Assembly: GCA_045612145.1 (NCBI GenBank)
Contig: JAZKYN010000113.1
Location: 1 to 44,234 of the forward strand
Direction of reading: 5' to 3'
Source: Bacilli bacterium
GTDB taxonomy: Bacteria > Bacillota_I > Bacilli_A > ML615J-28 > CAG-313
DNA: 44,234 bases
In this document: piece after piece, positions 1 through 44,234 of the stretch
Layout of the letters: the number at the start of each line of letters is the position of its first letter
How positions within the stretch are numbered: the first letter of the stretch is position 1
The notes under the pieces: generated by a model
Database searches by the model: none
Seen by the model: the letters and a program-made list of their open reading frames with translations, nothing else
Told to the model about the DNA's origin: nothing
Position numbers and translations under genes: made by a program

Positions 1-157
1 TATATAATTATTAATTAAAGTATTATATTATAGTATTATATATAAAGCTTCAGATCTATATATAAGCTTTAAGCTATTATATATAGCTTTAGATCTGAAT
101 GCGCGCACGTAAGCAAATAATTTTTAAAAAGTTTTCAAAAAAAAGGAGAAATCGAAA

Positions 158-466
158 ATGGAACAAAATCAAAAAAAGAACTGACCTGTAATTACATGTC
201 CTCACTGTGGCCACCAATATATTCCTAGTGAGATATTCTATCCAGGTGAACTAATTGGTGAAGCTAAAACAGTTATTAGAGATGCTTTAGGAAAAATCAT
301 TTATCAAGAATATGAATCAGATAATGAACCAGCTCAAGTAGAAAAGTATTTCTGTGACAATTGTGATAAACCATTTATAGTAGAACCAGTAATTACATAT
401 AAAGTAAAGAAAGAAGTTGAAGAGTTAGACTTTACAGAAAAGTTCGTTTCATTATTAGACGACTAA
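158..466 (+). CDS. Zinc-ribbon protein, 102 aa (TGA=Trp at 182)
   Basis: AGGAG RBS and ATG at 158; open to TAA 464-466 if TGA is read through; CPHC...CDNC cysteine pairs. Confidence 0.8.
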
Positions 467-489
467 TTTCAAAATAGGACGATTTCAAA

Positions 490-2202
490 ATGATTAGAAT
501 TACAGAAATTTCACCATGTCGTAAAATGACAGGCAAAAGTTCATTTTTGATCAATTTCGATTTCAATCAGAAGATAGTTGATACACTAAAAACCATTCCT
601 ACTTACTATTATCATAAATCAGATTATAGTTGAGAGATTCCAATTAATTATTTGTCAATGGCATTGGAAGCACTAACATTTATAGATGATGTTTACTTGC
701 ACTTACTGCCAGATGAATCGGATAATCCAAAACAGATCGATTTCAAACTCACTAAAACGGAAATAGATCAATTTCGATTCAAGCCGTTCGATCATCAGAT
801 AGATGGAATTAACTTCGGACTAGATCCTAAACACACTAAGTGATTACTTTGTGATTCAATGGGACTTGGGAAGACCAATGAGATCATCTGGTATGCGGAG
901 ACACTAAAACGTAGAGGATTAATTGATCACTGTTTGATCATCTGTGGAGTTGACTCTCTTAGACAAAACTGAAAGAAAGAAATTCAGAAGTTCTCGACCG
1001 AGTCTGTTTTAGTATTAGGAGAGAAAGTATCTAAGAAAGGTAAAGTCTCATATGCTTCTGTTGACCAACGAGCTAAACAACTGTTGGAACCGATCGAAGA
1101 ATTCTTTGTAGTAGTGAATGTAGCTACACTAAGAAGTGATAAAGTAATAGAAGCTTTCAAGAAGTCAAAAAATAAGTTTGGATTAATTGCCGTAGATGAA
1201 GCACATAAGATCTCTAACAAATCAAGTCAACAAGGAGCTAACTTACTAAAACTAAATTCCCCTTATAAGATAGCTGCGACCGGAACACCGATCGTAAATT
1301 CCCCACTTTCGGCTTACTTACTATTAGCATGAACAGATAATGATAAATCTACACTAACTACTTATAAATCTAACTACTGTGAGTTCGGCGGATTTGGCGG
1401 TAAACAAGTTATTGGATATAAAAATTTAGATGTACTAAAAGAAGAGATGGATTCATGTTCAATCAGAAGAACTCTAGATCAAGTACGTGATGACATGCCA
1501 CTAAAGACTGTACACTATGAAGTTATAGAAATGTCTGATGCACATCGTAAATTCTATGATGCTGTAAAAGAAGGTGTAAAAGAAGAAGCTGACCGCGTAG
1601 AGCTTAAGTCAGGAAACTTACTTGCACTAACTACTAGACTAAGACAAGCTACGGCCTGCCCTGCGATCCTAACAACTCAAGACATTCTATCATCTAAGTT
1701 AGAGAGATGTGTGGAAATAGTGGAAGACTTAGTAAGTCAAGGAGAGAAAGTAGTAATTCTGTCTACATTCAAGGAACCTGTTTACCAATTAGCAAAGCTA
1801 CTAGAAAAATATAGACCTTTAGTGGCAACAGGTGATGTAGATGACCAAATAGCTTTCTCTAGAATGGATCAATTCCAAAACGATCCAATTTCAAAAGTGT
1901 TCATGGGAACTCATGGTAAGTGTGGTACTGGATTCACACTAAATGCTGCATCGTACATGATCTGCATCGATACTCCTTACACCTATTCGAGCTTTAGCCA
2001 ATCTACGGACAGAATCTGAAGAGTTACAAATACTAGACCAGCTTTCATTACAGTATTAACTTGTGGTGACAGTATAGATGAAAGAGTAGCTGCTATTGTT
2101 GAAAACAAAAAAGAATTAGCAGACTTCTTAGTGGATGGAAAAGAAAATAGTATTTCATCTGGATTAAAAGATGAATTAATGAAGATCATAAAGGAACTCT
2201 AG
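490..2202 (+). CDS. SNF2/SMARCAL1-like helicase/annealing ATPase, 570 aa (5 in-frame TGA=Trp)
   Basis: Track fragments 652, 1084 and 1447 share one frame joined by TGA at 631, 841, 970, 1330, 2017; motifs LCDSMGLGKT, SLRQN(W)KKEIQKF, VDEAH, ATGTPIVN, RLRQA, GTGFTL, QSTDRI(W)R; ends at TAG. Confidence 0.93.
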
Positions 2203-2203
2203 T

Positions 2204-2623
2204 ATGAATACTGAATTGAAAAGAATTCATTTATCTGAGTCTTGAGTTCCTCTTGATTCCATGACTTATCGCGGAATTAGTGTGGATTTCTATGAAGACT
2301 GCTTAGGACACCAAGTAGTTACGATGTGGAAAGACAAAGTTATAGAATTTGGAGTATATAATACAGTTTATCAAGACGACATGAAATTAATTATAGATGA
2401 TCACTTGGATACTATTACTAGATTCAAAGATCAGTCGGACTTATATGGATCCAAATTAACTTGATTTCAAAACGGTTCTTTTAGGGATATTAAATTAGTA
2501 TATAAGGGTAGACTACTAAAAGTATACATTAATATAAATGAAAACGATCTGTTTTCAATCGTTCAAGATGCGGAAACAGTATTAAGAAATTATATTTTTA
2601 TAAACACGTCAAAAGACGCTTAA
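2204..2623 (+). CDS. Hypothetical protein, 139 aa (TGA=Trp at 2243 and 2462)
   Basis: ATG 1 nt after the helicase stop; single frame to TAA 2621-2623 with readthrough. Confidence 0.75.
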
Positions 2624-2648
2624 CATTTAAATCAATATATGTTATAAT
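2606..2648 (+). promoter_or_regulatory. ACGTCA-class early promoter (isolated copy)
   Basis: ACGTCA 2606, 8 nt, TTAACA 2620, 17 nt, TATAAT 2643; same geometry as 37 other copies. Confidence 0.8.
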
Positions 2649-2677
2649 TATACTGTAAACAAATGGAGGTTATTAGT

Positions 2678-3097
2678 ATGAAATTTAGATTTAATTTTAA
2701 TTTAGAAGTTTGGGTTGATGGCATTGAAATCGAAGCCAAATCAGAAGAAGAAGCAATTGAACAATTATATAAAATGTCTGTTCAAGAATACTTTGAAGAA
2801 GGTTATGATAGAAACAGTTCAATTTCAGACATCGACTCAGAAGTTATTGAATACAGACAAAAAGTAAAAGCTTATGATATTGAATGGGATATCGAAGAAG
2901 ATGACTATGAAGATAAAGAAGAATATATTAAGTTAATTAATTCTTTACCTGAAGAAGTAGTTGTTGAAATTGAAGTAAATCCAGAATTAGATAATAAATA
3001 TCATTTATCTGAAGAAGACCATATCGCGGACGAAATTTCTTATAAAGTCGGTCGTGATGTAAAAGATTTCAAATATATTGTTTTAGAGGAATTTTAA
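2678..3097 (+). CDS. Acidic hypothetical protein
   Basis: GGAGG RBS favours ATG 2678; ORF track. Confidence 0.75.
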   Translation: MKFRFNFNLEVWVDGIEIEAKSEEEAIEQLYKMSVQEYFEEGYDRNSSISDIDSEVIEYRQKVKAYDIEWDIEEDDYEDKEEYIKLINSLPEEVVVEIEVNPELDNKYHLSEEDHIADEISYKVGRDVKDFKYIVLEEF

Positions 3098-3120
3098 TAA
3101 TTAATTAAGGGGGAAATATT

Positions 3121-3951
3121 ATGAAACCAGTTATTAAATGGGTTGGAGGCAAAGGAAGTGTGCTTCCATTATTCGAAGATTTAATTAAACCATATTTAAA
3201 AGAAAATAATACGTTCTATGAACCGTTCGCTGGAGGGCTTGCGGTTTCTTTAGCGTTACAACATAAAAATACAGTTGTAAATGATTTAAATTCAGAACTC
3301 ATTAATATGTATAAAGTTATTAGAGATAATCCTGAAGAACTAATTTCGGAATTAAAGTGTTTTCAAAATAGTCATAATACTGAGTTCTATTATCATGTTA
3401 GAAATTTAGACAGAACTGATACTTTAAGTAGAATAACTGATGTAGCTAAAGCAGCAAGAACTATTTATTTAAACAAAACTTGTTTCAATGGTTTATATAG
3501 AGTTAATAGTAAAGGCCAATTCAATTCCCCTATTGGTAGAACAGCTTCGGGCAAAACTCCTGACATTGTTCAAGAAGAACTAATTAGAGAAATGAGTCAA
3601 TATTTGAAAACAGTTCAATTTCATAATGGAGATTATAAAAATTGTTTAGTGACTGCTAAAGCAGGGGATGTAGTTTATTTAGACCCACCATATGACCAAG
3701 ATGAATCAATTTCAACTGATGGTTTTGTTGGTTATCAAAAAGAAGGTTGGACTAGAGAAAACTTAAGAGAATTAAAACGACTTTGTGATGAATTGATTTT
3801 CAGAGGTTGTAAAGTTATTATTAGTAATAACGATACTGAATTTGTTAGACAACTTTTCACTGGATATAAATTTAGAGAAATCGAAGTTAAACGTTCTATC
3901 AATAGAGATGGAAATAAAAGAAAAGGAAAAGAATTAGTAATTTATTATTAA
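3121..3951 (+). CDS. dam: DNA adenine methyltransferase, Dam/DpnM (D12) family, probably GATC-specific
   Basis: KWVGGK, YEPFAGG (SAM-binding motif I), NDLN, YLNKTCFNGLYRVN, YLDPPY (catalytic motif IV). Confidence 0.92.
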   Translation: MKPVIKWVGGKGSVLPLFEDLIKPYLKENNTFYEPFAGGLAVSLALQHKNTVVNDLNSELINMYKVIRDNPEELISELKCFQNSHNTEFYYHVRNLDRTDTLSRITDVAKAARTIYLNKTCFNGLYRVNSKGQFNSPIGRTASGKTPDIVQEELIREMSQYLKTVQFHNGDYKNCLVTAKAGDVVYLDPPYDQDESISTDGFVGYQKEGWTRENLRELKRLCDELIFRGCKVIISNNDTEFVRQLFTGYKFREIEVKRSINRDGNKRKGKELVIYY

Positions 3952-3957
3952 TTAATT

Positions 3958-3965
3958 GCTAAATT
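3958..3965 (+). promoter_or_regulatory. GCTAAATT motif, candidate phage late promoter
   Basis: The same motif precedes the genes at 17295, 18665, 22287 and 40265 (copies at 17204, 18609, 22272, 40219); no sigma-A promoter at this position. Confidence 0.55.
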
Positions 3966-4004
3966 ATTTGATGTTGATAAAACAAACAAAGGAGAGTTTT
4001 ATAT

Positions 4005-7000
4005 ATGAACGAAACTGCTATTGTATATATTGTTCACTCAGACTTAGATGAAAATAATATTTTCGCAATGTTTGAAGATGAAGTAGAAGCAATTATGTAT
4101 GCTAGAAGACATAAAGAAGATTTAACTTATGTCGACAGAACTGAAATGACTTTAGATGAATCAGGTGACTATGACGAAGTTCTTAGTGCTGAAACTATTT
4201 GGGTTTATGATGAAGATGTTGATCCAGAAGACATTGAAGACACACCTGAATTATCTGATGAAGAATTATTTAATATTGATTTCGATGAACTTGAAAAATC
4301 ATTAAATGATGAAGATGATACTACTTGGTTTGAAGATCTTGATACAGATAAATTAGTAGAAACATTAGAAGAAAATGAAGACATCGTTGAATGTAAAGAA
4401 TGTTTTGAATTATTCCCAAAAGAAGCTTGTACTAAAATCGCGATTGGATATATTTGTCCAGAATGTGGCAAGATTCACAGTCATGAAGAGTCAGAATTCG
4501 AAATTGATTCAATTCCAGATGTGTTAATTGCTGATGAAGATACTTTTAAGATTGATTTTCCAGAATTAGAAAGAACTGATTATGGAAATGACATGATTCC
4601 AGATGAACCAACACCAGAAGTTGAAAACGATCCAATTTCAGAACCAGAATGTGTAGGTCCTGAATGTGAAGCACCAGTCGAAGCTCCTGTTACTAAAGAT
4701 GAAACTATTACTAAATTAGTAGTTGATGAACATGAAGCTATCGATGGTTATGAGAAAGCTAAAATCGAAATTGAAGCAAATTCAGAATTAGATGAAAAAG
4801 AAAAAGAAGAAATTCTTGATACTATTGAACATATTAAAGAAGAAGAAATCGAACACATCGAAGAACTTGAAGAGTTGGTTGATGAAGTAGAAGAAACTAA
4901 AGAAGCTGATGAACCTGCTGAAGAGTCTGAACCAGAAAAGCATGAAGTTTTAACTGAAGCTCCTAAATATCCACCACTAGCGGGTGAACAAACTAAGTTA
5001 GATATTTTATTTAGTAACAAAGAAAGTAAGTCTAAAGAAGAAGGAAAACCTCTTTATGGTAAGGGTTATAAATTATGTATTTATGACTATACACAGAACA
5101 ATAATGGTAGTTTTGGAATTAAAGATATTGATACTGAATGAGATAGCTATAATCTTAGTAACATCGAAAATGAATATCCTGAAATTGGAGCAGCTAAAAA
5201 AGATGCAGAAAAACTTTCGAAACAGTTAAAAGATGAAACTATTGGCATTTATATTATTGAATATAAAGGAACAAATCATCCGTATCTTTATTTATTTGAA
5301 GATGGAAAACAAACTAAAACATATGCTAAAGACAAGATAGAACATTTCGAGAAAGAATTTGATAAACATACTACATCTACTAAACAAAAAGAAGGTGAAC
5401 AACAAGAAAATTCTACAAAAGCTTCTACAACAACTTGGACTTTTGTTAATCCAGAAGTAGAAATTAAAGTTGGTACTAAAGGTGGAGAAGCTTCAGTTGC
5501 TATCAAAAAAGGTACAAACCTAGCAGAAAAAAAAGACTTGGAGGGTGTAATTTTTGCTTTTAAAGCAGTATCAGATTTAAAATCAACAGACTCAAAAGTT
5601 GTTAAAGTTAGTGACATTATTAAGACAAAAAACGAAATGGGTAATGTTAACCTTAGCGTAGATAAGAACTATTCTAACTTGACTACTGAAAGTAAAGAAA
5701 AACTTGCTGATGGGGTTACTCTTTATATTACTGTTAAAGAAGGTGGTAGTACTTTTACTAAAGCAAAGTGTACAGTTAAAGTAGTTGAAGCAACAGGCCA
5801 AACTGTTAAAACTAAGAAAGAAGAAGACCCTCCTGTTGGAGTCACTAAAGGACCAACACCTGAACAACTTAAAAGTGCTTACAGACTATTAATAGCTCTT
5901 TTAGGAACAAGTGCTAAAGCAGCAGAATACATTACTGTAGAAGGTAGAGGTAAAAATATTACATATTCTTTAGCTCAAGATATGAATTTTAAGGATGTTA
6001 CAGAGGTGATCAAAAACCTTCAAAAAGATAAATTAGGTGAATCTTTAACAGAACACATTAACGAAGAACATCCAGCTATTGAATCAGATCAAGTTTTAGT
6101 GGGAACTGATAATGCAGTAGTTGACTGCAAAATAAATAAAGTAATTTCTCACAGCGAAGATGAAAAACCAGTTGATTGTAAAGGTGAAAAGAAACCGCTT
6201 AAAAAACCATTAACTGAAGCTTTAAGTGAAGATCAACTTCGAGTAATGGAAGAATACTTAAAAGCCGCTAAATTCAATTCATTAGAAACTGAATGGACAG
6301 ACGAAGGTAATTTTTATATTGATGAATGTAATGCTTACTTAGATTATAATACTAAAACTAATAAATTTGAATTAGGACTTTCTATTTATCATGCTAGTGA
6401 AGATAACAACGCTGAGTATCCAGAAGACAACACTGATGAAGAAGAATTTACTTATGACTCTTTAGCAGAAATGTATGAAGATGAAGAATGTAAAGAAATC
6501 TTAGATATGTTGTATGAAGAAAACGAGCATGACTTTACTGAAAGTTTAACTGAAGAGACTCACGCTAAATATGCTAAACCAGAAGGTAATAGAGTACAAG
6601 CTTATAACAATGCATTAAAATATGCTAAGAAAGAAAACAAACCATTCATTTATGGTTATTCCCAAATGGGTGATGGTAAATTCTTCGCGCTAGAACAACC
6701 AATTAAAGTTTCTAGTACACCAGCAGAAGCTGAAAAAGAATTTAAGAACAGACACAAAAGATGTTCTGTAGTTTATATGGTATATCCAGATAAAGACTTT
6801 GTTACTGAAGGATTATTCACTAAACAAGAACAAGAAGAATATAACATGGATGAAGATGGAAATTCTTTAGACAGTTATGATACATATATTAGATGTGGAT
6901 TCTGTGATGAAATCTACACTAAATCAGAATGTAAGTATGAACGTAACTTAGGTTGGTTATGTCCAAGCTGTGAAGCTGCTATTTATTCTCGTGGTGAAAA

Positions 7001-7040
7001 ACTTACATTTGTTGACCCAGATGAATTTTTAGAAAATTAA
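4005..7040 (+). CDS. Large acidic multi-module protein, 1011 aa, putative internal head protein (one TGA=Trp at 5139)
   Basis: Track ORFs 4005 and 5538 are in frame with only TGA 5139 between them; CxxC zinc ribbons; ferritin-like EHEAI..YE/EEIEH segment; recurrent LTE/LVE sites. Confidence 0.8.
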
Positions 7041-7053
7041 TATTGTATATTAT

Positions 7054-7175
7054 ATTGAGCTTGACAAAAGCTTAATGCGCCTCAGGTTAATCTGAATGCA
7101 AACTCATTTTAATAGAACACTAGCTGAGCTGATAGGACAGACTTGGCTAGTGTATAAAAACTAATAGGATAGGAG
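7054..7175 (+). promoter_or_regulatory. Structured 5' leader of the 7186 gene
   Basis: Hairpins ATTGAGCTT/AAGCTTAAT and ACACTAGCTGAG/CTTGGCTAGTGT; two small hairpins with the identical loop ATAGGA (7129-7140, 7161-7172). Confidence 0.5.
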
Positions 7176-7185
7176 AACATTTAAA

Positions 7186-7653
7186 ATGAAATTTTACTCA
7201 GAAAAACTTAAAAAATTATTTGATACAGAAAAAGATTTAGTCGCAGCTGAAAAAGTTGTAGACGAAGAAAACGAAAAGAAAAAATTAGCTTCAGAACAAA
7301 AGAAAGAAGAAGCTAGTAAAGTAGAAGATGCTTTCAAAGCACGTAATGCAGCAAGACGTGAATACAACACTAAATTAGTTGAAGCACGTAAAATTTATAA
7401 CGATGCGATCATTGCTGCTAAGAGAACATTTAATGAAACTTTAACTTCAGCAACTGAAGCTAAGGATAAAGCTGAAGAAGCTTATAATGTCGCACTAAAA
7501 GAATTCACAGCAAAATACGAATCTTATCACATGACTTTAAAAGACGGTGACAATGTTGTTACTATTTCTAATGCAAGTGATAAGAATTTCGAAACAATGG
7601 GAAAAGAATTCAATAGTTTTTTAGACTCATTATTAAATATTTGGAAACTTTAA
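7186..7653 (+). CDS. Coiled-coil hypothetical protein
   Basis: AGGAG RBS; A/E/K-rich helical sequence. Confidence 0.8.
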   Translation: MKFYSEKLKKLFDTEKDLVAAEKVVDEENEKKKLASEQKKEEASKVEDAFKARNAARREYNTKLVEARKIYNDAIIAAKRTFNETLTSATEAKDKAEEAYNVALKEFTAKYESYHMTLKDGDNVVTISNASDKNFETMGKEFNSFLDSLLNIWKL

Positions 7654-7715
7654 TTTAATTTAAAAAAACTGAGGCAAATTGATTAAAATATCCAAACCAA
7701 TATCGTATAATATTA

Positions 7716-7819
7716 TAGAGGATGTAAAAACCTCTAATTCATAGTAGATAACTTCGGTTATCGTTTCCTCCTTTCAGCAGTGGTAATCTAATTCCTCCTA
7801 GACTATCACTGTTTTTTTT
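7716..7819 (+). ncRNA. Putative ~100-nt small RNA with two anti-Shine-Dalgarno motifs
   Basis: TATAAT at 7706; hairpins TAGAGG/CCTCTA and GATAAC-TTCG-GTTATC; TTCCTCCTTTC single-stranded; terminator stem with ATTCCTCC loop then a T-run; no ORF. Confidence 0.7.
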
Positions 7820-7898
7820 ATTTTCCAAAACACGTCGTTTTCATATTTACATTTTTTGATAAATAAGTTATAATTATAATGTAAGGAGACGTGATAGT

Positions 7899-8090
7899 AT
7901 GGCAAAGAAAGTTTATACAGTTCAACCAAAGAAAGATAAAAGTGTAATTAAGTTTACTTTAAAAACTGAATTACATAAACTTCCAAATAAATTACATTTG
8001 GATGCACAAATTAATTATCCTGCTAGAGTTCATGAAGATAAAAGATACAAGAAACCAAAGCATAAGGGTAAAATTTACAATGACGACTAA
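7899..8090 (+). CDS. Small basic protein with an ArfA/BrfA-like C-terminus
   Basis: 63 aa, Lys-rich, ends RVHEDKRYKKPKHKGK; own promoter and AGGAG RBS; family assignment is by eye only. Confidence 0.6.
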   Translation: MAKKVYTVQPKKDKSVIKFTLKTELHKLPNKLHLDAQINYPARVHEDKRYKKPKHKGKIYNDD

Positions 8091-8159
8091 ACACGTCAGT
8101 TTTCATTGTACTTTTTATCTTATTTAATTTATAATATAATTAATCAAGGGGGAATCTTT

Positions 8160-8549
8160 ATGAGAACATCGGAATTTAAGGGAATTAAAACTATTTTAAA
8201 TAAATATATTAGTCAATCTACCTCAATAGCAGAATTATGTGTAGTAAATGATGAGATTACTTTTGATCATCTTACTATTGGACAAGTTAAAGACTTAACA
8301 GAGAAAGCTAGAGATTTACAAAGTAAAACTGATACATTTTTAAAAGACGAACTTTATCATATTATAGGTATGGGTAATTTATCTGCGTCACAAACTGCAA
8401 CTTTAAATAAACTAGTAAAAGATATTACAGTGCATCGTTCTGTAGTTAAAGCTGTAGCCGGACTTCCAACATTACCAACTAAAATTAGTTCAGTTTCAAA
8501 ATATAAATCGAAAACATTTGGATTTGCTTTACATTCAACTAATGTTTAA
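8160..8549 (+). CDS. Hypothetical protein
   Basis: Promoter plus AGGGGG RBS favour ATG 8160. Confidence 0.75.
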   Translation: MRTSEFKGIKTILNKYISQSTSIAELCVVNDEITFDHLTIGQVKDLTEKARDLQSKTDTFLKDELYHIIGMGNLSASQTATLNKLVKDITVHRSVVKAVAGLPTLPTKISSVSKYKSKTFGFALHSTNV

Positions 8550-8624
8550 AACACGTCAATTTCAACTTTACAGTTTAAGCTATTTATGTTATAATAATAT
8601 TGTAAGTTAACGGAGGAAATAATT

Positions 8625-9011
8625 ATGACAGACAAACAAATTCAAGCAGTTAAAGACAGATTAAATGAAAAGTATTATGGAAACGAACCACATTTTCCAG
8701 ATAACTTAAAGCAACCTATTACTAAAGAAGATAAAACTTTATATAAAGAATTATCTTGTAGAGAAATGATTAATAGTAGTTTAATCTATGGAGATGATCC
8801 TTTTAGAAAAATTGATAAATGGTGGTATGGACATGGTTATTGTGAAAGATCTTATATGTCGGACTACGAAGATGAATTAGGTGAAGAAAGAGTTAGACAA
8901 TTATATGAAGAACAAAAATATGATATTAGCCAAGCAAGAATTCATCATAACGTTCATACAGATAGTGAAGGTTTAAGTTATAATAGTATTACTTGGGCAG
9001 ATGAAAGATAA
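8625..9011 (+). CDS. Hypothetical early protein
   Basis: Promoter, GGAGG RBS, ORF. Confidence 0.8.
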   Translation: MTDKQIQAVKDRLNEKYYGNEPHFPDNLKQPITKEDKTLYKELSCREMINSSLIYGDDPFRKIDKWWYGHGYCERSYMSDYEDELGEERVRQLYEEQKYDISQARIHHNVHTDSEGLSYNSITWADER

Positions 9012-9023
9012 GGGGAAATTTTT

Positions 9024-9371
9024 ATGAAAAATTATTTAGTTTTATGTAATTTTGCAAGTTATGCAGAAGATGATTATGAATTATTTACTAATCAATGGAC
9101 AGTAGGATCATTTGATACTTTAGAAGAATGTTATGAAGCATGTAGACAAGATGCTTTACAAGTTGCTAGAGATGCTTATGAAAATATGTATGACGAAGAC
9201 GAACAAGAAGAACTACAAAATAAGTTAGATGACTTTATGGAAGAATTAGTTAAAGTTCATAGAGAAGAAGTTGACTTAGTATATTTTGAAAGAATCTTAA
9301 TTAGTTATTTAGAATATACTGATTCTAACGGTCCACAACATTTAGATTATTCAATTATGAAATTAAAGTAA
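9024..9371 (+). CDS. Acidic hypothetical early protein
   Basis: AGGGG RBS, ORF. Confidence 0.8.
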   Translation: MKNYLVLCNFASYAEDDYELFTNQWTVGSFDTLEECYEACRQDALQVARDAYENMYDEDEQEELQNKLDDFMEELVKVHREEVDLVYFERILISYLEYTDSNGPQHLDYSIMKLK

Positions 9372-9451
9372 AGCACGTCAAAAGTAGCTTTACTTTTTTC
9401 TTTATTAATGTTATAATATATATGTAAATAAGTTAAGGAGGAAAAGAACTT

Positions 9452-9727
9452 ATGAAAACATTAATTAAAGGCAAAGTTAAACAAATCATCGTTAATGAAT
9501 ATTGGGATTCACATGGAAACTCAATTAGTTGGGGCAAGCAAACACATAAGTTTGATACCGAAAAAGAATTTAAAATTGTTTCAAAGAAAGAAGAAATTTT
9601 TGGTGTTGAGTTTGACGTCTGGAATATCTTCGTTGATGGTAAACAATTTGACGAAGAGTTTGAACTTACAGGTTATGCACTAAAGGATACAAAATTAATT
9701 CTTAACGGTTGTGTAGGTGCCGGTTAA
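9452..9727 (+). CDS. Hypothetical early protein
   Basis: Promoter, AGGAGG RBS, ORF. Confidence 0.8.
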   Translation: MKTLIKGKVKQIIVNEYWDSHGNSISWGKQTHKFDTEKEFKIVSKKEEIFGVEFDVWNIFVDGKQFDEEFELTGYALKDTKLILNGCVGAG

Positions 9728-9761
9728 AAACATAATATAATATAAGGAGGAAACAATTATT

Positions 9762-10286
9762 ATGAAAACTATTTTAAGAAAAGTACCAGATGAAGATATG
9801 TATTACAGATTTGAAGACGAAGTAGAGATTGATACAGAAAGAATTATTATTTATGGTAATCATCACTTCAGAGAATTCGGCGATTCAATTCTATTATCAA
9901 TTGTTAGTGGAGACTACTACGATGATGATACAGGATATGAATATGATGTATTAGAACAACTTCAAAAGTATACAGGAAAGAAGTGGAATCAAACTACTAT
10001 TAAAGGTTATAGTCAAGGTGATTGGCAAGATGTTTATTATGTAGAAGGTGAAGTATGTAAAGAATACATTGAAGAAATTGAAACTTTCTATATGGGTAAA
10101 ATTACTGAATTCCGTGCGACTGAAGATGAAGATCCAGATTCTTGCTATGTAGTATACGTACCAGATTATGTAGTATGGGAAGGTAAAGAAGCAATTTGTA
10201 GCTATCTTGATCTTCAACCTGAAACTACTACAATTCTAAAAGACGACGGATTTGAAAGAGTTTATAAGTACGTAGAAATTGAATAA
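9762..10286 (+). CDS. Acidic hypothetical early protein
   Basis: AGGAGG RBS; GYSQGDW motif. Confidence 0.8.
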   Translation: MKTILRKVPDEDMYYRFEDEVEIDTERIIIYGNHHFREFGDSILLSIVSGDYYDDDTGYEYDVLEQLQKYTGKKWNQTTIKGYSQGDWQDVYYVEGEVCKEYIEEIETFYMGKITEFRATEDEDPDSCYVVYVPDYVVWEGKEAICSYLDLQPETTTILKDDGFERVYKYVEIE

Positions 10287-10360
10287 ACACGTCAGCCTTA
10301 ATTTTACAACTTTCATATATTATGTTATAATAATTATAGAATAAACGGAGGAAATTAATT

Positions 10361-10924
10361 ATGGAACAAATTAGATTAGGAAGAAAAGTAAGAGTATCAG
10401 ATCCTTGTTATGGAACAGACGTATGGTGTGCAGGAACTCTTGATAATGTTAGAGAAGGACTTTATAATGTTGAAGTAGAAATGTCTGACAAAGGTATGTG
10501 GGGTGATAGAGTAAAATCATTAACTGTAGTTAATGCTAGTTATAATAAATTTTTAATCTTTAATAAAACAGCAGCTTTTGAAGTTGGTGTAGATAGCGGA
10601 CAAGCAGGAATTTATGATGAAGACTACTATAATCAATATCATACAGAAGACGGTTGTGATGATAATTGGTATGATGAAGTTTGTAAGTTAACTTTATCTA
10701 GTGAACAATTTGGTACTAAAGACGGAAAGTGTGTAGTTTCTAGTTCAGGTTATGGTGATGGTTGTTATATTTGTGAATTAGTAGTTGATGGGGGTGAAGT
10801 TGTTGCAATTCGTATTACTTTCATTGAAGAGGAAGAATATGATGAAGAAGACGAAGAAGACAATGATTGGTACTTATCTGAAGACGAATGGGAAGAAGAT
10901 GAGGAAGAATCTGACGAAGAATAA
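10361..10924 (+). CDS. DUF4241-like protein with an acidic tail
   Basis: VSDPCY, GVDSGQAG and SSGYGDGCY motifs; long D/E C-terminus. Confidence 0.7.
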   Translation: MEQIRLGRKVRVSDPCYGTDVWCAGTLDNVREGLYNVEVEMSDKGMWGDRVKSLTVVNASYNKFLIFNKTAAFEVGVDSGQAGIYDEDYYNQYHTEDGCDDNWYDEVCKLTLSSEQFGTKDGKCVVSSSGYGDGCYICELVVDGGEVVAIRITFIEEEEYDEEDEEDNDWYLSEDEWEEDEEESDEE

Positions 10925-11003
10925 GCACGTCAAAATAAACTTTACAAAAACAAATTAATTTGATATAATATAAATATAAGATACATACAGGAGGAAAAGA
11001 TTT

Positions 11004-11522
11004 ATGGGTTTAGATATGTATTTAGAAATTAGAAAGAACGAATATCGTTCAAAGTATCACAAAGATAAAGGAAGTAGACTTAAATTAGAATATCCAAAAG
11101 ATATTACTGAATTTATTCCTGAACCAGGAAAAGTTTGTACTATGTCAATTTCAAGAAAAACTAATTATCAAGTCGGTTATTGGAGAAAAGCAAATCACAT
11201 TCATAATTGGTTTATGGAAAATTGTGCGGACAGAGATGAATGTGGTGATCCAATCGACGACTGCAGACCAATTGAAATTACAGTAGACAAGTTAGAAGAA
11301 TTACTAGATGCTTGTAAGAAAGTATTAGCAGATCATTCTTTAGCAAGTTCATTACTTCCAACACAAAGTGGTTTCTTCTTTGGTTCAACAGACTATGATG
11401 AATATTATTTTGAAGATATTGAAAATACAATTGAAATCATCGAGCCAGTTATTAAGTTTGCAAAACATAAACTAGAAATTAAAGATTATGTTTGGGAAGT
11501 TTATTATCAAGCAAGTTGGTAG
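11004..11522 (+). CDS. Conserved phage protein (MGLDMYL / YWRKANHIHNWF / GFFFG type)
   Basis: Motifs typical of a widespread phage family of unknown function; promoter and RBS. Confidence 0.8.
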   Translation: MGLDMYLEIRKNEYRSKYHKDKGSRLKLEYPKDITEFIPEPGKVCTMSISRKTNYQVGYWRKANHIHNWFMENCADRDECGDPIDDCRPIEITVDKLEELLDACKKVLADHSLASSLLPTQSGFFFGSTDYDEYYFEDIENTIEIIEPVIKFAKHKLEIKDYVWEVYYQASW

Positions 11523-11609
11523 AAAAAATAAAAGTACGTCAGTTTGAGATGTACTTTTTTTATTTAAAATGTTATAATATATATGTAAGTTAATTAAGGG
11601 GGAATAAGT

Positions 11610-12260
11610 ATGAAAAGAATTAACATGACAAAATACGGTTTTATTAGAAATGAAAGGGAAGACTTCCACGACGATGGAAATAATTTTAAGGGTTATGCAA
11701 CAGGTCCTAATTCAAGATTAAGAATTAGTAAATTAGTTTCAGATGGAAGAGCTTACTTATCTGCAGATATGAATGGTTGTAAATTAGACTATACAGAATA
11801 TTCTAAACTTCCACATTATAAAGAGGCAACTTGGAACTATAATGGAATTGATATGGATTCACTAACTGATCAAGATTTAGTCAATTGGTATAATGCTTGT
11901 GTTGCTTATGAACAAGAATATATTGAAGCAGAGTCTAAAGTAGTATTTCCAACTATTGAAGAAATTAGAAATCAATGTTTTATACTTAATAAAATTCGTC
12001 AACAAGAAATTAAAGAAGTTGAAGAATTATTACAAAAAGCATCTTTAAATTTATTCTTAAAAGGAACATCTGATTATGAATTAAGAAGTATTAGAGACTA
12101 CTATAAAAATTTAACAAATCGTTTTTATAATCTTGATACATATCCACAATCAATTCAACATTCTAACTATGGAAGAAACTTTGTTAAAGATACTAATCCA
12201 GACATACAACCAAATTGGTATTATAAACAATTAGTTGAAATTTTAGAAAAATATTTATAA
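11610..12260 (+). CDS. Hypothetical early protein
   Basis: Promoter, AGGGGG RBS, ORF. Confidence 0.8.
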   Translation: MKRINMTKYGFIRNEREDFHDDGNNFKGYATGPNSRLRISKLVSDGRAYLSADMNGCKLDYTEYSKLPHYKEATWNYNGIDMDSLTDQDLVNWYNACVAYEQEYIEAESKVVFPTIEEIRNQCFILNKIRQQEIKEVEELLQKASLNLFLKGTSDYELRSIRDYYKNLTNRFYNLDTYPQSIQHSNYGRNFVKDTNPDIQPNWYYKQLVEILEKYL

Positions 12261-12359
12261 GAGATAAAGAAGTATAAAGACAAAAGTACGTCAATTTAAG
12301 ATGTACTTTTTCTTCTAAAAATGTTATAATATATATGTAAATAAATGGAGGAAGTAAAA

Positions 12360-12806
12360 ATGAAAAGAACATTTACATTTGGAAAAATTGATTATTATGG
12401 AAGAGGTCGTAAGCTTAATTTAGTTGAAGTAGACGTTGGTTTATCAGACAAAGGAGTCTTTACTGCATCAGCAACTATTTGGAATTCTAAAAAGACAGAT
12501 TGTGTTTGTGCTGGACAATGTTTAGATGAAGTTGCTAAATATGTTAAGTCAGATAAGTTTAAAAAGATTCACAGACTTTGGAAACAATATCACTTAAATG
12601 ATATGCATCCAGGAACTGAAAAACAAGAAGCAGCACTAATTGAAGTAGGATTAACCGGATTTGCATCAGACTACAGAAAGTGTTGTAATTATTTAGAATC
12701 GATCGGGTTATTAGTAGATGATGGATATAAGTTTGGAACTGCTTGGTTAAAAAGAGATATTCCAGTAGAAGATATTGCAGAAATTGAAAGACTATTAACT
12801 GAATAA
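12360..12806 (+). CDS. Hypothetical early phage protein
   Basis: GGAGG RBS favours ATG 12360; AGQCLD...WKQYHLNDMHPG. Confidence 0.8.
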   Translation: MKRTFTFGKIDYYGRGRKLNLVEVDVGLSDKGVFTASATIWNSKKTDCVCAGQCLDEVAKYVKSDKFKKIHRLWKQYHLNDMHPGTEKQEAALIEVGLTGFASDYRKCCNYLESIGLLVDDGYKFGTAWLKRDIPVEDIAEIERLLTE

Positions 12807-12903
12807 AAGATAAAAAAATGTAAACTTACGTCAAATTTGAGTTTACATTTTTTACCACTTATGATATAATTATAATGTAAGTTAAGTAAGGGAGGAAAAA
12901 CTT

Positions 12904-13653
12904 ATGAATAAAAATTACTTTTACAAAACAGGCTTAGATATTACAAATGCAAAACAAATGTTTGAATTCTTAAGAGGTCACTATATGTATGATACAATGA
13001 ATAGTTGGAACGGTCTTAAGTCAATTGCAAATAATGTTAAAATCTATAATTTAAATTTAGATGGAGATCATTGGAACGCACTTGCATATCTTCAAGATGA
13101 TGAATACTTTAATATTAATATGATGATTGAAGATTGGGAAGCAGATCATCCAGGTTATGAAGTAGGATTCAACGGTAGATCAGGTGGATATTTAGTATTA
13201 TGTAATAAACATAATAACAGAAATATTTTACCAGATGAAATTATTTACTTTGATAATTATGAAGACTTTAAATCTAACTTAAAAGCATGGTGGGGTGGAG
13301 TTAAATACTTTATGAATGACTTAAGATTCTATACTAAGTTAGTTCAAGACTTCGATAAGTTATGTGATGAGATCAGAAATTATGTTAATGAATTATCACT
13401 AAGAAGTTTTACAGATGACAAGATTGAAGTTTTATTAGATGACTTCGCTTATGACTATAAAGATGATTTAGGTTATGCTGGTTTAGATATTCCTGACTTA
13501 ATAGAAAGTAATACTAAAGAAATTCTTTTAAGTATTGATCCTGAAATGAGAAAGTGGAGATCACTTATGGACTGTTTCTTTAATACACTTAGAACAGACT
13601 ACTGGTCAATCATCGACGATGGGTCAACTATTATTAAGTTGGCTCTTCGTTAA
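12904..13653 (+). CDS. Hypothetical early protein
   Basis: Promoter, GGAGG RBS; GFNGRSGGYLVL motif; 7 Trp, all TGG. Confidence 0.8.
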   Translation: MNKNYFYKTGLDITNAKQMFEFLRGHYMYDTMNSWNGLKSIANNVKIYNLNLDGDHWNALAYLQDDEYFNINMMIEDWEADHPGYEVGFNGRSGGYLVLCNKHNNRNILPDEIIYFDNYEDFKSNLKAWWGGVKYFMNDLRFYTKLVQDFDKLCDEIRNYVNELSLRSFTDDKIEVLLDDFAYDYKDDLGYAGLDIPDLIESNTKEILLSIDPEMRKWRSLMDCFFNTLRTDYWSIIDDGSTIIKLALR

Positions 13654-13730
13654 AAAACACGTCAATTTCGACTTTACTTAATTATATAAAAATGTTATAA
13701 TTATAATGTAAATAAACGGAGGAACTATTT

Positions 13731-14054
13731 ATGAAAATTATTACAGTTGAAACAAAAGAACAATTACAAGAATTGTATGATGCTTGGGCAATGACTTGGG
13801 AAGGTCTTAGAGAACAAGACTATGAAATTGCTTTAAAAGAATGTGGTCAAGAAGACGCAGACGGTTATGTTATTAAAGGTTCAGTTATGAATAAGTTATG
13901 TAAATTAACTGGAGACAACGCTTATCCAGAAGATTTAAATATCTTTAGTATCGCTAAGTTTAGAGGTTTAGCAATTCATTATGGTGCTAGATGGATGACT
14001 GATATTATTGATAATAATGCTCGTCGTGAAAAAGGACATCATCCATTTAAATAG
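13731..14054 (+). CDS. Hypothetical early protein
   Basis: Promoter, GGAGG RBS, ORF. Confidence 0.8.
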   Translation: MKIITVETKEQLQELYDAWAMTWEGLREQDYEIALKECGQEDADGYVIKGSVMNKLCKLTGDNAYPEDLNIFSIAKFRGLAIHYGARWMTDIIDNNARREKGHHPFK

Positions 14055-14129
14055 CACGTCAGTATCTAATTTACAAATTTTACCAAATATTATATAATTA
14101 TATTGTAAGAAATCAAGGAGGATTTAATT

Positions 14130-14399
14130 ATGGAATATAAACATATTAATGATTGTTGGGCTGCAATTAGAGAAGCAAAAACAATTTATGAAGTACATAA
14201 GTTATTTGACCAATTTCCACGTTGGTCAGGTGATTGGGATGTTGTAATTGAAGATGATCATTATGTAGTCTATAATACTTACTTTGATTCACAATATGAT
14301 GAGTTTGATACAGACTTTGAAATATTAGATATTGAAGTAGAAGAAGACGAAGACGATCGTTCAGAACTTCCGTGGGACTACGGTAAACACTTTGAATAA
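14130..14399 (+). CDS. Acidic hypothetical early protein
   Basis: Promoter, AGGAGG RBS, ORF. Confidence 0.8.
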   Translation: MEYKHINDCWAAIREAKTIYEVHKLFDQFPRWSGDWDVVIEDDHYVVYNTYFDSQYDEFDTDFEILDIEVEEDEDDRSELPWDYGKHFE

Positions 14400-14411
14400 G
14401 GAGGCTTGAGT

Positions 14412-14780
14412 ATGTTAACTAAAGAAGAAAAACAAGATAAAGTTTTAGAGCAAATTATTAGAGAAACTGAAAAAGCCATCTTAGACAGTATTCCCGATTC
14501 TGAAATTGATGATAGAGATAAAATACCTAGTTATCAAGTATGGGTCTTTGGTTTAGATGCTGAAGATGAAATCATCACTGAAAACTTTATGTGTAGCTTT
14601 GACAAACCAGAACTTGCAATAGCTAAAGCAGAAGTATTTGCTGAAGCATTTAGAATGGGCATTGTTAATAAAGAAGATGAAAACATTACTAAGTATCAAA
14701 TCTTAGTAGAAACAGTTATTGACTTTGGTGATTATGAAGAAAACATTCAATCAATTTATGATGAAACAATTGAAATTTAA
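14412..14780 (+). CDS. Acidic hypothetical early protein
   Basis: AGGAGG RBS favours ATG 14412. Confidence 0.75.
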   Translation: MLTKEEKQDKVLEQIIRETEKAILDSIPDSEIDDRDKIPSYQVWVFGLDAEDEIITENFMCSFDKPELAIAKAEVFAEAFRMGIVNKEDENITKYQILVETVIDFGDYEENIQSIYDETIEI

Positions 14781-14860
14781 TTGCACGTCAGTTGAAGCTG
14801 TACTTAATAAATAAAATATTATATAATTAAAATGTAAAAATTAAACGGAGGAAAACATTT

Positions 14861-15175
14861 ATGAGAAAATCAAAATACTTAAACAAAACATTCGGAAATT
14901 GGACATGCACACACGTTGGTGTAGCAAGAAAGCAACCTGTATTTTTAGCAGGTACTAGAAAGAATTCTAAGCGTCCACACCATCAAACTTATTACTACAT
15001 TTTCGAAAGACCAACATCAGACGGTAAAGCGGACAAATTAGTTCGTTTAAGTGCTGGACAAGCTGCTATGGTATATCGTGGTTTATTATCTGTAGAAGAA
15101 GTAGCAGATACAAGACAAGAAAGAGGTGCTGGTGCATTTAAAGAAAAAGTTAGTTATCACTTTTATAATAACTAA
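14861..15175 (+). CDS. Basic hypothetical protein
   Basis: Promoter, GGAGG RBS; first gene of the sigma/initiator operon. Confidence 0.8.
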   Translation: MRKSKYLNKTFGNWTCTHVGVARKQPVFLAGTRKNSKRPHHQTYYYIFERPTSDGKADKLVRLSAGQAAMVYRGLLSVEEVADTRQERGAGAFKEKVSYHFYNN

Positions 15176-15198
15176 TTAAGTAGTAGGGGTGAGTAAGT

Positions 15199-16086
15199 AT
15201 GTTAAAGCAGACATTTAATACATTTAAATCTTGGGCTGAAACATTAAAATATGAAGATGGAGTTGATTACACTGAATCAGGCAGAGAAGTAATCCAACTT
15301 ATGATGGATAGATATTGTGAAGCTAAAGATAATAATGATTCAAAAAATAAAAATAAATACATCGCAGGAATTATGTTAAGATTCTGGCACGTAATTAATA
15401 AACTAAAAGAAAAAAGTCCGATTCAAGGTTTAGACTATTCAGACTACTTCTCTTGGTTATACGAAGCTATTGAATATGCTTGTAAGTATAGAGCATGGCA
15501 AAATCCTGAAAAGAAAACTAATGCACAACAATGTATTAATCAATGTATTGAAACAATTCGTTTACAAAAATATTATGATTTAAACTTACAAAAGAATAAA
15601 TCAAATGTTAATACATACTCTTTAGAAGCAGAACTTAGCGACGACGGTAGAACTACTTTATTAGATACTTTAGTTGATGAAGAAGCTTTAGAAAAAGAAC
15701 GTTTAGAATCAGGTGCAAGTGTAGCAATTGATTTAATTCAAACTTGTATTAATAAAAAGAAAATTGTAGAAGCAATTATTTTAGATACTATTGCATTTAA
15801 TGATGTACAAAAAGTTGAAAAAGAAGTTATTAAAGTTGTAGATGAAGAAGGCAAGACACACAGACACGTTAAACACACAAGTGAGTTTTGGCCATATAAG
15901 TGTGTACAAATTTTAAGTAATTTGCCTGAAGATTATGCTGACTACTTCTGCACACATTATAGAGTTGTAGTACAAGAACTTGAAGCAGCTTTAGGTGCAA
16001 TTAGAAAAGCAAACAATCAAAAATTATACAAGTATTTAAATTCTTGTTTAGAGAGTACTAAGCAATTAGCAGTTGATTTTGCTTAG
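15199..16086 (+). CDS. Putative phage RNA polymerase sigma-like factor
   Basis: Region-2-like DYFSWLYEAIEYACKY and region-3-like YSLEAELSDDGRTTLLDTLVD; 295 aa. Confidence 0.6.
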   Translation: MLKQTFNTFKSWAETLKYEDGVDYTESGREVIQLMMDRYCEAKDNNDSKNKNKYIAGIMLRFWHVINKLKEKSPIQGLDYSDYFSWLYEAIEYACKYRAWQNPEKKTNAQQCINQCIETIRLQKYYDLNLQKNKSNVNTYSLEAELSDDGRTTLLDTLVDEEALEKERLESGASVAIDLIQTCINKKKIVEAIILDTIAFNDVQKVEKEVIKVVDEEGKTHRHVKHTSEFWPYKCVQILSNLPEDYADYFCTHYRVVVQELEAALGAIRKANNQKLYKYLNSCLESTKQLAVDFA

Positions 16087-16119
16087 TCTTTCTTCTTATT
16101 TAAAAGAGGAGGTCTATTT

Positions 16120-16845
16120 ATGTTATTAGATATTATGAGTCCATATAGTTATCTGCAAGTTAATACGAAGATGATTAGTATTTTCGGTCTAAACGTGGCG
16201 GCTTATTGGGCGGAACTATTAAATATTTATCCACGAGTAATCAAAAAGAAAAAAGATGAAGTAATTCAAGCTAATGGTTACTTTACTATTGATAGGGAAT
16301 ACATCAGACAAAGAACATCTTTAGATCTTTCTGAGCAAACTAAGTGCGATAAAGTGTTAGTAAACATTGGTGTGCTTTCAATAGATGAAATTGATCCAAA
16401 CAAGATCTGTATTTCACTAAATGCAATGTTCGAAATACTATCAGAAGATGATACAGAAGCAATTGTAGCAATTCAAAAGAAAGCAAAAGCTAAGAAGTCT
16501 ACTACTAAAGCGACTAAACAAGATATGATTAAATTTAATCTAAAGAAAGCTATTAGAGACACAGACGAAGAAGTAAAGAATGCATATTATAATTGGATTG
16601 ATTCGATTATGGATGGTAGAAATTTCTTAACAAAGCAAGTTGTAGAAATTTTTGAATCTACAGTGCAAGCTTTCTCTACATCTAAAGTAGTTAGACTAAA
16701 ATTAATTGAAATCGCAACAGTTCACAATTATAGAGATGCTAACTGGGCAATTAATATTTACAATAAAGATTGTAAGAAGCCCGGAACATTCATTGGAGTT
16801 GAACAAAAACAAAACGTCGGAATTGATCCGAATTCAGTTTTCTAA
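16120..16845 (+). CDS. Putative replication initiator / winged-helix DNA-binding protein
   Basis: N-terminus VNTKMISIFGLNVAAYWAELL...GYFTIDREYIRQRTSL..SEQTKCDKVL resembles phage replisome-organiser wHTH domains. Confidence 0.55.
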   Translation: MLLDIMSPYSYLQVNTKMISIFGLNVAAYWAELLNIYPRVIKKKKDEVIQANGYFTIDREYIRQRTSLDLSEQTKCDKVLVNIGVLSIDEIDPNKICISLNAMFEILSEDDTEAIVAIQKKAKAKKSTTKATKQDMIKFNLKKAIRDTDEEVKNAYYNWIDSIMDGRNFLTKQVVEIFESTVQAFSTSKVVRLKLIEIATVHNYRDANWAINIYNKDCKKPGTFIGVEQKQNVGIDPNSVF

Positions 16846-16896
16846 AAATTGAAAACAAACTAATTTAAAACACACCACGGAGGATTTTAAGAGCTT

Positions 16897-17178
16897 ATGG
16901 GACACGTTAATACACAACTAGATAATTTATATACCTTTATTAAAAACGTCGCGTATAAAGGCGAATTACAAACCAAATTGAATGAGATTGAAATAGAGCT
17001 AGAAAGACTTGATCAACAAATCGAACAATTTGATAGACTTGGTTTGGAACCCTTTGTAGACTTTTTAACAGAAGATAGAAATAGACTTAATTTAGAACGA
17101 ATTCAGATCAATTTGAAATTAATTGAAGTTGAAAAAGAATTATTAGTATTTGAGTTTGAAGCGGCAACACGAGATTAA
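16897..17178 (+). CDS. Coiled-coil hypothetical protein
   Basis: GGAGG RBS; heptad Leu pattern. Confidence 0.75.
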   Translation: MGHVNTQLDNLYTFIKNVAYKGELQTKLNEIEIELERLDQQIEQFDRLGLEPFVDFLTEDRNRLNLERIQINLKLIEVEKELLVFEFEAATRD

Positions 17179-17294
17179 TTTTAAAATAAGTTAAAAATAA
17201 TTGGCTAAATTAAAAGTTCGAATAAACTGTACCTTATAATTAATCTTGACCGCGAAAGTCGTTAAACTAGACATTGATTATAAGGAGAATATAA

Positions 17295-17507
17295 ATGTAT
17301 AACTATTTTACACACAATTATTCTTTCGCTGTAACAGGATTAGGAAAAACAGTTAGCAAGACATTCCCTTCTAGATATGCTGCAAATGAGTATATGTATA
17401 AGATGTGTCACAGACATGGACTTAAAATTGAAGAAGTTTGGGATGATAAGCATGACAAAACTTATATCTGTAATAAAGGTGTAACATTCTATATCCACAG
17501 AATCTAG
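17295..17507 (+). CDS. Hypothetical protein
   Basis: AAGGAG RBS; downstream of a GCTAAATT motif. Confidence 0.75.
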   Translation: MYNYFTHNYSFAVTGLGKTVSKTFPSRYAANEYMYKMCHRHGLKIEEVWDDKHDKTYICNKGVTFYIHRI

Positions 17508-17614
17508 TGAAAAGAATCCCCTCGTGGAAAAGCTATTAACCACGGTCATCAAAACAAATAGCAAAACTTTAATGAAAATAGTTAAAATTTTATTTTGACT
17601 ATTGTATAATATAA

Positions 17615-17820
17615 TGTAAGTCGGAAACGATTTACAACCCACCTCCTTTCACGAAGATACTCCTCCGTATCTTCCACACCAGTATCCACCAAACTAACAC
17701 CCCCTTTCTTTCACCTCCTTTTGGATACGAAAACTTTATAATAAGATGGCAAGTTTGGTTAGCGTCATCAACTCCCTTTCTTTTTTTTGTTGGATATGCT
17801 GAATAAGCATATCTTTTTTT
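17615..17820 (+). ncRNA. Putative ~205-nt small RNA with five anti-Shine-Dalgarno motifs
   Basis: TATAAT at 17605; 5' hairpin TGTAAGTCG-GAAA-CGATTTACA; CACCTCCTTTC 17640, TCCTCC loop 17661, CACCCCCTTTCT 17698, TCACCTCCTTTT 17711, ACTCCCTTTCT 17771; terminator 17793-17820. Confidence 0.8.
17793..17820 (+). terminator. Intrinsic terminator
   Basis: GATATGCT-GAATA-AGCATATC followed by T7. Confidence 0.85.
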
Positions 17821-17861
17821 ATTATCGTATAATATAATAGACTACCTATGGGGGATTTTTT

Positions 17862-18308
17862 ATGTGAGATTTTAACTTCAATCAAGAAGATCAAATAAGT
17901 AAAGAACAACAAGAAGAACTGTTTACTACTTTAGTACAGAAAGCACTAAAAGGAGAACAGTCCGAATTCAGATTCATCGTTTGCTGACAAGACAGAAATG
18001 TTGTTAGAGAATATATTAGAGGAACTACAGCAACTGTTCAGATGTTTAATAATTTAATCACTAATCTTACAAAAGTATATGTAGATCAGATCGAGAAGAA
18101 CACACAGGATTTGGGGATTATGTTATCACTAAAACAATTCTATACTTGTAAGGATTATTATCAAAAAGAAAGAGAAATTGCCGAAGATATGTTAGACGAA
18201 TACAGATCATACATTTTCGGAGGGCATGTCTGAGATACTTTAGTGGGAAATACAAGAAAGGAAGAAGATATGGTAGATTATCGAACTCTACCTGTCAAGT
18301 GATTCTAA
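17862..18308 (+). CDS. Hypothetical protein, 148 aa (TGA=Trp at 17865, 17985, 18231, 18300)
   Basis: TATAAT and GGGGG RBS upstream; one frame fills the gap to TAA 1 nt before the next ATG. Confidence 0.75.
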
Positions 18309-18309
18309 T

Positions 18310-18540
18310 ATGGAAAGTAATTTAACTACACTATTTACACTATATGCTGAACAAGAAGAAGCGCCGATCGTCGAACTACAGGATATTAATCACAAACCTG
18401 TCGGTGCACTATACTTAAACCGATTTAAGGATAAATCACAAATGGTGATCAGCGAAACAAACAATACAGAGAGATATTATTTCTACTGTGATGGAGTAGC
18501 AATCTTCTTTAGTTTCTGAAAAAAATTAAATTCAAAATAG
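18310..18540 (+). CDS. Hypothetical protein, 76 aa (TGA=Trp at 18517)
   Basis: Track ORF extended through TGA to TAG 18538-18540. Confidence 0.65.
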
Positions 18541-18664
18541 GTCGTTTTCAATCTTAAATATTGTATAATATATTAGGGTAACCTAGTATATTTTTTTATA
18601 TAAAATTTGCTAAATTAAATACCCCCACATTGAAGGGATAATATATATTTGGAGGTAAACAATC

Positions 18665-20878
18665 ATGATAAACGTAATAAAAAGAGACGGAAAAGTAGTA
18701 GAATTTAATAGTGATAAAATTAAAACAGCTATTAGTAAATCTGCTGCTAGAGTCAACGAAATGTCAGAATCAGACATTGATCGCATTACAGAAATTGTAG
18801 TGAATAAATGTGAAAGAGCTCCTGGTGATCGCATCGGAGTTGAAGAAATTCAAGATTTAGTAGAAGACACTTTACTAAAATCAAAATTTAACAGAACCGC
18901 AAAATCTTATATCCTATTCAGAGATATGAGAACTCGTAACAGAGATAATAAATCAAAATTATTAAAAGACATTGCAAAGAAATTAAACGGAACTAATATC
19001 GTTAATCAAAATGCAAACTTAGATGAAGCTTCATTTGGTGGTAGAAAAGGTGAAGCTGCAAATGAATTAATGAAGTGGTTTGCACTAAATAACTGTATGT
19101 CTAAGAAATCTAGAGATAATCATCTGAACAATGAAATCTATATCCATGACTTAGATTCATATTCACTTGGAATGCACAACTGTATGAGTATTCCTTTTGA
19201 TCATCTATTAGAGAAAGGCTTCAATACTAGACAAACAGATATCAGACCGGCATCCTCAATTAATACAGCATTCCAATTAGTAGCAGTAATTTTCCAATTA
19301 CAAAGCTTACAACAATTTGGTGGTGTATCAGCAACTCACTTAGACTGGACTATGGTTCCTTATGTAAGAAAGAGTTTCTACAAACATATGGAAGATGGAA
19401 TGAAGTTTATGTGGAAAGGTGATATTAGACCAGTGTTCGAAAAAGACTGGCCGATCGATCATCCAATCTATAAATCATTTAGTGACTGTGGAATCTATGA
19501 CTATGCAATGGAAATGACAGCTAGAGAGTTGAATCAAGCTGTAGAAGGAATGTACCATAACTTAAATACATTACAATCTCGTTCAGGAAACCAATTACCT
19601 TTCTCTAGTATTAACTATGGAACTTGTACTTCAATTGAAGGAAGAATGGTAATTAAAGCTTTACTAGAAGGTTGTATTAAAGGTGTAGGTAAACATCACC
19701 GCACTTCTATTTTCCCTTGTGGCATCTTCCAATATATGAAAGGTGTTAATGACAGACCAGGAACTCCTAACTACGATATGTATCAATTAGCACTTAAGTC
19801 TACAGCACAAAGACTTTATCCAAACTACGCTAATGTAGACTGGTCAGGTAACGCAGGATATGATCGTAATGATCCTAAAACATATTTTAGTACAATGGGA
19901 TGTAGAACTGCTAATGGATTTGACATTAATCATGATGAAGGAGTTAATCCACAAACTAAAGATGGTAGAGGAAACATCTGTCCGGTAACAATCATCATGC
20001 CTACACTTGCTATGGAAGCAGGTAGAGATGTAGATTGCTTCATGGCTTTACTAGATACTAAAATTCACGAAGCGAAAGATATGTTGATCGAAAGATTCGA
20101 ATACATCTGCACTCAGGATGCAGGTGCTGCGAAGTTTATGTATGAAAATAATGTAATGTTAGGATACAAACCGGAAGAAGGAATTCGTTCAGCGCTTAAA
20201 CATGGAACATTGGCATTAGGTCAACTTGGATTAGCAGAGACATTAGAGCTTTTAGTAGGATGCAATCATACTAAACCAGAAGGTATGGAATTAGCACATC
20301 GAATCGAAGCGTTATTTAAACAAAGAGTTGCAGAATTCAAGAACAAGTATAAATTAAACTTTGGTGTTTACTATACTCCAGCTGAATCGTTATGTCATAC
20401 AGCTATGAAGAAGTTCAAAGATAAGTATGGCGAAATTGAGAGAGTTTCAGATCGCGAGTATTTCACAAACAGTATGCATGTACCTGTATGGGAAGAAGTC
20501 GATATCTTTACTAAAATTGATATTGAATCAGAATTAACTGGATATTCATCTGCAGGTTGTATTACTTATGTAGAATTAGATAGTTCTGCTAAGTCAAACT
20601 TAGATGCTTTAGAAACTATTGTTAATTATGCAATGGATAAAGATATTCCATACTTCGCATTAAACTTAAGAAATGATACTTGTTTAGATTGTGGTTACAC
20701 AGAAGAATTCAATGATCGTTGTTTAGAATGTGGTTCTACTAATATCCAACAATTACGTAGAGTTACAGGATATTTAACTGGAAATTACACTACTGCGTTC
20801 AACTACGGTAAACAAAAAGAAGTAGAAGACCGAATTCAACACACAAAGTTAACAGAAGGTTGGAAATCTAATGATTAA
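18665..20878 (+). CDS. nrdD: Anaerobic (class III) ribonucleoside-triphosphate reductase with N-terminal ATP cone
   Basis: VIKRDG ATP cone, IYIHDLD, HNC, MGCRT, TPAES, CLDC/CLEC zinc site, RRVTGYL glycyl-radical loop. Confidence 0.97.
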   Translation: MINVIKRDGKVVEFNSDKIKTAISKSAARVNEMSESDIDRITEIVVNKCERAPGDRIGVEEIQDLVEDTLLKSKFNRTAKSYILFRDMRTRNRDNKSKLLKDIAKKLNGTNIVNQNANLDEASFGGRKGEAANELMKWFALNNCMSKKSRDNHLNNEIYIHDLDSYSLGMHNCMSIPFDHLLEKGFNTRQTDIRPASSINTAFQLVAVIFQLQSLQQFGGVSATHLDWTMVPYVRKSFYKHMEDGMKFMWKGDIRPVFEKDWPIDHPIYKSFSDCGIYDYAMEMTARELNQAVEGMYHNLNTLQSRSGNQLPFSSINYGTCTSIEGRMVIKALLEGCIKGVGKHHRTSIFPCGIFQYMKGVNDRPGTPNYDMYQLALKSTAQRLYPNYANVDWSGNAGYDRNDPKTYFSTMGCRTANGFDINHDEGVNPQTKDGRGNICPVTIIMPTLAMEAGRDVDCFMALLDTKIHEAKDMLIERFEYICTQDAGAAKFMYENNVMLGYKPEEGIRSALKHGTLALGQLGLAETLELLVGCNHTKPEGMELAHRIEALFKQRVAEFKNKYKLNFGVYYTPAESLCHTAMKKFKDKYGEIERVSDREYFTNSMHVPVWEEVDIFTKIDIESELTGYSSAGCITYVELDSSAKSNLDALETIVNYAMDKDIPYFALNLRNDTCLDCGYTEEFNDRCLECGSTNIQQLRRVTGYLTGNYTTAFNYGKQKEVEDRIQHTKLTEGWKSND

Positions 20879-21473
20879 TTTTATTAAGAAGTCAGTTCTC
20901 GCCGGATTACTTATCAGTCTGGCGGGCTGAATTAAATTAAGCTGCAGCGATCCGATCGTTGGGTCAATATTATTTAGTGTTGGACTAATTAGTGTATTTA
21001 TGACCGAATCTAAATTATTTACAGGAGCTGTCGGTAATGTAAATTCAAAACGATCTATTTTCGAATTATTCCCGATGTTGGGACTAAATTTAGTAATATC
21101 AATCTTAATTGGATTATGTTATCAAGAAGTCTGCGGAACTTCAGATATATTTACTGAAAAAATGAAATTAGATCAACTTCAAATTTTACCAACTTTATTT
21201 AAAGGAGTCGGTTGTGGTGCACTAATATATTTGGCAGTAATGTTCTGAAAAACTGAAAAACAAATTCATCAGATCATTCCGGTAATATTATGTGTTGCAG
21301 GATTCATATTAGGTGGATTTGAACACAGTATTGCTTGTGCATTTTATTTAGGATCAAGCGTAACTACTGTAACAGAATTCTTTACTGGATTATTATATAT
21401 ACTAATAGTGGCAGTCGGGAATGCGATCGGCAGTTTAACTATTAGAGGTTTGTGGAAGGGGTTGATTAAATAA
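20871..21473 (+). CDS. Formate/nitrite transporter (FNT, FocA-like) channel, 200 aa (TGA=Trp at 20928 and 21246)
   Basis: SVLAGLLISLAG, GSILFSVGL, KLFTG, KGVGCGALIYLAV, FILGGFEHSIA, VAVGNAIG are the FNT signature segments; about six hydrophobic helices; overlaps the nrdD stop and the nrdG start. Confidence 0.88.
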
Positions 21474-21988
21474 TGAATTATTTAAGTCTAAATAAATCAG
21501 ACATCACAAACGGTCCTGGAGTTAGAGTATCTTTATTTGTGTCAGGTTGCACACACAGATGTAAAGGTTGTCATAATCCGGATGGGTGATCGTTCGACAA
21601 TGGTACTAAATTTAGTCAGTTTACTGTAGCAGAGATCCTCGATGCATTAGCGAAACCTCACATCAAAGGTTTAAGTCTGCTAGGAGGAGAGTGTTACGAT
21701 CAACCGGATTTATACTGATTAGTGAATTTAGTAAGATTGGCGAAAGAACATTATCCAACCAAAGACATTTGGGTGTGAACAGGGTATGAATTCGAACAAA
21801 TTAAAACTTCTCCACTAACTAGATATATTGATGTTGCAGTAACTGGAAGATTCATCTTAGAACAAAGAGACATCAGTGATAATAATAGATGAAGAGGATC
21901 TACGAATCAGAAGGTGATCGATGTTCAGTCCTCACTAAATAGTGGAAGAGCAGTCGCAGTAAGTGGCATCCCGAACAATGAGGTGTAA
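21473..21988 (+). CDS. nrdG: Anaerobic RNR activating radical-SAM protein, 171 aa (TGA=Trp at 21587, 21716, 21776, 21890)
   Basis: NGPGVRVSLFVSGCTHRCKGCHNPDG(W)SF, GLSLLGGE, KDIWV(W)TGY, (W)RGSTNQ; missed by the ORF track. Confidence 0.95.
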
Positions 21989-21990
21989 TT

Positions 21991-22269
21991 ATGATTAGAA
22001 ATAAATTGTATGATGAATTAGAAAAAGAAGGATATTCTTTTGATAGAATTATTATCGCACCAAAACAGTCGATACCAAAAATCTATAGTTTGACAGATCC
22101 TGAAGACTGAGCGATGGTAAACGTAACAATGCAGATCAACGGTCAGTATCAAGTGGAACGTGGTGCGAATACTACACAACGAACTATTGAACTTTTACAA
22201 AAGATATTAGATGAAGTTTTTAAACCTGACTATTATGATTATATATCCAAAGCATTAGTAGAAAACTAA
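21991..22269 (+). CDS. Hypothetical protein, 92 aa (TGA=Trp at 22108)
   Basis: GAGGTG RBS; open frame with readthrough. Confidence 0.7.
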
Positions 22270-22286
22270 ATGCTAAATTAATTGCT

Positions 22287-22628
22287 ATGAAGACTTATGT
22301 AATTTGTTGAGAAAATATTAATTATCCAAAAGAAGGTGAAGAACTAGACACTACTTTTAGTGTGATAAAAAGATCGTTTGGATCCAAAATGGCAGCATTT
22401 GAATATTTAAAAACTGAAGAGATTCCGATTGCACTAGAACAACTTAAAGTGGAATACAGTGATGTGATCGGTATGTCGGAAGAAGAATTAAGTATTGAGA
22501 GTGGAGTTTATTATGAGGATAAATTTCTACAGGCGGAAATAAATGTGTATTTCAACGAAGAATTAGTAGAGTCTATCGGATATAAAATAGTTGAAACTGA
22601 ATTACAAATGGCGACGTTAATTAATTAA
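22287..22628 (+). CDS. Hypothetical protein, 113 aa (TGA=Trp at 22308)
   Basis: In frame with track ORF 22362; ATG 7 nt after GCTAAATT with no RBS (possibly leaderless). Confidence 0.65.
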
Positions 22629-22708
22629 AAATTACGTCGTTTTTTATTTTACTTTATTTTATTTATATGATATAATTATATTGTAATTAAGTTAGGGGGA
22701 AGTTGAAT

Positions 22709-23029
22709 ATGAAAAAAACTAATTATATTGTTGCTGCTCATTATAATGGGGAAAATTATTTAGAAGATTGTTGTTTATTAGGTTGGAATAGTAGAGAAGA
22801 TTGGATTGATACTGATTATTATGGGGATGATATTACAACACCTGCTGGAAATATTAAAAATAATAAATATGGATTAATTAAAGTTTCAACTCACACATCT
22901 GTTTATGTTGGTGAAACTTATGAAAACTGTAAAACTTATTGTGATATGGGAAATCGTGAAGGTTTAGATTGTAGAGTTTGTAAAATTGAAAAAGATTCTA
23001 ATAATAATTTAATTGTAATTCCTGTTTAA
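22709..23029 (+). CDS. Hypothetical early protein
   Basis: Promoter, AGGGGG RBS. Confidence 0.8.
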   Translation: MKKTNYIVAAHYNGENYLEDCCLLGWNSREDWIDTDYYGDDITTPAGNIKNNKYGLIKVSTHTSVYVGETYENCKTYCDMGNREGLDCRVCKIEKDSNNNLIVIPV

Positions 23030-23106
23030 AGTACGTCAGTTTAATATTTACCAAAAGTATCTAATATGATATAATAATAATGTAAGAAACATTGGAGGAA
23101 ATTAAA

Positions 23107-23304
23107 ATGAAAAAATATGAAATTATGTTTAAAAATGGAAAGATTGAAATCTGGAACAGTAGTGATACAGAAGATTTAATTTATGAATTAGAATCTTTTG
23201 AAAGAGACGATGTCAATATGATTGATGAAATCGACGAAACTGGAGAATTTATCAGAAGAATCTGGACTGAAGAAGAAGGATTATTTGTTGGTTTAGATCT
23301 TTAA
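23107..23304 (+). CDS. Small acidic early protein
   Basis: Promoter, GGAGG RBS. Confidence 0.8.
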   Translation: MKKYEIMFKNGKIEIWNSSDTEDLIYELESFERDDVNMIDEIDETGEFIRRIWTEEEGLFVGLDL

Positions 23305-23321
23305 AAGGAAGGAAACTAATT

Positions 23322-23597
23322 ATGAGTACTAGTAATCAATTTGTTTGGAACTTTGAAGAAGGAACATTAAATAAGTTTACTTATCTACAAGAAGATGGTA
23401 GATTCGATGATATTGCGGATGAGATTCTAAGTAATACTAATTTAAGTACAGTATTTGTTGATGAAGTTCGAGGTATTATGTCAGACTATGATTATAATGA
23501 AGATAAGTTTAATGATGATGTCTTAATTGCGATTAGAATTATTAATGACAGATACGAATTAATTAAAGAAGAGAATGAAGAAGACACGTCAATCTAA
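23322..23597 (+). CDS. Acidic hypothetical protein
   Basis: RBS-like AGGAAGG, ORF. Confidence 0.75.
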   Translation: MSTSNQFVWNFEEGTLNKFTYLQEDGRFDDIADEILSNTNLSTVFVDEVRGIMSDYDYNEDKFNDDVLIAIRIINDRYELIKEENEEDTSI

Positions 23598-23653
23598 TGT
23601 GTCTTTTTATTTTATAATATGTTATAATTATATTGTAAGTGAGGAACAGAAAT

Positions 23654-23884
23654 ATGAAGAAAAGAACTAAGTTAAATTATGAAGAGTTAAATAAAAGAGT
23701 TAATGAAGTCTTTGATATGAACGAAGGAGAAAAATGTTATGGTTTGTTTGTTGAAGACAACGGAACTGTAAGAGTTTGTTTAGAAGACAGTGAATTAAAC
23801 GTATTTGACTATTTACCAAATATGACAGAAAGACCTGAAGCACTACAATATTTAATGGGTGAAAGAGATTCATTTTCAGATTAA
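23654..23884 (+). CDS. Hypothetical early protein
   Basis: Promoter, GAGG RBS. Confidence 0.75.
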   Translation: MKKRTKLNYEELNKRVNEVFDMNEGEKCYGLFVEDNGTVRVCLEDSELNVFDYLPNMTERPEALQYLMGERDSFSD

Positions 23885-23897
23885 GGAGGAAATAATT

Positions 23898-24059
23898 ATG
23901 TTTACAGATGTTGAAATTGAAATTTTAGACAATATAGTTTATATTGCAAATGACGGAAGTAGTGGTTGTAAATATAAGTTTAACAGTAAAGAAGAACTTA
24001 AAGAATATATTAACAACTATATGTCAGACTTAGTAGATTATTTATTGGAGGACAAATAA
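23898..24059 (+). CDS. Small hypothetical protein
   Basis: AAGGAGG RBS favours ATG 23898. Confidence 0.75.
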   Translation: MFTDVEIEILDNIVYIANDGSSGCKYKFNSKEELKEYINNYMSDLVDYLLEDK

Positions 24060-24060
24060 A

Positions 24061-24258
24061 ATGACTAAACAAGAATTAAACACATTAAGTGAATTACTAA
24101 TCAAATTACAAAATGAAAGATTACAAGAATATCGTGACGAAGGTTATGATATTGACGGTATGGACGAAGAAGGTATTATGGAATTAGATGATGGAGATAA
24201 TTTAATTCAAGGAATCGATACTGTATTTTGTGTAGTTCAAAGAATTAGGGGGAACTAA
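24061..24258 (+). CDS. Small acidic protein
   Basis: GGAGG RBS; tightly coupled to neighbours. Confidence 0.75.
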   Translation: MTKQELNTLSELLIKLQNERLQEYRDEGYDIDGMDEEGIMELDDGDNLIQGIDTVFCVVQRIRGN

Positions 24259-24259
24259 T

Positions 24260-24505
24260 ATGACAATTAAATTGAGTGGAAATAAAAAAGAAATTAATAC
24301 AAAACATTATTTTTTAATTGAAAAGACTTTCAGTGAACGTAGTTCAGGTTATGTAAAGATTTGTGAATCTTACGATGAAGCAGTTGAACAAGTACCAAAT
24401 TACGCAGACTGGTGGTGTAATAATGGAACTTGTACTGTAGTAGAAGTAGACAGTAATTTTAGAGAAGTTAATAAGTGGAGGTTTTGGAATGGCGAACTTA
24501 GATAA
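24260..24505 (+). CDS. Hypothetical protein
   Basis: AGGGGG RBS; coupled. Confidence 0.75.
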   Translation: MTIKLSGNKKEINTKHYFLIEKTFSERSSGYVKICESYDEAVEQVPNYADWWCNNGTCTVVEVDSNFREVNKWRFWNGELR

Positions 24506-24746
24506 AAAGATGTATGTAATTAAATTTAATAATGGTTTATATTGGTGTGGTTATAATACATCAGATAAACAACTTAGAAAAGCAAAAATCTATACTTCAA
24601 TTAAGTATGCTAGAGAAGTAGGGTTAGACTGTATTAGTAGAAAACAGTATGTCAGACCGTATGACTTTATGACGAAAACGGACGGATTTCAAATTATTGA
24701 AGTAGAATTAAAAGAAAAAGAAACGGTTGAAAGTACGTCAATTTAA
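24489..24746 (+). CDS. Hypothetical protein
   Basis: GGAGG RBS inside the previous gene. Confidence 0.75.
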   Translation: MANLDKKMYVIKFNNGLYWCGYNTSDKQLRKAKIYTSIKYAREVGLDCISRKQYVRPYDFMTKTDGFQIIEVELKEKETVESTSI

Positions 24747-24806
24747 TTTTTACAACTATAATTAAATATGGTATAATATAACTGTAGTTAAACAGGAGGA
24801 ACTAAT

Positions 24807-24983
24807 ATGTATTATGTTTATTTAGATTCACCGTACGGAACAGAATTAATCGGAAAGTCTACTGACAAATCTGTTGCAGAAAAAATTAAATCTGAACAAG
24901 ACTCTAAATGGGAAGTTGGATTTATGTGGAATACTAGAATAACTGAAAAGGAAGATCTAAGAGAAGTTAGTTATTATGACTAA
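24807..24983 (+). CDS. Small hypothetical protein, 58 aa
   Basis: Promoter, AGGAGG RBS; below the track cutoff. Confidence 0.75.
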   Translation: MYYVYLDSPYGTELIGKSTDKSVAEKIKSEQDSKWEVGFMWNTRITEKEDLREVSYYD

Positions 24984-25001
24984 AAAATGAGGCAAATGTG
25001 T

Positions 25002-25460
25002 ATGACTGAAAAGGAACTTATTGAAAAAAGAATTAATGAACTTTATGAAACTGTGGCAAAAGCAGATTATTCTGATATTGGTTATTTAGTAAGTTATGGA
25101 AAATCTGGTAAAGGTCGAAAGATTGAGATTGTCCCAACTGCGACAGATAAAGTTCATCCTAATTTTTATATTATAAAACAACTAGATGAAACATTAAGTT
25201 GTTTAAACTTAAGAGTTGTTATAACACACAGGAGTAATAATTGGTGTCCATACATTGAACTAATTATTATGGTAGATGGTAAAGACTATCACAATTATAC
25301 AGATGCTGGTGACTTAGTTGTAAAAGAACTTAAAAGATATATGAGTATTGAATCAGACGAATTATTTAAACATATTAAAAATCTTGATACAGTTTCTTGT
25401 GCAAGAACTAAAGTTGCTCTTAGTCACGCATGTGCAACATTTAATATCTATATTTGTTAA
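25002..25460 (+). CDS. Hypothetical protein
   Basis: GAGG RBS, ORF. Confidence 0.75.
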   Translation: MTEKELIEKRINELYETVAKADYSDIGYLVSYGKSGKGRKIEIVPTATDKVHPNFYIIKQLDETLSCLNLRVVITHRSNNWCPYIELIIMVDGKDYHNYTDAGDLVVKELKRYMSIESDELFKHIKNLDTVSCARTKVALSHACATFNIYIC

Positions 25461-25544
25461 ACTAAAACACGTCAATTTAAACTTTACTTTAATTGAAAAA
25501 TATTATATAATAAGAATGTAAGAAATAAACAGGAGGAAATTATT

Positions 25545-25847
25545 ATGTCAAGAACTTATGCAACATTAACTGGAGGAAGAAGTACATTAACACAAAGAGG
25601 ACATGGTGACGGAGTTAGAGTCAGTTGTCAAAGTTGGGATGGAAGTGTAATTGTTAGTAATCGTTATGACTGTGACGATAAATTAGAACTAAGAATTGGT
25701 ACTAATGAAGGATCTGGAACTTATACAGACTGGAAATCAAATGACTTCGTCGGAACATTTGAAGAGTTTAAAGAATTACTAAAACTTCATCAAGATATTA
25801 AATCAGGTAGAGTTTCAGTTGTAAGACACAGAATTAAAAAACAATAA
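25545..25847 (+). CDS. Hypothetical early protein
   Basis: Promoter, AGGAGG RBS. Confidence 0.8.
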   Translation: MSRTYATLTGGRSTLTQRGHGDGVRVSCQSWDGSVIVSNRYDCDDKLELRIGTNEGSGTYTDWKSNDFVGTFEEFKELLKLHQDIKSGRVSVVRHRIKKQ

Positions 25848-25921
25848 GTCGAAATCACGTCAATTTCGACTTTACTTATTTCTTAAATTATTATATAATA
25901 TAAATGTGTGGAGGTTAGACT

Positions 25922-26254
25922 ATGAGATGTATTATTCCTAATAAAGTTAGATTTGTAAATGATTTAAATAAGGTAATTCCAACTTATAAAACTGGAATTG
26001 AAAAAATTGAATATAGAGTTTTTAAAAGTAATTCTGGTTATTATCAAGAATATCTAGTTGTGACTTACGACGGGGGAGCAATCGGTGTTAGAAATTGTAA
26101 TGGAAATTCTTTTACTTCAGTATTTGAAGAACTAACTAAAATGTTAGACGGTGGTTATTATGACGAAGTTCAAGATTTAAGAGACTTTGAAACTTACCCA
26201 AATTGGATTGAAGTGACTTTAGAACAATTAGATGAAGATTATCAAAATAGATAG
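25922..26254 (+). CDS. Hypothetical early protein
   Basis: Promoter, GGAGG RBS. Confidence 0.8.
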   Translation: MRCIIPNKVRFVNDLNKVIPTYKTGIEKIEYRVFKSNSGYYQEYLVVTYDGGAIGVRNCNGNSFTSVFEELTKMLDGGYYDEVQDLRDFETYPNWIEVTLEQLDEDYQNR

Positions 26255-26341
26255 TCTTCCAAAACACGTCAATTTAGATTTTACTTATTTGCTAAATTAT
26301 TGTATAATATTAATGTAAGGTAAATAAAGGAGAAAATATTT

Positions 26342-26581
26342 ATGGAACAACAAATAGATAGAAGAGACTTTAAAATGTATTGTAGAGAAGTCAGTAATGA
26401 TGGAAGTGAATTTGAATTAGTTTTCGAAGTAGATGGAAAAGTAGTAGATAAACAAACTGAATTCTGTTTTCAAAATATTTTAATTGAAAGTGAAGATTTT
26501 CTAACTAGAAATTGTGAAAAGTATGATTATGATTCTAGATATGATAGTTTCGAAATTAATTTAAATTATATTTTTTCATAA
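26342..26581 (+). CDS. Hypothetical early protein (paralog of 29037..29252)
   Basis: Promoter, AGGAG RBS; shared C..NILIE..EF/DF..R..EKY.YD/FD.RYD/RFD pattern. Confidence 0.8.
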   Translation: MEQQIDRRDFKMYCREVSNDGSEFELVFEVDGKVVDKQTEFCFQNILIESEDFLTRNCEKYDYDSRYDSFEINLNYIFS

Positions 26582-26695
26582 GATAAAAGAAAGTAAGATT
26601 GATTAAGTTCAATCTTTTTTTATTACGTCAATATCACTTTTACAAATAATTAAAAATATGATATAATATACTTGCAAATAAGGGAGGAAAGTATT

Positions 26696-27067
26696 ATGAA
26701 TAATCAAACTACTATACAACACGAATTAGATTTATTAAAAGCTAAATATCCTAATTGGGACTTTGAAGCAACTTTTACAAAAAAACATTCTAAAAAAGAT
26801 GTCGAAACTTTAATTAGAGAATTAAAACAAACTTATCCTAATTTCAAGATTTCAAAAGAAAGAACAAACTTCGGACTAAATACAATTATCATTAATATTA
26901 AGACAGATGAAGATATTGCTTACTATCATAATGATAATGTCGGATATGTTCATTTAAATTCAGTTTACAACACTTTAACTGATATAATTGAAGATACTTT
27001 AGTAAATGCAAAAGTATTTAGTTATATTGACGGAATTAGAAAATGTAGTTTTGAAATTAGATTATAA
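26696..27067 (+). CDS. Hypothetical early protein with an internal LK..YPN repeat
   Basis: Promoter, GGAGG RBS; LKAKYPNW / LKQTYPNF. Confidence 0.8.
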   Translation: MNNQTTIQHELDLLKAKYPNWDFEATFTKKHSKKDVETLIRELKQTYPNFKISKERTNFGLNTIIINIKTDEDIAYYHNDNVGYVHLNSVYNTLTDIIEDTLVNAKVFSYIDGIRKCSFEIRL

Positions 27068-27156
27068 TTTTTCAAAACACGTCAATTTAGATTTTACTTT
27101 TAACTCAAATCAGTATATAATATAAATGTAAATAAAAAAGAGAGGAAATTAAAACT

Positions 27157-27366
27157 ATGGAAAACATTCAATTCGTAAAAGTCAATTCATCAAACGTTCA
27201 AGAAATCGGTCACGACGGAACTAACTTATATGTTAAATATAAGTCAGGAACTTATGTCTATGAAAATGTAGACAAATCAATTTATGAAGGTTTATTAAGT
27301 TCGGACTCTAAAGGAAAGTTTATGAACGAAAACATTAAAGGTAGATACAACTACTCAAGAGTTTAG
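27157..27366 (+). CDS. KTSC domain protein
   Basis: VNSSNVQEIGHD...LYVKYKSG.YVYENV...YEGLLSSDSKGKFMNENIKGRY matches the KTSC pattern. Confidence 0.88.
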   Translation: MENIQFVKVNSSNVQEIGHDGTNLYVKYKSGTYVYENVDKSIYEGLLSSDSKGKFMNENIKGRYNYSRV

Positions 27367-27464
27367 GTCTTCGAAAGAAGATCTTTTTTTACGTCAGTTT
27401 TTATTTTACATTTATATTAAAAAATGATATAATTATAATGTAAGAAAGAACGGGGGAAACTATT

Positions 27465-27914
27465 ATGAAAAAAGTATTTATTAATTACACTGATTATTCA
27501 AACGGAGAATGGATTGATATTCACTACATTGGAACAGACATTAAAGAGTCTATTGAAAAGTTTAAAGAGAACTTAAAACAAAGTTTATCTAGTGGACCGG
27601 ATGATCAACACACATTTTATTTAGTTGAAGTAAACTTAAAAAATAAAGATTATGATAGATTATTACAAGTAAAACAAAATGAGTCATTATATGATTCTAA
27701 TATTATTGAAGAGTTTGAAAGTAATTATAAGTTTAAAACTATTTGTTGGGATGATCATTCTGGAAACTTAGAAATTATTAGAATGTATTGTGAAGATAAT
27801 AATTTAGATTATGATGACGATGATATTTATCAAGATGTATGTGACTTACTTTGGAATGAAAATGACGAATTATATAATATCTATATCGACAAATATATTA
27901 AGAAAACATTTTAA
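27465..27914 (+). CDS. Acidic hypothetical early protein
   Basis: Promoter, GGGGG RBS. Confidence 0.8.
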   Translation: MKKVFINYTDYSNGEWIDIHYIGTDIKESIEKFKENLKQSLSSGPDDQHTFYLVEVNLKNKDYDRLLQVKQNESLYDSNIIEEFESNYKFKTICWDDHSGNLEIIRMYCEDNNLDYDDDDIYQDVCDLLWNENDELYNIYIDKYIKKTF

Positions 27915-27940
27915 GACTAGTTAATTCTAGTCTTTTTTTT
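27914..27940 (+). terminator. Intrinsic terminator
   Basis: AGACTAG-TTAATT-CTAGTCT followed by a T-run. Confidence 0.8.
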
Positions 27941-27959
27941 ATTTACTTTTTTGGATAAT

Positions 27960-28078
27960 GAATCGAATCGATTCGGGATGGGGGGGTGGAAGTACTTCAC
28001 ACTAAATTTAGTATGGAATAGTTCGGATTCAGATCGATTCGTGATCAACGAAAACGATCTGTTTTGGACGGTCGGATA
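27960..28078. repeat. GATC/GAWTC-rich intergenic block 1 with ACTAAATTTAGT palindrome
   Basis: Palindrome 28001-28012, GGATGGGGGGG, three GATC and five GAWTC; related to the blocks at 32045 and 34000. Confidence 0.7.
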
Positions 28079-28150
28079 GTACGTCGACTATTGATGTACT
28101 TTTTTCTGTTTTTGTAGTATAATATATTTGTCAATCAAGGGGGAAAACTT

Positions 28151-28534
28151 ATGTCAAACAATATTTCTTATTCAACACATTCTTATAACATTCAAAACTT
28201 AACTCAAATTAAACTATCAACTTTAAACTCAACTTTTTCTAATCAAATTAATTACTTATTAAACTTCTACAAATCACACAAAATTAAACATTTAAACTTA
28301 TCAACTTCTTATCAAATTACTCTAACACTTTTAAACTCTTCTAATCTTGACTTATTAAAACTTATTTCATTATTAACTTATTTAAACTTTAATAATATTA
28401 CAAATCCAACTAACCTAACTTCATTAATTAATCAACTTCAATTTACACCAAACTCACAATTAATTCTAATTGATTCTATTTCTGAAATTGGAGAAATTAT
28501 TGAAACTAATTATTATTTTAAAACTTTAGATTAA
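28151..28534 (+). CDS. N/L/S/T/I-rich protein encoded by an almost G-free sequence
   Basis: Promoter, AGGGGG RBS, terminator; C-terminus aligns with the 23107 protein. Confidence 0.65.
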   Translation: MSNNISYSTHSYNIQNLTQIKLSTLNSTFSNQINYLLNFYKSHKIKHLNLSTSYQITLTLLNSSNLDLLKLISLLTYLNFNNITNPTNLTSLINQLQFTPNSQLILIDSISEIGEIIETNYYFKTLD

Positions 28535-28635
28535 TTTCTAAAGTTTTTTTATTACTTAAGTACGTCAGAAGTTGATTTACTTCTTTACTAAAATGTAGTA
28601 TAATATATTTGAAAAAAATAAAGGAGAAAACAATT

Positions 28636-28950
28636 ATGAATAAAAAAATGTTATTATTAAGTATTTTAAATAATCCAACTAAAAGTCAAAATCAATATGT
28701 AGTGAGATACGATAGAGGAGATGAGTATGGATACTATTGTGAAGGTGTATATTATGGTAAAGATGGTTTTGAAGTATTAGAGAATGTTAATAAGTTTAAA
28801 ATATTTAGTTATGAAGAAGTTAAAGAATTAGATTTTGAAGACTTAAATGAAGTATTAAGAAGAGAATGTGATTGTGAAGATTTAGAAGTTAATTTTGAAT
28901 ATATTAGTTTATATAATTTAGTTTTGGAATATTTAATAGAAACTTTATAA
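28636..28950 (+). CDS. Hypothetical protein, C-poor coding sequence
   Basis: Promoter, AAGGAG RBS. Confidence 0.75.
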   Translation: MNKKMLLLSILNNPTKSQNQYVVRYDRGDEYGYYCEGVYYGKDGFEVLENVNKFKIFSYEEVKELDFEDLNEVLRRECDCEDLEVNFEYISLYNLVLEYLIETL

Positions 28951-29036
28951 AACTAATAATTAAGAAAGTACGTCAATTTGGGATGTGCTTTTATTTTTAT
29001 ATATGATATAATATATTTGTAAGTGAGGTAAGTAAT

Positions 29037-29252
29037 ATGAATAAAAGAGTATTTGAAATTAAATTAGAAGTTATTGGTATTGATGTATTAATGTTAATTT
29101 TAAGATGTAATGGAGAAATATTAGAAGTTTTAGAAGAAGATTGTATTGATAATATTTTAATTGAAGTTGGAGAATTTTATAGTAGATTAGAAAAGTATAA
29201 TTTTGATTTAAGATTTGATAAGTTAAAATTAAATATTGATTTTGAATATTAG
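29037..29252 (+). CDS. Hypothetical protein encoded with no cytosine (paralog of 26342..26581)
   Basis: Promoter, GAGGT RBS; no C in 28989-29339. Confidence 0.7.
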   Translation: MNKRVFEIKLEVIGIDVLMLILRCNGEILEVLEEDCIDNILIEVGEFYSRLEKYNFDLRFDKLKLNIDFEY

Positions 29253-29416
29253 TTTAAATTAAATAAGTAAATATTAAGTTATAATTATTATGTGAATATA
29301 TTGAAGTAGTAGTTATAATTTAATATTTTTATTTGAAGTCACGTCAATTATTACTTTACTTATAGATTAAACTATGATATAATATATAATGTAAGAAAGA
29401 GAGAGGAATAAATATT

Positions 29417-29710
29417 ATGAAAATTAGAACAATTGAAAATGAAGAAATTATTGTAAGATGTGAAGACAACAGTGACGTTGAAATTATTAGTAAAAGTACA
29501 AATAGAAATTATGTAGTTTATGAATGTGTAGGACCGATCGACAATTCTAGAACAGATATGTATGTAGTATTTGATATGACAGATGAAAGTGAAAGTCCAG
29601 TATTAGTTGACTATATATTTATTTGTGGACCGACTGAAGAATTAGAAGACTATTTAGACTTTGATGTTTACATTAAGGAATATGAAAAGAAATTAAGTAC
29701 GTCAATCTAA
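29417..29710 (+). CDS. Acidic hypothetical early protein
   Basis: Promoter, GAGG RBS. Confidence 0.8.
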   Translation: MKIRTIENEEIIVRCEDNSDVEIISKSTNRNYVVYECVGPIDNSRTDMYVVFDMTDESESPVLVDYIFICGPTEELEDYLDFDVYIKEYEKKLSTSI

Positions 29711-29771
29711 GATGTACTTTTTCTTTATAATGTAGTATAATAATATTGTAAGAAAGAAAGAGGAAATAATT

Positions 29772-30038
29772 ATGTACAACACAAAACTATTAAACAAATT
29801 TTATGAAGCTTTATTCTCAACTGATTTTAATGACTTTGAAACTGCAACACAAAACATGAAGACAGATTGTTTAGAAACATGTACAGACTTTGATTCTTGG
29901 ACAAATAAGTTAGTAGATACTTTTGTTGAAGAATATGATGTAGACAAAAATCAATTAGTTCAAGACATGAAAAACGATTCTAACTTTATGGAAGACTTAA
30001 GATTTGAATACGACGACTTAGTTGATATGTTAGATTAA
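29772..30038 (+). CDS. Acidic hypothetical early protein
   Basis: Promoter, GAGG RBS. Confidence 0.8.
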   Translation: MYNTKLLNKFYEALFSTDFNDFETATQNMKTDCLETCTDFDSWTNKLVDTFVEEYDVDKNQLVQDMKNDSNFMEDLRFEYDDLVDMLD

Positions 30039-30130
30039 GTTTTAAAGTACGTCAATTGTTGATGTACTTTTTTCTTTACTTTTGATATAATATATTTGTA
30101 AGTTGATTACAGAAAGAGAGAAATAAAACT

Positions 30131-30427
30131 ATGAATAAAATAAATAAAATCTTAAATAATGTTAAAGAAGAAAGTAAAGACTTAGTAAAGTCTGAAATGA
30201 CTAGAGTACAAAAAGACTTTAGTAAATTAACTGAAGACGAAAAAGAAACTGTTTACTGTACTGTCGGAACAATCGGATTTGTATTTGATGATATGTCTGA
30301 ATATGAAATTAACAACACTCCGGTTCAATTTGATGAAGATGTATTTTTAGATTCTTTAGACGAAAATACTAAAATAGATTTATGTACTTTAGTTGTTGAA
30401 TATTGTACTGAAGAAGACTGTGAATAA
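30131..30427 (+). CDS. Acidic hypothetical early protein
   Basis: Promoter, ORF, terminator after the stop. Confidence 0.8.
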   Translation: MNKINKILNNVKEESKDLVKSEMTRVQKDFSKLTEDEKETVYCTVGTIGFVFDDMSEYEINNTPVQFDEDVFLDSLDENTKIDLCTLVVEYCTEEDCE

Positions 30428-30516
30428 AACAGTCTTTTTTATTTTACGTCAATTCAAGATATACTTTTTTCTTTAGTTGTGATATAATATAAATGTAAAT
30501 GAGTGAGGTAAGTATT

Positions 30517-30672
30517 ATGGTTAAAGTTAAATTTGAATATCGTGACGAAATGTCAAAAGGTGAATGGAGGCAACAAGAATGTATTGTTAGTTCCGTTCAA
30601 GAATGTAAAAGAATTTATGGTTTAGGAATTGATTGTGAGTATAGAATTATTGATGTTAAGGAGGTAAAATAA
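30517..30672 (+). CDS. Small hypothetical protein, 51 aa
   Basis: Promoter, GAGGT RBS; below the track cutoff. Confidence 0.75.
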   Translation: MVKVKFEYRDEMSKGEWRQQECIVSSVQECKRIYGLGIDCEYRIIDVKEVK

Positions 30673-30673
30673 T

Positions 30674-30847
30674 ATGTTTGAACTTAGATATGGTTATCAT
30701 CGTGATAATATAGAGAAAAAAGAACTCTACGATAATCTTGACGTTGCAAAAGCTGAAGCTTTATATCGTTCAGACAAACACTTTGCTTATGATTTTGTAG
30801 TCTTAACAAATGTAGATGATAATATAGTTCTTTATGAACGATATTAA
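30674..30847 (+). CDS. Small hypothetical protein, 57 aa
   Basis: AAGGAGGT RBS; coupled to the previous gene. Confidence 0.75.
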   Translation: MFELRYGYHRDNIEKKELYDNLDVAKAEALYRSDKHFAYDFVVLTNVDDNIVLYERY

Positions 30848-30945
30848 GTAAAGAGAATATTAAATATCAAGTAGAGTACGTCAGATAGTACTTTACTTTT
30901 TCTTTATATTAATGTATAATATAATTGTAAGGGAGGAAATTAATT

Positions 30946-31269
30946 ATGAATAACTATCAAGAAGCATTAAATAATGTTAAAAGAGTTTATGTAGAAAGTG
31001 ACCATTATGATGAAGAAGATATTAGACTACTACAAGAACTTGTAGACAGAGAAGTTCCTTTAACTCCGACTTATAAAAATACTTATATTGAACATAAAGA
31101 ACATTATTTAGATAAAGATTATGAAATGAAGTATCATTGTCCAAAGTGTGATTCAATAGTTTATCCAATTGGTAGATGTAGTAAGTGTCATCAAAACTTA
31201 GATTGGAATAAGTATTATATTATTGAAGTGGAAGACGGACATACTTATTATAGAAATAGGAGGGATTAA
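30946..31269 (+). CDS. Zinc-ribbon phage protein
   Basis: CPKC...CSKCHQNLDW. Confidence 0.8.
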   Translation: MNNYQEALNNVKRVYVESDHYDEEDIRLLQELVDREVPLTPTYKNTYIEHKEHYLDKDYEMKYHCPKCDSIVYPIGRCSKCHQNLDWNKYYIIEVEDGHTYYRNRRD

Positions 31270-31270
31270 C

Positions 31271-31555
31271 ATGAGAGATTGTTATAATAGAATTACACCT
31301 AACTTTGAAGAGTGGGAAAAATTAGGTTGGATTTGCACAGAGATTCATGAACAAACATTTACACTTTCTAGACCAGATGATTGTTATTTAGACTTCGACC
31401 AAATTGTTTTCGAATTATATGAAGAAGATAAGACTCCAAAAGTATGGAAAGAAAACATTAGTTTAGATGGTTGTAGAAAGTTAGATTTTACACCTGAAGA
31501 ACAACTTCAAGTAAATAAAGATATTCAAAACTACTATGAAGAAATTAAAAAATAA
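31271..31555 (+). CDS. Hypothetical protein
   Basis: AGGAGG RBS favours ATG 31271. Confidence 0.75.
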   Translation: MRDCYNRITPNFEEWEKLGWICTEIHEQTFTLSRPDDCYLDFDQIVFELYEEDKTPKVWKENISLDGCRKLDFTPEEQLQVNKDIQNYYEEIKK

Positions 31556-31573
31556 TCTGGAGGGACAAGCAGT

Positions 31574-31738
31574 ATGATTAAACTAGAATTAACTGAAGAA
31601 GAACTACAATTCATCTACGATCGCTGTTCAGCTAAAGCTGCAAGACTAGAAGACAGTAATTTAGAAGACACACCATGTTATAGACTATCTTGGATTATTA
31701 TGAACAAGATAATTGAAGCAAAGAAGAATAAAAATTAA
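31574..31738 (+). CDS. Small hypothetical protein, 54 aa
   Basis: GGAGG RBS; below the track cutoff. Confidence 0.7.
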   Translation: MIKLELTEEELQFIYDRCSAKAARLEDSNLEDTPCYRLSWIIMNKIIEAKKNKN

Positions 31739-31802
31739 AAAAGAGGAAAAAATATGAAAAGGAATATTGTATATTATTATAGAGATAGAGGAGGCGGACT
31801 CA

Positions 31803-32018
31803 ATGGAAACTTATAAATGCTGTATATGTGGAAAGGAACACACTGGTTGGGGTAATAATCCACAAGGCGCTGTAGATACTAGCAAGAAAGTAATTCAGTG
31901 GTCTGAATTAGATCGCTGCTGTGATGAATGTAATCATAAGTATGTACTTCCTGGTCGTATGTTTAGATTCTACAGAACAATTAAAAACGAATCATTAGTT
32001 AAAAGAGAGACTGAGTAA
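31803..32018 (+). CDS. Zinc-binding phage protein
   Basis: CCICG...GWGNNP...RCCDECN; GGAGG RBS. Confidence 0.8.
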   Translation: METYKCCICGKEHTGWGNNPQGAVDTSKKVIQWSELDRCCDECNHKYVLPGRMFRFYRTIKNESLVKRETE

Positions 32019-32044
32019 CATCAGTCTTTTTTATTTAATTAGTT

Positions 32045-32170
32045 GTTCAGTAATTGTTCAGAATCAGATCGATGCGAATCATGTAGTAGCTTTGGTTTCA
32101 CTAAATTAGTGTGAAGTAGTTTGGATTATTACGATGCGCGATCTGATTCAACTTATGATTCGGGTAATTT
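32045..32170. repeat. GATC/GAWTC-rich intergenic block 2
   Basis: CACTAAATTAGTG at 32099, TTACGATGCG, clustered GATC/GAWTC between a terminator and an ACGTCA promoter. Confidence 0.65.
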
Positions 32171-32253
32171 GAGATAGTACGTCAGTTCTGAATTTACAAT
32201 TATATTAATTTGTGATATAATATATATGTAAATGAATAAAGGAGTGCTTAACT

Positions 32254-32421
32254 ATGACAACAATTCATCTTATTAAATTAATTATTAATATTCTACTTAC
32301 TATTACATGTGTTTGGTGGGTAGCAGTAGAACAAAACTTTTGGTCTATTTCTATGCTTGTTTTAAATATTAGTAGTTTATTTTTAAGAGGTGTTTTAATA
32401 GGAGCAGATATTCAAAAATAA
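32254..32421 (+). CDS. Small membrane protein, 55 aa
   Basis: Promoter, AAGGAG RBS; two hydrophobic segments. Confidence 0.7.
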   Translation: MTTIHLIKLIINILLTITCVWWVAVEQNFWSISMLVLNISSLFLRGVLIGADIQK

Positions 32422-32505
32422 TTTATTGTAGAAAATTAAAAAAATTTAAAAATTTTTGGGTGAAATATTGTATAATATTAATGGAAGTAAGTGAGGTACA
32501 ATTAA

Positions 32506-32841
32506 ATGATTAAAAAAGCAATATTAAAAAAATTAACTAAAGAACAAGCAGCAGCAATTATCAGTAAAAGTAAATACTTAACACGTGACTATGAAGCATT
32601 TGTTGATGACTATGAATTCGGCGACGTCGACAGTGGTTTCGGTCAAGGTAATTTCTTTACATTAGACGAAGATAAAACAAAAATTGTAATCCAATGGTTA
32701 GACGACAATTATACTGCTTATGAAATTATTGTTGATAGTTTAGAAGAATGTATTGTTAGACTTAAAGAAATTGAAGACTGCGAAGGTAATGTTGATTTAG
32801 ATAAATCAGAAATTGTAATTGATAGTTATAAAATGGACTAG
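32506..32841 (+). CDS. Hypothetical protein (paralog of 34525..34845)
   Basis: Shared TKE.A..IISK, GF..GNFFTLD.D.TK.V.QW, DSLEE. Confidence 0.8.
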   Translation: MIKKAILKKLTKEQAAAIISKSKYLTRDYEAFVDDYEFGDVDSGFGQGNFFTLDEDKTKIVIQWLDDNYTAYEIIVDSLEECIVRLKEIEDCEGNVDLDKSEIVIDSYKMD

Positions 32842-32849
32842 AGGTAAAA

Positions 32850-32999
32850 ATGACTGAACTTGATATGTTTTGGAACGGGTTTATAGAAGCATACAACAGA
32901 ACTTTAGTTTATGGACTTGTACATATTCTCGTGCTATGTTTATTTATAATTTTCGGTATTGTCGGTCCGATTATTGTTTATAGTAATAGAAACAGATAG
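32850..32999 (+). CDS. Small membrane protein, 49 aa
   Basis: GAGGT RBS; one hydrophobic segment; terminator follows. Confidence 0.65.
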   Translation: MTELDMFWNGFIEAYNRTLVYGLVHILVLCLFIIFGIVGPIIVYSNRNR

Positions 33000-33059
33000 T
33001 TAAGTTATCTGTTTTTTTATTTTTCACTGTATAATATATTGTAGAGGAGAAGAACTATT

Positions 33060-33275
33060 ATGGTAGAAGAAGTAATGACTATGGAATTTGAAGACGACTT
33101 TAAAAAAGAGTTGATCAGTATTATTAAACAATCACTAAAAGGTACTAAACTTACAGAACGTGAAGTAACGATCCTATTTAATTGGGTAAGACATCAGAAC
33201 GATCCAGCGTTTAGTTTTGTACCAATTAAGTATAGAACTATTAAACCTGAAAGATCAAAGAAGAAAGGAAAGTAG
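33060..33275 (+). CDS. Hypothetical protein
   Basis: TGTATAAT promoter, AGGAG RBS. Confidence 0.7.
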   Translation: MVEEVMTMEFEDDFKKELISIIKQSLKGTKLTEREVTILFNWVRHQNDPAFSFVPIKYRTIKPERSKKKGK

Positions 33276-33279
33276 AAGT

Positions 33280-33558
33280 ATGGGTTATAAAGAAGACTTA
33301 GCAGCAGCAATGAAAAGACAGAACGATCTGATCGTACAACAAGTGTTACTACAAATAATTGGTATCGTCGCAGAATCAGAAACGTACGATGAATTTAGAA
33401 AGAAGATGTATGGTATCGCATTAGGATATTTAAAAGACATGGAACAAATGGGTGTCAGTCCAGACAAACTAAATCAGATGTCCGATGCGATCGATCAACA
33501 GTTTAATGTCACTAAAATTAAAGAACCAGAAATGACAGATGACATGTTTATAATTTAA
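33280..33558 (+). CDS. Hypothetical protein
   Basis: ATG 4 nt after the previous stop. Confidence 0.7.
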   Translation: MGYKEDLAAAMKRQNDLIVQQVLLQIIGIVAESETYDEFRKKMYGIALGYLKDMEQMGVSPDKLNQMSDAIDQQFNVTKIKEPEMTDDMFII

Positions 33559-33671
33559 GTTGTCTAATAATGTAGTTTCACGTCAGTTCAGAGTTAGCAA
33601 ATATTACCAATTATGTTATAATTATATTGTAAGTTAAATAAAGAAACTTATAGAAATGGAGTATAATTATT

Positions 33672-33956
33672 ATGAACTTGACAAAAGTACAAGGTTGTTA
33701 TTCTAAAGAATTAAGAGAAGCAACACCAACAATTAAATTATGTTTAAAAGAAAGAAGTATATCAGTTAAACAAATGATTGATATAGTAGATGCAATTATT
33801 GAACCAGCACACATTAATGCTGAAGCAAAGAAAAGATTTATTACTAACTTACACAAATGTGAAACAAAAGAACAAGTTGACAAGTTGTGTTATGAAGCAG
33901 TAATTCATGGAATGTATTATCAACCAAAGAAACAAAGAGAAGTAGTTAGAGTATAA
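33672..33956 (+). CDS. Hypothetical early protein
   Basis: Promoter, GGAG RBS, terminator. Confidence 0.75.
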   Translation: MNLTKVQGCYSKELREATPTIKLCLKERSISVKQMIDIVDAIIEPAHINAEAKKRFITNLHKCETKEQVDKLCYEAVIHGMYYQPKKQREVVRV

Positions 33957-33999
33957 CTACTTTTTTATTTACTTTTATTTCAGAATACGTTATAACAAT

Positions 34000-34220
34000 G
34001 TCGAGGAACAGATCAGAAGAACGATCTGATTCAGAAGTTTATTCACTAAATTTAGTATGACAGTTACGATGTAGATGAATCAGATCACGATGCGTGATTC
34101 GACGATCGGTATTCAGGATGGGGGGTAACGATCCGATTCAAGTAAAGGTGATACTAAATTTAGTGTGGATTCAGGATACAGTTACGATGCGTGATCAGAT
34201 GAATATGATGAATATCGGAC
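34000..34220. repeat. GATC/GAWTC-rich intergenic block 3 (internally duplicated)
   Basis: ACTAAATTTAGT at 34045 and 34153; CAGTTACGATG twice; CGATGCGTGAT twice; GGATGGGGGG; six GATC. Confidence 0.75.
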
Positions 34221-34295
34221 ACGTCAATTGTTTGTTTATTTATAAAATAAAATATGATATAATATTATTGTGAGTAAGTTAAACGGGAGATTGAT

Positions 34296-34445
34296 ATGGG
34301 TGATTATATAGTTATAATGAATTTAATTACAATAGGAATATCTATAAGTATATGTTTAATATTAATAGTAATAGTAGGAATATTTTTAGATACGAATGAA
34401 GAAAAAGAAAGTAATGAATATTTAGAAGATTGTTGTAAAGATTAA
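34296..34445 (+). CDS. Small membrane protein, 49 aa, C-poor
   Basis: Promoter, GGGAG RBS; Ile-rich helix and acidic tail. Confidence 0.6.
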   Translation: MGDYIVIMNLITIGISISICLILIVIVGIFLDTNEEKESNEYLEDCCKD

Positions 34446-34524
34446 GACACGTCAGTTTAACGTGTCTTTTTATTTAGATATATATTATAATATAATTGTA
34501 AATAAATAAGAGAGGTACATAAAT

Positions 34525-34845
34525 ATGACAGAATTAAAAAGATATACAAAAGAAGAAGCACAAAAGATTATTTCTAAACATGCAGATATGATTTCAGACA
34601 TTGAAGACTTAGGTGAAGATTATAATAATGGAACATTAAATCACGGTTTCAGTTGTGGTAACTTCTTTACATTAGACACAGATGAAACTAAAGTAGTTGT
34701 TCAATGGATGATTGATGGTGATAATGCAACAGAAGCAGTTGCAGATAGTTTAGAAGAATTAGTAGTTTGGTTATATGTTATTGAATACTACGGTGGCGAA
34801 TGTAAATTAAAAGACGGTAAAGTTGTTTGTCTAACACGTCAATAA
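34525..34845 (+). CDS. Hypothetical protein (paralog of 32506..32841)
   Basis: Promoter, GAGGT RBS; clear similarity to the 32506 protein. Confidence 0.8.
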   Translation: MTELKRYTKEEAQKIISKHADMISDIEDLGEDYNNGTLNHGFSCGNFFTLDTDETKVVVQWMIDGDNATEAVADSLEELVVWLYVIEYYGGECKLKDGKVVCLTRQ

Positions 34846-34902
34846 TTACTTTACTTATAGTATATAATATGATATAATATAATTGTAAGGAGAATAAAGA
34901 TT

Positions 34903-35049
34903 ATGATTACAGTATACAAAGAAAATGGTAAAGTTGATATTGGAGGTTCAATTAAATTAACATTATGTTTTTTGGTAGGTGTAATAATTGCAGGCGTATT
35001 GTCTGTACCACCAGTAGTTTGGTTGCTTTTGTATATTGCTAATCATTAA
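34903..35049 (+). CDS. Small membrane protein, 48 aa
   Basis: Promoter, AAGGAG RBS; hydrophobic C-terminal half. Confidence 0.7.
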   Translation: MITVYKENGKVDIGGSIKLTLCFLVGVIIAGVLSVPPVVWLLLYIANH

Positions 35050-35104
35050 AAAAATACGTCAGTAATTACTTTACAAAATAAAAATAATATTGTATAATAT
35101 ATAT

Positions 35105-35737
35105 GTAAGGTTGATAAGGATGAGCTTACGAGAGGGCACAAGAGTATACGGCATCGTAAGAAACTTCACAATTGTAAAAAGATTCCGCGTCCGGCTCTGA
35201 TGCGATAAGTCTTACCTTACTTAATATATCTTCTGTGTAAAGAGTTTATTATTATATATAGTAAATTGTTTAGGCCGAAGATATACGTGTCGAGGCGTAT
35301 TTATAGCTCAATACACTACTGTTGTATAACAGCAAATATTGAATACTATAATGGAGCAAGGGTAGCGTCAGCGGCGCAAGTTTGCAGGTAGCATGTAGGA
35401 GAAACCTGAAGTATTAGATAGGAAGTCCGGAGCCGACAAGTGGTGTGAGTCCACTTCTAATGCGATACCATATCACCAACCCCTGGTGGGCAAGAGCGTA
35501 GTTCATTGTGTGGTTCAATTCCACAGTGGTGCCGTCTGAACAACGAGAGTTCAAAACACAAATAGTTTAACGAGGCATGTAAAGTCCTACGTCGTAGTTT
35601 GGGGCCTAAGAAGTAGTTGCAAATACTTCGTGTTAAACTTAACTTTGAGGATTACTTGTTTATACTTGTTTCATATATTTACTCCTTTCTGCGGCGAAAG
35701 CCATAAATTAGACATTCTATATTAGAGTGTCTTTTTT
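35105..35737 (+). ncRNA. Large (~630 nt) structured non-coding RNA with two tRNA T-arm-like elements
   Basis: Own ACGTCA promoter (TATAAT 35093) and terminator (35710-35737); no ORF; raised GC; helices 35105-11/35214-20, 35125-31/35154-60, 35225-33/35277-85, 35564-71/35632-39; T-arms 35438-56 and 35509-25; GGC-GAAA-GCC. Confidence 0.8.
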
Positions 35738-35877
35738 ATTTGTACGTCAGTTCAAACTTTACTTTGAGATATATTTATTATATAATTATATTGTGAGTAG
35801 CTATTATTGTATAAAAAATGTAAAAGTTTATTGTATAATATTATGAATGCAAAGTAAAGCAGTAGGAGGTATTCAAT

Positions 35878-38112
35878 ATGTTTATTATCAATGATACTAA
35901 GAGAGAACTTCAAGAACTTATTAATGGAACAATTTCTGTCAATAGACCTTTCTATGATTTAAAAACTTTAAAAGATACTAAGTATACTTTATATGCTTAT
36001 GTAGAAATTCAAGATGATAAATTATATGTTAAGTTTGGTGAAGCAAAGAAACAATCTATCTATGCTAGATATCATAGAGGAACTGCAACTAAGGCTAATG
36101 ACCGAATGGTAGGTATTTGGGAGTCAGACTGTGGAGATAAAGAAATCCATAGTAAACTAAAAATTAGATCTAAGAATAATAGAGGATATTCTCCAGCTGC
36201 AAAAGAAATCTTAAATACTGAAGAAGCTTATTATGTAGAAGATGCAAGAGGACTACAAAACTTATTAGCTGATATTTCTGACTATGCTGGTTCTAAGAAT
36301 GTATCTACTAGAAGAGCTAGACCTGATTATCCAGATGTAGCTGAGCTTATTAAGTCTGTAGTAGATATGAAGAAAGAAAAGTATATTATGGATCTTTGTA
36401 CAAGATATGGTAAGACTGGTTTCTTCTGTGGTTTATGGAAAGCTATTAATGAATTAGACATTAGAATTAATATCCTTTCTTCTTATGTCGGAACAGTTAA
36501 AACATCTTATTCAGAAGAGCTTAATACTTTAGTACAAAATGAAAACTGTTTATTCGTGGATTCAGATGATATCAGAGAAGATACTTTAGATACTATTAAA
36601 TCTTGGTTAGTTGATCCTAAACATTATATATGTTACTATGTTGCACTTACTGGTGATGAAGATACTTGCTTCGAAAGACGTATCGAATTATTAGATTCAC
36701 TTAAGGGCTATAACAAGAGTTTAGTAATTGAAGAAGCAGATTATGGTGCTGGTTGTGATAAACAAATTAAAAAGATTAGACACTTATATAATACTGTATC
36801 TAATAACTTCAAGATGTTCTTCGCTACTACTGGAACTAAAGCTGAGAAGTGCGAACGTATCTTCGAGCCTGAAGTAGTTATTAAGAGAGACTATATTTTA
36901 GATATCCTAAACAAAAGACCAAATGCTGTTGGTATTAACTGGTACTGTTTAAATAACTCTGAGATGGTTAAAGTGTTTAACTATAATACTGTAGAGATGG
37001 AAAACTTCACAGATATGTTTACATTGGATAATGGTAAGTTAAGAGGCGAACTATGGTTTAGAGATACACTTAAATTCTTATTTAATAAAGAGCTTCCTGT
37101 AATGAACAAAGAAACTAGAAAGTATAGAAATCATAATCTTATTAATGATTCTATGTCTATGATCTTTACTCCTGCTAATAATGAAGCACAACAAGTATTT
37201 AAGAAACTAATTGAAGAAGTATGTCCTGGTTACTGGGTAAGAGTTATTAATGGTGATGAGATGACTAATGCTACTGCGGAAAAAGAAATCAAAGATGCTA
37301 TTAGAGACCAAGGAACAAGAGGTATTCTTATTGCTAGTAGTATGGCTAATAGATCATTCTCTATTCCACAAATCAAGAATGTCTTACTAATGTGTAATGC
37401 TTGTATGCCGGACCAAAAGATTGCAAGAGGTTTAACACCTTGGGCTGAACAAAAAGATATGAGATGTAATGTCATTGACTTTAGATTAGCTTATGAACAA
37501 TCTAAGTTATCAGACTATCTTTCTAATATCGCTGTAGACTCATTAAGTGATACAGCAACTCATACTTCTGTCGATCAACTATTAGAAGAAATTCGTGCGT
37601 CTGAAAAGCTTTCTTTCTATGAATACTTTAGTAGTGGAGTTAATCCGATCCGTGAGATGACTTCTGATGAACTAAGAATTCAAATGCACAGCAGACCTTT
37701 CCATGTAGCTAGAGCACTTAAACTTCTTATGGTAGATATTAATAGTATTGATCTTCCTGATGCAAGATTTACTGTTAAAGAAAAATTAGACTTTAATGAC
37801 TTAGCTAATAGTAATATTAAAGGTGATGCAGATAGAAAGATTCTAATCAATAGAAGATTTAAAGAAACAACTGGTAAGACAAAGAAGGAATTAGAACAAG
37901 ACCAACGTATTAACTATCTTGCTTACTTATTAAACCACAAAGATGAATTCAATTCTGGTAAGTATGAAACTAATATTCTAGAAAATGAATTTAAGAATAA
38001 TATGTCAGAAACTAGAAGACTTGCGATCGAGAATGCTTTCAACCTTGATATGAAAGTATTAAGTCAAATTGCAGACTTATTAATTAATAATGGAATTGCA
38101 ATTTACAATTAA
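35878..38112 (+). CDS. Restriction-endonuclease-like protein: GIY-YIG/T5orf172-like N-terminus plus SF2 helicase
   Basis: YTLYAY...YVKFGEA...ARY N-terminus; DLCTRYGKT (Walker A), VIEEADYG (Walker B variant), ATTGT, MANRSFSIPQI, QKIARGLT. Confidence 0.7.
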   Translation: MFIINDTKRELQELINGTISVNRPFYDLKTLKDTKYTLYAYVEIQDDKLYVKFGEAKKQSIYARYHRGTATKANDRMVGIWESDCGDKEIHSKLKIRSKNNRGYSPAAKEILNTEEAYYVEDARGLQNLLADISDYAGSKNVSTRRARPDYPDVAELIKSVVDMKKEKYIMDLCTRYGKTGFFCGLWKAINELDIRINILSSYVGTVKTSYSEELNTLVQNENCLFVDSDDIREDTLDTIKSWLVDPKHYICYYVALTGDEDTCFERRIELLDSLKGYNKSLVIEEADYGAGCDKQIKKIRHLYNTVSNNFKMFFATTGTKAEKCERIFEPEVVIKRDYILDILNKRPNAVGINWYCLNNSEMVKVFNYNTVEMENFTDMFTLDNGKLRGELWFRDTLKFLFNKELPVMNKETRKYRNHNLINDSMSMIFTPANNEAQQVFKKLIEEVCPGYWVRVINGDEMTNATAEKEIKDAIRDQGTRGILIASSMANRSFSIPQIKNVLLMCNACMPDQKIARGLTPWAEQKDMRCNVIDFRLAYEQSKLSDYLSNIAVDSLSDTATHTSVDQLLEEIRASEKLSFYEYFSSGVNPIREMTSDELRIQMHSRPFHVARALKLLMVDINSIDLPDARFTVKEKLDFNDLANSNIKGDADRKILINRRFKETTGKTKKELEQDQRINYLAYLLNHKDEFNSGKYETNILENEFKNNMSETRRLAIENAFNLDMKVLSQIADLLINNGIAIYN

Positions 38113-38151
38113 TTTATTGTATAATATTATGTAAAGGAAGTGTAAAGGAAT

Positions 38152-39243
38152 ATGCTAAATTTAAAAGAGAAGGAACTATTTGATAAGAAGATAAGTATTA
38201 TTAACAATAAGAGATTTAGAGATTCTTTTATTGCTTCACAGCAATCAGATATTAATGATTGGAATGTAGGATTAGTTGCACTATGGAATACTCCAGTATT
38301 ATTCTATGAATTAAAGAAAACTTATCCAAATAAGAAATTCTATTATGTAGAAACAGAAGGCTTAAAAGATGTCTATGGTGTAGATACTGAAGATACTATT
38401 TATATTAAAGAAGAAGAGGAGCTTGCAGATATTATGAAGAAATTTAAAAATCCTAAATTAATTATTAATCCACCTTATTCTATTGGAGGTAAGGTTGTTG
38501 CTAAATGTAAAGAAGTTTGTCCAGATGCAAAGTATTCTATCTTAATGCCTCTTGCACAATATAAATCTGTTGAAGTTAAAGGACATAAACTTTATGAGTT
38601 TATTAATACTATGAAAGTAGTTGGAGGCGAAGGTTTTGATGCTGCAATTACTAAAAACAATTGTATAGTAACTTTATCCGATAAACCCAATTCTTCTAAA
38701 GTGTATTTAGATTTTATGCTCCAATCATTTGACCAAAGATATATTGAGTTCTATAAGTGGAATATTCAAAATAATAAAGGGTATACTTGGACAAGTGTTA
38801 AAGATCCTTTAACTCTTAATATCGATACCGATTTTATCGATATGTCTAGATTTGTGTCTACTAATAATGACTCAGGTGGTGCTCATGGATATCATGGTAA
38901 AAATGGCTGTGGATATTCTTGGAATGTTCTTCATAAGCATGATAAACTAATTTCATCCTTAGTTAAACTTTCTTTTAAGACTTTACAAGCTAGAGAAAAT
39001 TATAATCAATATGCATACAACTGGACAACTGATAAGTATAACTGTTTAGCTAGCAAAACTATCTATGGTTTAAATACTACCTCAGTTAGTTCAGAATACT
39101 ATATGTTAGTACCACAAATCGATTGGGATAATATTCATATTAATCAAAAAGCACTTTGGGATCAATGTTTATACGATGAAGCAGTATTAGCAGAGATGGG
39201 ACTTAAGTGGGATGGAGATACTATCGTAAAGGAGATTAACTAA
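38152..39243 (+). CDS. Adenine methyltransferase-like subunit (catalytic NPPY motif plus probable target-recognition region)
   Basis: LIINPPY, ILMP; no clear FxGxG motif I. Confidence 0.65.
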   Translation: MLNLKEKELFDKKISIINNKRFRDSFIASQQSDINDWNVGLVALWNTPVLFYELKKTYPNKKFYYVETEGLKDVYGVDTEDTIYIKEEEELADIMKKFKNPKLIINPPYSIGGKVVAKCKEVCPDAKYSILMPLAQYKSVEVKGHKLYEFINTMKVVGGEGFDAAITKNNCIVTLSDKPNSSKVYLDFMLQSFDQRYIEFYKWNIQNNKGYTWTSVKDPLTLNIDTDFIDMSRFVSTNNDSGGAHGYHGKNGCGYSWNVLHKHDKLISSLVKLSFKTLQARENYNQYAYNWTTDKYNCLASKTIYGLNTTSVSSEYYMLVPQIDWDNIHINQKALWDQCLYDEAVLAEMGLKWDGDTIVKEIN

Positions 39244-39770
39244 TGTATTTAACAGAAGAACAAAAGTCAGCTATTAGATTTGAATTTTTTGCTTTCCAAC
39301 ATAATATGTATTTAGGTAAGACTAAGAAAGAAAGACAAGAGTTAGATCAATTCTTTACTCCAGCTGAGTTAACTATTAAGATGTTAGAAGCACTAGACTG
39401 TACTTATGAAGAATTCTTGGATTCAGATGTTATAGATCCTACTAGTGGTAGTGGTAACTTATTAGCAGCAGCATTAATTATTGGAGTAGATCCACATAGA
39501 GTATTTGGAAATGAATATGATGCTACTATGGTTACTGCTTGTAGAAAAAGACTAAAAGCAATTAATCCTAAAGTAAGAGATTGGCAGATACATCAAGGCA
39601 ATGCTTTATTAGAAGTATGTCTAACTGAATTTAATAAAGACTATGATAAAACTGTCTTACCAGAATTACTAACTTACCGTCCAGCAATAAAGGGAACTTG
39701 GTTAGAATATCCTAATAAATATGGATTAGGTAAGATTGAAGCAGTAGATTTATTTGGAGGATTATTTTAA
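39243..39770 (+). CDS. Methyltransferase SAM-binding subunit (N6-MTase N-terminal half)
   Basis: LDQFFTP (motif X), VIDPTSGSGNLL (motif I), FGNEYD, IHQGNAL; no NPPY/DPPY. Confidence 0.75.
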   Translation: MYLTEEQKSAIRFEFFAFQHNMYLGKTKKERQELDQFFTPAELTIKMLEALDCTYEEFLDSDVIDPTSGSGNLLAAALIIGVDPHRVFGNEYDATMVTACRKRLKAINPKVRDWQIHQGNALLEVCLTEFNKDYDKTVLPELLTYRPAIKGTWLEYPNKYGLGKIEAVDLFGGLF

Positions 39771-39991
39771 TGACTAAACAAGAAGCACTAGATTATATTA
39801 ATAGTTTACCTGAAGACAGTAATATCGAAATAACAGTAACTGACCGAATTGTGTCTTCTGGCGAAATTGAGAAGATGGGTATTAGTAGACAGTTACTTAG
39901 ATATTATGTAAGTATTGGAAAAGTTCGAACTGTACCTTATGGTAAACAAAAGAAATACTTATTAGATGATATTAATAAATTAAGAGGATAA
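39770..39991 (+). CDS. Small HTH DNA-binding protein (MerR/excisionase-like)
   Basis: EIEKMGISRQLLRYYVSIGKVR...YLLDDI. Confidence 0.65.
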   Translation: MTKQEALDYINSLPEDSNIEITVTDRIVSSGEIEKMGISRQLLRYYVSIGKVRTVPYGKQKKYLLDDINKLRG

Positions 39992-39994
39992 ATT

Positions 39995-40180
39995 ATGTTA
40001 TTAAGAATTGTAGTTAATAAAAAGAATGGAACTAATTATTCCAAAACTTATGAAGGTCCAATCGCAGCAGTAGTTGAAAATAACTATATTAGAATTATTG
40101 ATATTAATAAGAATAAAATTTTAGATTTAATTGAATTAAACGACACTGTAGAATCATATAGTATTTATAATTATAATTAA
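39995..40180 (+). CDS. Small hypothetical protein
   Basis: GAGG RBS; terminator AGACAGAT/ATCTGTCT follows. Confidence 0.7.
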   Translation: MLLRIVVNKKNGTNYSKTYEGPIAAVVENNYIRIIDINKNKILDLIELNDTVESYSIYNYN

Positions 40181-40264
40181 TAAATAAGACAGATTAAATA
40201 GTATCTGTCTTTTCTTTTGCTAAATTATATGACTGCAAAGTAATTTGTAAAGGAGACTAATTAT

Positions 40265-41527
40265 ATGGACGATAAAATTATTAAAACATATACTGACTAT
40301 ACTGTCTTTATTGAAGACCCTGTTTTAGACTGCTATTATTGAATAGAAAATTTTTCAGAAGATGACGGACATACTAAAGAAGAGGCTCTTGACTATGCTA
40401 ATAAATTAGCTATGGCAATCGAGAACTATGACGCAGGTGTTTGAGTAGAAAAACGCTTAGTCACTGAATATGAAGACTTTGGACCTGACGGTGGTGAAGG
40501 AGATCCTAATCCACAAGTTATTTGGAAGTCTTATAATTTAGAAGATGTCGACGTTGGCGAAGGTTATTTTGATACTGACGGTTATCCTAATCTTCCTGAC
40601 GAGTTTATTAGTAATGATACAGAACAAAATAAAACTGAAGATGAAGAACCTGTTGAAGATGAAGTTATTTCTACTTGCACAGACTGACATGTATTTGTTA
40701 AAGATCTTAAGTCTGGTGACTACGACTTTGCAAAGGAATTTTCAGAAGACTGAAATAATACTAAAGAAGACGCAATTAAGTATGCTCAAAAAATAAATGA
40801 AACTACAGATTTTGCTACTTGAGTTGAACAAGTTATTGTTACTACTTATAGAGATTTCGGTCCAGATGGTGGAGAAGGTGATCCTAATCCTAAAGTTGTT
40901 TGGAAATCTCCAGAACTTAAAAATGTTAAAGATAATGATTTAGAACAAGGTGATTATGGAAATCTCTGAGACGAAAAATATTCTAAAGCTTTTACAGAAT
41001 CACTAGAAGAAAACTTAAGTAATGTTAAGTTTGAATGATTAAATAAACAAGCAGAAGTAATTTATCCTTTTGAAGAAACTGATGAAGAAGGATATCTTTT
41101 AGTTGATTACGGCGCAGGTGTATGCAATACTTTAGTTGCTAATGATCTTGTAAATATTAATATTGATGTATTAGTAGACTTTAGTGATGTAGATGTGGGC
41201 TATGATCCTGGTTATGAAAAGAGTGACTGGTGACAAACTATTACTATTGATACTTCAGGTTATATTGTAGAATTTAATTCTGTGAATTATAGAGTTACAT
41301 ATGAATCAGCAGAAACAGAAGACCACATTACTATTGATGAAGCAGCTACTATTCTAGGTATTACTAAAGATGAACTACAAGCTGAAGTAGATCGTAGATG
41401 TAAAGAATTATATAAAAACAGTGTAAGTAAAGTAGAAGATATTTATCTTGATGATTTAAAAGAAAGAGATGCAGAGGCTTATGTAGATGCTCATGCTGAC
41501 GACTGATATGATACTAATTGAGACTAA
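40265..41527 (+). CDS. Acidic repeat-domain protein, 420 aa (10 TGA=Trp), putative virion internal protein
   Basis: AAGGAG RBS; one frame with TGA at 40340, 40442, 40685, 40751, 40820, 40967, 41036, 41231, 41504, 41519; DFGPDGGEGDPNP.V.WKS occurs twice. Confidence 0.85.
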
Positions 41528-41544
41528 GAGTTAGGAGACATATT

Positions 41545-42744
41545 ATGATTAAAACCGAATTCATGAATTTATATGAAGAGTTAAATACTTTAAATGAAGC
41601 GACTAGCCCAGAAGTACAAGCTTTTTATAAGTCTTTAAATGTTAGAACTAAAGACCCAGTAGATACTGAAAGTTTTATTAAAGCTTTTAAGAAAGATATT
41701 CCAGATAATATTTGAGACCAATTATTTACTGTTGATATGAGACTTAAAAATAGAGGTACTTATGGTGTTATAAAGAATGGAAATTTACCAGCAGAAGTAA
41801 CTACCGCATTAAAGAAATACTGAGCTTTCCAATTTGCTTCTAATGTAACTTGGTTTGAAACTACAACTATGATTGCTAAAGAAGAAGAAGCTAAAAGAAA
41901 AGAAGAGGAAGAGAAAAAAGCTCAAGAAGAAAAACTACTTAGTGATGCAAAAGAATACATAGATAGAGCTAATCATGTTCTTACTTTAGTTGATAAAACT
42001 GCAATGCAAAGAGTACTTGACTTAGCAAAAGAATTAGAACCAAACTCTTTTAATAGACTACAACAAACTCCTAAAGTTAAGATTGGTTACTATAATAATA
42101 GTCGAAGAGAAAAATATATAAATATAGATATTTACTTTTATGATTTTTTAATAAAGGTATATGATAGTGGTAGTAAGCATATACCAACAGAACAAGAAAT
42201 AGTAGATGACTTTAATAGTTCTGTTCTAAATGAGATACGTAGATGAGAAGCTATTAAAGCAGAAATATTAGCTAAACAAACTCGTCAAGAAAAATATAAG
42301 AATGCTAAATGATATAGTGTAGAATTTGAAAAATGAGCTTCATCTAATAAAGAAGGTATTTTCTTATTTCAATTACCAGATGATGAAGGCATTCAAAGAC
42401 TTACTAGATTAAGTTGAGATATAGTTGAACGTTGTCGCTTTACTGATGATGTAGAGTTAATTGCTGTTATTACAGATTATGACCAACCAATGCGTAATCC
42501 TAATTCAGCTACAGAAAATAGTTACTACTATAGATATTATAGTGTAAATAGTAAAGCTGATCCAGCCGACTTAGAAGATGAAGGAATATTATTAGATCCT
42601 AGTAAGTTTGTAGATAAGTCTACTTGAGGAGAACAAACTTATAAAGAAATAAGTAAAGGTAGTATTAATAATCACTCTGGCTATTTTATTACTGGAATGG
42701 ATAGATGATTTAAATACACAAGTGAGACTTACGGTACAGAATAA
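41545..42744 (+). CDS. Hypothetical protein, 399 aa (8 TGA=Trp), putative virion internal protein
   Basis: AGGAG RBS; TGA at 41713, 41821, 42244, 42310, 42334, 42415, 42625, 42706; N-terminal FMNLYEELNTLNEA propeptide-like segment. Confidence 0.8.
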
Positions 42745-42754
42745 AAATATAATA

Positions 42755-42787
42755 AGATATAAGTGAATAATGCTTATATCTTTTTTT
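42755..42787 (+). terminator. Intrinsic terminator
   Basis: GATATAAG...CTTATATC followed by T7. Confidence 0.8.
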
Positions 42788-42821
42788 ATACTGTATAATA
42801 TATTAAGTGAGGTATTATTAT

Positions 42822-43169
42822 ATGGATAGAACAATTAAAACAGCAAAAATTCCTACTGAAATAATTAAACATAATCCAAAACTCTTAGAAGACATAAAGC
42901 TTAAACAAAGAGCAGATTTATTTAGAGAAATACCTATTGCAGATAATCAGCCGATAGTATTGACTTTTAGATCTATAGATGAAACTTCTATTGAACACTT
43001 TAATACTACTTTAACTACTACTGTTGAAGTACAATATCCTGAGACGAGACGTATAGTTATAAATAAATGTATAGGTGAAACTTATACAGAGCATACAAGC
43101 TTTTGGCAAAAGTTAAAATTATTATTTAGTAAGAAATCAGTATATACAAAAGAAACCAAGGAGCTGTAA
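42822..43169 (+). CDS. Hypothetical protein
   Basis: TGTATAAT promoter; GAGGT RBS favours ATG 42822. Confidence 0.75.
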   Translation: MDRTIKTAKIPTEIIKHNPKLLEDIKLKQRADLFREIPIADNQPIVLTFRSIDETSIEHFNTTLTTTVEVQYPETRRIVINKCIGETYTEHTSFWQKLKLLFSKKSVYTKETKEL

Positions 43170-43171
43170 TT

Positions 43172-43438
43172 ATGGAAGTAATTTATACAGGTGAAGAAAA
43201 GAATTTACATTATCTCTTAGCTAAGAGAATAATTAAAAGCAGAAAAATCAAGACTGATGACATAGCTACAGTAGATTTTAATATTATTATGCCAACTGAC
43301 CAAATGCCTTTGTGGACTCTTAGAGTAACTACTAAAGGTACTGAAGGATATTTAGGTGAAGAAAAGTTTTATTTAAAGAAGTGTGTCAAGCATAATTTTT
43401 CTATTACTTGGGCAAACTTAAAGAAAGGAAACTTTTAA
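43172..43438 (+). CDS. Hypothetical protein
   Basis: AAGGAG RBS. Confidence 0.75.
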   Translation: MEVIYTGEEKNLHYLLAKRIIKSRKIKTDDIATVDFNIIMPTDQMPLWTLRVTTKGTEGYLGEEKFYLKKCVKHNFSITWANLKKGNF

Positions 43439-43441
43439 TAT

Positions 43442-43642
43442 ATGACGAGAGATAAAGCAGTAAAAGTAAGTCATTTAATATTTAAAATTGAATCCTTAGA
43501 AATGCTCATCGATGAATTAGAAAATCTAGAAAGCTTAGACGAATATTATGGAGACTTTGGTGATGATACTCTGCAAGACGAAATAGTAGCAGTAGTTAAA
43601 GCTAGATTAGATAAAGCTTTAAAAGAATTGGAGGAGATGTAG
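43442..43642 (+). CDS. Small helical hypothetical protein
   Basis: AAGGA RBS. Confidence 0.75.
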   Translation: MTRDKAVKVSHLIFKIESLEMLIDELENLESLDEYYGDFGDDTLQDEIVAVVKARLDKALKELEEM

Positions 43643-43643
43643 T

Positions 43644-44231
43644 ATGACCCCTGAATTAATTATATCATTAGTATCTTTGGTACTATCTACAGCCTGCAGT
43701 ATGGTGACAGTATTTGTAACACTTAAAGTTGGACAGCTTAATAATTTAGAAGCCATACATAAATATCAAAAAAAGATAACTCCTTTTGAATTAACCTTTA
43801 AAGACAAGAAATGATTTTTAGACCTTATAGATAAAGGCGAGTTTGGTAATTATGATGAGAATAGCCAAACTATTATGAAAGCTTGGTATAAAAAGATTTG
43901 TCAAGAAGAGGCAGCAAAGGAACAACTAGAACAAGAAGCTTTTATTAAACAAGCTAAAGCTCCTATTAGACCTACTGGAAGAACTAGTAGAGGCAGTACT
44001 ATTAGAATTCCTATCTTACCAACAAGAGATGAAATGTTTAGTTCAGGTCTTCCGGTAGATGTTGTTATTCCAGGTAAAGATGAAGTAGTTAATATCAAAG
44101 CGTTGGAAGAAATTCGTAATCAATATAGTGTAGATGATACTGAGAGTATATCTAATAATAAAGATTTAGAATTTGATTTTGATGAATTATTAGTAGCTAA
44201 TATAGAAATAAAAAATAAAGAAGATAGATAA
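43644..44231 (+). CDS. Membrane-anchored protein, 195 aa (TGA=Trp at 43812)
   Basis: GGAGG RBS; N-terminal hydrophobic helix LIISLVSLVLSTACSMVTVFVTL in frame with track ORF 43875. Confidence 0.75.
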
Positions 44232-44234
44232 AAT

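What the first reader, a model, noticed from the sequence alone, without database searches (positions are those of the whole stretch)
158..44231. Two genetic codes in one genome: TGA=Trp confined to replication, metabolic and virion-type genes
Seen: TGA occupies conserved Trp sites (SNF2 QN-W-KKE; NrdG NPDG-W, IWV-W-TGY, W-RGS.NQ). I count 41 in-frame TGA in 13 genes. Every gene behind an ACGTCA promoter, plus dam, the sigma-like factor, nrdD and the RM-like module, uses only TGG (more than 70 Trp codons by my count) and ends in TAA/TAG, despite AT pressure favouring TGA. Known: stop-codon-recoded gut phages concentrate recoded codons in late genes. Inference: early genes are code-neutral so a standard-code host can translate them, and they then convert the cell to UGA readthrough. 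Gating here also covers DNA-metabolism genes.
Basis: partly seen in the sequence, partly recalled or inferred. Interest (0 to 1): 0.85.

Follow-up and report, generated by a model that had tools for sequence, protein, structure and literature searches.

The report
TGA-to-Trp recoded phage, code-neutral early genes
This contig is a piece of a large gut phage that reads the stop codon TGA as tryptophan in some genes and avoids TGA entirely in the genes behind its 36 early promoters, a clean new example of a code-switching strategy already described for gut phages.

Summary
The window is a whole contig (C113) of phage DNA binned with a standard-code, low-GC bacterial assembly. Thirteen genes carry 41 in-frame TGA and 14 TGG. 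The other 66 called genes carry 0 TGA and 121 TGG, and all 79 genes end in TAA or TAG. TGA sites align with Trp in relatives (SNF2 5 of 5; 7 W, 3 Y and 0 G among 13 sites against a standard-code relative).

A rigid promoter, ACGTCA-N8-TTTAC-N18-TATAAT, occurs 36 times, all on the + strand. Apart from the doubtfully assigned gene 4005-7040 (1 TGA), the 56 genes it drives hold no TGA. Close relatives (88-96% SNF2 identity) show graded recoding, yet their early genes stay TGG-only.

No suppressor tRNA, RF1 or TrpRS lies in the window, which covers roughly a fifth of the size of its complete relatives (220-233 kb), so the switch itself is not shown. "Virion-type" is unsupported. A sigma-like early protein is only weakly suggested. 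Recoding of DNA-metabolism genes is already reported as variable.

The parts
158..466 (+). Zinc-ribbon-like protein, recoded (1 TGA at codon 9, 0 TGG)
   Evidence: At this codon the relatives have TGA (L083, L086, L088), TGG (L087, L089) or TAT (L085).
490..2202 (+). SNF2-family helicase, recoded (5 TGA, 1 TGG)
   Evidence: Pfam SNF2-rel_dom 1.5e-28. All 5 TGA sites align with W/TGG in relatives.
2204..2623 (+). Unknown protein, recoded (2 TGA, 1 TGG)
2606..3951 (+). Early promoter (2606-2648) driving TGA-free genes 2663-3097 and dam 3121-3951 (4 TGG)
   Evidence: promoter. Pfam MethyltransfD12 2.6e-58. Both genes are TGG-only in every relative that covers them, including the heavily recoded L083.
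3958..3966 (+). GCTAAATTA motif, a candidate non-early promoter element upstream of 4005
   Evidence: 6 copies, all on the + strand, against 1.07 expected. The motif is kept on the + strand in 9 of 10 close relatives; where I compared coordinates it lies just upstream of the 4005 homologue.
4005..7040 (+). 1011-aa acidic protein read through one TGA (5139); 5 TGG
   Evidence: The homologue in L083 is a 922-aa ORF with 8 in-frame TGA.
7832..17178 (+). First early array: 12 ACGTCA promoters and 18 TGA-free genes (7899-17178)
15199..16086 (+). Conserved early protein, a possible divergent sigma-like factor (weak); TGA-free, 5 TGG
   Evidence: No Pfam hit. AF2 mean pLDDT 53. Foldseek gave no hit at E<=0.001, but many weak sigma-factor rows, e.g. 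8b3z_A SigE N-domain with prob 0.85. Homologues at 44-50% identity in relatives.
17792..17814 (+). Intrinsic-terminator-like hairpin before the recoded pair
17862..18540 (+). Two recoded unknown genes: 17862-18308 (4 TGA, 0 TGG) and 18310-18540 (1 TGA, 0 TGG)
   Evidence: In G005, two sites of 17862 align with W and the site in 18310 aligns with H.
18665..20878 (+). nrdD (class III ribonucleotide reductase), TGA-free, 7 TGG
   Evidence: Pfam NRDD 4.9e-145. GCTAAATTA lies at 18609. 64.7% identical to the Thomasclavelia phage TR-TP1 NrdD but 28.5% to the syntenic G005 NrdD.
20871..21473 (+). Formate/nitrite-transporter-family protein, recoded (2 TGA, 1 TGG)
   Evidence: Pfam Form_Nir_trans 8.2e-18; PDB alignments.
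21473..21988 (+). nrdG activase, recoded (4 TGA, 1 TGG)
   Evidence: Pfam Fer4_12 2.5e-42. Site 39 aligns with W in 54 of 78 homologues, site 102 with W in 54 of 77, site 140 with W in 13 of 77, and site 82 with no W.
21991..22628 (+). Two small recoded genes, 21991-22269 and 22287-22628 (1 TGA each; the second depends on the start codon)
22634..35786 (+). Second early array: 23 ACGTCA promoters, TGA-free genes 22703-35049, many terminator/promoter hairpin modules
35104..35740 (+). Candidate structured non-coding RNA behind early promoter 35056-35098, ending at terminator 35710-35732
   Evidence: Fold z-score -4.5. No Rfam match. No homologue in the loci held or in 'phages'.
35878..40180 (+). 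TGA-free module behind promoter 35744: 744-aa Helicase_C protein, 363-aa protein, N6-MTase-like 175-aa protein and two small genes (18 TGG)
40186..40227 (+). Terminator-like hairpin (40186-40211), then GCTAAATTA (40219-40227), at the boundary to the recoded genes
40265..42744 (+). Two heavily recoded ORFan genes: 40265-41527 (10 TGA, 3 TGG) and 41518-42744 (8 TGA, 1 TGG)
   Evidence: No Pfam or PHROG family. No homologue in G001 or G005.
42807..43642 (+). Three TGA-free small genes behind a TGTATAAT box without ACGTCA
43644..44231 (+). Last gene on the contig, with a hydrophobic N-terminal stretch (by eye; no transmembrane prediction was run); recoded (1 TGA, 1 TGG)

Best explanation
C113 is a 44-kb fragment of a large phage whose complete relatives are 220-233 kb. 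The phage uses TGA as a Trp codon in some of its genes while infecting a bacterium that uses the standard code.

Shown:
1. TGA stands at Trp positions.
2. The usage is all-or-none by gene class. Thirty-six rigidly spaced promoters with a near-consensus -35, a 17-nt spacer and a consensus -10 (ACGTCA-N8-TTTAC-N18-TATAAT) drive genes that lack TGA both as sense codon and as stop codon. These genes translate the same way under either code.
3. Genes outside these units, several of them behind a conserved GCTAAATTA motif and a terminator, use TGA for about three quarters of their Trp codons.
4. Close relatives show stepwise TGG-to-TGA replacement in the same genes. The early-unit genes stay TGG-only.

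Inferred:
- The ACGTCA units are host-RNA-polymerase early genes.
- UGA decoding is supplied later by a phage suppressor tRNA-Trp(UCA) that lies outside this fragment. Complete standard-code relatives carry arrays of 17-32 tRNAs that include tRNA-Trp(CCA), one anticodon change away from UCA.
- The TGA-bearing genes therefore stay untranslatable until the switch.
- A divergent sigma-like early protein (15199-16086) may redirect transcription to the second promoter class. That would lock the recoded genes at both transcription and translation.
For: TGA = Trp:
- SNF2: 5 of 5 sites align with W in relatives of 60-67% identity. In Firmicutes-phage helicases they align with W or F at 4 sites and H or Y at the fifth.
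- Of 13 TGA sites alignable to the standard-code relative G005, the aligned residues are 7 W, 3 Y, 1 H, 1 R, 1 D and 0 G.
- NrdG sites 39 and 102 align with W in 54 of 78 and 54 of 77 homologues.

Mosaic:
- 41 TGA and 14 TGG in 13 genes, against 0 TGA and 121 TGG in 66 genes. Off-frame TGA density, GC3 and Trp content are equal in both classes.

Promoter link:
- 36 matches, all on the + strand, against 0.05 expected.
- Genes in these units: 57 genes with 1 TGA and 110 TGG. The one TGA is in 4005-7040, which sits behind a GCTAAATTA motif. Other genes: 22 genes with 40 TGA and 25 TGG. Fisher p = 3e-21.
- Terminator-like hairpins: 18 against 2.9 expected in 24.3-44.2 kb, with hairpins at the class boundaries 17792 and 40186.

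Standard-code bin:
- prfB scores 494 bits. The only tRNA-Trp has anticodon CCA. Code-11 ORF cover is about 0.95 on most contigs. TGA ends 42 of 1043 long ORFs.

Relatives:
- The window is syntenic with G005 84.5-127 kb.
- G005 and G004 use the standard code and carry 17 and 32 tRNAs, including Trp(CCA).
- G001 is TGA-recoded (cover 0.787 to 0.912). TGA lies in its tail fibre, terminase and other large genes, and its array of small genes is almost TGA-free.
- Close relatives show a gradient: SNF2 has 0 TGA in L085, L087, L089 and L090; 2 in L084, L086 and L088; 5 in the window; 6 in L083. Genes 2663 and dam are TGG-only in all relatives that cover them.
- GCTAAATTA is kept in 9 of 10 close relatives.

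The model matches passages of the Borges et al. preprint.
Against: - No suppressor tRNA, RF1 or TrpRS lies in the window or elsewhere in the assembly.
- There is no tRNA at all in the two TGA-recoded relatives G001 and G002. Each is about 46% complete.
- No UCA variant of the clade's tRNA-Trp anticodon arm occurs among the 65 IMG/VR matches (31 C, 30 G, 4 A at that position).
- No RF-1-domain or trpS match was found in five relatives.
- The host link is binning only. There is no CRISPR array in the assembly.
- 'Early' is inferred from promoter sequence, not measured.
- nrdD is TGA-free although it sits behind GCTAAATTA among recoded genes.
- The major head protein of G001, a late gene, has 0 TGA among 4 Trp codons (P = 0.07).
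- The ACGTCA promoter is not found in the more distant relatives G001 and G005.
- The sigma-like assignment rests on a low-confidence model and on hits above E = 0.07.
Confidence: 0.72

Rival explanations
1. Efficiency rather than timing. UGA suppression always competes with host RF2, so genes that need high or reliable output (strong-promoter early genes, nrdD, the major capsid) are selected to keep TGG. Low-demand genes drift to TGA under AT pressure. No temporal switch is needed.
For: - The ACGTCA units have near-consensus promoters and strong GGAGG ribosome sites, so 'early' and 'highly expressed' are confounded.
- nrdD is TGA-free among recoded neighbours. In the 14 TGA-recoded loci that carry this NrdD type it has 0-1 TGA against 3-7 TGG. 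In two of those loci (L230, L232) nrdG has 3 TGA and 1 TGG.
- The G001 major head protein has 0 TGA among 4 Trp codons.
Against: - The absence is absolute: 0 of 121 Trp codons across 66 genes, many of them tiny ORFans. A soft preference should leak, as it does in the nrdD homologues.
- The early genes also avoid TGA as a stop codon.
- The head-protein case is not significant (P = 0.07).
- The loci include duplicates and related phages, so they are not independent.
Confidence: 0.2
2. The true host reads TGA as Trp (code 4) and the contig was binned with the wrong genome. TGG-only usage would then simply track some other property of the genes.
For: Binning is the only link to the standard-code assembly. 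There is no CRISPR array and no long DNA match.
Against: - In a code-4 host nothing would hold TGA at zero in 66 genes of 19% GC3.
- Only 13 of 79 genes use TGA. The Borges preprint reports about 90% of genes with in-frame TGA for phages whose hosts share their code (that case is code 25; passage seen).
- The clade includes complete standard-code members that carry tRNA-Trp(CCA).
- The best SNF2 and NrdD matches are phages of Bacillus, Streptococcus, Clostridium and Thomasclavelia.
Confidence: 0.03
3. Mosaic origin. The TGA-free genes were acquired recently from standard-code phages or bacteria, or the contig is an assembly chimera, and they have not yet drifted to TGA.
For: The nrdD-transporter-nrdG cassette has been exchanged. 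The window's NrdD is 28.5% identical to the syntenic G005 gene but 75-77% identical to NrdD of other large phages.
Against: - GC3 and off-frame TGA density are identical in the two classes.
- The two classes alternate along the contig.
- The TGA-free genes share one promoter in 36 copies.
- Gene order is syntenic with G005 and G001.
- Early genes 2663 and dam stay TGG-only across relatives of 75-84% nucleotide identity, while their neighbours toggle between TGG and TGA.
- The nearest NrdD relatives sit on TGA-recoded contigs themselves.
Confidence: 0.04

Closest known systems
Alternatively coded (stop-codon-recoded) gut phages of standard-code hosts, in particular the TGA-recoded large Jade, Sapphire and Agate clades (Borges et al. 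preprint 10.1101/2021.08.26.457843; passages read)
   Same: - TGA is read as Trp.
- Only a fraction of genes is recoded.
- The genome is large, a Firmicutes-type host is predicted, and the phage comes from an animal gut.
- Standard-code and recoded members are close relatives.
- The proposed model is the same: standard-code-compatible genes are translated first, and the code then changes.
- Recoding of replication genes is variable.
   Different: - Here the code-neutral class is defined by an explicit 36-copy promoter and by terminator-bounded units. The word 'promoter' does not occur in that preprint.
- No suppressor tRNA, RF1 or TrpRS is seen in the fragment.
- There are no structural or lysis genes in the window.
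- Membership of a named clade was not tested.
crAss-like and Lak phages with TAG (or TGA) reassignment (search listing only for PMC9523058, PMC10136315, PMC12386605; Ivanova 2014 and Yutin 2021 recalled, not read)
   Same: In-frame stop codons are concentrated in part of the genome. A phage suppressor tRNA is the presumed decoder.
   Different: Different phage lineages and hosts (Bacteroidota). Mostly TAG to Gln. The window's SNF2 helicase and NrdD match those of Firmicutes phages best.
Temporal promoter cascades of large lytic phages: host sigma-70 early promoters, then a phage sigma-like factor with a short late motif such as T4 TATAAATA (recalled, not read)
   Same: Many strong early promoters of host type in front of small genes. 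A second short A/T-rich motif (GCTAAATTA) stands in front of other genes. A possible early-encoded sigma-like protein.
   Different: Nothing here is measured. The sigma-like call is weak. The coupling of promoter class to genetic code is the feature specific to this case.
Code 25 phages of Absconditabacteria and Gracilibacteria (TGA = Gly), as described in the Borges preprint
   Same: In-frame TGA.
   Different: None of the 13 TGA sites aligns with Gly. Only 16% of genes carry TGA, against about 90% in that group.

Membership tests
Alternatively coded phage, TGA to Trp (code 4), in a standard-code host | In-frame TGA at positions that are Trp in homologues | tested here: met
   SNF2 5 of 5 sites. 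7 W, 3 Y and 0 G among 13 sites against G005. NrdG sites 39 and 102. TGA/TGG toggling at the same codons in close relatives.
Alternatively coded phage, TGA to Trp (code 4), in a standard-code host | Coding density clearly higher under the alternative code than under code 11 | tested here: met
   ORF cover rises from 0.637 to 0.800, and to only 0.710 with TAG recoded. No other contig of 5 kb or more in the assembly rises by more than 0.06.
Alternatively coded phage, TGA to Trp (code 4), in a standard-code host | Only part of the genes is recoded; a standard-code-compatible set remains | tested here: met
   13 of 79 genes carry TGA. 66 genes have 0 TGA and 121 TGG.
Alternatively coded phage, TGA to Trp (code 4), in a standard-code host | Phage-encoded suppressor tRNA (anticodon UCA) or other code-change machinery (RF1, TrpRS) | tested here: inconclusive
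   None in the window or the assembly. None in the partial recoded relatives G001 and G002. The window is only about a fifth of the size of its complete relatives. The Borges preprint found suppressors in only 35% of TGA-recoded genomes.
Alternatively coded phage, TGA to Trp (code 4), in a standard-code host | Host uses the standard code | tested here: inconclusive
   The bin has RF2, tRNA-Trp(CCA) and dense code-11 ORFs. The phage-host link is co-binning only; there is no CRISPR array.
Alternatively coded phage, TGA to Trp (code 4), in a standard-code host | Recoding in structural and lysis genes | not testable with these tools
   No structural or lysis gene was recognised in the window. In relative G001 the tail fibre (18 TGA) and large terminase (6 TGA) are recoded, but the major head protein is not.
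Named clades Jade / Sapphire / Agate | Phylogenetic placement with the clade's reference genomes | not tested
   No reference sequences were available and the supplementary tables are closed. The 220-233 kb size of the complete relatives is compatible with the genome sizes the preprint reports for its large clades.
Code 25 (TGA = Gly) phage | TGA at Gly positions; most genes carry TGA | tested here: not met
   0 Gly among 13 aligned sites. 13 of 79 genes carry TGA.
Sigma-70-family factor (protein 15199-16086) | Recognisable sigma region 2/4 by profile or by confident fold match | tested here: inconclusive
   No Pfam sigma hit even at E<=5. AF2 pLDDT 53. Foldseek best E = 0.078. Many weak sigma chains appear among the top 50 rows, but none at E<=0.001.

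The most novel reading that the evidence does not exclude
The two codes may be wired to two promoter classes. Host-type ACGTCA promoters drive only code-neutral genes. A second conserved motif (GCTAAATTA), read with the help of an early-encoded divergent sigma-like protein, drives the TGA-bearing genes. The late programme would then be locked twice, at transcription and at translation. The graded series of close relatives shows this lock being built codon by codon. A bolder extension, with much lower odds, is that the ~630-nt structured RNA made from an early promoter (35104-35740), which contains a T-arm-like hairpin, takes part in the code switch.
Probability: 0.3. Interest if true: 0.65.

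Novelty: new member of a known kind. Interest (0 to 1): 0.4.

Why it matters
Three points.

1. The contig is phage DNA inside a bacterial bin and has to be annotated with a code-aware gene caller. Under code 11 its helicase, NrdG and several long genes are split into pieces.

2. It gives an unusually clean natural test bed for the 'switch codes mid-infection' model. The code-neutral set is marked by one explicit promoter present 36 times. The boundaries to the recoded genes are marked by terminators and a second conserved motif. Related contigs at 88-96% protein identity capture intermediate stages, from 0 to 6 TGA in the same helicase gene. Time-course, reporter and proteomic tests can therefore be designed directly.

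3. The nrdD (TGG-only) versus nrdG (TGA-rich) contrast inside one cassette recurs in other recoded phages. Sequence alone cannot separate timing from expression demand here, and this contrast is a specific place to test the two.

Tried and rejected
Searches for the decoder:
- ARAGORN on the window found nothing at default settings. At relaxed settings it gave only low-score calls, which I judged spurious.
- ARAGORN on the whole assembly found 22 tRNAs and no UCA anticodon.
- An Rfam tRNA scan of relatives found arrays only in standard-code members.
- An IMG/VR scan for the clade's tRNA-Trp anticodon arm with a free first anticodon base gave 0 UCA among 65 matches.
- RF-1 domain and trpS family searches in G001-G005 found nothing.
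- The metagenome records behind L102 (273 kb) and L118 (138 kb) are not held, so they were not searched.

Function of the two most heavily recoded genes (40265-41527 and 41518-42744):
- No Pfam or PHROG hit.
- No IMG/VR relative of the first, and no relative of either in G001 or G005.

Other searches that found nothing:
- No IMG/VR relative of the 744-aa protein.
- Rfam on the window, and on 33900-35900 at E up to 10, gave only a sub-threshold group II hit inside a gene.
- The candidate RNA 35104-35740 has no match in 'phages' or in the loci held.

Host link:
- No CRISPR-like array.
- Only short or weak DNA matches to other contigs of the bin.
- The host nrdD and nrdG are 31% and 39% identical to the phage genes, so there was no recent exchange.

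Sequencing runs:
- 20 runs hold up to 24% of the sampled words; they are animal-gut runs, mostly labelled bovine gut, from 10 studies.
- Contigs of two RNA-library runs and two DNA runs were laid on 7000-26999. They cover pieces of both gene classes at 85-99% likeness. Contigs cannot show transcription, starts or levels, and RNA libraries can hold DNA, so I draw nothing on expression or on uncovered parts.

Miscounted spacers: my first two promoter patterns had the wrong spacing. One search is the correct pattern.

Hypotheses considered and rejected:
- Selenocysteine or programmed read-through by the host tRNA alone. There are 41 sites, with up to 10 in one gene.
- Pseudogenes. The frames stay open and the sites are conserved Trp positions.

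Papers:
- Borges et al. preprint: passages only.
- PMC13037316: passages only.
- All other papers: the search listing, or recalled.
- Supplementary tables that could place this phage in a named clade could not be seen.

Full report
WHAT THE WINDOW IS

The 44,234-base window is the whole of contig C113 of a 1.69-Mb, 165-contig assembly. All convincing genes lie on the + strand. GC is 29.7%, against a median of 27.7% for the assembly.

Stop-to-stop ORF cover (ORFs of 100 aa or more) rises from 0.637 under code 11 to 0.800 when TGA is read as sense. With TAG read as sense it reaches only 0.710. None of the other 109 contigs of 5 kb or more rises by more than 0.06, and most already sit near 0.95 under code 11. 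No shorter contig looks like more of the same phage.

The assembly encodes RF2 (prfB, 494 bits against a cut-off of 370). Its only tRNA-Trp has anticodon CCA (22 tRNAs found). It ends 42 of 1043 long ORFs with TGA. C113 is therefore TGA-recoded phage-like DNA binned with a standard-code bacterium.

THE OBSERVATION

Those genes also hold 14 TGG. The other 66 genes I called hold no TGA and 121 TGG. All 79 genes end in TAA (68) or TAG (11).

The two classes do not differ in off-frame TGA density, in GC3 (0.197 vs 0.187) or in Trp content counted as TGG+TGA (1.51% vs 1.35%). The in-frame absence is specific, and TGA fills the place of TGG.

Before counting I dropped the following. ORF 33998-34282 (3 TGA) lies on a repeated non-coding element and overlaps a promoter. 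Three N-terminal ORF extensions owe their TGA to the TGATATAAT promoter box or to upstream sequence. A few ORFs of under 80 aa were also left out. One counted site, 22308, depends on the start codon chosen.

The TAA/TAG-stop point is weak. With 4% TGA stops in the bin, only about 3 TGA stops would be expected in 79 genes.

TGA MEANS TRP

All five TGA sites of the SNF2 helicase align with W (TGG) in most of 17 relatives of 41-67% identity. In helicases of Bacillus, Streptococcus and Clostridium phages they align with W or F at four sites and with H or Y at the fifth.

Thirteen TGA sites are alignable to the complete standard-code relative G005. The aligned residues there are 7 W, 3 Y, 1 H, 1 R, 1 D and no G.

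In NrdG, sites 39 and 102 align with W in 54 of 78 and 54 of 77 homologues. Site 140 aligns with W in 13 of 77, where L and F dominate. Site 82 is variable and has no W. Site 39 also aligns with W in PflA.

ANATOMY

The intergenic regions carry a repeated promoter. The pattern ACGTCA-N8-TTTAC-N18-TATAAT, allowing up to 2 mismatches, matches 36 times, all on the + strand, against 0.05 expected. It has a near-consensus -35, a 17-nt spacer and a consensus -10, often with a TG extension. It is followed by TGTAAG and a GGAGG ribosome site.

In many copies the ACGTCA lies in or beside the loop of a terminator-like hairpin whose 3' arm runs into the -35. Gene units are thus insulated from one another. 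There are 18 terminator-like sites against 2.9 expected in 24.3-44.2 kb.

I assigned genes to these units by their own promoter, or by a gap of 60 nt or less after a unit gene. This gives 57 genes with 1 TGA and 110 TGG, against 22 genes with 40 TGA and 25 TGG (Fisher p = 3e-21). The one TGA belongs to gene 4005-7040. That gene follows dam after a 53-nt gap holding a different motif, GCTAAATTA. Without it, by subtraction, the class has 56 genes, 0 TGA and 105 TGG.

GCTAAATTA occurs 6 times, all on the + strand, against 1.07 expected. It lies upstream of 4005, 17295, nrdD, 22287 and 40265. The sixth copy lies in the spacer of an early promoter. At 40219 it directly follows a terminator-like hairpin. 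It is kept on the + strand in 9 of 10 close relatives; where I compared coordinates it lies just upstream of the 4005 homologue.

Ten TGA-free genes lie outside such units: nrdD with 7 TGG, and nine small genes with 0-2 TGG each.

GENE CONTENT

Pfam supports SNF2, Dam, NrdD with an ATP-cone, a formate/nitrite-transporter-family protein, NrdG, a Helicase_C protein and, weakly, an N6-methylase.

Nearly all the proteins I scanned from the ACGTCA units, and the two most recoded genes (40265-41527 with 10 TGA, 41518-42744 with 8 TGA), have no Pfam or PHROG family. 'Virion-type' is therefore not supported.

It has no Pfam hit. Its AF2 model has pLDDT 53. Foldseek gives no hit at E<=0.001, but many weak rows are sigma factors, for example the SigE N-domain and pro-sigma-K with prob 0.85-0.87. 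This is a hint only.

RELATIVES

The SNF2 protein finds IMG/VR contigs of 60-67% identity and up to 233 kb. G005 (233 kb, CheckV 100%) and G004 (220 kb, 96%) use the standard code and carry 17 and 32 tRNAs, including an identical tRNA-Trp(CCA).

The window is syntenic with G005 84.5-127 kb, so it is about a fifth of the size of these complete relatives.

G001 (105 kb, 46% complete) is TGA-recoded: cover rises from 0.787 to 0.912. G002 (100 kb, 46% complete) looks TGA-recoded from its 21.7-kb locus L020: cover rises from 0.737 to 0.844. In G001's large-gene region there are 134 TGA and 146 TGG. The recoded genes include a tail fibre (18 TGA) and the large terminase (6 TGA). Its array of small genes is almost TGA-free. 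The homologue of 15199 in G001 carries its one TGA six codons before a TAA.

More distant members (L021, L022) look TAG-recoded. The wider group therefore includes standard-code, TGA-recoded and apparently TAG-recoded members.

Metagenome contigs give closer relatives, at 88-96% SNF2 identity and 75-84% nucleotide identity. At the same Trp codons they form a series. SNF2 has 0 TGA in L085, L087, L089 and L090; 2 in L084, L086 and L088; 5 in the window; and 6 in L083. The 4005 homologue of L083 has 8 TGA. Genes 2663 and dam are TGG-only in every relative that covers them. This is direct evidence for ongoing TGG-to-TGA replacement in one class and for constraint against it in the other.

THE nrdD QUESTION

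The window's NrdD is only 28.5% identical to the syntenic G005 gene. It is 64.7% identical to the NrdD of Thomasclavelia phage TR-TP1 and 75-77% identical to NrdD on other large, TGA-recoded IMG/VR contigs.

Of the 80 loci that carry this NrdD type, all have a NrdG match and 22 have a match to the window's transporter-family gene downstream of nrdD. The window's module has been exchanged relative to G005.

In the 14 TGA-recoded loci of that set, NrdD has 0-1 TGA against 3-7 TGG. In two of them nrdG has 3 TGA and 1 TGG. These loci are not independent.

The nrdD exception is thus recurrent. It is better explained by a need for early or abundant product than by recent import from a standard-code source.

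MECHANISM AND ITS LIMITS

The most likely reading is the published one. Code-neutral genes are expressed first by host machinery, and a phage factor then makes UGA readable. The Borges et al. preprint states this model, describes the TGA-recoded large Jade, Sapphire and Agate phages of Firmicutes, describes closely related standard-code and recoded genomes, and calls recoding of replication genes variable (passages). A 2026 survey of jumbo phages also reports recoding together with suppressor tRNAs (passages).

The factor itself is not visible here. There is no tRNA, RF1 or TrpRS in the window, in the assembly or in the partial recoded relatives. No UCA variant of the clade's tRNA-Trp turned up in IMG/VR.

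'Early' is inferred from promoter sequence alone. Strong promoters also mean high expression, so the efficiency rival (competition with RF2) cannot be excluded. The absolute zero among 121 codons speaks for a hard block rather than a preference.

The host link is co-binning only.

VERDICT

This is a new member of a known kind.

What it adds is an explicit promoter-defined partition, a conserved second motif at the boundaries, and a graded series of close relatives.

Supplementary files of the papers could not be consulted.

Noticed in passing
window 35104-35740 (+): About 630 nt with no convincing ORF, lying between an early promoter (35056-35098) and a terminator-like hairpin (35710-35732). 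Its GC content looks higher than its surroundings (by eye from the sequence; not measured for this stretch). The fold z-score is -4.5. It contains a T-arm-like hairpin (GTGG-TTCAATT-CCAC). This looks like an unclassified structured RNA expressed early.
   Followed up: partly
window 27915-28080, 32019-32178, 33998-34220: Three copies of a non-coding element, each just upstream of an early promoter. They share the palindrome ACTAAATTTAGT, a G-run, and GATC-containing repeats such as GATTCAGATCG and TACGATGCG-GATC. The phage encodes a Dam methylase. The function of the element is unknown.
   Followed up: no
window, e.g. 11530-11558, 25846-25872, 28078-28100, 29695-29719, 30044-30070: In many early promoters the ACGTCA box sits in or beside the loop of a terminator-like hairpin whose 3' arm forms the -35. 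Terminator and next promoter are thus fused into one module.
   Followed up: partly
window 18665-21988; loci L164-L243: A formate/nitrite-transporter-family gene lies just downstream of nrdD in the window and in 22 of the 80 large-phage contigs examined; all 80 also have a NrdG match. From recall, class III ribonucleotide reductase uses formate as its reductant, so a phage formate channel would make sense here.
   Followed up: partly
assembly contigs C146 (7.8 kb), C155, C64: These contigs of the same bin gain ORF cover when TAG is read as sense (C146 0.596 to 0.853). C146 has ORFs of 597, 411 and 353 aa with 6, 3 and 2 in-frame TAG. They look like fragments of a TAG-recoded phage in the same bin.
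   Followed up: partly
assembly contig C70, 44720-45013: The end of this 45.6-kb contig holds a homologue (37% identity) of early gene 30946-31269 and a 121-nt stretch 81% identical to window 30932-31052. This may be another phage or prophage in the bin.
   Followed up: no
loci L021, L022 (TAG), L007/L020/L083/L107 (TGA), G004/G005 (standard): One group of phages related through the SNF2 helicase contains standard-code, TGA-recoded and apparently TAG-recoded members.
   Followed up: partly
L036 888-976 (G004): ARAGORN calls an 89-nt tRNA with a four-base anticodon (tcac) inside the tRNA array of a standard-code relative.
   Followed up: no
G001 99146-100063 (L007 19811-20728): The homologue of the early protein 15199-16086 in a TGA-recoded relative carries its single TGA six codons before a TAA. 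The TGA would act as a stop before any code switch and as a short extension after it.
   Followed up: partly
window 4005-7040: The single TGA (5139) splits this 1011-aa acidic protein into a 378-aa product under the standard code and the full length under code 4. The gene could therefore give two products at different times.
   Followed up: no

Follow-up and report, generated by a model that had tools for sequence, protein, structure and literature searches.

A stretch of 44,234 nt (the window, i.e., the whole DNA analysed) was found to carry 38 promoters in which an invariant hexamer, ACGTCR (the box), stands exactly 8 bp upstream of the −35 element. The contig, as newly recognised here, belongs to an uncultured jumbo phage of the gut in which TGA is recoded to Trp. 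ACGTCA is put forward, with the chances evenly balanced, as a DNA-level class mark of the early promoters of this phage, the label "early" being based on promoter type and TGA-freedom; judged from the sequence, the box is probably the docking site of a regulator.

The pattern ACGTCR-N31-TATAAT was counted 38 times in the window, all on the + strand, the first at 2606 and the last ending at 35786; 0 occurrences were obtained in 100 shuffles of the window. Single ACGTCR was found at 42 positions on the + strand and at 6 on the − strand (13.5 expected, both strands together); 38 of the 42 stand exactly 31 bases ahead of TATAAT, and the 4 + strand copies without promoter lie at 16814, 16946, 32624 and 35589. 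A weight matrix deprived of the box columns recovered 38/38 sites, and this box-blind scan of the window indicated no boxless promoter of the same core and none on the − strand. Across the 165-contig assembly the pattern was found on no contig but this one. The preliminary description had proposed 38 such promoters of unvarying spacing with a box better conserved than the −35 element, and all three points were borne out: the order box, 8 bp, −35 (mostly TTTACW or TGTACT), 17 bp, TATAAT is invariant in 38/38 copies, and the information content is 12.7 bits for the box, 7.95 for the −35 and 9.14 for the −10.

Logo of the 38 sites: Y at −1 of the box (C 20, T 18), ACGTC 38/38, last base A 35 / G 3, followed by R and then TTT; −35: T38, T27/G10, T36, A34, C35, T24/A13; −10: TATAAT 38/38, with TG ahead of it in 24; TGTAAG: T37, G34, T33, A32, A35, G21/A14. 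The box occupies roughly −49 to −44 and is flanked by an A-run (near −53) and a T-run (near −41). The predicted order within a cassette is stop codon of the preceding gene, box, −35, (TG)nTATAAT, AT-rich discriminator and TGTAAG; the leader after the predicted start (G of TGTAAG) is 16–33 nt long and contains a Shine-Dalgarno sequence. The earlier claim that the box even sets protein C-termini was confirmed for four ORFs, three ending in TSI-stop (23597, 24746, 29710) and one in TRQ-stop (34845), whose last codons are occupied by the box. The individual promoters are as follows.

2606..2659, +, box promoter (from the box through TGTAAA), −35 TTAACA; precedes an operon that includes Dam methylase
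7832..7885, +, box promoter, box ACGTCG, −35 TTTACA; T-run ends right before box
8093..8146, +, box promoter, −35 TGTACT; hairpin z −4.3
8553..8606, +, box promoter, −35 TTTACA
9375..9428, +, box promoter, −35 TTTACT; hairpin z −4.0, box in loop
10289..10342, +, box promoter, −35 TTTACA
10927..10980, +, box promoter, −35 TTTACA
11536..11589, +, box promoter, −35 TGTACT; terminator-like hairpin z −2.1
12288..12341, +, box promoter, −35 TGTACT; hairpin z −5.1
12828..12881, +, box promoter, −35 TTTACA; hairpin z −6.1, box in loop
13659..13712, +, box promoter, −35 TTTACT; homologous gene in relative G104 has CGCTCA promoter
14056..14109, +, box promoter, −35 TTTACA
14785..14838, +, box promoter, −35 TGTACT; homologous genes have their own boxes, AACTCA in G104 and tttgtcag in relative G103
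22634..22687, +, box promoter, box ACGTCG, −35 TTTACT
23033..23086, +, box promoter, −35 TTTACC
23586..23639, +, box promoter, −35 TGTCTT within terminator stem; box within upstream ORF end (TSI-stop)
24735..24788, +, box promoter, −35 TTTACA; box within upstream ORF end (TSI-stop)
25469..25522, +, box promoter, −35 TTTACT
25857..25910, +, box promoter, −35 TTTACT; hairpin, box in loop
26266..26319, +, box promoter, −35 TTTACT
26625..26678, +, box promoter, −35 TTTACA; T-run ends right before box
27079..27132, +, box promoter, −35 TTTACT; heads KTSC-domain gene, G103 and G104 homologs have their own boxes
27391..27444, +, box promoter, −35 TTTACA; separate predicted terminator ends right before box
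28081..28134, +, box promoter, box ACGTCG, −35 TGTACT; terminator-like hairpin
28562..28615, +, box promoter, −35 TTTACT
28970..29023, +, box promoter, −35 TGTGCT; terminator-like hairpin
29341..29394, +, box promoter, −35 TTTACT
29699..29752, +, box promoter, −35 TGTACT; terminator-like hairpin, box within upstream ORF end (TSI-stop)
30049..30102, +, box promoter, −35 TGTACT; terminator-like hairpin
30446..30499, +, box promoter, −35 TATACT; separate predicted terminator ends right before box
30878..30931, +, box promoter, −35 TTTACT; terminator-like hairpin
32179..32232, +, box promoter, −35 TTTACA
33580..33633, +, box promoter, −35 TTAGCA
34221..34274, +, box promoter, −35 TTTATT
34449..34502, +, box promoter, −35 TGTCTT within terminator stem (AAGACACGT/ACGTGTCTT)
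34836..34889, +, box promoter, −35 TTTACT; box within upstream ORF end (TRQ-stop)
35056..35109, +, box promoter, −35 TTTACA; heads structured stretch of ~630 nt without ORF
35744..35797, +, last box promoter, −35 TTTACT; predicted terminator ends right before box, heads TGA-free operon 35878–40180

TGA was assigned to Trp because two profile matches run full-length through it: SNF2-rel_dom matches positions 1–285 of 290 and spans the first 4 of the 5 TGA of the helicase, and Fer4_12 (NrdG) matches 2–137 of 137 and spans 4 TGA; 0/81 genes end in TGA. The gene set under the box had been described beforehand as code-neutral, and this stood up: the 65 genes under box promoters contain 1 in-frame TGA vs 116 TGG, the 16 genes outside the box-promoter blocks 40 TGA vs 19 TGG (Fisher p 7e-24 by codon, 3e-10 by gene). 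The exception is the box-promoter gene 4005–7040, with one in-frame TGA at 5139–5141. No tRNA or suppressor tRNA was found by ARAGORN in the window, which is part of the genome; relaxed settings gave noise. The blocks, and a second promoter-like class, are the following.

158..2623, +, TGA=Trp genes without box promoter: zinc-ribbon protein, SNF2 helicase 490–2202 (5 TGA), 139-aa ORF
2678..17507, +, gene block 1, served by box promoters and TGA-free apart from the one in-frame TGA (5139–5141)
17601..17615, +, second promoter-like class with neither box nor −35 (TTG-TATAAT-ATAAT); further sites at 33, 7045, 17827, 18563, 33029 and 42793
17862..22628, +, free of box promoters: two ORFs that contain TGA, nrdD (no TGA), FocA-like (2 TGA), nrdG (4 TGA), and two small ORFs that also contain TGA
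22703..40180, +, gene blocks 2 and 3, served by box promoters and TGA-free
40265..44231, +, free of box promoters: 420-aa ORF (10 TGA), 399-aa ORF (8 TGA), four smaller

The model of Borges et al. (preprint, 10.1101/2021.08.26.457843) for recoded phages presumes early expression of standard-code-compatible genes and late expression of the recoded ones; the phage of the window, TGA-to-Trp with a standard-code-compatible gene set, resembles it, whereas here a promoter class delimits the compatible set, the word "promoter" having 0 occurrences in the text of that source as available.

In metagenome relatives (loci L023–L052) 73 sites were recovered box-blind, with the word always in the same slot: ACGTCA 57, ACGTCG 8, TCGTCA 5, ACGTTA 2, ATTTCA 1. 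In 31 pairs of orthologous promoters, window against metagenomic relatives, 0 substitutions were observed in ACGTC, and mismatches amounted to 10–32% in most flanking columns (−2, −1, 6–13); no indels were found between box and −10. Fixed spacing in 38 window and 73 relatives' copies upholds the proposal of a fixed-geometry promoter site, the box being tied to the promoter as an element that works at the level of DNA. The cassettes are clearly one family, those of the TGTACT class being alike over their whole length, as a functionless relic of common descent would have it; against this, the 4 columns beside the box have diverged to random (identity 0.31 vs 0.294 expected) while ACGTC is kept 38/38, without substitution in the orthologous pairs and even where it encodes the last residues of a protein, and such a relic is scarcely credible. 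Gene conversion among cassettes could help to make one word uniform within a genome.

A strong hairpin followed by a T-run (z at or below −2) was indicated at 14/38 sites, and between 22000 and 36000 terminator-like sites were predicted 16 times vs 1.7 expected, 8 of them containing ACGTC. These counts, and the ability of a −35 of the TGTACT form to pair with AGTACG in the region of the box, favour a box working as RNA or as a component of the terminator, either as a source of G-C pairs for the hairpin at which the upstream transcript ends or as the mark of a processing site. Such a role is nevertheless most improbable: 24/38 sites are without such a hairpin, the box is invariant in stem, in loop or with no hairpin at all, so that no one structure is kept, sites of the TTTAC class show no conserved complement of it downstream, and the fixed distance is to the −35 and not to the upstream stop codon, which ends anywhere from 265 nt before to 11 nt after the box start. 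A predicted terminator ends right before the box at 27391, 30446 and 35744, and a T-run does so at 26625 and 7832; in these five promoters the box would therefore hardly be transcribed, so that it acts as DNA.

Internal homology ends with relatives fell within promoter modules in 41 of 85 cases (10.6% of the span; 9 expected), many of them 3–10 bp before the box or just past the predicted start site, and the gene order is mosaic: locus L029 joins window segments 28558–29023, 9761–10279 and 31731–31987. Contig joints inside the repeated promoters (sides of 21–73 letters, most <50) are unreliable as signs of the mini-circles that PeSL cassettes form by exchange between neighbours. The PeSL cassettes of T4-type phages are strong sigma-70-type promoters repeated between small ORFan genes, with stem-loops, either next to the promoter or overlapping it, that function as terminators, and they lie at indel and replacement junctions, being documented crossover points in the available parts of the sources (PMC2839356, PMC4122927). 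The window is similar in its 38 intergenic consensus promoters among small genes (TATAAT throughout, 17-bp spacer, frequent TG) and in having its cassettes at junctions with relatives; it differs in the invariant G/C-containing upstream hexamer at a fixed 8 bp, the flanks alone being A/T runs, in having a hairpin at only 14/38 sites, in a Firmicutes-like host (by binning) and in a phage that is not T4-like, as far as those accounts go. By this likeness, cassettes of the window may serve also as terminators (14/38) and as crossover points of gene shuffling. That the box is nothing but an anchor or target of cassette recombination, PeSL-style or by a site-specific enzyme, and without a role in transcription, is very unlikely, although the homology ends and the mosaic order would suit it: homologous exchange requires neither an invariant hexamer nor a fixed distance to the −35, any cassette exchange predicts breakpoints at intergenic modules, the word is asymmetric with one copy per site, and recombinase and homing nuclease are absent from the window.

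The preliminary label of an SPO1-like host-takeover region was not retained, 76/82 ORFs being without PHROG match and the real relatives being two uncultured IMG/VR phages, G103 (221 kb) and G104 (232 kb), whose helicases are 68% and 58% identical to that of the window and in which 28 window proteins are matched. The best cultured-phage matches of the helicase (34–37% identical) were Bacillus phages Flasso and G, Streptococcus phage Dp-1 and Clostridium phage phiCTP1; two queries of INPHARED gave neither a megablast nor a tblastn match. In G104, 16 promoters carry NNCT[CT]A in the same N8 slot (TGCTCA 6, CGCTCA 6, CTCTCA, CACTCA, AACTCA, TGCTTA), and TGA occurs in 2/16 promoter-proximal genes. 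In G103, 10 of 14 promoters have TTTGTC[AG]N or ATTGTCAG directly against the −35; the other 4 carry TTTACCTA or TTTAACTA. The same-slot word of one relative may be summarised as YGCTCA, and the other has TTTGTCAG beside the −35. A promoter was present in the relative for 8/16 homolog pairs, each bearing the word of its own lineage and none ACGTCA; ACGTCR occupied the slot in 0/86 dereplicated IMG/VR promoters with the same core. Since the core is kept at homologous genes with another word, the reader of the box is most likely phage-encoded and co-evolving with it, and the comparison suggests a reader that is specific to the lineage and works together with RNA polymerase; the different words could instead mirror different hosts. 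No internal stop was found in the G103 helicase; a box system does not, then, depend on recoding.

The UP element, the α-CTD site, is A/T-rich and lies between −40 and −60; it was rejected as an account of the box, the core ACGTC of which is G/C-containing and invariant. The bin of the host, which was assigned by binning only, contains 276 ACGTCR in 1.65 Mb (3.3 Mb of strands), with a −10 at +37 in only 2 cases. Its −35 hexamers are TTGACA (41-fold enriched) and TTGACT (19-fold); the phage −35 never has G at the third position. A Chi-like hotspot was likewise rejected, the host count being below the composition estimate of ~590 and the fixed −35 distance also misfitting.

A reading of the box by host polymerase or by a bound host factor (e.g., an Spx-like adaptor on α-CTD), as a UP-like strength element with no phage protein, has several points in its favour. 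The box lies in the UP zone between an A-run and a T-run, phased A/T tracts run through this slot in other phage promoters that share the core, one ArsC/Spx-family gene is present in the host bin, and immediate-early promoters must act ahead of any phage protein synthesis. The Spx −44 element of Bacillus subtilis (A/T-G-C-A/T at −45 to −42, extended −46 to −37) is also a short G/C-containing word at a fixed position upstream of the −35 of sigma-A promoters, adjoining it and read by a monomer on α-CTD and sigma-A, according to the available parts of PMC8501982 and PMC12242773. Both word and position differ, however: ACGTCA at −49 to −44 is not W-G-C-W and lies ~2–4 bp further upstream, and the Spx element, as that literature has it, marks a host stress regulon, ACGTCA standing on no host promoter here. 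The box was found in 0/85 TTGAC[AT] promoters of the host (by binning) and its geometry in 0/100 related genomes, the UP element is A/T-rich and the box core is not, and related phages with the same core have other words though polymerase is highly conserved. Reading by the host alone is consequently considered unlikely.

Early T4 promoters have a −35 that reads GTTTAC. The T4 early "uber" promoters combine UP, −35, TGn and −10 with "additional regions of consensus", injected Alt alters α-CTD and boosts some of them, and the class is shut off later; a discrete invariant hexamer such as the box is not described for them in the available part of PMC2988021. No Alt-like ADP-ribosyltransferase was seen in the window. 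In T5 one host holoenzyme reads all temporal classes, which are set apart by a small extra motif, and the polymerase-binding protein gpT5.026 shifts the balance among them; that motif, ATATT, lies in the discriminator and not upstream of the −35 (PMC7472727, as far as available). Kayvirus early promoters (dozens, sigma-70-type, TRTGN extension, 17-bp spacer, G start 6 bp past the −10) differ in their −35, TTGACW, and no upstream hexamer is named for them in the available text of PMC7698491; the Kayvirus late class has a −10 only (TGTTATATTA) and resembles the second promoter-like class of the window.

For the preferred reading, a regulator docking at the box, the core promoter would be read by host sigma-A RNA polymerase, and a sequence-specific protein touching the bound polymerase (α-CTD or sigma region 4) would probably read the box together with the promoter; the box lies in the UP-element zone at an invariant −35 distance, so its reader probably contacts bound polymerase. 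No clear Pfam DNA-binding domain was found among the window ORFs, hints below the cut-off being AbiEi_4 in 39770–39991 and zinc ribbons. The core is close to consensus (TGnTATAAT and 5/6 of the −35), so that an activator seems unnecessary, and the site at −47 lies outside the core, so that simple occlusion by a repressor is impossible. As to which way the switch would work, shut-off by a factor made early is tentatively entertained, a boost by a virion-delivered factor is rather doubtful, and a host factor quite unlikely.

The purpose of the box would be to set apart the promoters of TGA-free genes, which are translatable in the standard code of the host; the promoters so marked could fire first and could then be switched all together once the phage moves on to its boxless TGA=Trp genes.

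The composite motif ACGTCR-N31-TATAAT was found 38 times in the window, on the + strand only, between positions 2606 and 35786 (0 matches in 100 shuffles); the hexamer ACGTCR itself occurs 48 times, 42 of these on the + strand, against 13.5 expected for both strands together. Alignment of the 38 sites gave the consensus aaaR-Y-ACGTC(A35/G3)-R-TTT-N4-T(T/G)TAC(T/A)-N17-TATAAT-N5-TGTAA(G/A), in which ACGTC and TATAAT are invariant, the spacing is constant and TG stands before the -10 element in 24 sites. Information content: 12.7 bits (box), 9.14 bits (-10), 7.95 bits (-35). A weight matrix made from the -35-to-start columns only recovered 38/38 sites, with none lacking the box and none on the opposite strand, and a looser hexamer scan of the window agreed with this box-blind result. 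Three upstream ORFs end TSI-stop and one TRQ-stop, the box lying within their last codons; part of the A-run upstream of the box is due to the fact that most other ORFs stop 2–30 nt before it. The preliminary description, which had claimed 38 box promoters of fixed spacing, a box better conserved than the -35 element and protein C-termini dictated by the box, was confirmed on each of these counts and was right on all points that could be checked. Identity in the four columns between box and -35 was 0.31 (0.294 expected at random), and therefore the cassettes are not recent copies of one another.

Several other readings of the hexamer were dropped. For a divergent promoter with TTGACG on the other strand, no conserved -10 was present at columns -17 to -22; for an ECF-type CGTC -10 element, no conserved AAC was present 16–17 nt upstream. 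A palindromic operator was rejected on the asymmetry of the core, and the consensus sequences of CtsR, MetJ, CcpA, Spo0A and of restriction sites did not fit the 38 sites as a set. Neither a Chi-like nor a primase site would account for the fixed spacing.

Metagenome relatives (30 loci from one scan) were each retrieved via one exact box, so that only their remaining sites are unbiased; 28 of the 30 matched segments of the window at 69–96% identity, with these segments arranged as a mosaic. The box-blind matrix detected 73 promoters on these loci, with the words ACGTCA (57), ACGTCG (8), TCGTCA (5), ACGTTA (2) and ATTTCA (1), all in the same slot. In 31 orthologous promoter pairs there were no substitutions in ACGTC and no gap between box and -10, against 10–32% mismatches in most flanking columns (-2, -1, 6–13). 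The box-promoter finding is real, strongly non-random and conserved; the box is under selection and acts as DNA.

In the stretches without box promoters, seemingly broken genes become whole when TGA is read as Trp:

490–2202: SNF2 helicase, 5 TGA, the first 4 inside the SNF2-rel_dom match (positions 1–285 of 290)
21473–21988: NrdG activase, 4 TGA, Fer4_12 match (positions 2–137 of 137)
FocA-like channel: whole once TGA is read as Trp, 2 TGA

None of 81 genes ends in TGA, and rpoB and rpoC of the bin are intact under the standard code. Genes were grouped by promoter position alone (box-promoter set: 2678–17507, 22703–35049 and 35878–40180). The 65 genes under box promoters contain 1 in-frame TGA and 116 TGG in 8,948 codons, vs 40 TGA and 19 TGG in 3,631 codons of the 16 genes outside, 12 of which carry TGA (Fisher p = 7e-24 by codon, 3e-10 by gene); out-of-frame TGA is frequent in both sets. 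The nearly TGA-free box-promoter set fits the model of recoded phages outlined in the Borges preprint (10.1101/2021.08.26.457843), according to which early genes are compatible with the standard code; in the accessible portion of that preprint the word 'promoter' is absent and a promoter-level model is not given. ARAGORN (default and relaxed) gave no credible tRNA or tmRNA in the window.

The single in-frame TGA under a box promoter (5139–5141) lies in gene 4005–7040 (+); with TGA as stop the product is 378 aa, with TGA as Trp it is 1011 aa in one open frame, and which of the two sizes is made could vary as infection proceeds. At 18665–21988 (+), nrdD (TGA-free), the FocA-like formate/nitrite channel and nrdG are consecutive; this is an anaerobic nucleotide-supply module in which the reductase alone is code-neutral.

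A second promoter-like word, TYG-TATAAT-ATAWT, has neither box nor -35 element; GTATWWTATAW occurs 14 times (1.7 expected). The box-less copies are:

33, 7045, 17604, 17827, 18563, 33029 and 42793 (+): second-class copies, T(T/C)G directly before TATAAT

Five of these seven head blocks with TGA=Trp genes, and the class resembles the -10-only late promoters of Kayvirus described in PMC7698491.

Three further regions of the window are recorded here:

35105–35740 (+): about 630 nt without ORF after the box promoter at 35056, G+C-richer, ending in a hairpin and T-run directly before the next box
35878–40180 (+): TGA-free operon after the last box promoter
40265–41527 (+): 420-aa protein, 10 TGA

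The first is a candidate large early phage RNA (fold -175.8 kcal/mol, z -3.46 vs 20 shuffles; tRNA T-arm-like GTGGTTCAATTCCACAG inside); it was assigned to no Rfam family and gave no tRNA or tmRNA call, Rfam on the whole window yielding no family at the gathering score and, with E relaxed to 10, nothing above noise. Parts of it are conserved in the metagenome locus L041, with three blastn pieces (92–97% identity) within 35238–35581. The operon codes for products of 744 aa (Helicase_C, weak match), 363 aa, 175 aa (an N6_Mtase-like piece) and 73 aa (AbiEi_4, winged-helix, as a sub-threshold hint), and may be a restriction-modification-like or anti-defence set. In the 420-aa protein two copies of FGPDGGEGDPNP(Q/K)V(I/V)WKS lie some 150 residues from each other, and it hence has an internal duplication.

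The window makes up one entire contig of a bin of 165 contigs and 1.69 Mb (the phage–host link is by binning only), and the composite motif was not found on the other contigs of the bin. The bin rpoB is closest to those of uncultured Acholeplasmataceae (61%), Erysipelotrichaceae and 'Bacilli' MAGs. Promoters of the bin itself show TTGACA 41-fold and TTGACT 19-fold enriched 17 nt before TATAAT; the third -35 position of the phage box promoters is never G. The box was found in 0/85 host TTGAC[AT] promoters, and the 276 host ACGTCR sites had no -10 at +37 except in 2 cases. The composite motif was found in 0/100 related genomes; a genome_contigs scan gave 0 matches, and an IMG/VR scan for box, -35 and -10 gave 14 single-copy matches (chance level, no relative). 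INPHARED yielded no match by megablast or by tblastn with the 744-aa ORF. In the literature nothing was found that combines ACGTCA with phage early promoters: for ACGTCA + bacteriophage + promoter, the matches listed were all unrelated by title/abstract, and on upstream elements of early promoters nothing relevant was found, as judged by listing. Contig C70 of the bin (loci L054–L056), at first sight a further piece of this phage, proved to be a distinct siphovirus-type phage or prophage of about 45 kb without box promoters (SPP1-type portal, capsid protein E, RecT, SSB, replisome organiser, HNH), sharing one 121-nt stretch (81% identity) with the zinc-ribbon gene at 30932–31052 of the window. 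Another contig, C101, carries an HK97-type capsid gene.

A core-only IMG/VR scan returned at least 86 dereplicated promoters; among the matches listed, none has ACGTCR in the slot, and the upstream regions show phased A/T tracts. Two related uncultured phages were analyzed further. In G104 (232 kb, CheckV 100%), 16 promoters follow the pattern aaaWtt-YGCTCA-AAAAnnnn-TTTACA-N17-TATAAT, their hexamer occupying the same N8 slot; G103 (221 kb, CheckV 95%) has 14, of which 10 carry TTTGTC[AG]N or ATTGTCAG abutting the -35 element and the remaining 4 TTTACCTA or TTTAACTA. The box types known across this phage and its relatives are ACGTCA, YGCTCA and TTTGTCAG. Identity to the window helicase is 68% for the G103 copy and 58% for that of G104 (the latter with 4 TGA), and the promoter-cluster regions of the two phages hold homologs of 28 window proteins. 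Among 16 homolog pairs in which the window gene stands behind a box promoter, the homolog of the relative stands behind a core promoter in 8, each with the word of its own lineage and none with ACGTCA. G104 is also recoded; 14 of its 16 promoter-proximal genes lack TGA (code-4 two-strand ORF counts are noisy in AT-rich DNA and were used only for 1–20 kb and 150–170 kb of G104). The G103 helicase has no internal stop, and therefore at least that gene is not recoded. The 744-aa and 500-aa ORFs of the window gave no match in G101–G104.

At 135.7–154.7 kb of G103 (L293, L294), each of the 14 promoters has AAAsTCT-G followed by a variable hexamer, the complement of which lies about 26 nt further upstream in several sites (hairpins); in 10/14, TTTGTC[AG]N or ATTGTCAG comes after the hexamer and abuts TTTACA. 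This arrangement is a third upstream layout within the same phage family. In another group of uncultured phages, represented by the IMG/VR records G101/G102 (L057, L108, L123 and others), several promoters read TATGCA-ttttttcc-TTTACA, the hexamer again 8 bp before -35; a homolog of the window helicase was not found in these.

A strong hairpin with T-run was predicted in 14 of the 38 sites (z <= -2 vs 50 mononucleotide shuffles), the other 24 having none. In the TGTACT class the box lies in the 5' arm, AAAGTACGTC pairing with GATGTACTTT; in other sites it lies in the loop. A terminator scan of 22000–36000 gave 16 sites vs 1.7 expected; ACGTC is part of eight of them, three stop directly upstream of a box, and hence the hairpins were built around the fixed box and -35 rather than the reverse. 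A box downstream of a separate predicted terminator would hardly be expected to be transcribed. The predicted start is a G six bases after -10 in 34/38 sites, in agreement with the Kayvirus rule as excerpted from PMC7698491; the leader comprises 16–33 nt and a Shine-Dalgarno sequence in 34/38 sites (exceptions: 8, 43, 85 and 773 nt). Of 85 internal homology ends vs relatives, 41 fall within modules that make up 10.6% of the span (expected 9), and many breakpoints lie directly before the box or directly after the start. Relatives occur, as assembled contigs only, in four runs, two of them metatranscriptomes and two of uncertain type; contig joints at promoters in these runs have short sides inside repeats and were left out of the counts.

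The cassettes resemble in design the PeSLs (promoter-early stem-loop cassettes) of T4-type phages, which, in the sections of PMC2839356 and PMC4122927 available, combine a strong early promoter with a stem-loop at gene-swap junctions; where this phage carries ACGTCA, PeSLs have an AT-rich stretch. The box cassettes are a variant of the known PeSL-type early cassette; new are the association of the box with the code-compatible genes and its replacement by other words in related jumbo phages.

Turnover of the word between lineages together with its uniformity within each genome, the core promoter being kept, is the pattern expected of a site that would co-evolve with a trans-acting reader. A known parallel for a polymerase-contacting reader is phi29 p4. 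Contact with bound polymerase is suggested by the fixed register with -35 and by a position between the sub-sites that alpha-CTD normally uses, and would parallel that of Spx at the -44 element (PMC8501982). As to the sign of the effect, the closeness of the core to consensus speaks against activation being needed; the box standing in place of the customary UP-like tract speaks for a positive contact. A Pfam search of the window ORFs for a DNA-binding reader gave only hints below cut-off, and no Sigma70_r2 or Sigma70_r4 match over cut-off was found in G103 and G104.

A wider scheme is offered tentatively and is considered rather unlikely: each lineage of these recoded jumbo gut phages would possess, upstream of -35, a six-letter address not used by the others, together with a polymerase adaptor of its own that may travel in the virion and would give the phage first call on host RNA polymerase; the address would delimit the host-code genes, with timing locked twice (promoter class and codon meaning), and positions -49 to -44 would form a novel type of promoter element, common to at least two lineages with different words in it.

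The usual description of phage early promoters is that of strong host-type promoters without further features. In this phage a whole promoter class is defined by one short, invariant word at a fixed position; in related phages the word is exchanged and the rest of the promoter kept. As promoter/terminator parts for low-GC Gram-positive hosts, the cassettes would be both compact and portable. The box class matches the set of genes whose translation is possible before TGA is reassigned by the phage; the box thus offers a tangible and testable way into the ordering of the programme of recoded phages, and it points to a candidate polymerase-associated regulator that could be retrieved with a 6-bp bait.

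Follow-up and report, generated by a model that had tools for sequence, protein, structure and literature searches.

The small-RNA gene described here lies on the + strand at 7716-7819, in a 245-nt gap between an ORF of 155 aa (7186-7653) and one of 63 aa (7899-8090). The window analysed is the whole of contig C113, 44,234 bases in length, which belongs to a MAG of 1.69 Mb in 165 contigs that is 88% complete and is without a 16S gene. The long ORFs of the contig are nearly all on the + strand (40 of 42), and most of its proteins belong to no recognised family. Those with a family are an anaerobic ribonucleotide reductase of the NrdD type, a Dam-type methylase and pieces of a helicase, all of which match PHROG, and these phage matches make the contig look like part of a large phage that was binned with the MAG. 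Relatives are contained in bovine gut runs, and the shares of sampled words in runs X1-X24 are all small (<= 0.24).

The 63-aa gene downstream has its own promoter after the small-RNA terminator, with 11 of 12 consensus matches. Its basic product yielded no Pfam or PHROG family at E <= 0.01 and no NCBIfam family at E <= 1, and the name "ArfA-like", given to it in a previous sequence-only reading of this DNA, finds no support in any of these profiles. The protein is without a relative in IMG/VR, and four rumen metagenome contigs (L031-L034) supplied all the relatives that were found.

Twenty-four stereotyped promoters of the form ACGTC(A/G)-N9-TTTAC-N18-TATAAT are spread over the window from 7832 to 35744. 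Each is followed by a short leader beginning near TGTAAG and by a strong SD, and they thus constitute a promoter class private to the phage.

Anatomy of the small-RNA gene

The interval 7716-7819 was confirmed as a genuine small-RNA gene. A promoter precedes its three hairpins, the last of which is a U-tailed terminator, and a transcript is predicted from it. The features generally expected of an sRNA gene are present, namely an own promoter, an intrinsic terminator, a covarying structure and the absence of an ORF. The promoter (7683-7711) reads TTAAAA-17 nt-TATAAT, extended as TATAATATTAT, with the TATAAT at 7706-7711 and 10 of 12 consensus matches. Its -10 element, TATAATAT(T/A)ATAG, is identical across the five close copies of the locus described below. 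The promoter is of the type TTAAAAT-N16-TATAATATWAT, which is common to the promoter at 17605 of another CU-rich RNA, and the ACGTCA/TTTAC elements that mark the 24 stereotyped promoters are missing from it.

Upstream of the promoter lies a conserved box, AAACTGAGGCAAA (7666-7678, + strand), which has 0-1 change in L031-L034 while the stretch between box and -10 varies. It is possibly a regulator site or an UP-like element. The box was also considered as a repeated promoter element of the window, and this was not clear: six matches at <= 2 mismatches were found in the window against 1.98 expected, and 2 of 100 shuffles reached six. In one RNA-library contig (record 10 of X16) the letters of 7610-7698 are exchanged for 99 others and the alignment resumes at 7699, 7 nt 5' of the -10, which shows the spacer upstream of the small-RNA promoter to be exchangeable among relatives.

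The likely transcript start coincides with a 5' hairpin, HP1 (UAGAGG...CCUCUA, 7716-7736), which is seen in the folds. It is followed by the unpaired block AUUCAUAGUA (7737-7746), which lies within an invariant block (7733-7746) and is complementary to the start-codon context UA(U/C)UAUGAA(U). The middle hairpin, HP2 (GAUAAC-UUCG-GUUAUC, 7747-7762), is a proposed structural spacer at a three-way junction; its UUCG loop is not kept in relatives. An unpaired linker, GUUUCCUCCUUUC (7763-7775), forms the anti-SD block, and the 38-nt terminator hairpin (7776-7813) displays a second anti-SD motif in its loop, AUUCCUCC (7791-7798). The U-run of the terminator (7812-7819) consists of eight T 3' of the stem, on the + strand only, and 7-8 T are kept in relatives. 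The terminator hairpin was missing from a simple terminator scan because its stem has an internal mismatch, and the call draws on the fold together with covariation. The elements picked out in the sequence-only reading (TATAAT at 7706, 5' hairpin, UUCG hairpin, unpaired linker and TTCCTCC terminator loop) are thus all in place.

None of 200 shuffles was as stable as the window RNA, for which folding gave an MFE of -26.6 kcal/mol (z -3.86). Both promoter and terminator were seen on the + strand alone. Two RNA-library contigs span the locus (7318-8051 in X16 and 7000-8302 in X17), and these may be DNA carry-over or read-through.

Copies, covariation and recurrence of the motif

Six copies of the RNA are at hand: that of the window, those of L031-L034 and one on G019:C46, a phage-like contig of another MAG. 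Scanning metagenome contigs with the 63-aa gene product as anchor returned five loci (L031-L035). In L031-L034, with protein identities of 97, 88, 67 and 67%, the RNA element lies just upstream of the 63-aa gene and synteny with both neighbour genes is kept. The fifth locus, L035, is without the RNA, and its match to the 63-aa protein extends over no more than 26 residues. A covariance model, R1, built from the window and L031-L034 sequences, found the sixth copy at 7907-8030 of G019:C46 with 36.9 bits. The RNA is accordingly present in 2 of 49 genomes of the family and in 2 of 106 of the host order, in both cases on phage-like contigs, and the flanks of the copy on G019:C46 are unlike those of the window copy.

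The contig G019:C46 has 45,303 bases and stems from a MAG of another genus in the same family. Its predicted genes with a good SD are all on one strand (67 on +, 0 on -), its start-site consensus is as in the window phage, and it uses the SD forms GGAGGUAA and GGAGGAAA; its sRNA linker has UUACCUCC in place of UUUCCUCC.

Folded individually, all distinct copies adopt the same set of three hairpins (z -3.9 to -5.6). When the six sequences, five of them distinct, were aligned (A3), 91.8% of cells were paired and 19 of 29 pairs changed on both sides, figures that are generous since the family is small and the fitting of A3 to the model works in favour of high pairing counts. None of 500 shuffles reached any of the five measures applied to A3, slid structures gave 35-52% pairing, and a plain MAFFT alignment already held 15 compensatory pairs of 29. 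Changes on both sides were distributed over all stems: 4 of 7 pairs in helices 1-2 (HP1), 6 of 8 in HP2, the sequence of which is replaced per lineage with pairing retained, and 9 of 14 in the terminator (helix 4), where 95% of cells are paired.

While the stems are rewritten, the unpaired blocks UUCAUAGUA, (U)UCCUCCUUUCAG and the terminator-loop UUCCUCC are fixed. The five close copies have identical blocks, UCUAAUUCAUAGUA and UUCCUCCUUUCAGCAG, and the 16-mer TTCCTCCTTTCAGCAG of the linker is likewise identical in them. The distant copy on G019:C46 retains UUCAUA, the linker ACCUCCUUUCAG and the loop AUUCCUCC, and UUCCUCC in the loop is the same in all six. These observations bear out the proposal of a stand-alone structured RNA with two anti-SD displays, in linker and terminator loop, which is both conserved and covarying. 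The invariant UUCAUAGUA block, complementary to the start-codon context, is a new observation that was absent from the sequence-only reading.

The RNA is a previously uncatalogued, conserved phage sRNA family. No match to Rfam 15 was obtained with cmscan over the whole window at gathering score, and at E <= 10 the interval 7600-7950 gave chance-level matches only (for example rli48, 19.3 bits against a cut-off of 100), with no LhrC among them. A blastn search of the INPHARED phages with 7600-7950 gave no match, and an exact 29-nt pattern had none in IMG/VR. The 16-mer TTCCTCCTTTCAGCAG matched 20 times in IMG/VR, always in SD regions of opposite-strand genes or in coding sequence and never in the context of this RNA. 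The looser pattern CCTCCTTTCAG-N8-25-TTCCTCC matched 13 times in IMG/VR and at least 119 times in genome contigs, with no homologue among the loci listed: of the 93 listed and scored with R1, none fell below E 0.1, and the best (L096, 20.9 bits, E 0.12) was not homologous by eye. The genome-contig pattern with TTCATAGTA had no matches. None of the 15 IMG/VR loci with a relative of the 155-aa protein (28-70% identity in partial alignments) carries such an RNA (best R1 score 16.4 bits, E 0.19), and a DNA search of the 49 family genomes returned short AT-rich or promoter-like matches only.

The CU-rich motif is overrepresented in the window, and its occurrences are concentrated. On the + strand CCTCC is found six times against 2.0-2.6 expected, and five of the six fall in two short non-coding loci (7767 and 7794; 17642, 17662 and 17714). 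TTCCTCC occurs twice against 0.20-0.25 expected and CCTCCTTTC twice against 0.01 expected. A recurrence of the motif in three non-coding RNAs had been claimed, and this holds for the CCUCC clusters at the 7716 and 17617 loci; the third motif, ACTCCTTTCT at 35681-35690, lacks the CCUCC core.

The second cluster belongs to another CU-rich RNA candidate, at 17617-17825 (z -3.73). As had been proposed, its scaffold differs from that of the 7716 RNA, and no homology was found: R1 gave only 8.2 bits (E 6.3), at 17579-17674. The display logic is nevertheless common to both, with CCUCC in one hairpin loop and in open stretches, and the promoter type is also alike.

A large non-coding stretch lies at 35100-35740 behind the stereotyped promoter at 35056, and it matched no Rfam family, whether at gathering score or with the threshold relaxed to E <= 1. 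Towards the 3' end of this large RNA, the third motif together with its 5' neighbour (35669-35690, UUUCAUAUAUUUACUCCUUUCU) reads as a contiguous antisense of an entire start site, comprising SD, 8 nt, AUG and AAA, and the minus strand there holds a 4-codon frame only. As judged from its letters, this stretch would fit the idea of an anti-start-site RNA.

Complementarity to start sites and proposed action

Nine nucleotides of the linker, CCUCCUUUC, are identical to the 3' tail of 16S rRNA, which ends in GGAUCACCUCCUUUCU in a genome of the same genus. The start sites of the phage conform to the consensus GGAGG(A/G)AAA, short spacer, A(U)UAUGAAA, as obtained by aligning 66 start sites that were hand-picked from 89 ORFs, the other 23 being left out for a weak SD score, a non-ATG start or nesting. 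The block UUCAUAGUA is complementary to UA(U/C)UAUGAA, the start codon plus its surroundings. Its mean over the 66 start windows was -4.75 kcal/mol, compared to -1.74 +/- 0.68 for shuffles, none of 1000 of which was as good. Shuffles that keep the CAU reached -2.66, with none of 500 as good, and internal gene windows gave -2.56. The divergent copy on G019:C46 behaves alike, in that its own block beats 495 of 500 shuffles, and the start contexts of the two phages are identical.

When the whole RNA was co-folded with start regions, a three-way junction was predicted in which the linker lies on the SD, the block on the AUG, and HP2 remains intact. For 45 of the 66 sites the MFE dimer has 6 or more pairs in each arm, and the full AUG is paired in 43 of 66. 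The best predicted ddG values are -22.8, -22.3 and -21.0 kcal/mol, for genes 27465, 9762 and 30946, respectively. Co-folding the divergent G019:C46 RNA with genes of its own contig predicts this junction as well. Shuffling the block in the window RNA lowers bipartite pairing from 23 of 42 sites to 2-16 of 42. Since the sequence of HP2 is replaced per lineage and its position kept, the hairpin makes sense as a spacer.

The predicted partners are not evenly distributed. Genes immediately downstream of the stereotyped ACGTCA/TTTAC promoters have a mean ddG of -14.5 (n=21) compared to -11.1 for the others (n=45; p = 0.001). The classes are set by promoter motif alone, and to call the former "early" is an assumption. 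With one start-prediction method for both, phage starts averaged -11.2 (n=42) and host starts -7.7 (400 of 1493 sampled; p = 1.2e-5), and the predictions contained a bipartite dimer for 23 of the 42 phage starts and for 140 of the 400 from the host. Within GGAGG+ATG starts the difference was small: the dimer was predicted for 12 of 17 in the phage and 42 of 83 in the host, with a ddG of -13.5 versus -11.1 (p = 0.04).

SD usage differs as well. The match of the motif to GGAGGAA(A), which had been pointed out from the letters, stands: this SD form is found at 11 of 42 ORF starts on the contig (26%) and, elsewhere in the MAG, at 4.5% of 1493; for GGAGGAAA the corresponding shares are 21% and 1.8%. 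Read from the sequences, on GGAGGAAA(C) the sRNA could add 3-4 pairs beyond those available to the 16S tail (...CACCUCC). In these predictions the fit appears best for the 21-gene promoter class of the phage, yet it would not be phage-specific, as host start sites are predicted to pair as well.

The hypothesis that we consider best in accordance with these observations, at a probability of roughly 0.55, is that of a trans-acting phage repressor of translation initiation that would cover SD and AUG, with the stereotyped gene class of the phage as its best-fitting target. An independently transcribed phage small RNA of ~104 nt would base-pair across whole ribosome-landing sites and block translation initiation. 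The linker UUUCCUCCUUUC would pair with the Shine-Dalgarno sequence, best with GGAGGAAA(C), and the block UUCAUAGUA with the start codon and its context UAUUAUGAA. HP2 would remain folded between these arms, such that the three-way junction covers SD, spacer and AUG. The UUCCUCC of the terminator loop would probably make the first (kissing) contact, or else hold a second mRNA as in LhrC. The mRNAs that may be hit in vivo would be above all those of genes behind the ACGTCA/TTTAC promoters. Since the RNA matches a consensus start site and not one gene, it should act on many mRNAs, and since its promoter is of a different type from that of the target class, a temporal shut-off of that class is suggested. 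A point counter to this hypothesis is that the repression of dozens of mRNAs would need a very abundant RNA.

One may speculate further, and only tentatively, that the RNA is a "universal anti-start-site" riboregulator which copies the reading heads of the 30S subunit, namely the 16S anti-SD tail and a CAU resembling the anticodon of the initiator tRNA, with a covarying hairpin that sets the distance between them. Together with the 17617-17825 RNA and the anti-start-site at 35669-35690 it would silence at least 21 of the phage's own mRNAs of one promoter class at a set time.

Other functions may be assigned to the same RNA. Identical pairing would serve host shut-off if the RNA competed with ribosomes for host SD and AUG regions early in infection. 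The linker corresponds to a host-type 16S tail over 9 nt, and the 140 of 400 sampled host starts that give a bipartite dimer, 21 of the 400 being at ddG <= -15, speak for this possibility. Host shut-off nevertheless seems unlikely: on average the fit is better for start sites of the phage itself, a generic blocker would hit the strong SDs of the phage too, and the UUU that precedes CCUCC on its 5' side fits GGAGGAAA, a form rarely used elsewhere in the MAG (1.8%) but frequent on the contig (21%). It is improbable that the RNA instead acts as a decoy for a protein or nuclease with specificity for CU-rich RNA or the 3' tail of 16S rRNA, for instance a defence toxin that inactivates ribosomes or a regulator that binds RNA. 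The identity of CCUCCUUUC to the 16S tail, the display of the motif twice in open positions and the second, unrelated CU-rich RNA with three CCUCC at 17617-17825 would all suit a decoy, but the invariant UUCAUAGUA block and its significant complementarity to the start context would be left unexplained, and no candidate protein partner was identified.

The element might also act in cis, either as a 3' UTR of the 155-aa gene that folds on its own SD, in an icaR-like manner, or as a leader or attenuator of the 63-aa gene. There is no terminator from the stop at 7653 to 7776, so upstream transcripts should carry the element, and the synteny with both genes in L031-L034 would be in line with such a role. 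Several observations make a cis function quite improbable, though. The -10 of the RNA is invariant, and the variant contig with 7610-7698 replaced realigns from 7699, 7 nt before it; the 63-aa gene has its own 11/12 promoter past the terminator; and the flanks differ in G019:C46. Both neighbour genes are also poor predicted partners, ranking 47th (7186, ddG -9.7) and 57th (7899, -8.3) of 66, which argues against a purely cis role.

That the locus has no RNA function at all, being a plain terminator with chance CU-rich motifs or a set of minus-strand micro-ORF RBSs, is extremely unlikely. An AT-rich genome and the frequency of hairpins between phage genes would speak for it, but the motif counts are far above expectation and all three stems covary alongside invariant loops. 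The alternative considered in the sequence-only reading, that the motifs are RBSs of translated minus-strand micro-ORFs, fails. Of 11 minus-strand GGAGG sites in the five distinct copies, only 3 are followed by a start codon at a distance of 3-13 nt; these three lie outside the window and are not conserved, and 40 of 42 long ORFs are on the + strand.

Relation to known regulators

The closest analogue is the LhrC1-5 family of Listeria monocytogenes, to which the 7716 RNA does not belong. Three parts of LhrC, namely loop A, the terminator loop and a single-stranded stretch, carry a redundant CU-rich motif by which the SD region of lapB is bound, and one LhrC RNA may hold several mRNAs (PMC4132741). 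Both RNAs are ~100 nt in length, and according to the same source text each site is able to bind the G-rich SD of a target, blocking translation (PMC4132741). The 7716 RNA shows the redundancy of the LhrC type, given that UUCCUCC is invariant in both linker and terminator loop in all six copies. The LhrC covariance model, however, was matched neither by the window at gathering score nor by 7600-7950 at E <= 10, and the UCCC core of LhrC is absent from the window RNA, where the motif is UUCCUCC. The motif UUCCUCC(UUUC) is a full copy of the 16S tail and not CUCCC/UCCC, and further peculiarities of the 7716 RNA are its anti-start-codon block, which is invariant, and the three-way junction proposed for it. 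The RNA is also phage-borne and single-copy, and its match is to a consensus start site and not to individual genes.

Pairing with the SD through an unpaired C-rich motif, placed in a loop or linker, is likewise known from Firmicute sRNAs, among them RsaE/RoxS, the RNAIII hairpins, SprD and FsrA (named in PMC4132741; see also PMC2790875). These RNAs differ in that they are chromosomal or island-borne and combine short UCCC seeds with gene-specific flanks. The c4 antisense RNA of P1/P7 resembles the 7716 RNA in being a phage RNA, with complementary sequences likely in loops, that blocks a ribosome-binding site. It differs in having one dedicated target (ant) in its own operon, while the match of the 7716 RNA is to a generic start site that dozens of genes share (both points on c4 from PMC12197685). 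The phage sRNAs listed in the accessible part of this 2025 review are mostly those of prophages with single targets (PMC12197685), and a study of a lytic Listeria phage, in its available text, sought phage sRNAs of the UCCC type and found none (PMC12282133). In the full-text literature we found no phage sRNA aimed at a consensus SD-plus-AUG site, a provisional result with supplements and subscription journals outside its scope.

The sRNAs of virulent or large phages are little known. If the proposed model holds, a phage would switch off a whole gene class with an RNA of ~100 nt, by a compact natural start-site-blocking design in which two seeds flank a structural hairpin, and a family supported by covariation would be added to the catalogue of RNAs from phages of rumen bacteria. 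In T4, the protein RegA is a translational repressor of many early mRNAs, and the nuclease RegB cuts GGAG in early SDs. The action proposed for the 7716 RNA would resemble that of RegA and RegB in that a phage factor ends the translation of its own early-message class through start sites or SDs. RegA and RegB are proteins, whereas the 7716 RNA would work by base-pairing, and the more tentative universal anti-start-site riboregulator would, if true, constitute an RNA counterpart of T4 RegA/RegB.

Follow-up and report, generated by a model that had tools for sequence, protein, structure and literature searches.

Results

Layout of Unit A

Within the window, meaning the whole 44,234-nt stretch of DNA analysed here, a non-coding unit of about 205 nt lies at 17616-17820 on the plus strand. 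This unit, named Unit A, has a predicted promoter and a predicted intrinsic terminator of its own. Its four hairpins (H1 to H4) are predicted to hold G-poor, C/U-rich segments single-stranded, and five C-rich motifs in them are numbered here as sites 1 to 5. The features are as follows.

17582-17616, plus: Unit A promoter, with a −35-like TTAAAA (17582-17587), 17 nt and a −10 TATAAT (17605-17610)
17616-17820, plus: predicted Unit A transcript, ~205 nt, non-coding, with predicted ends; match to the covariance model R1 at E = 4e-55
17616-17635, plus: H1, 5′ hairpin GTAAGTCG-GAAA-CGATTTAC at the predicted start
17640-17650, plus: site 1, CACCTCCTTTC, in the single strand that joins H1 to H2; 11-nt identity with the 16S 3′ tail; P(unpaired) 0.98
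17653-17674, plus: H2, GAAGATAC-TCCTCC-GTATCTTC
17661-17666, plus: site 2, TCCTCC, the loop of H2; P(unpaired) 1.00
17682-17728, plus: H3, 7-bp stem GTATCCA/TGGATAC with a 33-nt G-free loop holding sites 3 and 4
17698-17709, plus: site 3, CACCCCCTTTCT (as ACACCCCCTTTCT, 17697-17709), in the H3 loop
17711-17722, plus: site 4, TCACCTCCTTTT, in the H3 loop
17745-17769, plus: H4, GATGGC-AAGTTTGGTTAGC-GTCATC, with a conserved G/U-rich loop
17771-17781, plus: site 5, ACTCCCTTTCT, in a U-rich single strand before the terminator; P(unpaired) 0.75; weakly conserved
17792-17820, plus: intrinsic terminator, GGATATGCT-GAATA-AGCATATCT (hairpin 17792-17814), then a T-run
17827-17839, plus: second promoter, GTATAATATAATA, directly 3′ of the terminator

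The Unit A promoter matches the consensus at 10 of 12 positions, and its −10 element sits within the motif GTATAATATAATG (17604-17616). With at most one mismatch, the promoter motif GTATAATATWATR has 13 occurrences across the window, against 2.0 expected, and 11 of these lie on the plus strand. Its GTATAATATAATGT is kept in all seven homologs (Unit A and six relatives, see below), and every homolog has a different strong hairpin with a T-run at the place of the terminator. The second promoter is a 23-nt direct repeat of the first and would serve the gene at 17862-18308, which encodes 148 aa if TGA is read as sense. The homologs likewise have a promoter after the terminator.

The plus strand of Unit A has no ORF of at least 60 aa, and the sole open frame under code 4, of 28 aa, is not kept in the relatives. 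This bears out the initial annotation, which had proposed a non-coding unit between a TATAAT promoter and an intrinsic terminator. The minus strand has ORFs of 36 and 58 aa and also folds well (z = −2.5). The adjoining genes match no Pfam or PHROG family. Elsewhere, a G-free stretch at 28221-28340 was considered as another RNA and rejected, as it lies inside a protein gene.

Judged from its coding pattern, the contig reads TGA as a sense codon. ORFs cover 0.64 of it under code 11 and 0.80 if TGA is taken as sense; the other contigs of the surrounding genome bin have 0.90 under code 11. Domains read through in-frame TGA codons, five in SNF2 (1-285 of 290), four in an NrdG-like domain (2-137 of 137) and two in a transporter. 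Such coding density and domains spanning TGA are the marks of stop-codon-recoded gut phages with TGA as sense, as given in the available part of 10.1101/2021.08.26.457843. No suppressor tRNA was found in the window.

Exposed motifs resembling the 16S rRNA tail

The initial annotation described Unit A as displaying five copies of the anti-Shine-Dalgarno (anti-SD) tail of 16S rRNA, and all five motifs lie where it placed them. They are predicted unpaired with P(unpaired) of 0.74-1.00, compared with 0.55 for the whole Unit A RNA. The 16S 3′ end reads GGATCACCTCCTTTCTAAGG in two genomes of the same genus, so two sites repeat 10-11 nt of the tail exactly, and the claimed likeness is confirmed to that extent. 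The remaining three are the bare core (UCCUCC) or variants of it (CCCCC, CUCCC). The 10-mer CACCTCCTTT, matching the same-genus tail, is present in the window only at 17640 and 17712.

The count of five copies holds for position but not for conservation. Only two sites, the ACCUCCUUU linker and the UCCUCC loop, are invariant in all seven homologs, with ACCTCCTTT of site 1 kept throughout. The H3-loop sites change in sequence and number, and site 5 is poorly conserved, being CTCCA in the closest relative (L069), CTCTC in L071 and TCCCC in L064.

The unit was also said to be C-rich in C-poor surroundings, and the composition agrees, with 51 C in 175 nt against 11.7% for the window. It is the contig's most C-skewed 120-nt stretch (C−G of +32; mean −7.7, sd 7.1). 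The plus strand of the 44-kb window has six CCTCC, three of them in Unit A, two in a second unit described below (7767 and 7794) and one inside a gene. Of 1000 block shuffles, one produced a cluster of three within 80 nt.

Conservation and covariation

Ten metagenome loci were considered and four of them end before the position of Unit A; the unit is present in all six that reach its place. Model R1 finds all seven sequences, and the same architecture is seen even in relatives with a flanking protein of only 71% identity. When the seven homologs were folded separately, nearly all motifs were predicted unpaired (P(unpaired) 0.66-1.00), the exception being one motif of L067 at 0.15-0.41.

The R1 alignment was fitted to the model and hence leans towards structure; in it, 99.4% of 164 cells are paired, and both partners differ between sequences in 8 of 29 pairs. 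Covariation scored 0.194, compared with 0.084 in shuffles, none of 500 reaching the observed value, and at most 0.033 with the partners slid. The H1 and H3 stems can also be read without the model, and compensatory changes are seen there too. H1 has three stem variants (4 of 8 pairs changed on both sides) and H3 six different stem sequences (4 of 7), with pairing retained in each. The H3 loops of all seven are 26-47 nt long, with 0-2 G and at least one CCTCC, CCCCC or CTCCC.

For H4, whose pairs were counted on the four sequences aligned at this helix, the relatives have GATGAC/GTCATC and AATGG/CCATT stems. The H2 stem and loop core are invariant in all seven, and none of its eight pairs ever varies, so H2 gives no covariation evidence. 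MAFFT with RNAalifold recovered only H2 and H4 from the seven sequences because the variable stems misalign. Thus the check proposed with the initial annotation, that loops be kept while stems covary, came out in its favour, with H1 and H3 covarying around invariant sites. The complement of the H4 loop occurs 11 times in the window, no excess over the 7.7 expected by chance, and the bin has only scattered matches to it with one mismatch.

Of 106 genomes of the same order, none of the other 105 has Unit A, which places it with the phage rather than the host. No match to 17500-17900 came from blastn against 50,697 phage records, and exact-pattern scans for the multi-site unit or the invariant 5′ module gave 0 in viral contigs and 0 in genome contigs. 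The 70-aa ORF upstream of Unit A has no relative among the viral contigs. A loose pattern, CCTCC..CCTCC..CCTCCTTTCT, hit at least 113 stretches of viral contigs, of which 80 loci (L084-L163) were examined. Among the matches listed, 84 of 102 lie inside ORFs, most of the remaining 18 resemble short genes and their SDs read on the opposite strand, and only L144 represents the family already known. The pattern is unspecific and was dropped as a gauge of spread.

No part of the window matches an Rfam 15 family at the gathering score. Relaxing E to 10 brought only terminator-like matches far below the cut-off, ncr1241 with 23 of 60 bits and STnc480 with 25 of 72 bits.

A second unit and look-alike RNAs

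A second, smaller RNA of the Unit A design, Unit B, is predicted upstream in the window.

7705-7819, plus: Unit B, with promoter 7705-7717 and RNA 7717-7819
7717-7735 and 7747-7762, plus: predicted hairpins
7764-7775, plus: single-stranded site TTTCCTCCTTTC
7778-7811, plus: terminator hairpin with TTCCTCC (7792-7798) in its loop, followed by a T-run at 7812-7819

Unit B matches no Rfam family either. Its relatives in four records (G001, G002, G003 and G005) lie at the same distance upstream of a 295-aa gene; their stems covary and both sites are kept. Look-alike RNAs of the Unit A design occur in related large phage records (L043, L044 and L046, in records of up to 233 kb) and also in L010. 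Model R1 did not detect these four, and they may be diverged homologs or convergent. Identity with the 16S tail extends to 10-13 nt, as CACCUCCUUUC in Unit A and ACCUCCUUUCUAA in L043 and L046.

The Unit B stretch UUUCCUCC is the exact complement of GGAGGAAA. The latter is a signature of the phage clade, in which AAA follows 24-54% of GGAGG, against 9% in the bin.

Strand and RNA data

The G-U pairs, promoter, terminator and T-run that indicate the strand were all read from the DNA, and the transcript ends are predictions. H1, H3 and H4 contain eight G-U cells in the alignment, which favours the plus strand because these pairs would be A-C mismatches on the other one. Moreover, a 1-nt length difference in L064 falls within the 36-aa frame of the minus strand.

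Contigs from three RNA libraries (X1, X2 and X10) include 90-99% relatives of the flanks and of Unit A up to ~17666-17687 and then diverge; they show presence, without strand, ends or level. Their point of divergence fits the variable H3 loop predicted here. The only raw-read RNA run (X11) was empty, with 0 reads, and so speaks neither for nor against expression. Some rows with a small share carry 'bovine gut metagenome' labels, which are a hint only.

Pairing with ribosome-binding sites

Predicted pairing was compared between the ribosome-binding sites (RBSs) of the phage and those of the bin, which may not be the phage's host. Genes came from a crude in-house ORF caller that chooses starts by SD strength, and 36% of the phage RBSs so defined have GGAGG, against 18% in the bin.

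At every site the average predicted pairing is stronger for the phage RBSs than for those of the bin, in duplex energies that describe pairing alone and ignore mRNA structure, RNA amounts and ribosome competition. The means are −9.7 (phage) and −8.1 kcal/mol (bin) for site 1 of Unit A, −10.9 and −8.2 kcal/mol for site 1 of Unit B, and −12.1 and −9.7 for the best site. Pairing at −14 kcal/mol or better is predicted for 32% of phage RBSs (18/56) and ~14% of bin RBSs (209/1460), some of the latter reaching −19 to −23 kcal/mol. Within the phage, the average is −10 to −12 for TGA-free genes and −7 to −8 for those that contain TGA, several of which may be miscalled.

The initial annotation had supposed that phage RBSs lack the full match and so partly escape. 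They do lack the full 11-nt match, but so do nearly all bin RBSs, and a match of 10-11 nt is rare in both. The longest match is at least 10 nt in 1.2% and at least 9 nt in 4% of the bin RBSs. The escape itself is not supported, since the predicted energies favour the phage RBSs over those of the bin.

No specific target stands out in the bin. Its 10 best-pairing annotated RBSs belong to unrelated genes, including an ABC transporter, GreA, a ZIP transporter, an Rnf subunit and others, with one Phi29-like capsid gene from another phage contig. A coherent host target set was thus rejected. A role of the CCCCC site in blocking the SD-like element at a prfB frameshift site was also considered and dropped; no such frameshift site is evident because the bin's prfB matches its family over 2-353 in one stop-free frame.

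Discussion

The conservation among relatives, the compensatory stem changes and the predicted accessibility of sites complementary to SDs support that Unit A is a real, conserved and structured non-coding unit whose plus strand would expose anti-SD-like sites. The function that we favour, and to which we give about an even chance, is that of a trans-acting phage sRNA predicted to mask SD sequences. Its RNA would then probably block RBSs during infection.

The putative RNA would be transcribed independently from the plus strand and carry copies of the anti-SD end of 16S rRNA. Three kinds of site would be exposed, the invariant ACCUCCUUU linker, the invariant UCCUCC loop and at least one further C-rich site in the large loop. 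Each could compete with the 30S subunit by pairing with the SD of an mRNA, which would lower translation initiation, and a single RNA could bind several mRNAs. Since what the sites copy is the full tail and not a seed specific to one gene, action would be expected on any strong SD instead of a single regulon.

The highest predicted affinities point to strong-SD, TGA-free genes of the phage itself as the best targets, and our preferred reading of the masking is therefore ribosome re-allocation. The phage may use Unit A to re-allocate ribosomes in time, for example with strong-SD genes damped as the RNA accumulates. Strong-SD host genes could possibly be damped as well. A global block would need the RNA in large excess.

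The original proposal was a multivalent mimic of the 16S tail causing a global shut-off of host translation, from which phage mRNAs would escape by their poorer RBS match. Its appeal is that the sites, copying the full tail, match every SD variant, that 209 of 1460 bin RBSs are within reach of strong pairing, and that the Unit A promoter is of the class used by many phage genes. However, the phage RBSs are the better predicted targets at every single site and about twice as often at the −14 kcal/mol level, full matches are rare on both sides, and Unit B exactly complements a phage-typical SD. Hence Unit A does not look like a host-only shut-off, and we consider the global form rather unlikely.

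Typical SD pairing covers 5-8 nt. The 10-13-nt tail identity exceeds this need and would also fit a decoy, aimed at a protein with affinity for the 16S 3′ tail or for single-stranded C/U-rich RNA. Such a decoy would protect ribosomes or titrate a factor, the candidates being a host nuclease or toxin cutting at or near the anti-SD, a 16S 3′-end processing or modifying enzyme, and a ribosomal or initiation factor. The scarcity of bin RBSs matching 9 nt or more, the several copies per RNA and several RNAs per phage, and the conserved extra hairpin H4 with no pairing partner found in the window or bin all speak for it, and phage mimicry of host RNAs has precedents. Against it, no candidate protein with a Pfam or PHROG family is among the adjoining genes, and the variable sites alternate between CCUCC, CCCCC and CUCCC, a pattern easier to reconcile with SD variants than with a single protein site. 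Tandem repeats of the RNA-antitoxin type are also absent at 17400-18000, where only dispersed 10-13-nt repeats of the C-rich motif occur. A decoy thus seems unlikely.

A minus-strand product would carry strong SDs and could soak up 30S subunits as a GGAGG-rich RNA or encode small peptides, as its good folding and two ORFs would allow. Yet in all homologs it is the plus strand that has the promoter, the terminator's T-run and the promoter downstream, the G-U pairs fit only that strand, and the length difference in L064 argues against coding by the 36-aa frame. Nor does a mere cis-acting leader or spacer agree with a terminator and second promoter that separate Unit A from the next gene; these readings are very improbable. 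The lack of an Rfam family would suit a chance C-rich spacer without function, but the rarity of the motif cluster in shuffles, the architecture kept to the 71% relatives, the compensatory changes and the invariant sites make it hardly credible.

Masking by Unit A and Unit B could also be tied to the genetic code. By this speculative and unlikely extension, TGA-recoded large gut Bacillota phages would carry at least two sRNA families per genome as free copies of the anti-SD tail. As these accumulate, they would mask strong RBSs, those of standard-code, strong-SD phage genes and of strong host genes, so that ribosomes would shift to weak-SD, TGA-containing genes when TGA becomes decodable. If true, it would be an RNA-based, genome-wide initiation switch coupled to a genetic code change.

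No Rfam family matches, and a literature search, with supplementary lists of phage ncRNAs outside its scope, found no paper on such a phage RNA; this agrees with the initial annotation, which knew of no described phage system of this form. Streptococcal csRNAs, of the host CiaRH regulon, act in several additive copies, each with one unpaired site complementary to the SD and start codon. Unit A differs in being phage-borne and having several sites per RNA, and no anti-start-codon element was noticed in it. Pseudo-ToxI repeats and repeat-like anti-CRISPR RNAs are repeat-organised phage copies of short host RNA motifs that act as decoys for known protein partners. Unit A likewise copies a short host motif, but has no tandem repeats and no assigned protein partner. 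Type III toxin-antitoxin RNAs are recognised by tandem repeats beside a toxin gene, and neither such repeats nor a family match in the adjoining genes was found here.

The LhrC RNAs of Listeria monocytogenes place their sites in a hairpin loop, a single-stranded stretch and a terminator loop, which is exactly the layout of Unit B. As far as the available part of PMC4132741 describes them, they resemble Unit A in having several redundant C/U-rich sites that pair with RBS regions and several siblings per genome, but are chromosomal and stress-induced, with a 4-nt UCCC core and few specific targets. Unit A is instead phage-borne and ~205 nt long, with 4-5 sites, a 10-13-nt match to the 16S tail and no Rfam match to E of 10.

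Unpaired C-rich motifs are known from Firmicute sRNAs to pair with SD regions, with LhrC, RoxS, IsrR and 6C given as cases in the source portions available. RsaE/RoxS, IsrR and actinobacterial 6C (PMC5419742, PMC10433868, PMC9410917 and PMC6486639, in the parts available) similarly bind G-rich SDs by C-rich loop motifs without need of a chaperone, but are host-encoded metabolic regulators with CCCC motifs. Unit A has no sequence or covariance-model similarity to them, and its sites also take in the flanking UUUCU and CA of the 16S tail. The c4 antisense RNA of phages P1 and P7 is a phage RNA whose loops pair around an RBS and block translation, being specific for the ant mRNA by a unique complement according to the accessible text of PMC12197685, whereas Unit A has generic anti-SD motifs in several copies.

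The unit sits in uncultured phage relatives, the largest 233 kb, which also reassign a stop codon, and it could thus bear on how the expression of standard-code and recoded genes is ordered. Two new RNA families are added for gut virome annotation, and a surrogate host would allow Unit A to be tested directly. It is known that phages take over host transcription and, via proteins, host ribosomes. Also known, in Firmicutes, is the masking of single RBSs by sRNAs with C-rich seeds. A conserved phage RNA with several generic anti-SD copies would join both fields and, if true, would act on translation initiation as a class, not on one regulon.

Conservation and structure of Unit A

Comparison with relatives confirms that Unit A, the predicted RNA of about 205 nt, belongs to a conserved family with a predicted common structure. 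The 241-aa ORF at 16120–16845 served as a handle for relatives and is matched at 71–100% identity in 10 metagenome loci. Four of these end short of the Unit A place, and Unit A is present in all six that reach it (L064, L066, L067, L068, L069 and L071). Among 106 genomes of the same order, its sole carrier is this genome bin.

The relatives share one order of parts. The promoter GTATAATATAATGT is followed by the 5′ hairpin H1, the single-stranded ACCUCCUUU and the hairpin H2, GAAGAUAC-[UCCUCC]-GUAUCUUC. H3 is a stem closing a 26–47-nt loop whose G count is 0–2 and which always contains CCUCC, CCCCC or CUCCC, and the loop of the hairpin H4 is AAGUUUGGUUAG or a close variant. Towards the 3′ end come a U-rich tail, a terminator whose sequence is unrelated among the relatives and then another promoter.

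The H1 stem comes in three versions and the H3 stem in six, with pairing kept in all. A covariance model based on our structure, with the window and L069 as input sequences, found 7 of 7 RNAs (E 3e-60 to 2e-3). In its alignment 99.4% of 164 cells are paired, and both-sided changes occur in 8 of 29 pairs, four in H1 and four in H3. The covariation score in this alignment, which is fitted to the model and has an invariant H2, is 0.194; shuffles gave 0.084 with none of 500 reaching 0.194, and slid partners gave at most 0.033. For L066 and L068 (H3 and H4) and for L067 (H4), the helices lie outside the alignment and were read by eye. Of the pattern for which the initial annotation had proposed a check, covarying stems with loops kept, stem covariation is found in H1 and H3, and the single-stranded ACCUCCUUU and the UCCUCC loop are retained in all seven. 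When the seven RNAs are folded separately, the C-rich motifs are predicted to be mostly 0.7–1.0 unpaired versus about 0.5 overall, except for one L067 motif that is paired.

Signals and motifs

The signals around Unit A and its smaller look-alike, Unit B, are as follows.

17582–17610, +, promoter-like site TTAAAA, 17 nt, TATAAT (sequence prediction)
17792–17814, +, terminator-like hairpin and then a T-run (sequence prediction)
17827–17839, +, second copy of the Unit A promoter motif, 13 bases past the T-run
7705–7819, +, Unit B, small non-coding unit with a GTATAATATWATR-class promoter and two hairpins
20, 7705, 17604, 17827, 18563, 30914, 31769, 33029, 35833, 38119 and 42793, +, GTATAATATWATR promoter-like motif

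Allowing one mismatch, the window has 13 copies of the motif GTATAATATWATR, 11 on the + strand, versus 2.0 expected, and the motif is therefore taken as a promoter class of this element. It has no conserved −35 and precedes Units A and B and several genes including nrdD. Separately, TACGTCA(A) recurs some tens of bases upstream of a further TATAAT-type promoter variant, GTAGTATAATATATT (~28080, 28560, ~28965 and ~30045; also on the downstream side of the unit in L071 and L064). It may be a phage-regulator binding site or a second promoter class.

The initial annotation described five C-rich, anti-Shine-Dalgarno (SD)-like motifs, and every one is present where it was placed. Conservation does not extend to site 5, which reads CTCCA in L069 and CTCTC in L071. 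CCTCC occurs six times on the contig's + strand: three are in Unit A (17642, 17662 and 17714), two in another intergenic stretch (7767 and 7794) and one within a gene. Three within 80 nt are reached by 1 of 1000 block shuffles. The two occurrences of CACCTCCTTT are both in Unit A, the contig's most C-skewed 120-nt stretch (C−G of +32 versus a mean of −7.7, sd 7.1).

No + strand ORF of at least 60 aa lies between a 70-aa ORF (17295–17507) and the next gene. A short frame from 17746 lacks an SD and is shortened to 5–7 codons in L066 and L067, so Unit A is read as non-coding. Rfam gave no family match at gathering score and only weak terminator-like ones up to an E of 10, and no tRNA or tandem repeat was found. 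Assembled contigs from RNA libraries include relatives, and such contigs carry no strand or end information.

Match to the 16S tail

The 16S 3′ end was not found in the bin. In two same-genus genomes its tail is GGATCACCTCCTTTCTAAGG, and the available text of a clostridial sRNA paper gives it as 5′-GAUCACCUCCUUUCU-3′ (PMC3025663). Judged by these ends, sites 1 and 4 copy 10–11 nt of the tail. Site 2 consists of the core alone; CCCCC and CUCCC variants form sites 3 and 5. In the same-genus genomes (L072, 1480–1510, −; L073, 1508–1535, +), AAGGAGAAAGG lies directly 3′ of the tail and could pair with CCUCCUUUCU by folding back in the rRNA precursor.

Sibling RNAs

Predicted sibling RNA families of like design are found in related large phages. 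Unit B has a single-stranded UUUCCUCCUUUC (also written TTTCCTCCTTTC) and UUCCUCC within its terminator loop. In four phage records (G001, G002, G003 and G005) its relatives, like Unit B itself, sit about 7.4 kb upstream of the gene for the 295-aa protein, and their stems covary with both sites retained. Further downstream, the phage records have an RNA of about 190 nt in three distinct versions (L043, L044 and L046). Its parts are a promoter, CUUUCUUUCACCUCC, more CCUCC sites, (U/G)(A/C)CCUCCUUUCUAAA, a terminator and the next promoter; the (U/G)(A/C)CCUCCUUUCUAAA element matches the 16S tail over 12–13 nt. Locus L010 has the non-coding CCUCCUUUCUGAA and ACCUCCCUUUCUGAAAAG and then a terminator. 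The Unit A model detected none of these look-alikes, and Rfam up to an E of 10 gave only weak terminator-like matches for Unit B. L010, a more distant relative, is ORF-free for about 750 nt (10230–11000, +), where 2–3 terminator-ended segments have CCTCCTTTCTGAA, ACCTCCCTTTCTGAAAAG and TTTTCCTCCTTG.

The phage and its code

The window, complete contig C113 (44,234 bases) of a 165-contig, 1.69-Mb bin, is a phage element, as its genes and the sole occurrence of Unit A in this bin indicate. Its + strand carries every long ORF and has more G than C, with a GC of about 30%. Nine IMG/VR records, the longest of 233,329 bases, encode relatives of the 295-aa ORF (15199–16086) at 45–49% identity. NrdD (PHROG 487) adjoins this ORF, and most other ORFs of the window are without a PHROG or Pfam family. 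A 127-aa ORF (28151–28534, +) has a 120-nt G-free stretch in its DNA and is not an RNA gene; the protein is Leu-, Asn-, Ser- and Thr-rich and looks repeat-like. Another bin contig, C52, encodes a Phi29-like major capsid protein (5526–6902, −; PF25622, E = 1e-62), so the bin contains at least one further phage or prophage contig.

In this contig, as its reading frames indicate, TGA is decoded as sense, probably as Trp. Treating TGA as sense lifts ORF cover from 0.64 to 0.80; the other bin contigs stand at 0.90 under the standard code. Reading through 5, 4 and 2 TGA codons yields a full SNF2 helicase, an NrdG-like activase and a formate/nitrite-transporter-like protein. Pfam domains span 2–5 TGA in genes such as those at 490–2199, 20871–21470, 21473–21985, 40265–41524 and 41518–42741, and the genes at 7186–17507 have no in-frame TGA. 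Trp is plausible at the TGA positions, as in CHNPDG[W] of the activase, a position that we take to be a conserved Trp. RF2 is encoded in the bin by a single open frame, the bin's other contigs look standard-code, and no tRNA was found in the window. TGA recoding is described in gut phages with standard-code hosts in a preprint whose main text does not mention Shine-Dalgarno, ribosome binding or non-coding (10.1101/2021.08.26.457843).

Whose SD sequences

Genes were called crudely, as ORFs of at least 100 codons with the best SD deciding the start, giving 1460 in the other bin contigs of at least 5 kb (code 11) and 56 on the window's + strand (TGA as sense). GGAGG is found in 36% of the phage ribosome-binding sites (RBSs) versus 18% of those of the bin, which may not be the host. 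GGGGG-type SDs stand at 10.7% versus 0.8%, and tail matches of at least 10 nt are rare in both (phage 0%, bin 1.2%). Each Unit A and Unit B site is predicted to form, on average, a more stable duplex with the phage RBSs (phage/bin in kcal/mol: site 1, −9.7/−8.1; H2 loop, −9.1/−6.4; Unit B site 1, −10.9/−8.2). Taking the best site for each RBS, 18 of 56 phage versus 209 of 1460 bin RBSs reach −14 or lower.

Within the phage, means are −10 to −12 for the 40 TGA-free genes versus −7 to −8 for the 16 TGA-containing ones (p ~0.001–0.03). GGAGG precedes 19 of the 40 versus 1 of the 16, some TGA-containing calls being possibly wrong. Of the GGAGG occurrences, 24–54% in the phage and its relatives and 9% in the bin continue as GGAGGAAA, an exact complement of Unit B's UUUCCUCC. 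Two RBS styles are seen on the + strand: TGA-free genes typically have GGAGGAAA and AAGGGGGAA, and TGA-containing ones AAAGGAGA or a weak or absent SD.

The initial annotation held that phage messages might partly escape the RNA. Duplex energies and SD content favour the phage RBSs, which are predicted to pair as well as or better than those of the bin, and this proposal is therefore unsupported. By the same modelling, the phage's own strong-SD genes would be candidate targets no worse than host genes. No shared function was seen among the 10 best-pairing bin RBSs that were annotated, which belong to unrelated functions.

Proposed mechanism and role

In the available reports, the common mode of Firmicute sRNAs is the pairing of unpaired C-rich motifs with SD regions (LhrC, RoxS, IsrR and 6C). 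Unit A fits this mode but differs in having several sites and in copying the whole 16S tail rather than a gene-specific seed. From this combination we infer a general masking of strong SDs, in which Unit A would pair with strong SD sequences of mRNAs and compete with 30S subunits. By analogy, SD pairing is a plausible mechanism and would be the most likely one.

The serious alternative is a decoy, the RNA being bound by a protein instead of pairing with mRNAs. The tail identity of 10–13 nt exceeds what SD pairing usually needs, and a search for a pairing partner of the conserved H4 loop found none. Three further readings, a minus-strand product, a cis-acting leader and a chance spacer, are each contradicted by the orientation of the signals, the comparative data and the G-U pairs, whose eight cells are compatible with the + strand only.

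A full-text literature search (phage small RNA, anti-SD, C-rich; main articles) found no phage RNA of this kind. In its available text, a 2025 review of phage-derived sRNAs gives only AsxR/FnrS and c4 as RBS examples and does not mention 16S, jumbo or Gram-positive (PMC12197685). The available part of a Listeria phage study examined abundant non-coding RNAs for UCCC motifs and reports none (PMC12282133).

The initial annotation proposed a 16S-tail mimic that could block host translation globally; an action on the host alone is not supported. The role that we prefer for Unit A is the re-allocation of ribosomes during infection, possibly with host genes included.

What the first reader, a model, noticed from the sequence alone, without database searches (positions are those of the whole stretch)
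20871..21473. Phage-encoded formate channel inserted between nrdD and nrdG
Seen: a 200-aa membrane protein, hidden by two TGA codons, with the FNT motifs LFTG, FEHSIA and GNAIG, overlapping both the nrdD stop and the nrdG start. Known: formate is the reductant for many class III RNRs, and FocA-type FNT channels conduct formate. Inference: an auxiliary metabolic module supplying the electron donor for anaerobic dNTP synthesis. The protein is shorter than typical FocA and seems to lack the N-terminal gating region, so it may be constitutively open.
Basis: partly seen in the sequence, partly recalled or inferred. Interest (0 to 1): 0.82.

Follow-up and report, generated by a model that had tools for sequence, protein, structure and literature searches.

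The report
Phage formate channel inside nrdD–nrdG operon
A phage that reads TGA as tryptophan carries a miniature formate-channel gene wedged between the two genes of its oxygen-free DNA-precursor enzyme, probably to bring in the formate that this enzyme burns, and the same arrangement recurs in many uncultivated gut and rumen phages.

Summary
Window 20871-21473 (+) is a 200-aa ORF under TGA=Trp. It matches Pfam Form_Nir_trans (65.1 bits, cut-off 34.6), folds as an FNT protomer (pLDDT 93.7; Foldseek TM 0.8 to HSC, NirC and FocA), and overlaps the nrdD stop and the nrdG start.

The contig is a TGA-recoded phage fragment binned with a standard-code MAG.

The protein belongs to a large family of minimal FNTs of about 185-230 aa that lack FocA's N-terminal domain. 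The pore Thr and His are invariant in 151 of 151 sequences.

- In IMG/VR, 45 of 73 loci with this FNT have it beside nrdD/nrdG, in three gene orders and three genetic codes. Only 3 of 80 cellular loci do.
- The phage NrdD has the formate-type Cys/Cys/Asn/Gly signature.
- Cellular homologues often sit as purM-FNT-purN.
- The binned host genus mostly lacks pyruvate formate-lyase but has a short FNT.

Best reading, at about 0.7: the channel takes up formate to feed phage ribonucleotide reduction. Transport itself is untested. I found no paper describing the module.

The parts
18651..18655 (+). GGAGG Shine-Dalgarno sequence 9 nt upstream of the nrdD ATG. The 124-nt intergenic region upstream (18541-18664) holds promoter-like hexamers (18545-18574) that are no more frequent than chance.
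   Evidence: Sequence read. In the promoter scan, 36 sites were found against 34.6 expected.
18665..20878 (+). nrdD: class III (anaerobic) ribonucleoside-triphosphate reductase, 737 aa, with an ATP-cone and formate-type active-site residues C173, C413, N437 and G702. It has no in-frame TGA and 7 TGG.
   Evidence: Pfam NRDD 484.8 bits and ATP-cone 75.9 bits. TIGR02487 483.8 bits against a cut-off of 326.35. PDB 8p23 E 2.5e-119. Residue mapping. Codon counts.
20871..21473 (+). Minimal FNT-family channel, 200 aa, six TM helices with TM2 and TM5 broken, and no N-terminal cytoplasmic domain. This is the finding.
20928..20930 (+). In-frame TGA read as Trp20.
   Evidence: The homologous column is variable and hydrophobic; 4 homologues have W there (3 TGG, 1 TGA).
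21015..21026 (+). LFTG motif. T51 corresponds to the pore threonine T91 of E. coli FocA.
   Evidence: T is invariant in 151 of 151 short FNTs. The role of T91 is taken from PMC9380403.
21246..21248 (+). In-frame TGA read as Trp126.
   Evidence: The column is aromatic in homologues (Y 69, F 54, W 2).
21318..21335 (+). FEHSIA motif. E151, H152 and S153 correspond to FocA E208, H209 and S210. The next residue, C156, stands where FocA has N213.
   Evidence: H is invariant in 151 of 151. At position 156 the family has D in 116 and N in 33 sequences, and only the window has C. The C is kept in the 99%-identical P0004.
21417..21431 (+). GNAIG motif. N184 corresponds to FocA N262.
   Evidence: N is invariant in 151 of 151.
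21473..21988 (+). nrdG: radical-SAM activase of NrdD, 171 aa, with 4 in-frame TGA read as Trp.
   Evidence: TIGR02491 156.1 bits against a cut-off of 126.1. Fer4_12 144.9 bits. TGA positions checked.
21991..22628 (+). Two small TGA-containing ORFs of unknown function (21991-22269 and 22287-22628) that follow nrdG after a 2-nt gap. They may belong to the same transcription unit.
   Evidence: They were among the 43 ORFs scanned against PHROGs, which returned only two families of unknown function.

Best explanation
The window is a fragment of a large, uncultivated phage that reads TGA as tryptophan while its binned host uses the standard code. Its anaerobic ribonucleotide reductase operon is nrdD-fnt-nrdG, with the three genes translationally coupled through overlapping stop and start codons.

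The middle gene encodes a minimal member (200 aa) of the formate/nitrite transporter family. It keeps the aquaporin-like six-helix protomer and the central Thr/His pair. It lacks FocA's cytoplasmic N-terminal domain and has shortened loops.

Most likely mechanism (inferred): the channel inserts into the host membrane during infection and lets external formate or formic acid into the cell. There the formate-type NrdD, activated by NrdG, oxidises it to CO2 as the reductant for NTP-to-dNTP conversion. The phage thereby secures the co-substrate for its burst of DNA synthesis. This matters most in hosts that cannot make formate because they lack pyruvate formate-lyase and depend on formate from the surrounding community.

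Shown here: the gene, its family, its fold, its conserved pore residues, the operon anatomy, the recoding, the formate-type NrdD signature and the recurrent phage-specific linkage.

Inferred: the substrate (formate), the direction (uptake) and the benefit to the phage.
For: 1. Family and fold. Pfam PF01226 scores 65.1 bits against a cut-off of 34.6. The family profile hits V. cholerae FocA at 3.2e-19, HSC at 5e-18, E. coli FocA at 2e-16 and NirC at 6.3e-15. The AF2 model has pLDDT 93.7 and pTM 0.90 with the expected helix pattern. The top Foldseek hits are all FNT channels, with TM(query) 0.72-0.82.

2. Pore residues. Of the nine conserved FocA pore residues listed in PMC9380403, T91, H209, E208, S210 and N262 are identical here, and K156 aligns with K97. 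N172 is Gly, which that paper names as the only natural variant. T51, H152, N73 and N184 are invariant in 151 of 151 short FNTs. In FocA the central His is needed for uptake but not for efflux (PMC8914244).

3. Linkage.
- Of 73 IMG/VR loci with a short FNT, 26 are nrdD-FNT-nrdG, 16 nrdD-nrdG-FNT, 1 FNT-nrdD-nrdG and 1 is cut as nrdD-FNT. L009 adds one more by Pfam.
- In 41 of the 44 loci found linked by tblastn, the FNT lies within 50 bp of an nrd gene.
- After clustering at 90% identity, 32 of 49 viral clusters are linked, against 3 of 61 cellular-only clusters.
- The linked loci use TGA-recoded, TAG-recoded and standard codes.
- They are spread over several clades of the FNT tree. The tree needs 17 changes of the label 'linked', and well-supported branches force at least 8.
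- All 9 searched phage records with an unlinked FNT still encode NrdD elsewhere.
- Among the 80 closest viral NrdD loci, 24 carry the FNT.

4. NrdD type. The closest solved relative is P. copri NrdD, which requires formate. C173, C413, N437 and G702 are invariant in 31 related phage NrdDs.

5. Independent cellular context pointing to formate. purM lies directly upstream in 14 of 61 cellular clusters, and the order is purM-FNT-purN in 10 of 61. Christensenella has deoC, FNT and convergent nrdG-nrdD.

6. Host.
- No PFL-like enzyme was found in the 88%-complete MAG. The MAG has a formate-type NrdD and its own short FNT.
- In its genus, 9 of 10 relatives have the short FNT and no PFL. The one genome with PFL lacks the FNT. 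All 10 have NrdD.
Against: - No transport, expression or binding data exist. I could reach no RNA evidence because the look-up of sequencing runs did not complete.
- Sequence similarity does not tell substrates apart. The profile scores for FocA, HSC and NirC are close, and the best structural match is the hydrosulfide channel HSC.
- The FocA equivalog models are far below cut-off (39.6 against 290.1 bits, and 23.9 against 440).
- The window's protein has Cys where FocA has the structurally important N213 and the family has D or N. It is the only one of 151 with Cys.
- FocA's N-terminal domain, reported to gate both directions (PMC8914244), is absent, so FocA rules may not carry over.
- 52 of the 80 closest phage NrdD operons do without the FNT, so it is an accessory.
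- The host assignment rests on binning only, and the MAG is incomplete.
- Across the 30 relatives, the complementarity between PFL and the short FNT is a trend among kin, not a test. 16 of 26 PFL-negative genomes have the FNT, against 1 of 4 PFL-positive genomes.
- No FTHFS was found in the MAG, so the purine-operon logic does not apply to this particular host.
Confidence: 0.7

Rival explanations
1. The protein is a working FNT channel but with another substrate or direction. It might export formate or formic acid for pH control, or move nitrite or hydrosulfide (for example to protect the oxygen- and NO-sensitive glycyl radical and Fe-S cluster), or carry bicarbonate as the algal FNT relative LCIA is named for.
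For: The best fold match is the hydrosulfide channel HSC, and NirC ranks 4th. Profile scores for FocA, HSC and NirC are within 14 bits of each other. PDB entry 9v2a, titled 'Low-CO2 inducible protein LCIA', also matches at 4.3e-12; its bicarbonate role is recalled. FNT channels are bidirectional in FocA (PMC8914244).
Against: The partner enzyme consumes formate. The cellular homologues sit in two formate-consuming or nucleotide contexts: purM-FNT-purN in 10 of 61 clusters, and nrdDG. The central His, needed in FocA only for uptake, is invariant. The binned host and 9 of 10 relatives in its genus show no PFL, so there would be no formate to export.
Confidence: 0.12
2. The gene is a hitch-hiker. 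The nrdD/nrdG junction is a hot spot for mobile insertions, and the FNT is a neutral or unrelated 'moron' with no functional tie to ribonucleotide reduction.
For: Many related phage nrdD genes are interrupted (in-frame stops across the NrdD span in L007, L014, L016, L045 and others). In Thomasclavelia phages an HNH endonuclease is annotated within nrdD. 52 of the 80 closest nrdD-nrdG operons lack the FNT. One cellular copy lies next to an IS3 transposase.
Against: The same family recurs beside nrd genes in three gene orders, three genetic codes and several FNT clades. It lies within 50 bp of an nrd gene in 41 of 44 linked loci. In the window its start and stop codons overlap those of its neighbours. 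The pore residues are invariant. Adjacency is rare in cells, at 3 of 80 loci.
Confidence: 0.08
3. The protein is a membrane-active phage protein with a non-metabolic role, such as depolarising the host, timing lysis like a holin, or excluding superinfecting phages, built on an FNT scaffold.
For: It is a small polytopic membrane protein in a phage. The missing gating domain could mean an ungated pore. This is an inference only; no call supports it directly.
Against: It is not near lysis or structural genes, and no such genes were seen in the window. Close cellular homologues sit in biosynthetic operons. The selectivity-pore residues are conserved.
Confidence: 0.04
4. The ORF is not translated as a whole. 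The TGAs are real stops, and the region is a decayed gene or a chance frame.
For: Under table 11 only an 82-aa piece is open. No suppressor tRNA was found in the window or in the MAG, which holds only tRNA-Trp(CCA).
Against: - The full-length Pfam match runs across both TGAs.
- Homologous columns are aromatic or hydrophobic.
- The nrdG TGAs align with Trp.
- None of 54 ORFs ends in TGA.
- Coding cover rises by 0.16 with TGA as sense.
- A 99%-identical full-length protein stands for 18 member sequences.
- The contig is only a fragment of the phage, so the tRNA may lie elsewhere.
Confidence: 0.02

Closest known systems
E. coli / V. cholerae FocA (formate channel of the focA-pflB operon)
   Same: Same Pfam family and fold. 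The pore Thr/His pair and the E-H-S and G-N motifs are kept. Like FocA, it is encoded directly beside a glycyl-radical enzyme and its activase.
   Different: It is about 80 residues shorter. It has no cytoplasmic N-terminal domain; alignments start at FocA residue ~31. The omega-loop/TM2b region and other loops are shortened. N172 is Gly and N213 is Cys. It scores far below the FocA equivalog cut-offs. Its partner enzyme consumes formate (NrdD) rather than producing it (PflB), so the expected net flow is inward.
Clostridioides difficile HSC (hydrosulfide channel, PDB 3tdo/3tdp) and Salmonella NirC (4fc4)
   Same: These are the best structural matches, with TM(query) 0.79-0.82, and have similar profile scores.
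   Different: Sequence identity is about 22%. The genomic context here gives no link to sulfite or nitrite reduction.
Cellular minimal FNTs of Clostridia, Bacilli, Synergistaceae and Methanomassiliicoccales (unnamed family, about 185-230 aa)
   Same: Same length class and the same invariant residues. They interleave with the phage copies in the tree. The binned host has one at G000:C15 (36% identity).
   Different: They are rarely beside nrdDG (3 of 80 loci). Instead purM lies upstream in 14 of 61 clusters, and the order is purM-FNT-purN in 10 of 61.
Phage nrdD-nrdG modules (T4-type; Thomasclavelia phages TR-TP1/TP2)
   Same: The NrdD is of the formate type, related to T4 NrdD (1h78, E 5.6e-71). 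The DNA is 70% identical to the Thomasclavelia phage nrdD.
   Different: Among 50,697 GenBank phage records, tblastn found this FNT only in one unannotated 4.6-kb fragment, MT839063, which has no nrd neighbour. The one other match was a bacterial genome record. The characterised phage modules therefore have no channel.
UniProt A0A8S5NWF3, 'Formate/nitrite transporter' of Siphoviridae sp. ctTnV63 (BFVD)
   Same: It is the only viral protein in BFVD with this fold at E <= 0.001. It is 191 aa, with TM 0.77-0.80.
   Different: It carries an automatic name only. I saw neither its context nor any publication about it.

Membership tests
Formate/nitrite transporter family (Pfam PF01226, TCDB FNT) | Family HMM match above the curated threshold over most of the profile | tested here: met
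   65.1 bits against a cut-off of 34.6, covering profile positions 21-236 of 240. The whole-genome scan gives 66.6 bits.
Formate/nitrite transporter family (Pfam PF01226, TCDB FNT) | Aquaporin-like protomer of six TM helices, with TM2 and TM5 broken by the omega and S loops | tested here: met
   The AF2 model (pLDDT 93.7) has helices 2-24, 28-44, 50-56, 60-88, 102-128, 132-147, 153-162 and 167-199. Foldseek gives TM(query) 0.72-0.82 to HSC, NirC, FocA and PfFNT.
Formate/nitrite transporter family (Pfam PF01226, TCDB FNT) | Central pore His and Thr (FocA H209 and T91) | tested here: met
   H152 and T51 are invariant in 151 of 151 relatives. Their roles are taken from PMC9380403 and PMC8914244.
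Formate/nitrite transporter family (Pfam PF01226, TCDB FNT) | Homopentamer | not tested
Formate/nitrite transporter family (Pfam PF01226, TCDB FNT) | Transport of a monovalent anion or its acid (formate, nitrite, HS-, lactate) | not testable with these tools
   This needs flux assays. Genomic context favours formate.
FocA proper (NCBIfam TIGR04060 / NF008069 equivalogs) | Equivalog HMM score above cut-off | tested here: not met
   39.6 bits against 290.1, and 23.9 against 440.
FocA proper (NCBIfam TIGR04060 / NF008069 equivalogs) | Cytoplasmic N-terminal domain that gates the pore and contacts PflB | tested here: not met
   TM1 starts at residue 2. Alignments begin at FocA residue ~31. The role of the domain is taken from PMC8914244 and PMC5600444.
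FocA proper (NCBIfam TIGR04060 / NF008069 equivalogs) | Linkage to pflB | tested here: not met
   The neighbours are nrdD and nrdG. No PFL-like gene was found in the MAG.
Formate-dependent class III RNR (NrdD1 sense of Wei et al.; NrdD + NrdG) | NrdD and NrdG equivalog HMMs above cut-off | tested here: met
   TIGR02487 scores 483.8 bits against 326.35, and TIGR02491 scores 156.1 against 126.1.
Formate-dependent class III RNR (NrdD1 sense of Wei et al.; NrdD + NrdG) | Two active-site Cys and the radical Gly, with Asn (not a third Cys) on beta-strand 6 | tested here: met
   C173, C413, N437 and G702 align with P. copri C171, C416, N435 and G711. They are invariant in 31 phage NrdDs. Wei et al. 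2014 itself was not held, so the criteria come from PMC11226230 and PMC4493059.
Formate-dependent class III RNR (NrdD1 sense of Wei et al.; NrdD + NrdG) | Activity with formate as reductant | not testable with these tools
   This needs an enzyme assay.
TGA-to-Trp recoded phage infecting a standard-code host | Coding density gain with TGA as sense, no TGA used as a stop, and TGA at Trp positions of conserved proteins, while the host uses code 11 | tested here: met
   The concept comes from the abstract of 10.1101/2021.08.26.457843 (listing).
TGA-to-Trp recoded phage infecting a standard-code host | Suppressor tRNA(UCA) or another recoding factor encoded by the phage | tested here: not met
   There are 0 tRNAs in the window, and only tRNA-Trp(CCA) among the 22 tRNAs of the MAG. 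The contig is a fragment, so this does not exclude one.
TGA-to-Trp recoded phage infecting a standard-code host | Phage hallmark (structural or packaging) genes | tested here: inconclusive
   The window has none. It holds only replication and nucleotide genes with PHROG hits (SNF2 helicase, Dam methylase, NrdD, NrdG) and many ORFans. Its closest relatives are IMG/VR contigs of 14-237 kb.

The most novel reading that the evidence does not exclude
Minimal FNTs are dedicated 'anabolic' formate importers. They make PFL-less gut and rumen anaerobes, and the large phages that infect them, dependent on community-derived formate for DNA precursor synthesis: purine formyl groups in cells, and the NrdD reductant in both. 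Phages have captured this channel several times and wired it into nrdD-nrdG as a self-contained 'reductant supply plus reductase plus activase' cassette. This would be the first phage auxiliary gene that imports the co-substrate of a phage nucleotide enzyme. A bolder extension is that the channel docks on NrdD, as FocA docks on the homologous glycyl-radical enzyme PflB. The complex-prediction tool did not accept these proteins, so that extension remains open.
Probability: 0.4. Interest if true: 0.85.

Novelty: new variant of a known kind. Interest (0 to 1): 0.72.

Why it matters
Class III ribonucleotide reductases of the T4 / E. coli type need formate, yet where that formate comes from during phage infection has hardly been considered. 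A channel gene placed between the reductase and its activase, seen again and again in uncultivated phages of anaerobic habitats, suggests that co-substrate supply can limit phage DNA synthesis. It also suggests that phages solve this by importing an abundant fermentation product of their neighbours.

The finding points as well to an unstudied minimal branch of the FNT family, about 200 aa with no gating domain. This could be a useful minimal model for FNT mechanism. In cells the branch sits in purine operons, which hints at formate cross-feeding for nucleotide synthesis in PFL-less anaerobes.

All of this can be tested directly with existing FocA assays.

Tried and rejected
- **Complex prediction of NrdD with the FNT.** I wanted to test a FocA-PflB-like contact. 
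- **RNA or DNA run evidence.** The look-up of sequencing runs did not complete four times, so read laying was never used.
- **Genome-contig scan.** The scan with the wide alignment A1 failed for lack of a conserved stretch. I repeated it with the closer alignment A2.
- **Wei et al. 2014 (PMC4246965).** The paper is not held, so I took the criteria for the NrdD types from two later papers.
- **Promoter and terminator scan of 17000-23500.** Promoter-like sites were at chance level (36 against 34.6). No convincing terminator lies between the three genes. The one terminator-like hairpin inside the FNT gene (20949-20965) has a weak tail.
- **PHROGs for the FNT.** The only hit is a weak match to an unnamed family (E 0.0067).
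- **PHROG scan of 43 further window ORFs.** It returned only two families of unknown function, so the window itself holds no structural hallmark gene.
- **'Mis-binned Mollicutes chromosome piece' reading.** I considered and rejected it. The window has no housekeeping genes, TGA use is patchy, the genes with matches hit phage protein families (PHROGs), and related IMG/VR contigs exist.
- **'TGA = Gly (code 25)' reading.** I considered and rejected it, because the TGA columns are Trp or aromatic.
- **Literature.** Searches found no paper on a phage FNT, on an FNT with nrdDG, or on an FNT with purM/purN.


Full report
**1. What is in the sequence**

Under table 11 the region holds only an 82-aa ORF (21000-21248). 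With TGA read as sense there is one 200-aa ORF, 20871-21473 (+), with two in-frame TGAs at codons 20 and 126. Its ATG lies 8 nt inside the end of nrdD (18665-20878). The last base of its TAA is the first base of the nrdG ATG (21473-21988). The neighbours are unambiguous:
- NrdD: Pfam NRDD 484.8 bits plus an ATP-cone; TIGR02487 483.8 bits against a cut-off of 326.35.
- NrdG: TIGR02491 156.1 bits against a cut-off of 126.1.

nrdD has a GGAGG 9 nt before its ATG, behind a 124-nt spacer. The scan found no convincing terminator between the three genes, and promoter-like sites are at chance level.

**2. Is TGA really sense, and what is the contig?**

The window is the whole contig C113 of a 1.69-Mb, 165-contig MAG that is 88% complete.
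- ORF cover of C113 rises from 0.64 to 0.80 when TGA is sense. No other contig of at least 8 kb gains more than 0.04.
- None of the 54 ORFs in the window ends in TGA (47 TAA, 7 TAG). There are 44 in-frame TGA beside 107 TGG.
- In NrdG, three of the four TGA positions align with Trp in phages that use the standard code (W in 16, 10 and 8 of 22).
- In the FNT, W126 falls in an aromatic column (Y 69, F 54, W 2), and W20 in a variable hydrophobic one.

All ORFs of the window that I counted as genes lie on one strand. Those with matches are an SNF2 helicase, a Dam methylase, NrdD and NrdG, with PHROG hits. Of the rest, 8 long ORFs had no match, and 43 further ORFs gave only two families of unknown function. 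The only DNA matches among GenBank phages are the nrdD genes of two Thomasclavelia phages, at 70% identity.

So this is a fragment of a TGA-to-Trp recoded phage binned with a standard-code host. That phenomenon is described in the abstract of 10.1101/2021.08.26.457843 (search listing). No suppressor tRNA is present in the window or in the MAG, but the phage genome is incomplete.

**3. What the protein is**

- Pfam Form_Nir_trans matches at E 8.2e-18, 65.1 bits (cut-off 34.6), over aa 4-194 and profile positions 21-236 of 240.
- The general NCBIfam fnt model and the FocA and NirC equivalogs match only weakly and far below their cut-offs.
- A word-indexed search found 87 relatives, nearly all of 183-253 aa. 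The exhaustive search of 50%-identity representatives found 1309 at E <= 0.001 and 437 at <= 1e-10; 148 of the best 150 are 181-260 aa long, and the other two are shorter. The short length is therefore the normal state of a large family, not a truncation in this phage.
- A profile of 41 members hits V. cholerae FocA (3.2e-19), HSC (5e-18), E. coli FocA (2e-16), NirC (6.3e-15), LCIA and PfFNT.
- The AlphaFold model built on that alignment has pLDDT 93.7 and pTM 0.90. It shows the six-helix protomer with broken TM2 and TM5, and TM1 starts at residue 2.
- The top Foldseek hits are all FNT channels, with TM(query) 0.72-0.82 and about 22% identity. HSC ranks first.
- Relative to canonical FNTs, the family lacks the roughly 27-30 residue cytoplasmic N-terminus. 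It also has deletions in the TM1-TM2 loop, just after LFTG (the omega-loop/TM2b region), and in three later loops (alignments).

Kammel and Sawers list nine conserved FocA pore residues (PMC9380403, passages read). Here:
- T91, E208, H209, S210 and N262 are identical.
- K156 aligns with K97. That mapping is firm only in the near subfamily.
- N172 is Gly, which the paper names as the only natural variant.
- D88, poorly conserved anyway, is Lys.
- N213 is Cys.

Across 151 short FNTs taken from loci, T51, H152, N73 and N184 are invariant. Position 116 is G in 138. Position 156 is D in 116 and N in 33, and only the window has C. That Cys is retained in a 99%-identical protein that stands for 18 member sequences.

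**4. The linkage with nrdD/nrdG is recurrent and specific to phages**

A pattern scan of IMG/VR returned 73 loci that encode a relative. tblastn with the window's three proteins found these arrangements:

| Arrangement | Loci |
|---|---|
| nrdD-FNT-nrdG | 26 |
| nrdD-nrdG-FNT | 16 |
| FNT-nrdD-nrdG | 1 |
| nrdD-FNT (cut by contig end) | 1 |
| No nrd gene within 5 kb | 29 |

. One of the 29, L009, has a divergent NrdD directly upstream by Pfam, which gives 45 of 73.

- In 41 of the 44 loci linked by tblastn, the FNT ORF lies within 50 bp of an nrd gene.
- The contigs are large: median 107 kb, 37 of 73 at 100 kb or more, and 12 at 200 kb or more.
- By an ORF-cover heuristic, 9 loci look TGA-recoded, 19 TAG-recoded and 45 standard.
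- After clustering the FNTs at 90% identity, 32 of 49 viral clusters (window included) are linked. Only 3 of 61 clusters seen solely in cellular genome contigs are. Those three are Christensenella loci with convergent nrdG-nrdD and a deoC upstream.

On a maximum-likelihood tree of 108 cluster representatives, the label 'linked' needs 17 changes. Well-supported branches force at least 8, and phage and cellular copies interleave. Two representatives longer than 260 aa were left out of the tree. Kin share labels, so this shows repeated gain, loss or rearrangement rather than a count of events.

I searched ten phage records with an unlinked FNT for NrdD. Nine were held, and all nine encode NrdD elsewhere.

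Looking from the other side, the 80 closest viral NrdD loci (63-77% identity) break down as 15 nrdD-FNT-nrdG, 9 nrdD-nrdG-FNT, 52 nrdD-nrdG and 4 nrdD alone. The channel is thus an optional accessory in roughly a third of this NrdD lineage.

**5. The reductase is of the formate type**

The closest solved structure is Prevotella copri NrdD (8p23, E 2.5e-119), followed by 9d3x and T4 NrdD. The T. maritima type is remote (4.5e-17). The P. copri paper (PMC11226230, passages read) states that the enzyme requires formate. It names C416, C171 and G711, and notes that Asn435 stands where thioredoxin-type enzymes have a third Cys. PMC4493059 gives the same criteria. The window's NrdD has C173, C413, N437 and G702 at these positions, and so does the host NrdD on C135. 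All four are invariant in 31 related phage NrdDs, with or without the FNT.

**6. Independent context in cells**

I scanned the nearest flanking ORFs of the 61 cellular clusters, 117 ORFs in all. The commonest families were AIR synthase (13-14 ORFs) and Formyl_trans_N (10), then DeoC (5). Two pairs were confirmed as PurM and PurN above NCBIfam cut-offs. By BLAST, purM lies directly upstream in 14 of 61 clusters, and the order is purM-FNT-purN in 10 of 61. Purine synthesis uses formyl groups that many anaerobes derive from formate (established knowledge). This is therefore a second, independent nucleotide pathway in which formate supply makes sense.

**7. The putative host**

The MAG shows no pyruvate formate-lyase or any PFL-like enzyme and no formate-tetrahydrofolate ligase, with the caveat that it is 88% complete. 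It does have a formate-type NrdD and its own 220-aa short FNT, which sits beside an alcohol dehydrogenase.
- Among 10 relatives of the same genus, 9 have the short FNT and no PFL. The single genome with PFL lacks the FNT. All 10 have NrdD.
- Over all 30 relatives, 16 of 26 PFL-negative genomes and 1 of 4 PFL-positive genomes have it.

This is suggestive only. The genomes are kin, and the phage-host link rests on binning.

**8. Mechanism proposed**

In FocA the central His is required for formate uptake but not for efflux (PMC8914244, passages read), and the short FNTs never lose it. I combine this with four points: the partner enzyme consumes formate, the genes are translationally coupled, the purine-operon context exists in cells, and the likely hosts lack PFL. 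The best reading is uptake of external formate to feed phage ribonucleotide reduction (confidence about 0.7).

The same paper reports that FocA's N-terminal domain gates both directions. Its absence here means gating must differ, and 'constitutively open' remains speculation.

The rivals are scored in the report sections: another substrate or direction (0.12), a hitch-hiker at an insertion hot spot (0.08), a non-metabolic membrane role (0.04), and an untranslated ORF (0.02).

**9. Novelty**

Among 50,697 GenBank phage records, tblastn found this FNT only in one unannotated 4.6-kb fragment, which has no nrd neighbour. The one other match was a bacterial genome record held in that collection. 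BFVD holds a single viral FNT-fold protein, automatically named 'Formate/nitrite transporter'.

Full-text searches for phage plus formate transporter plus nrdD/nrdG, formate nitrite transporter plus auxiliary metabolic plus phage, FocA / bacteriophage / ribonucleotide reductase / formate channel, and formate plus purM plus purN plus FNT found nothing on this module.

The 2017 FNT classification defines eight subgroups with N-termini of 25-55 residues (PMC5525234, passages read). Its supplements, which might list short forms, are closed.

I therefore rate this a new variant of a known kind: a known channel family in an undescribed minimal form, in an undescribed phage module.

**10. What remains open**

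- I obtained no expression data; the run finder did not complete.
- I obtained no oligomer or NrdD-contact model; the tool did not accept these proteins.
- Substrate, direction and benefit to the phage need the experiments listed under next steps.

Noticed in passing
window 490-44231 (all ORFs): TGA(Trp) use is patchy. ORFs in 490-2623, 17862-18540, 20871-22628 and 40265-42744 carry 1-10 in-frame TGAs each. Long runs of ORFs (2663-3951, 7186-17178, 22703-29710 and 32506-39770) have none. nrdD (0 TGA, 7 TGG) is an island without TGA inside a block that uses it. NrdD could therefore be made under the standard code, while its activase and the channel need recoding. Alternatively, nrdD was recently exchanged with a standard-code phage.
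   Followed up: partly
L110:3970-6210, L126:3913-6210 and 8 further genome-contig loci: In cellular genomes the short FNT often sits as purM-FNT-purN. purM is upstream in 14 of 61 clusters and both genes flank it in 10 of 61. This suggests formate uptake for purine formyl groups. My one search found no paper.
   Followed up: partly
G000 and relatives G010-G039: Within the host genus, the PFL-like enzyme and the short FNT are complementary. 9 of 10 relatives have the FNT and no PFL, 1 of 10 has PFL and no FNT, and all have NrdD.
   Followed up: partly
L007, L014, L016, L042, L045, L049, L052, L057, L071 (NrdD spans): Many related phage nrdD genes are interrupted, with dozens of in-frame stops across the NrdD span. 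This fits introns, inteins or endonuclease insertions. In Thomasclavelia phages TR-TP1/TP2 an HNH endonuclease is annotated between two nrdD pieces.
   Followed up: no
window 21336-21338 (codon 156 of the FNT): Cys stands where FocA has the structurally important N213 and the family has D (116) or N (33). It is unique among 151 sequences, yet it is kept in a 99%-identical protein from other samples.
   Followed up: partly
window 40265-41527 and 41518-42744: Two adjacent, very TGA-rich ORFs (10 and 8 TGAs) with no family match. The first contains an internal duplication: the stretch around FGPDGGEGDPNP occurs twice.
   Followed up: no
window 4005-7040: A 1011-aa, highly acidic ORF with Cys-X2-Cys pairs near both ends and no Pfam or PHROG match.
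   Followed up: no
L081:4016-7183 = L242 (G021:C57): In a relative from the host's family, a short FNT 45% identical to the window's lies between an IS3-family transposase and a ClcA-like chloride/proton exchanger. This hints that the gene is mobile in cells.
   Followed up: no
L099, L138, L149 (Christensenella): These are the only cellular loci where the FNT is near nrd genes. The order is deoC (divergent), FNT, then convergent nrdG-nrdD: a deoxynucleotide neighbourhood.
   Followed up: partly
Genome-contig loci L084-L087, L090, L094, L097, L103: Similar short FNTs (33-39% identical to the window's) turn up in MAGs labelled Methanomassiliicoccales, Eggerthellaceae and Bacteroides, and in the tree some of these group together across the labels. 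Either the gene is shared by a mobile element or phage that was binned into unrelated MAGs, or it has been transferred widely.
   Followed up: no

Follow-up and report, generated by a model that had tools for sequence, protein, structure and literature searches.

Three-letter genes at the centre of a conserved GpC-free island of predicted early gene cassettes in an uncultured cattle-gut phage

Why should a gene almost without G lie beside genes almost without C on the same strand? We examined this juxtaposition in a window of 44,234 nt, which is one whole 44-kb contig from an uncultured cattle-gut phage in an assembly of 1.69 Mb. Counting confirmed the composition reported in a preliminary description of the locus. 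Positions 28154-28471 (318 nt, gene 1) hold 131 A, 64 C, 1 G and 122 T, the sole G (28349) being the first base of an Asp codon. The zone 28989-29339, which contains gene 3, has 0 C in 351 nt. The gene between them (gene 2, 28636 to 28950) is C-poor: its 315 nt contain 9 C, and counting from the TTG at 28609 gives 10 C in 342 nt. The new observation is that a conserved island avoiding the dinucleotide 5'-GC-3' (GpC) has these three-letter genes at its centre.

The two G-free runs of 195 and 122 nt compare with a next-longest run of 52 nt in the window, and the C-free runs of 351, 107 and 100 nt with a next-longest of 85 nt. C-free and G-free runs reached at most 139 and 133 nt in the assembly's other 164 contigs, and in a 50-kb stretch of a cultured phage with near-identical base composition the maxima were 76 and 84 nt. 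Among the 2755 ORFs of the assembly (at least 60 aa), gene 1 was lowest in G and genes 3 and 2 were lowest in C. Conditioned on the protein sequences and the codon usage of the window, about 9.8 G-bearing codons were expected in the G-free part of gene 1 and 1 was seen (P ~10^-4.6 for synonymous choices); in gene 3 about 11.8 C-bearing codons were expected and none was seen (P ~10^-6). The non-coding part of the third unit had no C in 135 nt (P = 3.7e-6). These deficits at synonymous and non-coding positions indicate that the bans exceed amino-acid choice. The objection that the composition might be an assembly artefact fails, since the same property was present in independent metagenome contigs and in 30 protein records. 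A literature search that mostly did not cover subscription journals turned up no account of phage genes lacking a base or a dinucleotide.

Genes 1-3 form three self-contained early phage cassettes, and each has a predicted promoter, ribosome site and terminator of its own (Table 1). Consensus scans and predicted folds gave sigma-70-type promoters fused to a stem-loop, strong ribosome sites and small genes. The promoter motif ACGTC-N28-38-TATAATATAT was found in 10 copies, against 0 expected by chance. When four stem-loop boxes were folded, two were very stable (z -4.2 and -5.5), one was weak (z -1.4) and one was unfolded. The stem-loop at the gene 1 promoter (-9.8 kcal/mol, z -4.2) was conserved in the related loci L010 and L011, and the gene 2 terminator stem-loop reached -12 kcal/mol (z -5.5). 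The spacer upstream of gene 1 contains the direct repeats GAATCGAATCGATTCGGGAT and GATTCAGATCGATTCGTGAT. The hairpin that had been noticed in the switch region is real (28520-28547, -10.4 kcal/mol, z -4.7) and is read here as the terminator of gene 1. Behind gene 3, the predicted terminator hairpin built without C folded at -22 kcal/mol (z -5.0; 0 of 200 shuffles were equally stable), and the usual stem-loop position, 29335-29372, was unfolded (0 kcal/mol). The gene 1 leader holds 6 G, its predicted start base is G, and its ribosome site keeps 4-5 G at all three loci. Cassettes with the same promoter type elsewhere had ordinary composition (C 9-11%).

Table 1. Coordinates of features in and around the GpC-free island, numbered from the first base of the window
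Feature	Position	Strand	Remarks
Wider GpC-depleted domain	23000..31500		~30 small early gene cassettes
Core GpC-free island	27009..30570		only GpC at 28987, 29808, 29844
Non-coding spacer, 5' of gene 1	27915..28150	+	CpG- and palindrome-rich, no GpC
Gene 1 stem-loop and TATAAT promoter	28078..28127	+	stem-loop 28078-28100 overlaps -35; motif copy
Gene 1, 127 aa	28151..28534	+	codons 2-107 (28154-28471) G-free except for one Asp codon
Gene 1 intrinsic terminator hairpin (predicted)	28520..28547	+	followed by U run; conserved in L011
Gene 2 stem-loop box and promoter	28556..28608	+	motif copy; TTTACT-17-TATAAT; ~95% identical in L011
Gene 2, 104 aa	28636..28950	+	from ATG at 28636; C-poor
Gene 2 terminator stem-loop (28964-28992) and gene 3 promoter	28964..29016	+	motif copy
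C-free zone	28989..29339	+	from the base after the last C of the stem-loop to the base before the ACGTC box of the next cassette
Gene 3, 71 aa, C-free	29037..29252	+	paralogue of 26342-26581
Long A-U/G-U hairpin and U run	29259..29336	+	predicted terminator without any C

GpC was nearly absent from the island. Positions 27009-30570 contained 3 GpC against 44.0 expected (P = 1.2e-15), and none was found against 25.2 expected in 27009-28986. The site at 28987, in the gene 2 terminator/gene 3 promoter element, is the only one between 27008 and 29808. Across 23000-31500 there were 37 against 124.8 expected (P = 2.4e-20), with observed/expected ratios per kb of 0.28, 0.39, 0.47, 0.41, 0.07, 0.08, 0.19 and 0.41; in the rest of the contig the ratio was 0.6-1.5 per kb. 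CpG was at expectation within the island. The exclusion spans coding DNA, non-coding DNA and codon junctions, and its price is proteins nearly without alanine. Seven intergenic stretches of the island (724 nt) had no GpC against 11.5 expected (P = 1e-5); in the 236-nt spacer 27915..28150, which lies behind a terminator, there were 0 GpC and 12 CpG, each against 6.6 expected. Of the 803 residues in eight island proteins, 2 were alanine. Alanine codons provide 66 of 81 GpC in 31 other early genes, where the observed/expected ratio by codon phase was 0.60, 0.26 (10/38.8) and 0.21 (5/24.0); in large genes the corresponding values were 0.90, 0.77 and 0.81.

The ban was limited to the adjacent step, as G(N)kC with k of at least 1 stood at 0.8-1.9 of expectation; gapped G...C or C...G words were not depleted and were rejected as the target. 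ACGT, TCGA and GTAC were at or above expectation in the island, and only palindromes with a GC core were depleted. The part of the spacer at 27915-28129 alone has 19 G/C-containing 4- or 6-mer palindromes. General restriction avoidance was ruled out, other restriction-type palindromes being kept in the island, and no strong strand-specific k-mer avoidance was found across the window that would indicate genome-wide word avoidance. In the left flank CC occurred once against 11.2 expected, and GG 43 times against 32.6. Contigs of the putative host had GpC and CpG at 1.20 and 0.57 of expectation and a longest GpC-free interval of 945 nt. The related phage contig G019:C46 had 982 GpC against 888 expected (longest GpC-free interval 341 nt), and TR-TP2 had 1155 against 1005 (423 nt).

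The G-free and C-free genes are one kind of duplex DNA and differ only in which strand is coding. No strand of the three central cassettes combines G with C, which leaves no possible word with both letters. The choice of strand for each gene probably follows the amino acids that each protein can forgo.

Orthologues at 72-96% protein identity obeyed the same letter bans, synonymous and non-coding sites included. The letter bans are therefore kept by selection, not decay, and GpC exclusion likewise appears to be maintained by purifying selection. Between the window and L011, 67 of 383 aligned bases differed in gene 1, and only 5 of these differences involved G; in flanking genes G was involved in 69 of 153 and 41 of 104 differences. 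Nucleotide identity was 82.5% for gene 1 and 90.8% for gene 2, compared with 60-64% for neighbouring genes. L010 carried the same 351-nt C-free run and had 2 GpC against about 22-28 expected. L011 had none against 38.8 expected over 2,913 nt, including five cassettes upstream of gene 1; the two that were aligned with their window counterparts were only 60-64% identical to them. Genes 3 and 4 were missing from L011 and L012, and gene 2 was skipped in one metagenome contig, in which 28544 was joined to 28982. Cassettes thus come and go among relatives by way of the repeats, each retaining its own composition. A related phage contig without these cassettes had no such G-free or C-free runs.

The gene 1 frame has 0 stops and the other five frames have 11-27; a minus-strand gene beneath gene 1 was ruled out by the 12-27 stops in those frames. 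AlphaFold2 predicted a confident fold for gene 1 (pLDDT 91.4, pTM 0.84). Searches for its function in PHROG, Pfam, Foldseek (PDB, BFVD), VIA-align and the ESM Atlas returned nothing above noise, and family searches with genes 2 and 3 gave no match. Thirty gene 1 homologues were found, one of them on a 128-kb contig; the 22 close ones have 0-4 G-requiring residues per ~106 (50 of ~2320, 2.2%), against a background of 41%. Gene 2 has 27 homologues at 70-91% identity, and 16 that were aligned keep 4-13 C-requiring residues (4-7 in 15 of the 16). Five full-length homologues of gene 3 (72-97% identity) lack P, H, Q, T and A. The resemblance of gene 3 to the gene at 26342, proposed earlier, was borne out, with 18 of 51 residues identical (E 1e-10 pairwise, 1.8e-8 all-against-all). 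A proposed match of the gene 1 C-terminus to the ORF at 23092-23304 was weak, with 12 of 36 residues identical and E 1e-4 in a single comparison, and it was absent all-against-all at 1e-3. Gene 1 would be a natural, confidently folded (predicted) domain encoded without G, and is relevant to the design of proteins with reduced alphabets.

The island lies in mid-contig, flanked by nrdD/nrdG and a helicase-like gene, and family searches found no packaging or structural genes in the 44 kb. The phage recodes TGA. Its two methyltransferases in the window are both N6-adenine types, and no modification genes were seen in the window or in contigs C70 and C101 of the bin, which belong to two further phages, both of them with terminase, portal and capsid genes of their own. 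The host was assigned by binning alone, and the bin's genome is 88% complete. Neither the locus, gene 2 nor a 744-aa protein had DNA or protein matches among 50,697 phage records; no relatives were found in IMG/VR or in GTDB genome contigs, and gene 1 was not present in 48 other genomes of the bin's family. In cattle-gut sequencing runs at most 28% of sampled words were present. Metatranscriptome contigs included gene 2 at depth 2 and also genes 4-5, which does not in itself establish expression or transcript ends.

The composition had originally been attributed to loss of cytosine from single strands exposed at a bidirectional origin or at joined termini. At a replication origin the G-richer strand changes at a point, and the skews are modest, extend over a whole replichore and do not follow gene borders. 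Here the switch is instead confined to ~0.3 kb on the left and ~0.8 kb on the right, is absolute and respects gene borders. Skew, boundaries and replacement bases all failed to support the origin proposal. Cumulative GC skew climbed from 0.07 to 32.6 across the contig, its only drop falling in the 300-nt bin 28201-28500; the zones begin and end at gene or transcript boundaries; and in place of the missing G, gene 1 has mainly C and T rather than A (C 20% vs 11.6% overall). The substitution spectrum against a gene 1 orthologue, which had been suggested as a check, likewise gave only 5 changes involving G among ~65. Also against the proposal, cassettes keep their own composition through gain and loss, and the related phage contig that lacks them has no such runs. 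The idea of one point survives in part, in that the GpC-free island is centred near 28.5 kb, but there is no large-scale skew reversal there. We regard any mutational cause without compositional selection (strand-specific cytosine deamination at an origin or at ends, transcription-associated mutation, context-specific hypermutation by a deaminase, or import from a donor whose dinucleotide signature differs) as barely credible. Such a cause would agree with the switch of the C-lacking strand near 28.5 kb, where the GpC valley is centred, and with the enrichment of AC (1.37-1.66) where GC is missing, as G-to-A change in a GC context would yield. However, GT was not enriched (0.86-1.06), and beyond the skew, boundaries and gained bases already described, the proteins are intact (gene 1 predicted fold, pLDDT 91), genes 1 and 2 are conserved better than their neighbours, the bans survive substitutions in separate lineages, C is present in cassettes that share the strong promoter, and none of the genomes searched had GpC near zero.

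Selection could also act on RNA. The main rival explanation, which is possible but which we consider rather unlikely, holds that early messages are kept without a short word or base read by an endoribonuclease, such as an mRNA interferase of a toxin-antitoxin or abortive-infection system or RNase Y, and so would stay translatable until a phage inhibitor accumulates. The C-free zone coincides with one predicted transcript, start site and terminator included; that terminator was rebuilt without C, and the left flank is depleted in CC, not in GG. There are precedents in ACA-less messages, which were translated in MazF-expressing cells, and in E. coli MqsR, which cuts GCU and GCA (both PMC5408214). 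RNase Y favours cutting after G, as in S. aureus at 58% of 99 sites (PMC4608709) and likewise in B. subtilis (10.1101/2023.03.12.532304), and the bin's genome encodes RNase Y (701 bits). The MqsR_toxin family matched 3 of 49 genomes of the bin's family and 0 of 14 controls, in a search of doubtful sensitivity; in the bin's own genome (88% complete) the PemK/MazF and MqsR families were unmatched. However, GpC is also missing from the spacer between terminator and next promoter, a stretch that may be untranscribed, and one G-free and two C-free messages would need two hazards unless the word has both letters. The G kept in the gene 1 ribosome site at all three loci also counts against this explanation, as do the leftover alanine codons of the wider island, which are mostly GCA/GCT; an MqsR-type cutter would leave GCG/GCC. 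A per-base hazard of transcription, by which genes must remain transcribable when a nucleotide is scarce or poisoned or a template base is damaged or modified (GTP/CTP depletion, viperin-type chain terminators, deaminated C, ADP-ribosylated G), seems highly improbable. Exclusion does act on single bases, as completely as the proteins allow, and each cassette is an independent (predicted) transcription unit. But a per-base hazard leaves unexplained the ban on GpC beside normal G, normal C and enriched CpG in flanking genes; it conflicts with the predicted start base and leader of gene 1 and with the ordinary composition of other cassettes behind the same promoter; and adjacent genes would need two opposite hazards.

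Other candidates were rejected. Unstructured mRNA is not a common cause: of 34 early genes, gene 1 has the least structure (-0.045 kcal/mol/nt), but gene 3 is ordinary (-0.160 kcal/mol/nt, rank 22 of 34) and ends in a 33-bp hairpin. The idea that gene 1 pairs in antisense with genes 2-3, or is related to them by inverted duplication, was discounted, as 34 of 300 shuffles scored as well. Avoidance of Rho was discarded because the Rho RNA-binding domain turned up in none of the 49 genomes searched in the bin's family, the host being assigned by binning.

The GpC word is probably read by some factor early in infection. We tentatively favour a reader that acts on DNA: as in the site-free first-step-transfer DNA of T5, though here reduced to a dinucleotide, the DNA expressed first would escape a reader whose word of G and C is very short. 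The island would then be expressed, and perhaps exposed, before the rest of the genome, hidden from a factor that reads minimally GpC on DNA and acts within minutes of the start of infection. Such a reader might be a restriction or defence nuclease of the host, a nuclease of the phage itself that destroys host DNA, or a context-specific DNA modification that must spare the first-read genes. A DNA-level reader is suggested by the fact that GpC is its own reverse complement, by the spacer behind a terminator that is GpC-free yet CpG-enriched, and by the single rule that covers G-free and C-free genes alike. Selection against a nuclease motif, listed as an alternative in the preliminary description, comes close to this reading, but no nuclease candidate was identified, nor was any other candidate reader gene; the methyltransferases of the window are only N6-adenine types. 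Other points also weigh against a DNA reader. Other restriction-type palindromes are not avoided, as the 19 in 215 nt of the spacer illustrate; complete loss of G or C goes beyond what a GpC ban needs; the strand-specific signals (the C-free zone as one predicted transcript, the CC/GG asymmetry) suit an RNA cause better; and the contig is a 44-kb fragment without structural genes, with the island in its middle.

A narrower proposal, which we think unlikely, is that the island is exposed first and that the banned step reflects what an early-acting enzyme recognises, which would be as little as GpC. Of the possible enzymes, the most interesting would be a nuclease or base modifier of the phage itself that attacks the GpC-rich host chromosome but leaves untouched the island, at that moment the only phage DNA inside the cell. 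The three central cassettes, with no word of G and C at all, would be proof against any such word; genomes under attack could still express them in any host, and they might so ready the cell for sibling phages. If this were true, very-short-word readers acting at the start of infection could form a general class that has yet to be described. If selection can strip a dinucleotide or a base from several kb of phage DNA and recast folded proteins in 11-letter or alanine-free alphabets, some factor in infected cells must distinguish DNA or RNA words far below the length of known restriction sites. Identifying the reader would reveal a new layer of phage-host conflict and explain the odd look of the earliest phage genes. 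It would also provide a purely compositional marker for first-acting, probably anti-defence, genes of uncultured phages.

Known systems share parts of this arrangement. Messages proof against mRNA interferases resemble the island in that a transcript without the word of a sequence-specific cutter escapes it, and GCU and GCA, the words cut by MqsR, contain GpC. Those words are 3-7 nt long and concern single messages, whereas the island's ban covers spacer DNA and all four GCN words, and searches of the bin's genome gave no matching toxin. In layout the cassettes resemble the PeSL cassettes of the T4-type phages RB49 and phi1 (Arbiol et al. 2010, PMC2839356). These combine a repeated strong sigma-70-like promoter with a stem-loop terminator, a Shine-Dalgarno site and a small gene annotated without function, and they are gained and lost between relatives, as found here for L011, L012 and the 28544-28982 join. 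The window differs in coming from another phage lineage in the cattle gut with TGA recoded, and its stem-loops lack poly-G/poly-C tracts; the accessible text of the PeSL account contained no mention of a compositional ban. Phages that keep their first-injected DNA free of target sites offer a further parallel. T5-like phages resist R-M, CRISPR and Ssp if sites are absent from the first-step-transfer region (PMC10644984), and in Autographiviridae the absence of motifs from the first-injected region decides escape from Type I R-M (PMC12455610). In these phages too, small early genes lack nuclease words that the remaining genome may carry. Their avoided words are 5-13-bp sites of defined systems and their order of entry has been shown experimentally, whereas the island avoids a dinucleotide and, in three genes, whole bases, giving up alanine and half of the amino-acid alphabet to do so.

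The preliminary description of the window reported a nearly G-free gene, a C-free stretch and a very C-poor gene between them, and recounting bore this out. One G was found in the 318 nt of 28154-28471 and no C in the 351 nt of 28989-29339, and C made up 9 of the 315 nt of gene 2. The runs next in length were 52 nt without G and 85 nt without C in the window; elsewhere in the assembly the maxima were 133 and 139 nt, and a 50-kb stretch of cultured phage with matching base composition reached 84 and 76 nt. Genes 1-3 were the extremes among the 2755 ORFs of the assembly, and both three-letter states lay adjacent within one island.

Dinucleotide counts placed these genes in the middle of a GpC-avoiding island. 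The 1,979 nt between 27008 and 28987 contained no GpC, and the core of the island (27009-30570) contained only three, at 28987, 29808 and 29844, against 44.0 expected (P = 1.2e-15). Flanks with ordinary G and C were depleted as well: 27009-28150 held 0 GpC and 29340-30570 held 2 (19.1 and 18.8 expected), with CpG at 29 and 18 for the same expectations. Depletion was limited to the adjacent step, G(N)kC with k of 1-6 standing at 0.8-1.9 of expectation, and extended to the seven core intergenic stretches (0 GpC, 11.5 expected). A weaker depletion covered 23.0-31.5 kb, where 37 GpC stood against 124.8 expected. Observed/expected GpC by codon phase was 0.60, 0.26 and 0.21 in 31 other early genes, compared to 0.90, 0.77 and 0.81 in large genes. 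The opposite signature (GpC about 1.0-1.2, CpG 0.4-0.7) was seen both in the remainder of the window and in the bin's other contigs. Alanine accounted for 2 of 803 residues in eight island proteins and 1 of 849 in eight proteins of the orthologous metagenome locus L011.

Orthologous DNA was compared at three metagenome loci, L010, L011 and L012. The GpC ban was kept in L010 (2 against 22-28 expected), in L011 (0 against 38.8 over 2,913 nt) and across genes 1-2 in L012, which then drifted back towards normal. G-free runs of 204+122 nt and 189+128 nt were kept in the three loci at protein identities of 95% (L010) and 75% (L011 and L012). L010 also carried the 351-nt C-free run, and gene 2 still had 10-12 C in all three. 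Between the window and L011, 5 of 67 base differences in gene 1 involved G, compared to 45% and 39% in the flanking genes; nucleotide identity was 82.5% for gene 1 and 90.8% for gene 2, with neighbours at 64% and 60%. Synonymous codons with the banned base were shunned (P values of about 10^-4.6 and 10^-6), and that base was likewise missing from all 135 non-coding positions of unit 3, that is, gene 3 with its predicted promoter, ribosome site and terminator (P = 3.7e-6). Genes 1-3 are real and under selection, and selection keeps GpC out of the early-gene island and G or C out of the three units at its centre.

The gene 1 reading frame contained 0 stops, and the other five frames 11-27. Its AlphaFold2 model, from 24 sequences, was confident (pLDDT 91.4, pTM 0.84), so a domain limited to the residues F, L, I, S, Y, H, Q, N, K, T and P is predicted to fold; searches for related folds and families gave nothing above noise for gene 1. 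Thirty homologues were found at 72-98% identity. Among 22 close homologues aligned, each sequence had 0-4 G-requiring residues, almost all Asp, in about 106 positions (background 41%), and more distant relatives from a profile search had 10-26%. The whole family therefore leans G-poor, with the window's branch as the extreme.

Ten small genes shared an upstream unit in which TATAATATAT follows a stem-loop, AGTACGTC...GATGTACT, with its 3' arm overlapping the -35. This pattern had ten matches in the window where chance would give 0; the folds are computed, and the starts and ends of transcripts predicted. The design is that of the PeSL cassettes known from T4-type phages, as portrayed in part of the source (PMC2839356). 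The C-free zone filled exactly the interval between the final C of the stem-loop ahead of it and the next ACGTC box. Unit 3 closed with a 33-bp hairpin of A-U and G-U pairs only, then a U run (-22 kcal/mol, z -5.0), and the usual GC-containing stem-loop did not fold at that position; the predicted terminator has thus been rebuilt without C. G in gene 1 was limited to the start base and ribosome site, the ATG, one Asp codon, and the last 20 codons plus terminator; the ribosome site had 4-5 G in all three loci. Units 1 and 3 contained no G/C-containing 4- or 6-mer palindromes and unit 2 contained two, both in its terminator; neighbouring units had 2-12.

The complete contig (44,234 bp), from a 1.69-Mb, 165-contig metagenome bin of 88% completeness, is phage-like by its sequence. 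The plus strand carried all sizeable genes, including nrdD, an nrdG-like gene, an SNF2 helicase and two N6-adenine methyltransferases, with dozens of small genes between about 22 and 35 kb. Formate is the reductant for class III ribonucleotide reductases, and the formate/nitrite-transporter-like gene between nrdD and nrdG is therefore suggestive. Cattle-gut metagenomes contained relatives, with at most 28% of the words sampled. Host assignment is by binning, with some further support from a second bin within that bacterial family, which contains a related phage contig. This 45-kb contig (G019:C46, L020-L022) encoded relatives of about 17 window proteins, nrdD being 66% identical, and on protein similarity is a distant relative of the window phage. 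Genes 1-3 and the ACGTC promoter box were all missing from it; its GpC was normal and long base-free runs were absent. Two other phage-like contigs of the window's bin, C70 (L024-L026) and C101 (L027-L028), each had their own terminase, portal and major head genes, and C101 also an integrase. Their CpG was undepleted (observed/expected 0.92 and 1.01; bin 0.57), and both lacked a GpC-free island.

TGA was read as sense (Trp) in a subset of window genes. Under code 4 the nrdG-like gene (4 TGA) gave an end-to-end Fer4_12 match (E 2.5e-42), the SNF2 helicase (5 TGA) was whole, and ORF coverage of the window rose from 64% to 80%; the bin's large contigs reached about 96% already with code 11. In-frame TGA was almost absent from the small early cassettes. 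The recoding fits stop-codon-recoded gut phages as partially outlined in the source (10.1101/2021.08.26.457843).

Coordinates of genes 1-3 and other features of the window
Feature	Position	Remarks
Gene 1	28151-28534 (+)	
Gene 2	28636-28950 (+)	
Gene 3	29037-29252 (+)	
TGA-recoded genes	490-2202, 2204-2623, 4005-7040, 17862-18308, 20871-21473, 21473-21988, 40265-41527, 41518-42744	code 4
Formate/nitrite-transporter-like gene	20871-21473 (+)	PF01226, E 8e-18; code 4; between nrdD and nrdG
KTSC-domain protein	27157-27366 (+)	PF13619, E 7e-16; 69 aa; zero alanine, zero GpC
Spacer upstream of gene 1	27941-28077	GAATCGATTCG-type repeats, G7 run, many GATC, TCGA, ATCGAT palindromes; no GpC; absent from L011, whose own spacer is 84 nt
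Paralogous small early genes	32506-32841, 34525-34845	46% identity over 98 aa, E 4e-24
Copy of early promoter box	35056-35102	precedes ORF-less stretch
ORF-less stretch	35105-35745 (+)	about 640 nt; higher G+C (about 40%); terminator-like hairpin at end; no hit in Rfam with E relaxed to 1; z-score of fold -3.46 (20 shuffles); might be a large non-coding RNA

Among its explanations, the preliminary description attributed the skew to cytosine loss from single-stranded DNA exposed at an origin or at joined termini. This was not supported: cumulative skew showed no reversal, zone borders coincided with those of genes and transcripts, the gains of gene 1 were in C and T, not in A, cassettes were gained or lost among relatives with composition intact, and the bans outlasted many substitutions. 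Transcription-driven mutation is disfavoured because C content is ordinary in other cassettes that share the promoter type, and mutation alone is highly improbable. That single bases pose hazards to transcription is only slightly less so. Three further candidates were rejected: unstructured mRNA (C-free gene 3 folds about average), Rho avoidance (Rho in 0 of 49 genomes of the bin's family) and antisense pairing.

We tentatively favour, as the simplest single cause of the island, a putative reader, acting early on island DNA, whose G+C word would be very short, at minimum GpC. The G-free and C-free genes would, we infer, be one duplex state in which G and C never occur on the same strand, so that every word with both letters is removed. 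Weighing against a short-word DNA reader, other palindromes are not avoided, the three-letter state is more than a GpC ban requires, and some strand-specific signals remain. A reader acting on RNA is the less likely form, since GpC is self-complementary, GpC is missing and CpG enriched in the spacer behind a terminator, and G-free and C-free genes fall under one rule.

The literature searched, in which subscription journals were largely uncovered, held no account of phage genes that lack a base or a dinucleotide. The present case shows a ban on the GpC step, both three-letter states adjacent, a C-free terminator and near-alanine-free proteins. For a short-word reader of early DNA there would be parallels in the site-free first-step-transfer DNA of T5-like phages (PMC10644984) and the leading region of Autographiviridae (PMC12455610), each as presented in a portion of its source.
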